Shown here one piece after another: positions 1 through 26,080 of a DNA stretch of 26,080 bases. Made by a program: the position numbers and the translations under genes. The notes below the pieces were generated by a model. It ran no database searches. It saw only the letters and a program-made list of their open reading frames with translations, and had not been told where the DNA came from. Location of the stretch: positions 1 to 26,080 of the IMG/VR virus record IMGVR_UViG_3300002925_000022; one strand, written 5' to 3'. Position 1 is the stretch's first letter; the number at the start of each line of letters is the position of its first letter. This stretch comes from a virus.

Positions 1-167
1 GCGAGCAGGTTGTCGCCGTGGATCAGGCGGTTGTCGAAGATGTCGTTCTCTGACACGCGCTTCGCGTAGGACAACTCTGGCTGTTCCAAGAGAACATGTG
101 GCTGAAGTTGAGGCCGGTTTTCCTTCCCCTGCCAGGTTAGTTTCGGTTCGTCCAGTTGGGATTTCAC
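1..167 (-). CDS. N-terminus of a type III R-M Mod-like site-specific DNA methyltransferase (runs off the left edge; absent from the ORF track)
   Basis: Manual translation from GTG at 167: MKSQLDEPKLTWQGKENRPQLQPHVLLEQPELSYAKRVSENDIFDNRLIHGDNLLA. The LTWxGKENRP and NRLIxGDNLLA segments are typical of Mod N-termini ahead of the DPPY motif. SD-like AAGGGA lies upstream. Confidence 0.8.
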   Translation of the reverse strand, partial: MKSQLDEPKLTWQGKENRPQLQPHVLLEQPELSYAKRVSENDIFDNRLIHGDNLL

Positions 168-281
168 GATAGATGTTTCCCTTTGATAAACAGGTTCAGG
201 TTGATCAGCTAAACGTTGAACCTGGAAATGGTAATTTGGTTACCTTCCCAGAGTACGGTATATACGTTTTGAGTTTATCGT

Positions 282-590
282 TTAGACGTTCCGGTAAAGG
301 TCTTCCATTACCTGGATGAGGCGACTTCTAAGACTTTTCAGGATGCCGACACGGGCCATGATGAGGCGATTCCTCTCCTGGACGGCGTAGTCATGGGTGG
401 GATTATCTTGAGTTAGGTTCTCCCCTTCCTCAATCAGTTTGTCGAGTTCGGAAAGCTGGTCTTCAACCAGTTTATCCACCTTCTCGGCATACTTTCCCAC
501 ACCAGTGTCGGAGGCCTCCAGCAAGGCAAGCTTTACAGCTTTCTGGACGGTCTCTGACAGTTTTGCTTTATTCATAGTACGCTTCGCCAT
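282..590 (-). CDS. Hypothetical helical protein with shared N-terminal motif (about 102 aa)
   Basis: ORF track 282..596. ATG at 590 is preferred because AAGGGG precedes it. N-terminus KLSETVQKAVKLALLE resembles that of 1258..1569. Confidence 0.75.
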   Translation of the reverse strand: MAKRTMNKAKLSETVQKAVKLALLEASDTGVGKYAEKVDKLVEDQLSELDKLIEEGENLTQDNPTHDYAVQERNRLIMARVGILKSLRSRLIQVMEDLYRNV

Positions 591-608
591 GGACAATCGC
601 CCCTTGTT

Positions 609-1208
609 TCAGGCGGCCGAGATCAGTTCATCCAGGTCTTTTACCCCAGACTCTACGGCTTCCTCAAATTCCCGTGCCAATTTAACAGCGACATGCATCC
701 TGGTTGCTTTGTCGAACATTGAGTCAACCTGGTCTCGACCAGTGCCAAACTCTCTGACGTACTTCTGAACGGCAGCGTCCACAAGGTACATCCAAATCTT
801 TGGAGCCAAGGCTGAATCATATTGCCCCTTCTTCATTTTCAGGGCAAGGTTCTTTTCAATTGCCTTCTTTTGCCTTCCTTCCCTGAACTCAAAATCGTTC
901 TCGATGTAGAAGCGGAGTTCATCAGCCGCCGCTGAATCAACAACCATTGACTTTCTGGAACCAGTGGAAGAAGCCATAGCCCCTGAAACTTCACCGTCCT
1001 TACGTTGGCCTCCAAGAATGGAACCAGCAGCAGTGATCTTCTGGCCTTCAAGAATGGCAAGAGCTTCCTTGAGACGCTTCTTGGCTTCATCAAGTTCTTT
1101 CTTGTTGTTCTTGCTTTGTTCTCTCACGGTTAGAGACGCAAGCTTCTTTTTTACGGCTTCACGGATGATTCCACGAAGTTCTTCCTTATCGACTTTAATT
1201 GTGCTCAT
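609..1208 (-). CDS. Hypothetical phage protein (199 aa) with N-terminal motif, coiled coil and C-terminal helical domain
   Basis: AGGAG SD and ATG start. N-terminal ELRGIIREAV. The C-terminal ELRFYIEND...KNL..KMKKG.YD...WMYLVD segment resembles phage hypothetical proteins. Confidence 0.85.
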   Translation of the reverse strand: MSTIKVDKEELRGIIREAVKKKLASLTVREQSKNNKKELDEAKKRLKEALAILEGQKITAAGSILGGQRKDGEVSGAMASSTGSRKSMVVDSAAADELRFYIENDFEFREGRQKKAIEKNLALKMKKGQYDSALAPKIWMYLVDAAVQKYVREFGTGRDQVDSMFDKATRMHVAVKLAREFEEAVESGVKDLDELISAA

Positions 1209-1223
1209 TGCCCAACTCCTATT

Positions 1224-1240
1224 TGCTTCATAATGAAGCA
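1224..1240. promoter_or_regulatory. Perfect palindrome TGCTTCAT-A-ATGAAGCA (operator or small hairpin) just upstream of the SD of 609..1208
   Basis: 8-bp arms with a 1-nt centre, in an intergenic position. Confidence 0.45.
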
Positions 1241-1257
1241 GTTTACTTCACACCCCT

Positions 1258-1569
1258 TCAGTCTTCCCGGTGAGGAAAGGAAATTAAATCCTTGGCAGCT
1301 TCCAGAGCAGCCTTACGAATTTGGTCTTTCATTCGGGTTACCACTTCGTAGTATTTTTCTTGGATTTCCGGTTGCATATCGTCTGGATTCACCAGTCCAA
1401 GGGCATCTGTGATGGTCTTTTCAAAGTCCATTGAGGTCGAAGCGGCCATGTGCTCAATGTTCCGCATGGCTGTAAAATGTGTTCCTTCCCGAAGGATTGC
1501 AAGCTTCACAAGCGTCTGAATTGTTTCAGAAAGCCTCTTGGAACTGATCCTTTTCGTTGTTTTTGTCAT
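1258..1569 (-). CDS. Hypothetical protein with shared N-terminal motif (103 aa)
   Basis: ATG start preceded by GGTAGG and TATTTACCAGT. N-terminus RISSKRLSETIQTLVKLAILRE. Confidence 0.8.
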   Translation of the reverse strand: MTKTTKRISSKRLSETIQTLVKLAILREGTHFTAMRNIEHMAASTSMDFEKTITDALGLVNPDDMQPEIQEKYYEVVTRMKDQIRKAALEAAKDLISFPHRED

Positions 1570-1587
1570 TGGCTACCTACCGCTGTA

Positions 1588-1598
1588 ACTGGTAAATA
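1588..1598 (-). promoter_or_regulatory. Putative late promoter TATTTACCAGT
   Basis: An identical 11-mer occurs at 2277-2287; both are intergenic and upstream of minus-strand genes. Confidence 0.55.
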
Positions 1599-1604
1599 TG
1601 GGCC

Positions 1605-2276
1605 TTATGTTGAAGACTTGATAAAGAGGTACAATCTCTGGGCCACCGTCTGAAGGATTGAATCATTCGTATCGTATAAGGCCTTGACCATACCCAAGGC
1701 ATGGCTTGGGTCTTTGAAAACCGTTTGAATTTGGCCCTTCAGCGACTTCAGTATCAAATTTGGATCCTGAGTTTGATTCAAAAGTTCCTGTGCTCCTGAA
1801 ACCATAGCATCAATCGGATCCCCAAGCGGTTCCACACTCATCCCAGCCTCGCCACCTGGAACCATTGTAGGATCTGCTGTTCCCAACCCGGCAACCATGT
1901 CCGTAACACCCGGGCCAGCAGCGGTACCCGTTCCAGCAACAGTATTACCCGTTGGAGAAACACCAGGAAGCCCTGGAAGGGTTCCAGTCATTGGATCGGT
2001 TCCAGTATCGGTGGCAGCCGGATCAACCGCTACTGGGGCTGCTGGGGCTGGGGCTGTTGGTGTGCCTGGTGCTGGGACTGCTGGGGCTGCTGGTGTGCCT
2101 GGTGCTGGGGTTGTAGCATCCGCTTCCAGGTTAAGAGGAGAACGACCGATGTTCAAGTTGTCAATCTCGGTGAAAGCAATTTTCTTCCGCCTTTTATCAG
2201 AAAGGGCAAGGGCTTTGTCAACTTCTTCGCTGACAATTTGCTCAATAAGTTCGACAAGGACATTTCCCTTTGACAT
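1605..2276 (-). CDS. Hypothetical protein with a Pro/Ala/Thr/Gly-rich disordered centre (about 223 aa)
   Basis: Start revised to ATG 2276 (MSKGNVLVELIEQIVSEEV), which removes the overlap with 2301..2549 and follows TATTTACCAGT directly. Confidence 0.75.
   Translation of the reverse strand: MSKGNVLVELIEQIVSEEVDKALALSDKRRKKIAFTEIDNLNIGRSPLNLEADATTPAPGTPAAPAVPAPGTPTAPAPAAPVAVDPAATDTGTDPMTGTLPGLPGVSPTGNTVAGTGTAAGPGVTDMVAGLGTADPTMVPGGEAGMSVEPLGDPIDAMVSGAQELLNQTQDPNLILKSLKGQIQTVFKDPSHALGMVKALYDTNDSILQTVAQRLYLFIKSST
2047..2109. repeat. Two-copy intragenic repeat with a 33-bp period, encoding PAPGTP(A/T)APA
   Basis: gctggggctg(t/c)tggtgtgcctggtgctggg at 2047-2076 and 2080-2109. Confidence 0.8.
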
Positions 2277-2287
2277 ACTGGTAAATA
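2277..2287 (-). promoter_or_regulatory. Putative late promoter TATTTACCAGT abutting the ATG
   Basis: TATTTA + 5 nt + ATG, with no SD. Confidence 0.55.
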
Positions 2288-2300
2288 GCGAGAGAACGAC

Positions 2301-2549
2301 ATGAGCTTTGCGAAAACTGGTTCTTGCCCCAAATGTGGTGCCCCCATCTGGATCCCGGAAAAGTGGAATCGGGCAGATTGCCCACCCCCTATCACTTACT
2401 CCTGCAACTGTCATGGTGCTGTAACCATTGGCACTGGCACTAATTCTAGGTTGGAGAATCGAATTCAGAAACTGGAAAAGGAGATAGAGGAACTAAAAGC
2501 TGGGGCAAAGACAACTGCAACAGCTTGCAAGAGTCTGCTAAAAGATTGA
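2301..2549 (+). CDS. Small Cys-rich (CPKC...CNC) zinc-binding-like protein with a C-terminal coiled coil (82 aa)
   Basis: ATG start, CxxC and CxC motifs, and heptad pattern LENRIQKLEKEIEEL. Confidence 0.7.
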   Translation: MSFAKTGSCPKCGAPIWIPEKWNRADCPPPITYSCNCHGAVTIGTGTNSRLENRIQKLEKEIEELKAGAKTTATACKSLLKD

Positions 2550-2559
2550 ACTTGTAAAC

Positions 2560-3234
2560 TTAAGCTGGAATCTTACCGTGTCGCTTTAGGAAGTCAATGA
2601 TTTCAGCATAACGTGACTCGGCCATAAAAGATTCGTCCTTCAAGTCTTTGAGAATTTTTTCTGGAAATGGAAAAGTGTAGTAGTAGTTTCCGCTGGTAAG
2701 CTGGTGAGTTACCCACTGGTAGATTTGTCCCATTTGTTCATCGGTGTAGTTGTAAACCTTCCGAACAATCAGAATACTCGTCCTGTAACCGTTCAATTCA
2801 AACAGATATCGTCCCGGTGCTGGGAGAGGGGCAAGGAAAAGCAGGGCAAGGAACCATAGCCACATCCAAGGGTTCAAAAAACCAAAGAAAGCCAGTAGTG
2901 AGAGAGAAGCAAGGCACTGTGGGAACAAGTAACCGAGGACAAAGACTACCCTATTTTTTGTGTAGTCAATAATGTGCTGCGTTTCATGTCCAAGGACTTC
3001 CAACATTCCAATTTCTTGCGACTGTTGAAGGAAGTTCTCAGGGACATAGATGGTAGCCCCAATGGTTGTAATGTAACTTTCCATAAAAGTAGGGTTGAAC
3101 GGTTTCAAAATGAAACCGATAGTTCGCATAAGCATGGAATCAGCCTTTGGGAGAATCTTTGCCTTCGGGTTGTGCTTCTGCGTAACTTCCGTCAGAAAAG
3201 CTTGAACCAAGGGTGGGAGAACGACAGTTGCCAT
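2560..3234 (-). CDS. Putative membrane-associated zinc metallopeptidase (HExxH), 224 aa
   Basis: YITTIG...IYVP strands precede GHETQH. A hydrophobic hairpin and a downstream Glu (FELNGY) follow, the Glu being a candidate third zinc ligand. GGAG SD. Confidence 0.7.
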   Translation of the reverse strand: MATVVLPPLVQAFLTEVTQKHNPKAKILPKADSMLMRTIGFILKPFNPTFMESYITTIGATIYVPENFLQQSQEIGMLEVLGHETQHIIDYTKNRVVFVLGYLFPQCLASLSLLAFFGFLNPWMWLWFLALLFLAPLPAPGRYLFELNGYRTSILIVRKVYNYTDEQMGQIYQWVTHQLTSGNYYYTFPFPEKILKDLKDESFMAESRYAEIIDFLKRHGKIPA

Positions 3235-3267
3235 TTACAAACTCCGGGTGTAATTATTCGCAATAAC

Positions 3268-3660
3268 GTGAAGCACAGGCCGCCAAAGCAACCAGCTATA
3301 AATTTTCATCCCGAGGCTCAAGTGATCGTCACGGGGAAGCCTATTTCGCGTCAACAAGCGGCTTCCGTAATTGTGTTTGCCGAGTCCATGAGCTTTCAAG
3401 GCTGGTGTTCTCCAGAAGGGACCATAGGCCACCTGGATGGATTCTTGCAGAATACGACTTACTACCAACTCCTGGCAGAACTACAAAGTCTGGCCAATAT
3501 GTTCCCTGTTTTGGATATGGGAGTTACCGTCATGAGCGGTCCCCCTGGAAGCCATGTTTTCCCTGTGTTGTCCTTGAGAATCCAGAACCAAAAAGTGAAA
3601 ATTACAACCGATGTTCATTCAGGACATCCACCCCCAAAGCGGTTGAATTCAAAGGTATAA
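3268..3660 (+). CDS. Hypothetical phage protein (about 130 aa)
   Basis: 3' part of ORF 2974..3660. GTG at 3268 removes the antisense overlap. The VTGKPIS..QA, GWCSPEGTIG and FP.LD..VT.MSG segments look like a real protein. Confidence 0.65.
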   Translation: MKHRPPKQPAINFHPEAQVIVTGKPISRQQAASVIVFAESMSFQGWCSPEGTIGHLDGFLQNTTYYQLLAELQSLANMFPVLDMGVTVMSGPPGSHVFPVLSLRIQNQKVKITTDVHSGHPPPKRLNSKV

Positions 3661-3690
3661 TCAGGAAATGGGGCGATATAGAGTCAAGGC

Positions 3691-4122
3691 GTGAAGCGCC
3701 ACCGTCTAAGTCAATACACTCTCCAGGACTTCAAATCGTCGATCAAACCCGGGTCTTTCTTGTACCCTTACCGAACCAAGTACGGTTGGTCCCTTAGTTC
3801 AGGGTGGGGAAGCGAAGATGAACTAATTGAGAAGAGGGGGCTTCTCAAATACCAAACCGTTGTTGTGCCTCCTACCTTCATCCCTAACTCCGTTCTTCGA
3901 TCCCCTCTTGAGGCCTCCAACAGCATTACAACAGAATGTTCCAAAATCTACCTGTTCAGTCACTTGTCCTTCCGTGCCTTAACCCTTAGCCATCGACAAC
4001 CCTTGAACCTGAAGTTCAATCATCCTATTGGCATCTACCTGGGTGAACTGGTAGCCATCGTCGAAACCAATGTGGTAACGGCAAAAATCCTTAGCTTGGA
4101 TGGCCAACTTATCTGGGTTTAG
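3691..4122 (+). CDS. Hypothetical protein (143 aa)
   Basis: GTG-start ORF filling the space after the previous gene; its coding strand is unusually pyrimidine-rich. Confidence 0.55.
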   Translation: MKRHRLSQYTLQDFKSSIKPGSFLYPYRTKYGWSLSSGWGSEDELIEKRGLLKYQTVVVPPTFIPNSVLRSPLEASNSITTECSKIYLFSHLSFRALTLSHRQPLNLKFNHPIGIYLGELVAIVETNVVTAKILSLDGQLIWV

Positions 4123-4128
4123 CTGTAA

Positions 4129-4303
4129 TTCAGACTCCGGCTAATCAATGGCCGTGCCCGAGCATACACGTCCTAAGGCCTCCAGAAGCCCCATACGGAC
4201 CGCTAACTTCTCCCAAAGGGTCAAACCACGTACCCTGGTCCAAGATGGCTCCAGAATGGCTTATAGGCGCTCTGCTGCCCGGATTTGATAGACAGTCTTT
4301 GAA
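4129..4303. other. Long imperfect hairpin with symmetric internal loops (single-strand-origin-like element or structured RNA)
   Basis: Six nested complementary blocks between convergent genes; see findings. Confidence 0.55.
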
Positions 4304-4371
4304 CTAGGCTTGTGCTAGGAAGAACTGCCAAGGGAGGTATGGGATTTTGGCCATTTGAATTGGATTGCCGT

Positions 4372-4845
4372 TCATTTTTTCTTTTTCAGTTCTTGGAAGA
4401 CTTCCAAGGGTGTCAACTTTTTCTTTTGGCTGTTCTCCTTGAGATTCTGGAAGACTTCTTGAACGGCATTTCTCTCCTCGTCTTCATAGGTCTGAAAACT
4501 ATTCAGCGGTTCAACCCATCCTGACCGGACCCATCCTTCTCTTGTCTCCCCTGCTTCATAAGGGTCCGAAATGAAACATAGCACATAGTCGCAATTCAAC
4601 AGGTCTGTCCTGGGGTGGTAAATTGTAACCACCTTAGCAACAAACAGAGTGTACTTCTTGGTTTGAGTCTCTTCCCTAAGAAACCAAGGTGGTGGACCGT
4701 ATCCCTTCAGAGAACTGAAAAGCAATTTGTAGTCATCATCAAACGGAACCTTGGGGAGTTCTGAGTAAAACCTTCCGTAATATTTCCGTTTGTACTGAAG
4801 CAACTGCCCCTTCTTGATAGCTTGCATGACTCCTAACCCTAACAC
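4372..4845 (-). CDS. Hypothetical protein (157 aa; alternative ATG start at 4827)
   Basis: ORF track; diverges from the purine-rich repeat region. Confidence 0.65.
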   Translation of the reverse strand: MLGLGVMQAIKKGQLLQYKRKYYGRFYSELPKVPFDDDYKLLFSSLKGYGPPPWFLREETQTKKYTLFVAKVVTIYHPRTDLLNCDYVLCFISDPYEAGETREGWVRSGWVEPLNSFQTYEDEERNAVQEVFQNLKENSQKKKLTPLEVFQELKKKK

Positions 4846-4933
4846 ACCCCTTAAGACCTTTCCCCCTTCCTTTCAATAAACTCAAAAACGGTGGAACACT
4901 ACCAAGAAAAGGAGGGGGGAGGAGGAAAAGATA

Positions 4934-5026
4934 TAAGAGTTAAGAGTTAAAGTTAAGAGTTAAGGTTAAGAGTTAAGGTTAAGAGTTAAGGTTAAAGTTA
5001 AAGGTTGAGAGTTAAGAGTTTAAGAG
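4934..5026 (+). repeat. Degenerate tandem array of about 13 GTTAAG(A)/GTTAAA units
   Basis: Alternating 7- and 6-bp units, including (GTTAAGAGTTAAG)x3; intergenic. Confidence 0.9.
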
Positions 5027-5145
5027 ATAACAAGAAATAAGATATAAGATTGTTAGCACTTAAGAGAGAGAAAGAAAGAAGGGGGAAAAGAGAAGAGAGG
5101 AAGAGGAAGGGGAATAGTTAGAGTGGGAGAAACTAGGGGTTAAAA

Positions 5146-5508
5146 ATGAGGATTAGAACAGCAGATCTTTTGCGACTTATACAAGAGGGTGTTAGAACTG
5201 CCTTCCAGAAGAAGGAAATAGGCAAAGCAACCACAACCGTTGTCTTGGACGGGTTTGAGGTTGGACCAATTAGAGTTAGAGGGAACTATTACCCTGGTCG
5301 TCGTGGTAACAGGGAGAATCCACCAGAATATCCAGAGTTTGAGCTTCGTTCTATTTTCCTGAAGGGAAAGGAGATGAACCCCGAGGAGTTTTTGCAGATT
5401 GAGAATGAAGCGCGTGCTGCTGTAGGGGAAGATCCTCTTGGAGAAGAGGAGTTTCTCCTGAAGGTAGAAGAAGAAGTTCTGGGGACGGAACAAGTTTATG
5501 GGTTTTAG
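5146..5508 (+). CDS. Acidic hypothetical protein (120 aa) with shared N-terminal motif
   Basis: AGGGG SD and ATG start. N-terminus MRIRTADLLRLIQEGV. Its stop overlaps the convergent gene by 4 nt. Confidence 0.75.
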   Translation: MRIRTADLLRLIQEGVRTAFQKKEIGKATTTVVLDGFEVGPIRVRGNYYPGRRGNRENPPEYPEFELRSIFLKGKEMNPEEFLQIENEARAAVGEDPLGEEEFLLKVEEEVLGTEQVYGF

Positions 5509-7880
5509 AAGTCCATTCGGACTTTGAACAGGAACTTATCACCAGTTCGAGAGACAATGGGCTGAGCTAAAACAGTCCTGGCAATGATATTGAGGTTGTC
5601 GTCATGCAGGTTGATGCCTGTGATGTAAACAAACCTTTGGTCTGTCTCGTTGGCGTTTGTCGAAGCGGAGACGGGGAGATAGTTGGGATTACTTGAAGAG
5701 AGGCTTGTTAGGGGTCTCTTGAACAGGTTGTAGGTTAGGATATGCGTATTTTGTTTCCCTGAGAACTGTATCTGAAATTGGTCTTTGCCAAAGAAGTACA
5801 GATGGGGATGCTTCAAAAGGATGATACCTTCATTGTAGAAGACATTTCCCACCGAAGCCCAATCTGGATGAGACCCTGAGGTATTGGCACGGAAGATGTT
5901 TCCCTCACCATCATCCCGTAGGGTCATTTCCATTTTCCCGGACGAACCGGTTAGATTGGTATCAGTGATCACCAATGATCCAGGAAGGATCTGGAGGCCA
6001 TAGTACAGGTTGGAAACGTCAAAAAAGACAACCTGATTTGATGAATTATCACCGGTCCTTTGAAGAATGGTATATCTTCCATGTTTGGAAGGAAGATCTC
6101 CCAGGAATTCTGGGCTTACCCCATTAAGAGCCCTTGCAAGGGCTCCAGAAGGCTCTTGAACGGGCGTTTGAAACAGTGTCAAGGGGAGGTAGTTACGGAG
6201 CGTTACGAAGCCTGGATGGGTGCTTCCGTTGTCTGCAACGAACTGTTTTGCCTTCACCTTGTGCGGTGCGAGAAAGCTTTGGGTAACAGACACAGGCAAC
6301 CCTGGGGCTGAGTAATCATCGGGACCAGGGATCATGAAGGTGAAGTTTGGCAAAAAGTTGCCATTATCGTTGGGTAGAATGGTGAGGTGCCGTTTGAGGT
6401 TGCTTCCCGTGGCATAAAGATAGCCATTGAAGCTTGTCGGGACAGTAGAGTTTACTGGGATTACAGAAGCAGTGAGGTTGAACAACCGGGCATATTTCCC
6501 TGTTGCAAAGTCCCTAACGAAGTTCTCCAGATTAAGGTAATGACCGTAACCGCCAAAAGCAGCTTCGACATTAATGGGAGCTGCTGTTGTTCCGTTGATT
6601 TCAAAGAATGGCGTTGCCACCACTCCACCGTGATTTCCAACAAAAGTCCTGTAAGGTGATTCTGTGGTGTAAAATGGTGGAAGGTAAAACTTCAATCGGT
6701 CGTGCAGCAATGAACTTCCAGAGATTGGCCCGTTAGTTTGGAGGAAGCCAATCTCTTCATTGCTAAGATAACGCCCATATATTTTCAGTTCATGAACTTC
6801 GGCATTTAGACCATGATCCAAGAGATAACCGGGAGGGTGATGTCCGACGTTATTAACGAGTTGGTCTAAGCCATCTCTTGGAGATACCTGGTTGGTGAAG
6901 AAGTAAGCAACCGCTTGCCCCTCAAAGAAATTTCCAATAAAAAGGCAATTCTCGTTATGGTAATCCGTCATGCTACTTGACGGGATCACAAAGGTACCTA
7001 CAGTTTTCCCGTCTACAACGAAAGAACCAGAACCTTGGTTATAAGCCGTTGTCCCCCAGCGGATGGATACATGGTGCCACCTGTTCCTTTCCAGAGAATT
7101 ATCTTCTGAGAAGAAGACAAGGTTATAGGGATAGCTTCCAGAGTAAGCTTGAGAAGGCTTGATCTCTGCGGAATGGCTCAACTGGAGGCATAGTCGGTAG
7201 CCATTTACTTTGCCATTGATATCTCTGGAAGATCCTGACAACAAGGAGATGGCATAAGAACTGGAACGATGGAACAAAGTTCCAGCCTTGAAGTCAGCTC
7301 CTTGGTAGTCATTGGTGTACCGTGGATTGATCCAGAAGTCAAAGGTAAAAGCACCAGTTACAGCGTACTGCTTGTTCTTATCAGCATAGATCAAAGCGGT
7401 ATCTGCCGGTAGCCCCGAACTTGTAAGGAAATTCAAACTGTGATAATTTGTGAAAGCGAAATGAGCTTCAGGGTATGCACTTCGGTAATAGGGCATAAGG
7501 TTGTTCATCACAACCTTCTTCCGAAGCGTATTTGAGCTGAAATGGGCAGAAGGTTCAAACCGAATAATCTCAACTGTCTGTTGCTTTCGCAGAGACATAG
7601 ATTGGGAGTTCACATTCTTGAGATAATCCTGGAGCATCCCTGACTTGTTAGAAGCAGAGCTCTGGACAATGGCATTCCGAATCCCATCCAAGTCTTGGTC
7701 AATAAAAGAACCGGAGAATATGGATAGAGGATGCACTTCTTTCTCAAAGGGGCTTCTTCGAGCAAAGACATGGAGTGTCCCACTTACGACACCTTGAGAA
7801 CTGGAACTAAAAGTCCTTGGCGGGGTCGTTGTAAGAGTAAAGGTCTCAATGTCATCAGGGTTGATCCTCTGGATTGCCAC
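5505..7880 (-). CDS. Virion structural protein with a LamG/ConA-like domain and a C-terminal tail-collar/baseplate-attachment-like motif (791 aa)
   Basis: LamG signature FTFDFWINP...WHHVSIRW...VDG...LFIG...ELKIYGRYLS. C-terminus YITGINLHDDNLNIIARTVLAQP...FKVRMDF. Confidence 0.75.
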   Translation of the reverse strand: MAIQRINPDDIETFTLTTTPPRTFSSSSQGVVSGTLHVFARRSPFEKEVHPLSIFSGSFIDQDLDGIRNAIVQSSASNKSGMLQDYLKNVNSQSMSLRKQQTVEIIRFEPSAHFSSNTLRKKVVMNNLMPYYRSAYPEAHFAFTNYHSLNFLTSSGLPADTALIYADKNKQYAVTGAFTFDFWINPRYTNDYQGADFKAGTLFHRSSSYAISLLSGSSRDINGKVNGYRLCLQLSHSAEIKPSQAYSGSYPYNLVFFSEDNSLERNRWHHVSIRWGTTAYNQGSGSFVVDGKTVGTFVIPSSSMTDYHNENCLFIGNFFEGQAVAYFFTNQVSPRDGLDQLVNNVGHHPPGYLLDHGLNAEVHELKIYGRYLSNEEIGFLQTNGPISGSSLLHDRLKFYLPPFYTTESPYRTFVGNHGGVVATPFFEINGTTAAPINVEAAFGGYGHYLNLENFVRDFATGKYARLFNLTASVIPVNSTVPTSFNGYLYATGSNLKRHLTILPNDNGNFLPNFTFMIPGPDDYSAPGLPVSVTQSFLAPHKVKAKQFVADNGSTHPGFVTLRNYLPLTLFQTPVQEPSGALARALNGVSPEFLGDLPSKHGRYTILQRTGDNSSNQVVFFDVSNLYYGLQILPGSLVITDTNLTGSSGKMEMTLRDDGEGNIFRANTSGSHPDWASVGNVFYNEGIILLKHPHLYFFGKDQFQIQFSGKQNTHILTYNLFKRPLTSLSSSNPNYLPVSASTNANETDQRFVYITGINLHDDNLNIIARTVLAQPIVSRTGDKFLFKVRMDF

Positions 7881-7909
7881 GCTTGATCCCCTTCTGGGTC
7901 AAACCCGAA

Positions 7910-9058
7910 TCAAAAATCCAATCTGACCTTAAAGGTGATGTCTCTCTCGTCATCCTTCAGAACAGGTCTGGAGAGCTTCGCCACGGCCAGAAGGTTATCC
8001 AGGGCATCATAAAGTCCAATTCCGGTTATGAACACAAAGCTTCTCTGGGATTCTTCCTGTCCCTCATCAATCACCACAATCCGGCTGTTCGCATCCGTAT
8101 ATGTCGGATTGCTGGAGTAGTTGAACTCATCAGCAGCAGCCCGACAGAAAAACAAGGTACTATTGATATTGGTGATGTTCTGGAAGGTTATCGCCGTCTG
8201 TGTGCTTCCAGAGAACCGAGTCGTGGCAATATGATCTATAATATTATCAATTGACGCCGAGACCAAGAACTGGTTCAAAGAACCTGTGAATGGCACCTTC
8301 CCAGAAAGACTGATGCCGTCAATCACACCTGTCATATAAGTTGTGGGTGTATTTTGAGCAGAGAACACTCGACTCATATCCAGGACGGCAACCCCTCGGT
8401 CAATGAACAAAAGCCCGACCTGTTGGTTAACATTGGCCGAGTTCAAAATTGCCGATACCTGACCGCCAAAGCTAAGATCTTTGTTAATGGACGAACTAAG
8501 GTCAGTGTAAATGGCCGCATTCGTTGCCTGCGCATTCAACAGAGTTCCAGTCCGAAATAGTTGGATAGCGAAGGTCTCCCTCTTGATTTGGTCACGGGCG
8601 AAGAGCCTCTTGAAGCAAATAAATAGAGCCTCATTGATGGCATTCGTCGTTGAACCTGAGGTAAAGCTAAACTGTTCGTTGGCATTTCCCAAAAGAGATC
8701 CGGCCATCTGCCGATAAATGTCAATCTTCTCTCGCATCATCAAGGACTGCGAAGGGAAGATGTACTTGCCATTTGAGTCAATCGTAGGAGATGCCCCTGA
8801 GACAACTACCGAGTTAACATGCAGACCGACTGTCATGTCAAAAACAGGATTGGCCGTCTGAAGAGAGAAATCCTGGTCAAAAACAGTCTGGAAAAGAGAA
8901 CTGGTAACCCCTGGCCCCAAACCACCCGTCACGAATACTTGATATTTCCGTCGAGTGACAGACCCCGAAATATCCTCTTGGATAATATCAACCAACTGGT
9001 TGAGGAAAGACCGAGAGGTCTTGATGTCTTCAGCTCCAAATTCCTTAAAGGTTGCCAT
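7910..9058 (-). CDS. Putative baseplate/tail structural protein (382 aa)
   Basis: C-terminus FNYSSNPTY...FITGIGLYDALDNLLAVAKLSRP...FKVRLDF is paralogous to the adjacent gene and resembles the P2 gpH-like E-I-G-L-Y-D...L-I-A-V-A motif. Confidence 0.75.
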   Translation of the reverse strand: MATFKEFGAEDIKTSRSFLNQLVDIIQEDISGSVTRRKYQVFVTGGLGPGVTSSLFQTVFDQDFSLQTANPVFDMTVGLHVNSVVVSGASPTIDSNGKYIFPSQSLMMREKIDIYRQMAGSLLGNANEQFSFTSGSTTNAINEALFICFKRLFARDQIKRETFAIQLFRTGTLLNAQATNAAIYTDLSSSINKDLSFGGQVSAILNSANVNQQVGLLFIDRGVAVLDMSRVFSAQNTPTTYMTGVIDGISLSGKVPFTGSLNQFLVSASIDNIIDHIATTRFSGSTQTAITFQNITNINSTLFFCRAAADEFNYSSNPTYTDANSRIVVIDEGQEESQRSFVFITGIGLYDALDNLLAVAKLSRPVLKDDERDITFKVRLDF

Positions 9059-9110
9059 CGTTTAGTTATTCCTTAGGTTTTGGGTTGCTACCGAGGTATT
9101 TCCATCCTCT

Positions 9111-9117
9111 ATAAGTA
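9111..9117 (-). promoter_or_regulatory. Putative late promoter TACTTAT
   Basis: Intergenic and upstream of 7910..9058; the same 7-mer occurs at 19466-19472. Confidence 0.5.
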
Positions 9118-9239
9118 CCCGTTTCATTCTTTTCTCAGGAGATTGCTAATTTGGTAAGACTGCATGCCTTGTTCTTTGCGCCATTCGCCTGGAATGTTCA
9201 CTAAAGAAAGGCCTTACCGTTCTTAGTACCCAATTTCTG

Positions 9240-9959
9240 TTATCCCAGTTTGTTAATTTGGACTTCAAATTCCTTGACGGCTCCAGACTGAACGCCTGAA
9301 ATTCGGACAAACGTGGAAATCAGGTTCTTATTGAACTTGGCTCCGTAAATCTGGAACTGAGCTTCGGTAATAGCCTTCACGCCAATTGTGAAGGTTACTT
9401 GAGAACCACCCACAGAGTTCTCCGTCGTATCGCGGGATAAAATATATGTGGCCCTTTGTTGCACGTCGATATTGTCAGCCGCCCTGGAAAGTACTTGGAT
9501 AAACTTGTTGTCCACATCCAGGATGAAAGCCTGATCCCGCAGTTCCACGTCAATCGTAGTTTCCCCGCCACCAATAGCCTGCTGTACGGTGATTTGACGG
9601 GTCTTGTTAGTGGTGGTGCCAATAGATACGGTGTTGTTAACAGAGTCAATTCCAAGCCCACCAGCCAAGGTCAGGTTGGGAAGTCGAATCAGATTGGGAT
9701 TTGAAAGAGAGATACACCGGTTCTTCAGGGCATATGCACCGTTGGTAAGAGCCTCAAACACGGGTGTATTCTTCTCAATCTTTTCCTTACCGACCGTTCG
9801 GCCAAACTGCTTGATGATTGTGTAATCTACCTCGTCATCCCCAGGAGCCCACTTGATAATAGAAAAACTACCATCATTGCGAGCCAATAGTTGTCTGCCC
9901 GTATCTGTCAGGGCGGCATCCAGGATGATATTGTTTGTGTCTTGTTGCAGAAACCCCAT
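9240..9959 (-). CDS. Putative baseplate/tail structural protein (239 aa)
   Basis: N-terminus MGFL...ILDAALTDTGRQLLARNDGSFSIIKWAPGDDEVDY resembles the N-terminal half of the tail-collar domain. AAGGTG SD. Confidence 0.75.
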   Translation of the reverse strand: MGFLQQDTNNIILDAALTDTGRQLLARNDGSFSIIKWAPGDDEVDYTIIKQFGRTVGKEKIEKNTPVFEALTNGAYALKNRCISLSNPNLIRLPNLTLAGGLGIDSVNNTVSIGTTTNKTRQITVQQAIGGGETTIDVELRDQAFILDVDNKFIQVLSRAADNIDVQQRATYILSRDTTENSVGGSQVTFTIGVKAITEAQFQIYGAKFNKNLISTFVRISGVQSGAVKEFEVQINKLG

Positions 9960-9995
9960 TGTTCACCTTGTTGCAGCCTTGCTGCTCTTTGCTAA

Positions 9996-11834
9996 TTAGA
10001 AAGGTTTCCCTGTTCTCACACCTGGAAGTGGATTTGAAACCGTAGACGTGTCGGACAAGTTCGTTGTTTTGGCCAAACTCGTTATCCTTGAATCTTGCAA
10101 GGTGATATCCACGCTTGCTTGAGCCTGAAGGTCAATGTTGATAACCTGAAGACGGTACTTCCCATTGACTCTATTCGTCTTTAGTAATCCAAGGTCGGCT
10201 CCAAGTCCATTCAACAATGTCAAGTATTCCGGGTTGAAAACCACACGTATATTTGTGTGACCCGAATCTTTCATTGTATCCACGAACGTATCAGCGTTCA
10301 AGTAGGCGTTCGGATATTGTTTGGGGGCTCCAGAAACAGAGATAAGCTTTTTGACCAGTTTATTGGTAAAACGGTTGAAAGAAGCCTGTAACTGCAAGGA
10401 GTAATTTGAGGTTAGCCCGTGGGCATCAATAGCAGCCACGGCATAGATGTAGCTAGAGTCCTTTCCGAACTCATGGTCCATGTAGAAGCCAATAAAGCTT
10501 GGAACCCTTTCCACTAGTTCGGGGAGCGGATACTCGCTCAAGGAAACTCTTGTATGAGTATCATTGAAATCCCACATTTTGATAAGTTGAAAAGGATCGG
10601 CTATGCTTTTCCGACGAAATAGCTGGATGTACTTGATGTCTTGCTGTGGATTGACAGGCAGATTCCAGGTACAGCGGAGTGCTCTTTCCCCGTAATCCCA
10701 AGCCACGTTAAAATCTGCTGGTGGTGGTGGGGGCACCATTTCCACCGTGTTTACCCTGATCTCTGGAGTGAACTTGCTTCCAACTAGAAAAGAAACCAGA
10801 AGATTCTGTTTGGACTTTACGTCCACAGCTCTAGCTTCAACCAGATACACGGCTCGAATACGGTAAAAATAAGAAGAGTTATAGCGAACCTGACCGTCAT
10901 AGGTAACAGCGGTCCTGGGATCCTCAATCACAATCTGAGGGTGAACCTCAGTTGACCCATCCGACTTTATCTCTTTCTTTTCAATGAGATAGCCAAGACT
11001 GTGAACCACCGGTGCATAGCCATTAGTGTCTGCTGGCCTGTAGCCAATGTAGGACAACACTTCAAAATCATAATCCAGAGGAGACATCAGGTTCGAGTTG
11101 GCATTTGTTATTGCCGTATCCTGGATGTGCTGGATATCCTTAAGAAATGTTTCTGCCCCGAGTTCATCAGCAAAAATTCCAGCAGAATCCTCCCTGACGG
11201 TATTTGCCACTGGAACCAAAAGACGATTATTGATCCTGGCATTTAGAACCACCTTCTCAATTCGTTCGGTGATTACCTCTACCGCCTCCTGTTGATTTGA
11301 GAAAGTCACACCTTGACGAGTCAAGTCAGAGATTACTTCCGCTAGGAATTGAGCACTTACTTGGTCGGACGTATTCTTGTTCACCAACCGAACAAGTTCG
11401 TTAGCGGACTGAAAATTGTTGAAATCTGGCAGAAGTTTTGCCAGTTGGTCCACGAAAAACTTCAGTCTTAGGTCAGCTCCAGTATCTTGAAACTGGAACG
11501 TGGCATAATCATTGCTTGTGAACGTTTCCTCGGAATGGAGTTTCTCTAGATTGGCTCGGATTGAAACACTTCCTCTGTCGAGGTTGTTATCGGCATTCAG
11601 GACAATAGGCTTCCATTGGAGTTTGACCAATCTTGGAAGCCTGCGAGTCCTGGAGACATAGGAGGCATCAAAGGTTTCAGAAGGAAGCTGCTTCTCGGAT
11701 GCTTTTGAAGAACCAAGCCCATTTTCAAATTCATCAGCAGTCCAGTAAAAATACTGGAATTCACCCGAGAAGGACTCGATTTCGGGAACGTCCAGGATAG
11801 CGGCATTCTTAGAAGGTAGTGATTCTATTCCCAT
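9996..11834 (-). CDS. Structural protein with FN3-like domains (612 aa)
   Basis: YFYRIRAVY, PPPPADFNVAW...TWNLP and YIYAVAAIDAHGLTSNYS segments. Coupled to the upstream gene through TAATG. Confidence 0.7.
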   Translation of the reverse strand: MGIESLPSKNAAILDVPEIESFSGEFQYFYWTADEFENGLGSSKASEKQLPSETFDASYVSRTRRLPRLVKLQWKPIVLNADNNLDRGSVSIRANLEKLHSEETFTSNDYATFQFQDTGADLRLKFFVDQLAKLLPDFNNFQSANELVRLVNKNTSDQVSAQFLAEVISDLTRQGVTFSNQQEAVEVITERIEKVVLNARINNRLLVPVANTVREDSAGIFADELGAETFLKDIQHIQDTAITNANSNLMSPLDYDFEVLSYIGYRPADTNGYAPVVHSLGYLIEKKEIKSDGSTEVHPQIVIEDPRTAVTYDGQVRYNSSYFYRIRAVYLVEARAVDVKSKQNLLVSFLVGSKFTPEIRVNTVEMVPPPPPADFNVAWDYGERALRCTWNLPVNPQQDIKYIQLFRRKSIADPFQLIKMWDFNDTHTRVSLSEYPLPELVERVPSFIGFYMDHEFGKDSSYIYAVAAIDAHGLTSNYSLQLQASFNRFTNKLVKKLISVSGAPKQYPNAYLNADTFVDTMKDSGHTNIRVVFNPEYLTLLNGLGADLGLLKTNRVNGKYRLQVINIDLQAQASVDITLQDSRITSLAKTTNLSDTSTVSNPLPGVRTGKPF

Positions 11835-14800
11835 TACTCCACCAGTTCAATTGTCACGAAGTAGTCCTCAAAAATCACATCCTTATTTGTCCTTGGAACC
11901 AGCTTGTAGACCCCATCTGCCAAGGCTTTCTTGTCCAACTTTTCCTGGAAGAAGCTCTTCTCGAAAAATTCTCGACCGCTTTCAGTTGCCGTGGTTTCTT
12001 TGTAGTCAATCTCAAAGTCGTCTACGTTCAGCGGAATCGTAAAAACTCGTTCAAACACCTTTGGCGAAAGAATAGAAGCCATGGCATTTTCGGGCTTGAA
12101 AGCGATATTCCCAAAGGTCAAGAGTCTTAGAACATCCTTGGTGCTCTGATCCACTTGTGGACTGAGAAGCATCTGTTTGATTGGAATGTCTGGCAGAGGA
12201 GACAAAGAAGGATTATCTCGCATGTCGTTCGTGCGCTTAGCAATAAGGTACTTTCGGACCAACTCAGAGAATTGCGGTGACAAGTCTGTTCCATTTCCAA
12301 CGGACAACCTCTGGTAAGTTTGACTTTGTTGGTTGACAAAGGTAGTCTCGGTAAACTTCATGGAAGTGAGAAATTGCATGTAAGAAGCAAATAGGTCACT
12401 CAAAACATGGTTTTCAACGATAGCCCTCCTAAGAACAGGATCGGCAATGAAACTATACCGTTCACTGTTCACCACCTCTTCCAACGTGACCACTGTTGGA
12501 CTTGAAAAATTCTGATAGTCCAACAGTTTAATTCTTTGAAGCACTCGGTCGAAGTTCTCATTTGGCCGTATTTTCAAGTTCTTGTAACCGTTTGAAAACA
12601 GCGAGAGGTCAAAAATATATTTCCTGGGCTTGAAAATAAGCTGAGGGTACTCAAGGCTTCTCTTGTAAACATTTACTGTGATAACATCAAATTCTTTGTT
12701 GCGAAGGAATGTCGTCGAGACTATGTTGTCACCGTTGATCCGTTCAACTAAGTTCTTGCTGAACCCTGCGGGGATCCCAATGGTAAGAATCCTATAGCGG
12801 AAAGCAGCATTGTTCGTCTCCCGGAAGCTATCGCTTCCAAGCAAACTTAACAAGGCCCCACGAGTATCTGCGTCCGTTGGAGACGTTGGAATGAACTGCA
12901 ACCCCTGAGTGTTTGGTGTCAGTTGACGAACGTACTCGTCTCTCTGACGAAGCATGAGTCTCACTTGAGCAATACTCAAGTTTTGCCCAATATCCTGAAT
13001 ACTTGTGGCATTCAGAGAAGATAGGCTGTCCAAGGTCTGCTGAGTGAAGTAGTTGTTTGCCAAGTCCAGAGCGCTTCTCAGCCTCTTCTTGATCACTTGC
13101 AGAATGTGCATGACGCAAGCCAAGGCAAAATCCTCCTGGAACAACTTGTGCGAGATGGAGTTGAGGCTAGCCTCAATCGCATGGGCATCCAGCAAGTTCT
13201 GAGGGTTGACAACAGGCGACACATTTCTCAGAGCCAAGGAAGCAGCGTCGGCGAACTTGGAACCGGCCGTAGCGTACACCCCAGCTAGAATGGCTTGGTT
13301 ATTAGCGATTCCTGTTTGTACTGCTCCAGGTGATATTCCCATTAGGGCTGCCGTTTTAGCAGCTTGGCCAACCACATGCTGGATTGCCACGGCGTTATGA
13401 CTTTGTGCCATCCTCTGGGTCAAGGCTGTTTTTGTGGCTGTTTTTGCCTTGCTGTTCGTCCCGGGGTCTGTTTCAATAATCGGAAGAGGCGGTTGAACTT
13501 CTGCCATCACACTCTGGATGGAGTTGTAGTTTCTGGCATTGAAGTTGGTATCCACCACCATATCGGGGAAATTCTCCCCATAGGTTGAAGCTTGAAAATC
13601 ACAGCTAATGTACCGAGAGACAATCTGGGTAAATGCCTCAAAAGCCAGAAGAACCAAGGTGGAACACGACAGACTGTTATACCGAGTCCTCCTGGCAGCA
13701 TCCATGATGCTGTTGACTTCGTTCCCCAAGATGGAATCCAGCTTGGTGAAAAAATTGACGAATTGGCTGATAAGTACAGATTGTTGTAACCCAGCCGGAA
13801 TGCCGTAGACGGTATCTACGTCGTAACCAACGACAAACAGCCCATTGGCTGGGTCCGATCTTCGATCCCTTGACTGAGCATTGGAACCATTCCCGGTAAG
13901 ACTGCGATGGTTTACCAGTTCTACAATCCGGTTCTGAATGGTTTGAACCAAGGACGTGATGTAGGAAAAAAGTTCTCGCTGGTTATACAAGTTAGGCAAT
14001 TTGAAGGCGGCCTTGAAAGGCACACCATCCAGGTTACGAATATCCCGATTTAGGTCTTCAATGATGTTTAGAACGAAGAAGGTCGTTCTAGTCGTAGTCG
14101 TTCCTGTGTCTGAAGCTATAATCCGCAGGAGAATGTACTGAAACAGTAGAGCTTTCAGTCGAGGGTCGTTGGCAGCAAGCCTAAAGGCGGCTGCGGCTGT
14201 TGCTTCGGCTATGCTCAATCCAAGTCCTTGTCTCTGGTTGTTAGCAATGAGGAAGCGAAGCCCATGTTCTACAGGTTCGAGAATGAGCTTAAATATGCTA
14301 ACTGGGCTGATAGGAGAAGGTTCATCGCTATAGTCAAAAATGGAACTGACGACAGCTGTAGCGTTGTCAATCGTCTCCACGTACTTCGAAACATAGCTTC
14401 TCAATGGTTCCAGGTTAAAACTGCTAAGGTTCTCCACATTTAGGATGGAGTCCACAAAGAACACACTGCCTGGAATGTATGTCTTCCTGGTGTTGTTGTT
14501 CGTATCGATATGTTTAGTTTCAAACGGAAGAACGGCGGAATTATCGGTATTGTTAACAACCGTAAGGCCTGCAATGGAACCAGGTCCAGTTACCGGATCA
14601 AAGATACTGTTGCCAACACCCCCAAAGATATTGTCAAATGGTGAACCGTCCGTCTTTGTTGCGTTGAACTTTTGCCGCAGGTTGTTCTGGACTGTTGAGT
14701 TGCCAAGACCCCTGGATACACGAAGTTCTTTGGAAAGCATGTTCACCAGAAGCTTGATCCGGTCATCTGGTACTTGAGGCAGTGAAGAGTTGAACCGGTT

Positions 14801-15853
14801 GAAGAAGCCTTGTTCAGCAGCATTTTGCGGCTGACTAAAAGAACGGATTGTGTCGTAGGTAAAGCTGAATCCAGCACGAGTATTATAGGACTTGTCAATT
14901 GACACTGGACTAGTAACAGCAGTTCCACCAGCTTGGCGATCTGGATCTGTCAGGTTCAAAAGATTCATAGAGTACCCTTCAGCGATACTCCTGGCATCAA
15001 AAAGGAGTTGCATTAGGATCTTGGTCCCTGAGAACTGATTGAAGACATCAGCTGGGAACATCATGAACGTCTGATAGAAGTCCCTGAGCGTCCGGTAGTT
15101 TCGTAGGTCGAAGTTGTTCGAAGGAATGCCCTTTACATCGAATCCGTTTTTTACGGTTTCAATCGTCTGGATCGTGTTCTTGTAGAAGTCAGCAGCAGCA
15201 TTGACACGCTGGAAACTGTTTGCAAAAGACGTCTGGAGGTTCTGAAGTTCATTTCTTTGGTCGGTTTGCTGAATACCTGCCATAAGCTGAAAGAAGGTTT
15301 GTTCTCGCAGGTGCCGGGCTTGGTACTGGACATCCATCAACAACCCAACCTCGTTGAGGTTCAGGGTGGTGCCGTAATACACAGGTTCGAAATCCATCAA
15401 AGAGATGATTTCAGGACGGAGCACGCTGATTCCATGGGGGGTTGCTTGTTCAAAGGCCCCATTGGAAAAATTCAGTCGAGAGAGCGAGAGCGCCTCTTCG
15501 TTTGGCCTTCTTTGATTCAACAGATCGGCCACGTTAATGCGAATGGGAATATTTCCGGCAATCGGACGAAATTGAATGGTGTTTAGAGCTTTTGGGATGA
15601 CATTCTGTACAGCCCTGGAGATGTTCCCCGTTATGACATCGTTCACTGCTATAGGTAAGCGCGGAACCGTGCCTGCTTTAATGGCAGCAGCCACGGTTGG
15701 AGGAGCAATAGCGGCAGCAATAGGAGATACAGTCCGTGGGACAGGGAAGGCTGCTGGTGCCACAAATGGAATTGGCTGAGTGGCAAGGCCCCCTAGCTGG
15801 AGAGTACCGCCACGAACACCAATGCCTGTTGTGTTGGTCGTTTTTATTGCCAT
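11834..15853 (-). CDS. Large hypothetical virion protein, mostly helical (1339 aa)
   Basis: Long ORF in the structural block, with a Pro/Ala-rich N-terminus and an internal Ala-rich segment. Confidence 0.8.
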   Translation of the reverse strand: MAIKTTNTTGIGVRGGTLQLGGLATQPIPFVAPAAFPVPRTVSPIAAAIAPPTVAAAIKAGTVPRLPIAVNDVITGNISRAVQNVIPKALNTIQFRPIAGNIPIRINVADLLNQRRPNEEALSLSRLNFSNGAFEQATPHGISVLRPEIISLMDFEPVYYGTTLNLNEVGLLMDVQYQARHLREQTFFQLMAGIQQTDQRNELQNLQTSFANSFQRVNAAADFYKNTIQTIETVKNGFDVKGIPSNNFDLRNYRTLRDFYQTFMMFPADVFNQFSGTKILMQLLFDARSIAEGYSMNLLNLTDPDRQAGGTAVTSPVSIDKSYNTRAGFSFTYDTIRSFSQPQNAAEQGFFNRFNSSLPQVPDDRIKLLVNMLSKELRVSRGLGNSTVQNNLRQKFNATKTDGSPFDNIFGGVGNSIFDPVTGPGSIAGLTVVNNTDNSAVLPFETKHIDTNNNTRKTYIPGSVFFVDSILNVENLSSFNLEPLRSYVSKYVETIDNATAVVSSIFDYSDEPSPISPVSIFKLILEPVEHGLRFLIANNQRQGLGLSIAEATAAAAFRLAANDPRLKALLFQYILLRIIASDTGTTTTRTTFFVLNIIEDLNRDIRNLDGVPFKAAFKLPNLYNQRELFSYITSLVQTIQNRIVELVNHRSLTGNGSNAQSRDRRSDPANGLFVVGYDVDTVYGIPAGLQQSVLISQFVNFFTKLDSILGNEVNSIMDAARRTRYNSLSCSTLVLLAFEAFTQIVSRYISCDFQASTYGENFPDMVVDTNFNARNYNSIQSVMAEVQPPLPIIETDPGTNSKAKTATKTALTQRMAQSHNAVAIQHVVGQAAKTAALMGISPGAVQTGIANNQAILAGVYATAGSKFADAASLALRNVSPVVNPQNLLDAHAIEASLNSISHKLFQEDFALACVMHILQVIKKRLRSALDLANNYFTQQTLDSLSSLNATSIQDIGQNLSIAQVRLMLRQRDEYVRQLTPNTQGLQFIPTSPTDADTRGALLSLLGSDSFRETNNAAFRYRILTIGIPAGFSKNLVERINGDNIVSTTFLRNKEFDVITVNVYKRSLEYPQLIFKPRKYIFDLSLFSNGYKNLKIRPNENFDRVLQRIKLLDYQNFSSPTVVTLEEVVNSERYSFIADPVLRRAIVENHVLSDLFASYMQFLTSMKFTETTFVNQQSQTYQRLSVGNGTDLSPQFSELVRKYLIAKRTNDMRDNPSLSPLPDIPIKQMLLSPQVDQSTKDVLRLLTFGNIAFKPENAMASILSPKVFERVFTIPLNVDDFEIDYKETTATESGREFFEKSFFQEKLDKKALADGVYKLVPRTNKDVIFEDYFVTIELVE

Positions 15854-15856
15854 GGG

Positions 15857-18439
15857 TTATCTTAGTTTCTTCGTTATTGCCAGTGGGCTTATTGTACTGG
15901 GACCATGAGACAGGTCATGGAACACTGGTGTCACATGATATGTAGCTGCCGTTTCCAACGCTTGAGTTGCCAAGCCCGTCAAGGGTAGATTCTTAGTTGG
16001 GTTTGCTTTGGGCACTTCAGGAAGCGAATGTGTGTCAATAAACTGAAGGCTTCTTGCATCTGTAAGGGCATGCACTTTCCCTACCACTGTCCTCATACCC
16101 ATTTCTTCTTTTGTAACCAAAAAGTGATCAATTTGCTTTGGGTTCCCCTTTAGTTCCCACTGCAACTTTACCCTGCCTTTGCCCAGCGATGAAACTGTTG
16201 CCTTCTGTACCGCTGGAACAGGAACAGCTAAAGAAATTCTGACGTGCAGAATATCTCCAACGGTTCCAAATGTGAAATCTGTGTTGGCATGATTCCTCTT
16301 AAGTGTGGTTGTGCTCACGAGGTTGCCATCTCGCAGGGTTACTGGATGTTGCCACTTAGAAGGTGCGTAAGAGTAGGTTTTGTCCGGGTTGTTCTTATTT
16401 GTTACCGTAGTAGTAAAAGTTGAAATAAGACTCTGAGCACTTCGGAAGTGGGTATTGATGGTGTACTCATAGGTGTGGCCAGCTTGTACCTTCTTTACAC
16501 CACGGTTGCGGCCAAGGGCACTATCCGAAAAGTCCTTTCCAATGAAAACCCCCATGTCCTCAACTTCACCAGTAGTCAGGTTTGTACGCTTGATTTGGTA
16601 AGCGATAAGGTTCTGGAATTGATCTCGATTCTGGATGATGTCATCCTGGTAGAACCCCAAAATACCTTGTTGTTCCATTGCCTTCTTGACTTGATCCATT
16701 TTCCCTTCAGAGATTATGGAAGAAAGAGAGAAAACAATATCAAGTTCGGTTCCTACGTTTATCGTCTTTGGGGGGGAAGCCGTGGTCGTGATGATGTTGT
16801 TGATGACAGGGTTGAACTGAATATGAGAACTGGATGATGACCAGAACTCCGTTCCATCCCGGTAAGTAAGCTTCACTCGGTATTCATAAATTCTTTGGTC
16901 TACAGGGGTGATATCAGTAACATAAAACCTGGAGTCAGAAGTTGGAAGATTCTGGATATACACCACATTCCCAATGGGTGTAGCTTCAGAAAGCTTTTCA
17001 TGCCGAGACAAATCAATACGGGAAACCCGCATAGACAAAACACCAGGTGGGATATCGTTGAGTTCGATTTGAATGGTATTGTCAACGACCTTGGTGTTCA
17101 TTGAAAGGAATAACTTCCTTTGCTGAGCTGAGGACCGAACCATGTGAACTCTTTGTGGAGGATTCACAACTGCCGAAGCAAAGTCATGAGACTTCAACTC
17201 GAATCTGTTGTAAGTCACCACTCGATAAATCACTGGTCGCATCCCAGGATTTGGATCATTGTACCACTTTGACCCATCCTGTACCCGAAGGGGTACTTTG
17301 GCAATTTGCACGAAATCTGTTTCTGTTGTTTCCGAGTGTGTATTCAAGACCTTCCGATAAATAAACACTCCCGCTCCGTTAGGGTCTATCTGTTTGAGTT
17401 CCAGTCGGTTGTACCCTGAACATTGAGTGGCAGTAACAAATGGCACTTGAATAGGCAACGTAAAGACTGAAACATTTCGAGCATGGTGAACCACCGTGGA
17501 CAGACTCTCTACTTCCACGCCGTTGATATCCTGAAGTTCAAAAAGAAGATAGAACTGGTCGCCAATTGTACTGACATCCAGATAAAGGTCTTCTTCAATG
17601 GTCACCAGGTTGGTGTTCTCCTCAACCAAGACATGAGTATAATCGTTATTCGCTAATCCAAGCTGATTAGAAGGCTTGTCCTTAGAATCCCCAAGAACAG
17701 CATTCAGGATGCCAAAGGAAGGCTTTACAGCCCCAACAGGGCTTCCAACTACAACCTCCCGGGCAATGTTCCTTGGACGTTGAATAACGCCCGCAAAAGC
17801 CTTTTCTGTGTCAACAATATGGGAGGTTCGGTTTCCTATCTGAGCAGGGTCAATCCCGTGTTTGAAAATAAGATCAAACCCGTACTCTTGCGGCGGTTGG
17901 ACTGGGACAATCTCATTTACAGTTGGCTGAAACAAAGGTGTCTGAAATGTCGGTTGAGAGATGTTCTGAACCGTCAAATCCGAAGCCTTTACAAGCTTGA
18001 AGCTTTTCTTCCGAAAAAGGTACTTCTCGGCTGTTAGTTTGGCATCGTCATAATTCTTGAAGGTCTTTTGCACCTTCGTTGGCTTCAATTCTTTGGCCTT
18101 GTCATTTGGAATTTTTGCTGTAATGTCGCTTGTAACGGTGGTGACAAATTTTTTTACGAAAGAACGGTTCATTTCCGTTCTTTCTGCTTGCCGTCTAAGG
18201 AGGTTTTTAACAATCTCCTGGGAATTAAGACGAGAGAACCCTGGAACATCTATTACATCCGGCGGTTCCAGAGAAACATGAATCTTCACCAAGAAGGCTT
18301 TTTCTCTTACAGCCCTTTGGGCATCCACATTGTACTTGATGGCATAACGATATCTCCCTTCCTTGGTGATATCTTCTAAAACAGCGAAATCACTTGGAAG
18401 AGAGATGATGCCATCTTTACGGTTAATGTTGATCCTCAT
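15857..18439 (-). CDS. Structural protein with FN3/Ig-like beta-sandwich repeats (860 aa)
   Basis: GAGGGG SD. Repeated YRVVTY, YEYRVKL, VKLQWE and YHVTPVF strand patterns. Confidence 0.7.
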   Translation of the reverse strand: MRININRKDGIISLPSDFAVLEDITKEGRYRYAIKYNVDAQRAVREKAFLVKIHVSLEPPDVIDVPGFSRLNSQEIVKNLLRRQAERTEMNRSFVKKFVTTVTSDITAKIPNDKAKELKPTKVQKTFKNYDDAKLTAEKYLFRKKSFKLVKASDLTVQNISQPTFQTPLFQPTVNEIVPVQPPQEYGFDLIFKHGIDPAQIGNRTSHIVDTEKAFAGVIQRPRNIAREVVVGSPVGAVKPSFGILNAVLGDSKDKPSNQLGLANNDYTHVLVEENTNLVTIEEDLYLDVSTIGDQFYLLFELQDINGVEVESLSTVVHHARNVSVFTLPIQVPFVTATQCSGYNRLELKQIDPNGAGVFIYRKVLNTHSETTETDFVQIAKVPLRVQDGSKWYNDPNPGMRPVIYRVVTYNRFELKSHDFASAVVNPPQRVHMVRSSAQQRKLFLSMNTKVVDNTIQIELNDIPPGVLSMRVSRIDLSRHEKLSEATPIGNVVYIQNLPTSDSRFYVTDITPVDQRIYEYRVKLTYRDGTEFWSSSSSHIQFNPVINNIITTTASPPKTINVGTELDIVFSLSSIISEGKMDQVKKAMEQQGILGFYQDDIIQNRDQFQNLIAYQIKRTNLTTGEVEDMGVFIGKDFSDSALGRNRGVKKVQAGHTYEYTINTHFRSAQSLISTFTTTVTNKNNPDKTYSYAPSKWQHPVTLRDGNLVSTTTLKRNHANTDFTFGTVGDILHVRISLAVPVPAVQKATVSSLGKGRVKLQWELKGNPKQIDHFLVTKEEMGMRTVVGKVHALTDARSLQFIDTHSLPEVPKANPTKNLPLTGLATQALETAATYHVTPVFHDLSHGPSTISPLAITKKLR

Positions 18440-18444
18440 GCAAA

Positions 18445-19461
18445 TTACCCCTCAAAAACCAAGGTGAACAGGTTGATGAACTTGTGGACACCAGCAATGT
18501 CCGTATAGACCTTGCCTACAAAAAAAACATGTTTGCTCAGGACAGGTCGGTTCCTTGGGTCTTTATCTTGCCTCTTTCGTTCTGCCAAAGTAATGTCGTC
18601 TCCGGCAATGTTGAACAGGCCGAAGTCAATCACATCCAGCTTGACGATCTCATTCCCCCCAACTTCAAACATCTGACAGACAACATTGTTCGTCTTTGAC
18701 GCTTCCTGAAATGGAATGTTTACTGCATAACCCTTGGCAACAGCAGATGAAATCTCTTTCTCCACGTCCGTGAAGGACAACTTCGGCCTCTGGTTCAAGT
18801 TTGGATAATTCCCAAGAAGATTCACCGTGTTGTCCCCAGGGCGATACTTGTTGATTGGTGGCAAATACTGGAAATTTGGAAGATGACTCAGCCTTGAGTC
18901 AACAAACAAAGGGTCGGTTGTCTCCACGTTGCCAATGGGACTTTCACTCTGTGGAATGGGAACCTGTTCAGAAATGGAGAACTGGATATTGGTTGTTCCC
19001 AAGGAAAACGGCACTTCATTTTCATCAAAGATTTCCGGGCTGCCGAGAATATATTGTTTTTTGTAAGCATCCAAAGAACTGTTGAGCAGTCCATCCGCTT
19101 CAGATGCAAAGATGTTATCCTGGACGGGCAGGTAGACTTTCCCAGAACCAGTGGAACTGGAAGACACAGCCACAAGGATCTGTCCATTTCTAACCACTGA
19201 GGTATTTGAAGGAAAACTTACGAGCTTCCCAGAGTCATCCGCCTCAAATGTGATCATGTCCTGCGGCAGTGAGTTGGCCTCCAGGAATGGCCTCTTCGTT
19301 CCATCCAGAGAGGCGCTAAAAGAGGTGTCTTGCGAGTAAAAAGCCCCCATATCAGTGAAGCTGTAGAACTCTGCCTTCAGCTTCCCTGCTGCAATTTGAC
19401 CCCTGCCTTGCAGGGTGATAATAGTGTCCAGGATCCTAGTCTTGGAATCAAGAAAACCCAT
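18445..19461 (-). CDS. Putative baseplate/tail protein, N-terminal paralogue of 9240..9959 (about 338 aa)
   Basis: Start revised to ATG 19461: MGFLDSKTRILDTIITLQGRGQIAAGKLKAEFYSFTD...Y...FLEA. Confidence 0.75.
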   Translation of the reverse strand: MGFLDSKTRILDTIITLQGRGQIAAGKLKAEFYSFTDMGAFYSQDTSFSASLDGTKRPFLEANSLPQDMITFEADDSGKLVSFPSNTSVVRNGQILVAVSSSSTGSGKVYLPVQDNIFASEADGLLNSSLDAYKKQYILGSPEIFDENEVPFSLGTTNIQFSISEQVPIPQSESPIGNVETTDPLFVDSRLSHLPNFQYLPPINKYRPGDNTVNLLGNYPNLNQRPKLSFTDVEKEISSAVAKGYAVNIPFQEASKTNNVVCQMFEVGGNEIVKLDVIDFGLFNIAGDDITLAERKRQDKDPRNRPVLSKHVFFVGKVYTDIAGVHKFINLFTLVFEG

Positions 19462-19465
19462 GCCG

Positions 19466-19472
19466 ATAAGTA
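19466..19472 (-). promoter_or_regulatory. Putative late promoter TACTTAT, close to the ATG
   Basis: TACTTA + 5 nt + ATG, the same spacing as at 2277-2287. Confidence 0.55.
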
Positions 19473-19504
19473 TCCACTTTTCCAAAGTGAATTATCAGCA
19501 GAAT

Positions 19505-20800
19505 TTACACGTCGTAGAAAGGCTGCCCTGACCGGTACTCAAAGTCATAGATGCCAGAGTCTTTTGGATTCAAAAGGGTTGGGTTGCTGGCCGTGACAGC
19601 GGCAACTGAACCGGAAACAAACCGGATGCTGATGGCAGCTTCCATTGAACCCTTTTTGCCATTGTTCTTGCCGTCGGTTGTAAAACCATCAGGATCAAAG
19701 AACTTGCTGAACTTCCTTTGTTCCATCATGTCCCGGAATTGACCGTAACGGCTGCTCCTGAAGACACAGGAGGTGTATTGTGGAAAACCATTGATGACTC
19801 CATATCTCCAGCCTCGAATGATCACAGAAGAGGCGTAGAAACCATTAATCACGCCAAAAGCGCCGTTGTGTTTACTAGATGTCACAGCGTTAAAAAACGG
19901 AACACCTTGGTGATTGTCTCCAAACCCAAAAAAAAACTTTGTTAGCTGTTTCTGGCGAGGTCTTTTTACGCCTTTGTCGTCGCCAAAGTTTCCATCAACC
20001 GCCGGTGGATAGGCATTCGAACCACTTCCAAGAAACTGTTCACTTATATTAACACTTCCTGAAACATCAATCAAAGTGTATCTAACTGGTTCGGTGGCCC
20101 CCAATCCTTCATTTAAGAGCCCATCATGCCATTTTTTAGGAATGATCACTTCAACAGTGGCAAGAGAACTGGACTGATAACCAAAGTAGCCCCCGTACGT
20201 TACAATCCCGTTTGGTAACGCAAAATTGGATTCCGTTCCGGGGCAAAGAATCTTGGAACGATAAAAAGAGGGTTCCAGGACTCGATCAATGTCTTTGTAG
20301 GTGTTCTGAAAAGGAAATGACCCAAACCAAGTCCTGTCTGCAATGTTCGTGCCTATTCCATGGTAAGAGGCTGTAACGCCATATGTGGTAAACACTGCTT
20401 TGCCAACGGCTGGGTTGTTGAAGTCTGCATCAGCATCTTGCTCGGCAATAAGAATGGGAACTTGGCCATTTTCTACAATCGCCAAAACAGGAACCCCACC
20501 ATTCAAGTAGAAGGCAGATAAGATATCAGGCAGGATTGTATCCTGGTACCTCTCTGTTACTGAGAAAAAGTGACGAAAGCGAAGACCTATTCCTAGGCTT
20601 CTATTGCGGTTTGATCCGCTGTAATCCGCAAAATCGCTGTAGTATTTAGCCAACCTGATCTCGTTGGATCCACTGCTGTGAGAAGCAATGATCTTCCGGT
20701 CGCCTGTATAAATTGAACCCGATAAGATAGAGTCCACATAAGATCCAGTGTAGAAGACATTTGGTTCCACTTCAAATTGGTCATGTGTTGTTTGGTTCAT
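19505..20800 (-). CDS. Hypothetical virion protein, SGS-rich (431 aa)
   Basis: Abuts the upstream TAG. C-terminal FRSSRYGQFRDMMEQR segment. Confidence 0.75.
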   Translation of the reverse strand: MNQTTHDQFEVEPNVFYTGSYVDSILSGSIYTGDRKIIASHSSGSNEIRLAKYYSDFADYSGSNRNRSLGIGLRFRHFFSVTERYQDTILPDILSAFYLNGGVPVLAIVENGQVPILIAEQDADADFNNPAVGKAVFTTYGVTASYHGIGTNIADRTWFGSFPFQNTYKDIDRVLEPSFYRSKILCPGTESNFALPNGIVTYGGYFGYQSSSLATVEVIIPKKWHDGLLNEGLGATEPVRYTLIDVSGSVNISEQFLGSGSNAYPPAVDGNFGDDKGVKRPRQKQLTKFFFGFGDNHQGVPFFNAVTSSKHNGAFGVINGFYASSVIIRGWRYGVINGFPQYTSCVFRSSRYGQFRDMMEQRKFSKFFDPDGFTTDGKNNGKKGSMEAAISIRFVSGSVAAVTASNPTLLNPKDSGIYDFEYRSGQPFYDV

Positions 20801-23389
20801 CTATTCCCCGATTACTTCGTGAACCGTTACAGAGGTAAGAAGTTGGTTCAGTGTATCATGATATTCCTGGTTATTCTTAATTTGAGAACCGTAAAATATG
20901 ATTTTGGAAGGCTTGGCTGCAAATGAGAGTTCTGGTCCCTTCTGGTTGTACTGAGGATTATTAAAGGCCGAATTGATTCGGTTGGCAACAGGCAACTGCC
21001 AACCGAACACCAACTGATCACCTGGCAACAGAAGATAAGGGTTAACTTTTGAATAGCGATTCAAATGTTCAATTGTTCCAGCCGGATTACCTGAGGGATT
21101 AGGGGCAATAACCAGGCTTTTTTCAACGACACTTCCTTGTTCCAAAGTGCCAAGGTAATCTCGACCGCTTGGAGTAAACAACCCAGAACGAGTACTGTTG
21201 CTGTTAATAAGCATCATGGCCGATGTCCCACCGTCATTATTTCCAATTTGAACTTGGTCCAATCCCTGATTGGACAAAGCATTTTTGACAGTTCCAGACA
21301 TGATCAAGCGCCCTGACCATTCACCATAGGCACCCAACAAAAGACTTGAACCAGCCTCCAAATTAAGTTCTCGCCGAGCACGTTCATAGGTGATTGGTAG
21401 TGCATTTGCTGAAAACCCCACAACTTGTGCATAAGTGACAAGATCCCGAACGGTATCTACTGTATTGCCGTTGTAAGTTGCAGGGATTTGCACACCTGTA
21501 ACGAGATACGCAGTAGTACCAATGTTGTTGCGATATACGATTTTTTGTAAATCATCGGAAACCAGTTGAAATGGTCTACGCTGGTTCAAGATAAAAAAGG
21601 TAGTAACCGAGTAAGTTGTATAAGAACCATAGAAGGTGGTATTATAAGTCAAAGACCCGCTCCACTCCAGGACGATCTTCTCTAGAAGAAAGGGCGTGTC
21701 GATATAATCGGACATTGAGATGCAGTTCGAGGAAGTAGCGTGGAACTTAGGGTGATAAGGAAAGCCAAAGTTACTGATTTTGGCTCCAGCTCCAAAGTCT
21801 GAATAACCAATACTACCATTATTCATACCAGTACCAAACCCAATGCACTGTTCTTCGCAAAAGGCTATAAAATTAGCAGGGTTACCAGCAGCATAAATTG
21901 CAAATTCTAGTCCCAACCCAATTCCCTCCCATTTGCGACTGTCCTTGTTCCAGTAAGCCATTGGGTAATTGTTACTGGAACCGGTATTGTTTACAATACA
22001 GAAAGAATGATCTACGGAAGGAGTTAGGTCAATCTCAATCTTGGACTTGCTCCAAAGAGGCTGGTCAAACCCTTCACCAACGTCAGAAATCTTACTCCCT
22101 GTGGCATAGAAGGGATTTGCGGTCGTACCAGTAAGCACAAACTTGGCATCAACGGCTGGGTTCCAGTCATCTCTGAACGGCTGAAAGTCTTGACCTGGGG
22201 TGAAGGTAACCAGTTTATCTCCGACGCCCTTTCGTACAACCCCCTGCACCACGATATCCGTGTTGTACTCCGGGTGCCTTTCGAAAGTGCCTGTGGCGTC
22301 CAACTGATACAAAGCAAGATTGCTCGTGTGCAATCCAGCAGGCATTGCGACGCCGAACTTGTCAGTGACTCCAAAAGGGCCACCAGAGTACAAAAGGTAC
22401 ACTTCTTGAGAAGTAGCAAACTCCTTGGCCATTACTACTTGGTCAAAGCGGCCAGTTGCTACTGAACTTCCAGTAATATAATCCGAATCGTAGAAAGCTC
22501 CAATATAGAAGCTATCTGTTGTTGGCGTGAAGCCAGTCCATCCAGTATCCAAGACCATTGTGACAGACTGAGCTACCCCATCAACATAAATGGAAACTGA
22601 GATGGCAGTAGGCGATGTAGCCTTAACTGTAACGGTTACATGGTGCCAAGTTCCAACGGAAACCACACCCGGACTTGTACTGTATACCCGGTGAGTCCCA
22701 TTGGTATTAGTAAATACTACAAATTCCAACGCGCCTGCTGCTGTGGCAAGCAGTTCAAAGGAGGCATAGTTGAGAATCCTGATTCCCTTCCAGAAAATTG
22801 GAGTCCCAGAAGCGTTAATGCTATCCAGTTTGAAGTGGGTTGCTACGGTAAACCTTGGTAATCCTCCCTGAGAAACCTCGCTATAGTTGATATTGTCGGC
22901 ATAGATTGTGTCTGAACCAGGAAGATTCCCGGAAATGTAGACGGACCAAATGTTGGGCCATGTCGAGGTAAACCCGTTGTAATACCCCGGGACATCCGGG
23001 GTCATGGCGTAGTCATTGGTTCCAAAGGATGCTGTATGAAGATGACTTCCATGGTCTGAACTGTTCCACCGACCATCAAACAGGTACTTATCTTCAAACC
23101 GCCACCAGAGAACAACGCTCCCGTTTTCATCGGTACCAGGGCCAAGGGAGTAGTTCGTATAGGTGCCAGGGGGAGCTGTTACGTCAAAGCCATGGTTGAT
23201 AGTGCCACTGGAGTAGGAGTTGAAGGAAACCGTCTTTGTGTCATCATACCGCACTTTATACCGCCCTGTCCGGTTATCAGAAACAAGACGGGAGTGTGAA
23301 GGGAAAGAACCGGTAACAGCTTCCTTCAACTGGAGTTGAACTCTTGGTGGAAGTCCCTTGATTCTGGTTTTTTTAAGGATTCTTGGCAT
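20801..23389 (-). CDS. Virion protein with a LamG/ConA-like domain (862 aa), possibly an adhesin
   Basis: VVLWWRFE...FTVATHFK...WHHVTVT...IYVDG...FYIGA...GRFDQV...EVYLLY. Confidence 0.75.
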   Translation of the reverse strand: MPRILKKTRIKGLPPRVQLQLKEAVTGSFPSHSRLVSDNRTGRYKVRYDDTKTVSFNSYSSGTINHGFDVTAPPGTYTNYSLGPGTDENGSVVLWWRFEDKYLFDGRWNSSDHGSHLHTASFGTNDYAMTPDVPGYYNGFTSTWPNIWSVYISGNLPGSDTIYADNINYSEVSQGGLPRFTVATHFKLDSINASGTPIFWKGIRILNYASFELLATAAGALEFVVFTNTNGTHRVYSTSPGVVSVGTWHHVTVTVKATSPTAISVSIYVDGVAQSVTMVLDTGWTGFTPTTDSFYIGAFYDSDYITGSSVATGRFDQVVMAKEFATSQEVYLLYSGGPFGVTDKFGVAMPAGLHTSNLALYQLDATGTFERHPEYNTDIVVQGVVRKGVGDKLVTFTPGQDFQPFRDDWNPAVDAKFVLTGTTANPFYATGSKISDVGEGFDQPLWSKSKIEIDLTPSVDHSFCIVNNTGSSNNYPMAYWNKDSRKWEGIGLGLEFAIYAAGNPANFIAFCEEQCIGFGTGMNNGSIGYSDFGAGAKISNFGFPYHPKFHATSSNCISMSDYIDTPFLLEKIVLEWSGSLTYNTTFYGSYTTYSVTTFFILNQRRPFQLVSDDLQKIVYRNNIGTTAYLVTGVQIPATYNGNTVDTVRDLVTYAQVVGFSANALPITYERARRELNLEAGSSLLLGAYGEWSGRLIMSGTVKNALSNQGLDQVQIGNNDGGTSAMMLINSNSTRSGLFTPSGRDYLGTLEQGSVVEKSLVIAPNPSGNPAGTIEHLNRYSKVNPYLLLPGDQLVFGWQLPVANRINSAFNNPQYNQKGPELSFAAKPSKIIFYGSQIKNNQEYHDTLNQLLTSVTVHEVIGE

Positions 23390-23688
23390 TACGACTCCAA
23401 CTTACAACCCTTGTGTGGGGAACGTTTGTTGTTGATAACAAAACGCAGAATTGTTCGCTGCAAACCGTGGGCAGCAACGAACCCTACAAGGTTCTCTATT
23501 TTGGTGTGTTTCTCGCCAGTTGGCGATGCCAGCATGAAGCCATCATACACTTTCCTTCTATACGTATTCCCAAGGTTAGCTTTACGAAGTTTGCCCCTGG
23601 ATTGAGAATATAGAGCTGTTCTGAACAGGAAACTGGAACGGCCACCAACTGAATGTATGAACGGTTTCAGGCGGAAGGTATGTTTAGG
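23389..23688 (-). pseudogene. Remnant C-terminal DNA-binding region of a homing endonuclease
   Basis: An open frame missing from the ORF track reads ...KLRKANLGNTYRRKVYDGFMLASPTGEKHTKIENLVGFVAAHGLQRTILRFVINNKRSPHKGCKLES*. The SPxGE...NL..F...HGL...HKG(W) pattern is typical of phage HEG C-termini. No nuclease domain is visible. Confidence 0.6.
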
Positions 23689-24501
23689 TTAGCTTCCACG
23701 CGCCCAGCCGCCAAACGCTATGGAGTCCGTTCCGTATTGTCCCGCATTCAAACCGTAGTAACTCCAACCAGCAGTCGCCGACTTCTTGCCATAAGGCAAG
23801 AAACCCTCTATTGTCTTGATTCCTTTTGCAGCAACCGTCAGGAAAACGGAATTGGTGGTCTGCAACTTCTTTTCTGGAGTATACGGAAGGGTATCGTCAA
23901 AAGGAGAGAATCTCCTTTCAATGTCTGCAACATAAGGATCTATTGGAATATTGCCAACATAGCCCCCTCCTTCGTCAAGGAAGAATCTAGGATCTTTAGG
24001 GAGGGCTATCTCAATGAACTGTTCAATACGGTTGGTTGTTCGAAGAACATAGGAGTCAAAGTTGTTGCCATCCTCAATTTCTCCTCTCGCAGCATGAGCG
24101 TAAAAAGTCCCTTCATTGCTACGCTTACGGAAGGGGATTGTCAGAGGTTCAATAACGGCTTCATTAAGCACCCCCTCGTTTAACTGAATTGGAACAGGGT
24201 AGGTATCACCCATTGAAATGTAGGCAACAGGATTGAACTTTGGGAGGTCATGGTATTTGCTTTTCAGGCCCAACGGATTCTCCTCAATTATTCCGTTGGC
24301 TTGCCCATAGGTGACAACGGAGACAGAACCGTTGGTATTCCCTGACCAAATCTTCGGTTGAATGCCAAGAAACCTGAAACGATCGTTGATGATCTCGACC
24401 CCTTGCCGGTATCGGTCCCACGCTGAGGTATTATAGCCGTTCGTCGTGGGTTGAGGGGGACGAACCGGAAAACGTTGATCATCAAATGGGGTGAATGGCA
24501 T
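23689..24501 (-). CDS. Hypothetical virion protein (about 270 aa)
   Basis: Start revised to ATG 24501 (MPFTPFDD) after AGAAGG. C-terminus KSATAGWSY...GTDSIAFGG. Confidence 0.75.
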   Translation of the reverse strand: MPFTPFDDQRFPVRPPQPTTNGYNTSAWDRYRQGVEIINDRFRFLGIQPKIWSGNTNGSVSVVTYGQANGIIEENPLGLKSKYHDLPKFNPVAYISMGDTYPVPIQLNEGVLNEAVIEPLTIPFRKRSNEGTFYAHAARGEIEDGNNFDSYVLRTTNRIEQFIEIALPKDPRFFLDEGGGYVGNIPIDPYVADIERRFSPFDDTLPYTPEKKLQTTNSVFLTVAAKGIKTIEGFLPYGKKSATAGWSYYGLNAGQYGTDSIAFGGWARGS

Positions 24502-24517
24502 ACTGAACCTTCTAGCC

Positions 24518-26080
24518 TTAGAAACGAACCATGGCTGCAACAAACTGTTGGAAAAGGATTGTATCCTTCAAGGCATGACGATTGCTATCTCCAAGATAGA
24601 TATCGGCAAACTGGTATTCCATCTTCGGTCGTTCAAGCATGTGAGATTCAATGACAAAGTTGGTCCCGAGGAACTTTGTCTTCCTTGGGAGCAACTGAGC
24701 AATGAATTGACCGATATTCGTGTCAAACCACTTGTAGAAGTCAAAGAAACTCTTCAGGTTTATTCGATCTACAAGTCGGTTGAAGTAGATGCTACGAAGG
24801 TTATCCAAGTCTGGATAGTCTGGAGAGAAGATCAGTTCAGGATTCCCAATCACATTGTCCAGGATGTCAAGAGTAGCAAATATGTTAATGATGTCCTGGT
24901 CCAACGCATCTACGATTGAGAAATCGACAGTGAATTTTGTGTTATCCTGAGGGGCTTCTGAAGGATCCAAAGAGTACACAGGAGCCACTTGGGCGTAGGA
25001 ACTACTCAAAATATTTTCGTAATTTTGGAAGCTTCGCACTCTTACTTTGTCTGTTGTGGCCCCAACGTCAAACTTTGGTGAGAGTAGACTGTACTGGAAT
25101 AGCTGTGGCACAATCACCGAACTGGTAGCTGGGAAGAACCCTGACCAATGAAGGTTGTTCTGGGAGAAGTCAGTAAGCTGTAGGAATCCTGAAGTATTAG
25201 AGACAAGTTCCACCTGATCCGAACTTACATCCATTCGCAATCGTTCAAAAGAACCCGTCTTCTTGGTGACAAAATTGAAGTTGGTCAAAGGGTTTTCGAC
25301 CCCCAGGGACTTGAAGTTCCTGACGTGTTCCGTCCATTCAGCCAATGTTAATGCTTTAGACCAGAAACGGAAGTGGCCTGCTCTTCCATCGTAAGCCGTG
25401 GAACGATAGAAGGAAGAAATGCTACCGGTATTCAGGTAGGCAGAACCAGTGGAAATGGTTTCCTTTCCAATCGCAATAAAAGAACCTGAGGCATTCCCCG
25501 AAGAATTCTTGTTGCTCCAAATAATATCGTTGACACCAGCGACAGTCTCATTATAGAAAGCAGAAGTAACCTGTATGCTTGTGATTTCACCAAAACTCTG
25601 TTTGGCAGCTCGCAAGAAATATGAACTTGATACCGAAGAGGCAAGTTCGTCTGCTCGTTGCCTTCCAAAAGATACATGCCACACCGACCCGTCGAACACA
25701 TTGACTGGAAGGCTCATGGTCAAAACAGTGATTGATCCAGTTGTTGGAGCCGCAACGAAGGTGAGTTCTCCGTTTTGGGTGGCCAAAAGGTTTGCAATCA
25801 GGGTGCTCCCGCTAATGGCACTTCCGGTAGTTTGCATCCTGGCAAGGCTTTGCGTAGTACTCGTCAAAGAGGAAGTCGTTGGGAAACGGTAAACGCCCTC
25901 AAAAGTCCAAGAACCAGAAGTGAACAAGCCATCTCGGGGTACAGTGGAAATACCGTTGATGAACGTGGTTCCTGGTGCCACCAAAGGGAAACCGCTTTCA
26001 GTTTCCAGGCGAGAACCGGAGAGGTAAGGAGATTGCACCCTTGCACTTCCAGAAAAGTCAATGAGTGTGCTTGACTCGCT
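24518..26080 (-). CDS. C-terminal part of a large virion/baseplate protein with a LamG-like domain (5' end lies beyond the window)
   Basis: The frame stays open to the window edge (SESSTLIDFSGSARVQSP...). SGSWTFEG...WHVSFGR...HFRFWSKAL; C-terminal QLLPRKTKFLG..FVIESHMLERPK. Confidence 0.75.
   Translation of the reverse strand, partial: SESSTLIDFSGSARVQSPYLSGSRLETESGFPLVAPGTTFINGISTVPRDGLFTSGSWTFEGVYRFPTTSSLTSTTQSLARMQTTGSAISGSTLIANLLATQNGELTFVAAPTTGSITVLTMSLPVNVFDGSVWHVSFGRQRADELASSVSSSYFLRAAKQSFGEITSIQVTSAFYNETVAGVNDIIWSNKNSSGNASGSFIAIGKETISTGSAYLNTGSISSFYRSTAYDGRAGHFRFWSKALTLAEWTEHVRNFKSLGVENPLTNFNFVTKKTGSFERLRMDVSSDQVELVSNTSGFLQLTDFSQNNLHWSGFFPATSSVIVPQLFQYSLLSPKFDVGATTDKVRVRSFQNYENILSSSYAQVAPVYSLDPSEAPQDNTKFTVDFSIVDALDQDIINIFATLDILDNVIGNPELIFSPDYPDLDNLRSIYFNRLVDRINLKSFFDFYKWFDTNIGQFIAQLLPRKTKFLGTNFVIESHMLERPKMEYQFADIYLGDSNRHALKDTILFQQFVAAMVRF

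Follow-up and report, generated by a model that had tools for sequence, protein, structure and literature searches.

A candidate O-glycosylation sequon, [ST]GS, on predicted outer tail proteins of jumbo phages encoding a GT4 glycosyltransferase pair

The predicted outer tail proteins of an uncultured jumbo phage contain the tripeptide [ST]GS about 6–10 times more often than expected by chance. Here we report a computational analysis of this excess and propose, as the best although unproven reading, that [ST]GS is an O-glycosylation sequon of the virion, to which we assign a probability of roughly 0.55. The tripeptide is probably a sugar-attachment signal. In the proposed mechanism, a hydrophobic-[ST]-G-S-hydrophobic (Φ-[ST]-G-S-Φ) motif on loops of outward-facing baseplate and fibre proteins would serve as the acceptor signal, a phage-encoded pair of soluble GT4 glycosyltransferases, GT474 and GT393, would O-glycosylate these proteins in the host cytoplasm, and enzymes of an adjacent variable island would assemble and modify the remainder of the chain. 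We infer the Ser/Thr modification itself, the acceptor residue, the priming glycosyltransferase and the purpose of a coat (shielding, stability or adhesion).

The window, that is, the whole 26,080-nucleotide stretch analysed here, is the start of a 129-kb fragment, and its motif-rich proteins are all encoded on the minus strand. A 791-aa tail/fibre-like protein (positions 5505–7880) contains 8 [ST]GS tripeptides against 1.0 expected (shuffle P = 0.0005), a 382-aa protein (7910–9058) 4 against 0.48, a 431-aa protein (19505–20800) 7 against 0.68, and an 862-aa protein (20801–23389) 5 against 1.36. The initial annotation had listed these counts together with 9 in a '506-aa protein' (24518–26038; 0.79 expected), and our recount matches all five exactly, giving 33 observed against 4.3 expected. 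The extent of the last protein required correction, as the window stops inside it: the complete open reading frame (contig positions 24518–27955) encodes 1,145 residues with 17 motifs against 1.5 expected, and its C-terminal 520 residues lie in the window (24518–26080). Composition-matched shuffling, proposed with those counts as a check, leaves the excess standing in every one of the five proteins (P ≤ 0.0005 in three, 0.001 in one and 0.01 in one). The 612-, 1339- and 860-aa neighbours (9996–18439, minus strand) contain no motif, as had been noted; with only ~1.5 expected, the probability of zero is ~0.22, and the zero therefore reflects no excess rather than depletion. That three such large neighbours are motif-free was counted against a sequon.

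The motif-enriched genes lie immediately downstream of Baseplate J in the same operon-like block, and the motif-enriched proteins of phage immuto are annotated as tail fibres or tail spikes. A Pfam search of the large window proteins detected only the ConA-like lectin domain Laminin_G_3 (PF13385), above its gathering score in the 791-aa (residues 173–319, 34.4 bits), 862-aa (residues 179–330, 44.5 bits) and 1145-aa (55.3 bits) proteins. A PHROGs search with ten large window proteins and a tblastn search with two window proteins against 50,697 phage records gave no matches, and the ESM Atlas contained no usable match to the 1339-aa protein. The 382-aa protein has homologues in phages Mel-JY01, immuto and RM378, and is motif-rich in the two that were counted (Mel-JY01 and immuto).

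The excess extends beyond the window and is specific to the tripeptide. The whole proteome contains 102 [ST]GS against ~29 expected, concentrated in 13 proteins, in which SGS occurs 45 times (7.5 expected) and TGS 39 times (6.1 expected). In an unbiased whole-proteome scan of all tripeptides (n = 5,394), SGS ranked first and TGS second. Within the 13 enriched proteins, AGS, NGS, DGS, GGS, SGG and SSG show no excess, and the ratios for SGG, GGS, SSG, GSS and TSG are 0.4–1.3. In an anagram test, which is free of composition, SGS accounts for 0.63 of the {SGS, SSG, GSS} set (54, 16 and 16 occurrences) against a null of 0.33 (P = 2 × 10⁻⁸); together with the neighbouring tripeptides, this rules out local S/G/T-rich composition. 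SAS, TAS, SSS and TSS, some of which had also been described as abundant, are indeed raised, but only 2–3-fold. Serine codons at the motif sites mix TCN and AGY and vary between sites, which rules out a DNA-level word and places the selection at the protein level; as the flanking residues vary too, the window motifs are dispersed, as the initial annotation held, and are not repeat expansions. The non-structural phage proteins do not avoid [ST]GS, an observation likewise counted against a sequon.

The enriched and non-enriched protein families remain separate in orthologues down to 30% identity. On average, the 511-aa family contains 5.7 [ST]GS against 0.9 expected and the 1145-aa family 12.6 against 1.8, whereas the Baseplate J family contains 0.2 against 0.4. 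The hydrophobic flanks of the extended motif are common to the genomes with the glycosyltransferase pair. Substitutes at orthologous sites follow [ST]-[GAS]-[ST]. In low-count homologues the same columns contain NG, DG or xGx with the glycine retained, suggesting that the turn glycine is structural and that the hydroxyl flanks are an additional constraint; the fold does not need [ST]GS, since low-count homologues of the same fold use N/D-G. Fast turnover of sites was sought as a signature of a sequon and was absent: most motifs occupy conserved columns, several of them near-invariant, and sporadic sites occur at approximately the chance rate. In 42 homologues of the 431-aa protein, for example, S18-G19-S20, S43-G44-S45, S61-G62 and S396-G397-S398 are invariant or almost so.

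In the AlphaFold2 model of the 1145-aa protein (pLDDT 86.7), the motifs are located in loops, in favour of a modification sequon: none of the 17 motif glycines is in a helix or strand, compared with 21 of 62 other glycines (P = 0.004), and about half of the 17 motifs are within three residues of a strand end. The model contains two LamG/pentraxin-like jelly-roll domains (Z up to 20.7, root mean square deviation 3.0 over 213 residues against LamG/pentraxin domains), and fold searches returned only lectin-type jelly rolls, with no baseplate protein among the matches listed. The model of the 431-aa protein (pLDDT 42.5) was too poor for use.

The genome encodes candidate writers. GT474 (474 aa; contig positions 36847–38271) and GT393 (393 aa; 35661–36842) both match Glycos_transf_1 of GT4, a family of retaining enzymes with a GT-B fold, and are predicted to be soluble. 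GT393 has a canonical EX7E motif (E276-x7-E284). The GT474 family consensus has this motif too, and the copy in this genome has Ile at the second Glu, a substitution that was counted against a glycosylation role. Pfam assigns the pair only the generic Glycos_transf_1, with no DUF1975 domain, and no NCBIfam model, including GtfA/GtfB, matches at its cut-off. The gene order GT474–GT393–...–BaseplateJ–511–1145 is kept across the IMG/VR loci examined, and in every relative with sufficient sequence the pair stands at the front of the baseplate operon, with which it would probably be transcribed. Relatives of GT474 occur on at least 580 IMG/VR contigs. Nine contigs lacked the glycosyltransferase in the fetched flank; searched whole, seven carry it, and the other two are fragments less than 50% complete. 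The adjacent island encodes GT2 enzymes, a UDP-sugar dehydrogenase, a methyltransferase and a radical-SAM enzyme, with content varying between relatives; neither a flippase nor any other polytopic membrane protein is among its products, and it has no export or lipid-carrier machinery.

Every relative with an [ST]GS excess also encodes the pair. The observed-to-expected ratio is 3.6 in this phage, 2.5 in Flavobacterium phage immuto, 2.5 in Microcystis phage Mel-JY01 and 2.7 in Rhodothermus phage RM378, all with the pair, as against 0.9 in Ma-LMM01, 1.2 in KVP40, 1.5 in HTVC008M, 1.5 in S-PM2, 1.3 in TJE1, 1.2 in S-CBS4 and 0.65 in T4 structural proteins, all without it (excess in 0 of 7 controls). 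The proposed search for glycosyltransferases that track the motif thus came out positively. Three of the four positive genomes have baseplate homologues in common, and the pair belongs to the core gene set of the entire clade, so the association amounts to little more than one evolutionary event plus RM378 and is largely clade-level, which tempers the otherwise favourable outcome of the computational checks for a modification sequon on the candidate virion proteins. The enriched RM378 proteins have no detectable homologues in this phage or immuto, and a PHROGs search with them gave a single weak match, to 'virion structural protein'. Scans of viral and metagenome contigs with the low-count family members P0169, P0165 and P0183 recovered only motif-rich relatives, at 31–41% identity.

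Could the excess arise without any modification? An artefact of S/G/T-rich loops or low-complexity runs is very improbable: S, T and G are more frequent in the enriched proteins than in the neighbouring ones, and two collagen-like Gly-X-Y proteins swell the raw Mel-JY01 counts, but the shuffles, the anagram test, the flat related tripeptides and the unbiased scan all speak against it, and Mel-JY01 stays significant once its repeat proteins are removed. We regard as unlikely, while giving it real weight, a structural or assembly idiom of the clade, in which Φ-[ST]-G-S-Φ would be a preferred turn in hairpins or at strand caps, inherited in the tail proteins of this lineage without covalent modification; the Ser/Thr side chains might cap the turn, or the site might contact an assembly chaperone, and the glycosyltransferase pair would be a mere clade marker. 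The loop positions of all 17 modelled motifs, often beside strand ends, the hydrophobic flanks, which are also found at strand ends, and the column conservation fit such an idiom, and conserved sites that do not turn over suit a role in structure or assembly just as well. As both features are on every contig of the clade, co-occurrence cannot separate the two explanations. However, same-fold homologues place NG or DG in these columns, and these classic turn dipeptides are not enriched in the motif-rich proteins; the excess occurs in many unrelated proteins, including those of RM378 that lack homologues in this phage; and backbone geometry by itself does not readily account for the strict hydroxyl requirement at positions 1 and 3, where AGS and GGS show no enrichment. 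A generic β-turn habit of fibre proteins is ruled out by the NG/DG homologues and by T4, whose fibre and baseplate proteins contain 8 [ST]GS against 12.2 expected.

Improbable, in our estimate, is a different modification or interaction, such as phosphorylation or recognition by another enzyme or a host enzyme, with the island serving the host surface, a soluble glycoconjugate or DNA. The sequence does not constrain which modification occurs, and an R2K-clade ATP-grasp encoded in the genome is another possible modifying enzyme. Against this, no protein kinase was present among the ten open reading frames scanned at 96–117 kb, and the glycosyltransferase pair stands at the head of the baseplate operon. 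The DNA of immuto consists of dA, dC, dT and fdPreQ1, with no sugar-bearing nucleoside (PMC10516641), which, together with the absence of export machinery from the island, makes other glycan targets less likely. The initial annotation had allowed for a phage or a host enzyme; a host enzyme is unlikely, since the hosts of the positive phages span three phyla (Bacteroidota, Cyanobacteria and Rhodothermus) and Ma-LMM01, which infects the same genus as Mel-JY01, has no excess.

Glycosylation by the GT4 pair would have partial precedents. In Che8 and related phages, the targets are reportedly subunits of the capsid and the tail tube whose C-terminal tails are rich in Ser/Thr. The virions of Che8 and related F1-cluster mycobacteriophages are glycosylated by phage-encoded glycosyltransferases, with capsid proteins as the targets named (Freeman et al. 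2023, Cell Host Microbe 31:1216, as cited in PMC11256854). Our proposal resembles that account in that soluble enzymes encoded by the phage, acting inside the host cell's cytoplasm, would give proteins of its own virion a glycan coat; unlike those capsid targets, the candidates here are predicted baseplate and fibre proteins in which a short, ordered tripeptide is dispersed over internal loops, the enzymes form a separate GT4 pair linked to the baseplate operon, and the phages are jumbo phages that infect aquatic Gram-negative hosts and cyanobacteria. For the mycobacteriophages glycosylation has been demonstrated, whereas here it is predicted from genomes. A second parallel is GtfA/GtfB (PDB 5e9t/5e9u; PMC5207161), the O-GlcNAc transferase complex of streptococcal serine-rich-repeat adhesins: two adjacent cytoplasmic GT4-type (GT-B) proteins that modify Ser in S-x-S with a small middle residue, after which further glycosyltransferases extend the glycan. 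GT393 matches 5e9t at an insignificant E value of 0.96, and the phage pair lacks the DUF1975 domain and any NCBIfam GtfA/GtfB match. Moreover, GtfA/GtfB act on long disordered SxSx repeats, whereas the phage candidates are folded loops. In the TibC/TibA and Aah/AIDA-I systems, a soluble cytoplasmic transferase hyper-glycosylates many serines on turns of a β-rich surface protein; these autotransporter heptosyltransferases are GT9-like, recognize a structural repeat rather than a tripeptide, and are not phage-encoded. The general O-glycosylation sequon of Bacteroidota, the phylum of immuto's host, is also three residues long and found on many proteins, but it is D-[ST]-[ALIVMT], is glycosylated en bloc in the periplasm from a lipid-linked donor by host enzymes (PMC12871550), and differs in its residues from the phage motif, which is present in cyanobacterial and Rhodothermus phages as well. 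Our literature search found no publication on an SGS/TGS sequon and no report of glycosylated virions for immuto, Mel-JY01 or RM378.

A wider proposal, which we hold tentatively at slightly less than even odds, is that a large, globally distributed clade of aquatic jumbo phages, comprising at least 580 IMG/VR contigs and the three cultured phages, makes its own glycan coat for the outer tail proteins with the Φ-[ST]-G-S-Φ sequon, a dedicated soluble GT4 pair and a sugar chemistry that could be exchanged, given that relatives differ in their donor islands. To our knowledge, some actinophages and giant viruses are so far the only viruses with demonstrated virion glycosylation. As immuto, Mel-JY01 and RM378 are in culture, the hypothesis is directly testable. 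If the proposal is true, tailed phages would have their first defined system of sequon and writer for glycosylating proteins, and glyco-engineering could make use of a sequon that is short and portable and is written by two soluble enzymes. Virion glycosylation would then be widespread in abundant aquatic jumbo phages, with relevance to adsorption, stability and escape from proteases and receptor decoys, and the genome of a phage would reveal which proteins and loops of its virion bear the glycan coat, and at what density.

The window opens a single viral contig of 129,319 bp, of which it forms the first 26 kb. The contig encodes Baseplate J, a split-intein DnaE, a primase-polymerase and PhoH, with no head genes among its genes, and is a jumbo phage fragment; related contigs reach up to 460 kb. 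We translated the window open reading frames (ORFs) and tallied the Ser/Thr-Gly-Ser tripeptide ([ST]GS), which the initial annotation had suggested as a modification sequon of virion proteins, in each protein. Its manual counts proved exact, with 8, 4, 7, 5 and 9 motifs in the 791-, 382-, 431-, 862- and 506-aa proteins, respectively, and none in the 612-, 1339- and 860-aa neighbours. The five motif-rich proteins contain 33 motifs against 4.3 expected from composition, and composition-matched shuffles run per protein yielded p values of 0.0005 to 0.01 for them. The 506-aa protein is not a whole protein but the C-terminal part of a 1145-aa ORF (contig 24518-27955), in which 17 motifs are present where 1.5 would be expected. 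Although the zero counts are real, they do not represent depletion, because only about 1.5 motifs are expected in those three neighbours. The [ST]GS excess itself is real and strong.

Over all contig ORFs, 102 motifs were observed against about 29 expected. They cluster in 13 proteins, of which six belong to the baseplate/fibre block, five are tandem 400-aa paralogues (55.4-61.8 kb) and two lie at 103-106 kb. In an unbiased whole-proteome scan, SGS and TGS ranked first and second of 5,394 tripeptides (z scores 10.0 and 9.8). Among the enriched proteins, SGS (45 observed versus 7.5 expected) and TGS (39 versus 6.1) are accompanied by SGT (18 versus 6.1), SAS (14 versus 5.0) and TAS (11 versus 4.1), whereas nothing comparable is seen for AGS, NGS, DGS, GGS, SGG, SSG or GSS. 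A composition-free anagram test gave 54 SGS against 16 SSG and 16 GSS (p = 2e-8), and TGS has a 36% share of the set formed by its six anagrams (p = 5e-8). The serine codons of the motifs mix TCN and AGY and the flanks vary between sites, so a DNA word or repeat was rejected as the source; the earlier view that the window motifs are not repeat expansions is thereby borne out. The signal is thus specific, ordered and acting at the protein level, in the extended context hydrophobic-[ST]-G-S-hydrophobic. At 103-106 kb, contrary to the window proteins, the excess is partly repeat-derived: a 477-aa protein (103278-104711; L005:7278-8711) has 10 motifs, some within repeats of about 15 residues (PNT[IV]T[IV]TGS[IV]G...), and a 241-aa protein (105060-105785; L005:9060-9785) has four. 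Nearby lies an ATP-grasp enzyme of the R2K clade (106427-107194; L005:10427-11194; PF18299, E = 3e-37). R2K-type ATP-grasp enzymes are able to join amino acids onto peptides or proteins.

A search of the genome for glycosyltransferases revealed a glycan island ten kilobases past the window, comprising two adjacent GT4 genes, GT474 (474 aa, 36847-38271; L001:12847-14271) and GT393 (393 aa, 35661-36842), several GT2 genes, a UDP-sugar dehydrogenase, a methyltransferase and a radical-SAM enzyme. The dehydrogenase, of the UDP-glucose/GDP-mannose type (40840-43278; L001:16840-19278), is split by an intein that carries a LAGLIDADG endonuclease domain. Motif-rich proteins lie on either side of the island; those adjoining its far side, and so bracketing it, are the five tandem paralogues (375-465 aa, 55392-61772; L002:13392-18474 and L003:648-1772), which have 3-6 motifs each and no family match. 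Both GT4 proteins are soluble, neither reaches an NCBIfam cut-off, and neither resembles the GtfA/GtfB pair. GT393 has a canonical EX7E motif; in GT474 of this contig, Ile replaces the second Glu of the family-consensus EX7E motif, and the first Glu and GFG are invariant. The island encodes no polytopic membrane protein, flippase or priming transferase, and the acceptor of the pathway should therefore be cytoplasmic, judging from gene content. The gene next downstream of GT393, which lies between the pair and the genes of the baseplate, encodes a 110-aa protein (35329-35661) with one strong N-terminal transmembrane segment, the sole membrane-like protein of the block.

The order GT474-GT393-...-Baseplate J-511-1145, in which the numerals denote the motif-rich 511- and 1145-aa families, is kept in the loci examined from IMG/VR and metagenomes, and relatives of GT474 occur on at least 580 IMG/VR contigs. 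Nine contigs lacking a glycosyltransferase in the fetched flank were searched whole: seven have one elsewhere, and the other two are fragments less than 50% complete. In a search of 50,697 phage records, GT474 homologues turned up in only seven phages, and the pair itself occurs in Flavobacterium phage immuto, Microcystis phage Mel-JY01 and Rhodothermus phage RM378. A PD-(D/E)XK nuclease gene lies immediately upstream of the pair in immuto, as do a PD-(D/E)XK nuclease gene and an IMP dehydrogenase/GMP reductase-like gene in Mel-JY01; in our contig the latter two are at the far end of the island (49946-51830), as though an insertion of variable sugar genes had separated them from the pair.

Co-occurrence of glycosyltransferases with the enrichment, a check that the initial annotation had proposed, was found across relatives. 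Genomes with the pair show observed/expected ratios of 3.6 (our contig, 102/28.2), 2.5 (immuto, 117/46.6), 2.5 (Mel-JY01, 140/55.4) and 2.7 (RM378, 51/19.1), and in each of them several tail, fibre or neighbouring proteins are significant on their own; in immuto, the enriched tail proteins include gp101, gp102 and gp056. By contrast, ratios without the pair are 0.9 in Ma-LMM01 (30/33.3), 1.2 in KVP40 (44/35.9), 1.5 in HTVC008M (55/36.3) and 1.5 in S-PM2 (92/60.7), direct searches of which revealed no GT474 homologue; 1.3 in TJE1 (14/10.4) and 1.2 in S-CBS4 (28/22.5), which have a distant single GT4 only; and 0.65 in 22 structural proteins of T4 (8/12.2), a phage absent from the GT474 matches in the 50,697-record search. 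Ma-LMM01 and Mel-JY01 infect hosts of the same genus, providing a host-matched contrast. Two collagen-like Gly-X-Y repeat proteins of Mel-JY01 (PP395634; 635-3052 and 9444-9986; GTSGSSGTD...) inflate raw S/T/G tripeptide counts and must be removed before motif statistics; with both removed, the anagram test and tripeptide ranks gave the same separation of groups.

The split between enriched and non-enriched proteins is kept in orthologues from 92% down to 30% identity, with mean observed and expected counts of 5.7 and 0.9 in the 511-aa family, 12.6 and 1.8 in the 1145-aa family and 0.2 and 0.4 in Baseplate J. The 1145-aa family (P0051-P0200; 2,483 cluster representatives at E <= 0.001, 467 at E <= 1e-30) has no annotation and is a widespread, two-lectin-domain, baseplate-associated family of uncultured phages. 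The model of the 1145-aa protein (94-sequence alignment; pLDDT 86.7, pTM 0.79) has a pair of LamG/pentraxin-like jelly-roll domains, one at residues 128-399 and the other at about 680-950 (top structural match Z 20.7, rmsd 3.0 over 213 residues), which would fit a peripheral carbohydrate-binding baseplate protein; that of the 431-aa protein is poor (pLDDT 42.5). In the former, all 17 motif glycines fall outside helices and strands, whereas 21 of the 62 remaining glycines fall inside them (Fisher p = 0.004); half of the motif glycines are within three residues of a strand end, and hairpin loops are clear at 219, 635 and 710/715. The motif loops are predicted from this model to be solvent-exposed.

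The main rival to a modification sequon is that the motif is a clade-specific turn or assembly idiom without covalent modification, a reading that we regard as possible though rather unlikely. The association between motif and pair is essentially clade-level, and most motif sites are conserved columns, both as this idiom would have it. Across 94 representatives of the 1145-aa family, each at most 50% identical to the query, about 15 columns have a recurrent motif, with [ST]-[GAS]-[ST] as alternatives. The few members with 0-3 motifs, among them P0169 with none, P0165 with one and P0183 and P0164 with two each, have NGQ, DGT, NGD, DGS or PGS at the same columns, retaining the turn glycine and losing the hydroxyl flanks; the turn is thus structural and the Ser/Thr flanks are an extra, lineage-specific constraint, and the fold does not dictate the motif. 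Scans of the collection recovered no contigs encoding these low-count homologues. Rapid sequon turnover is unsupported and we do not claim it, because sporadic lineage-specific sites occur at about the chance rate. The most enriched proteins of RM378 have no detectable homologues in our contig or immuto, so the motif there was not merely inherited with protein families.

Other targets and writers fare less well. DNA is an unlikely target, at least in immuto, because published LC-MS of its DNA detected no nucleosides other than dA, dC, dT and fdPreQ1, none of them glycosylated (PMC10516641). The lack of export machinery in the island argues against a role in host-surface polysaccharide. The initial annotation had allowed for a phage or a host enzyme; the phage pair accompanies the excess, whereas a host enzyme is argued against because the hosts of positive phages span three phyla. 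We rank the sequon first as the most likely reading, and give a probability of roughly 0.55 to [ST]GS being an O-glycosylation sequon on outer tail protein loops, with the conserved GT4 pair of the phage as its writer. The literature searched contained no publication describing an [ST]GS-type sequon; phage virion glycosylation as such is already known, from mycobacteriophages, according to the passage of PMC11256854 that cites Freeman et al. 2023.
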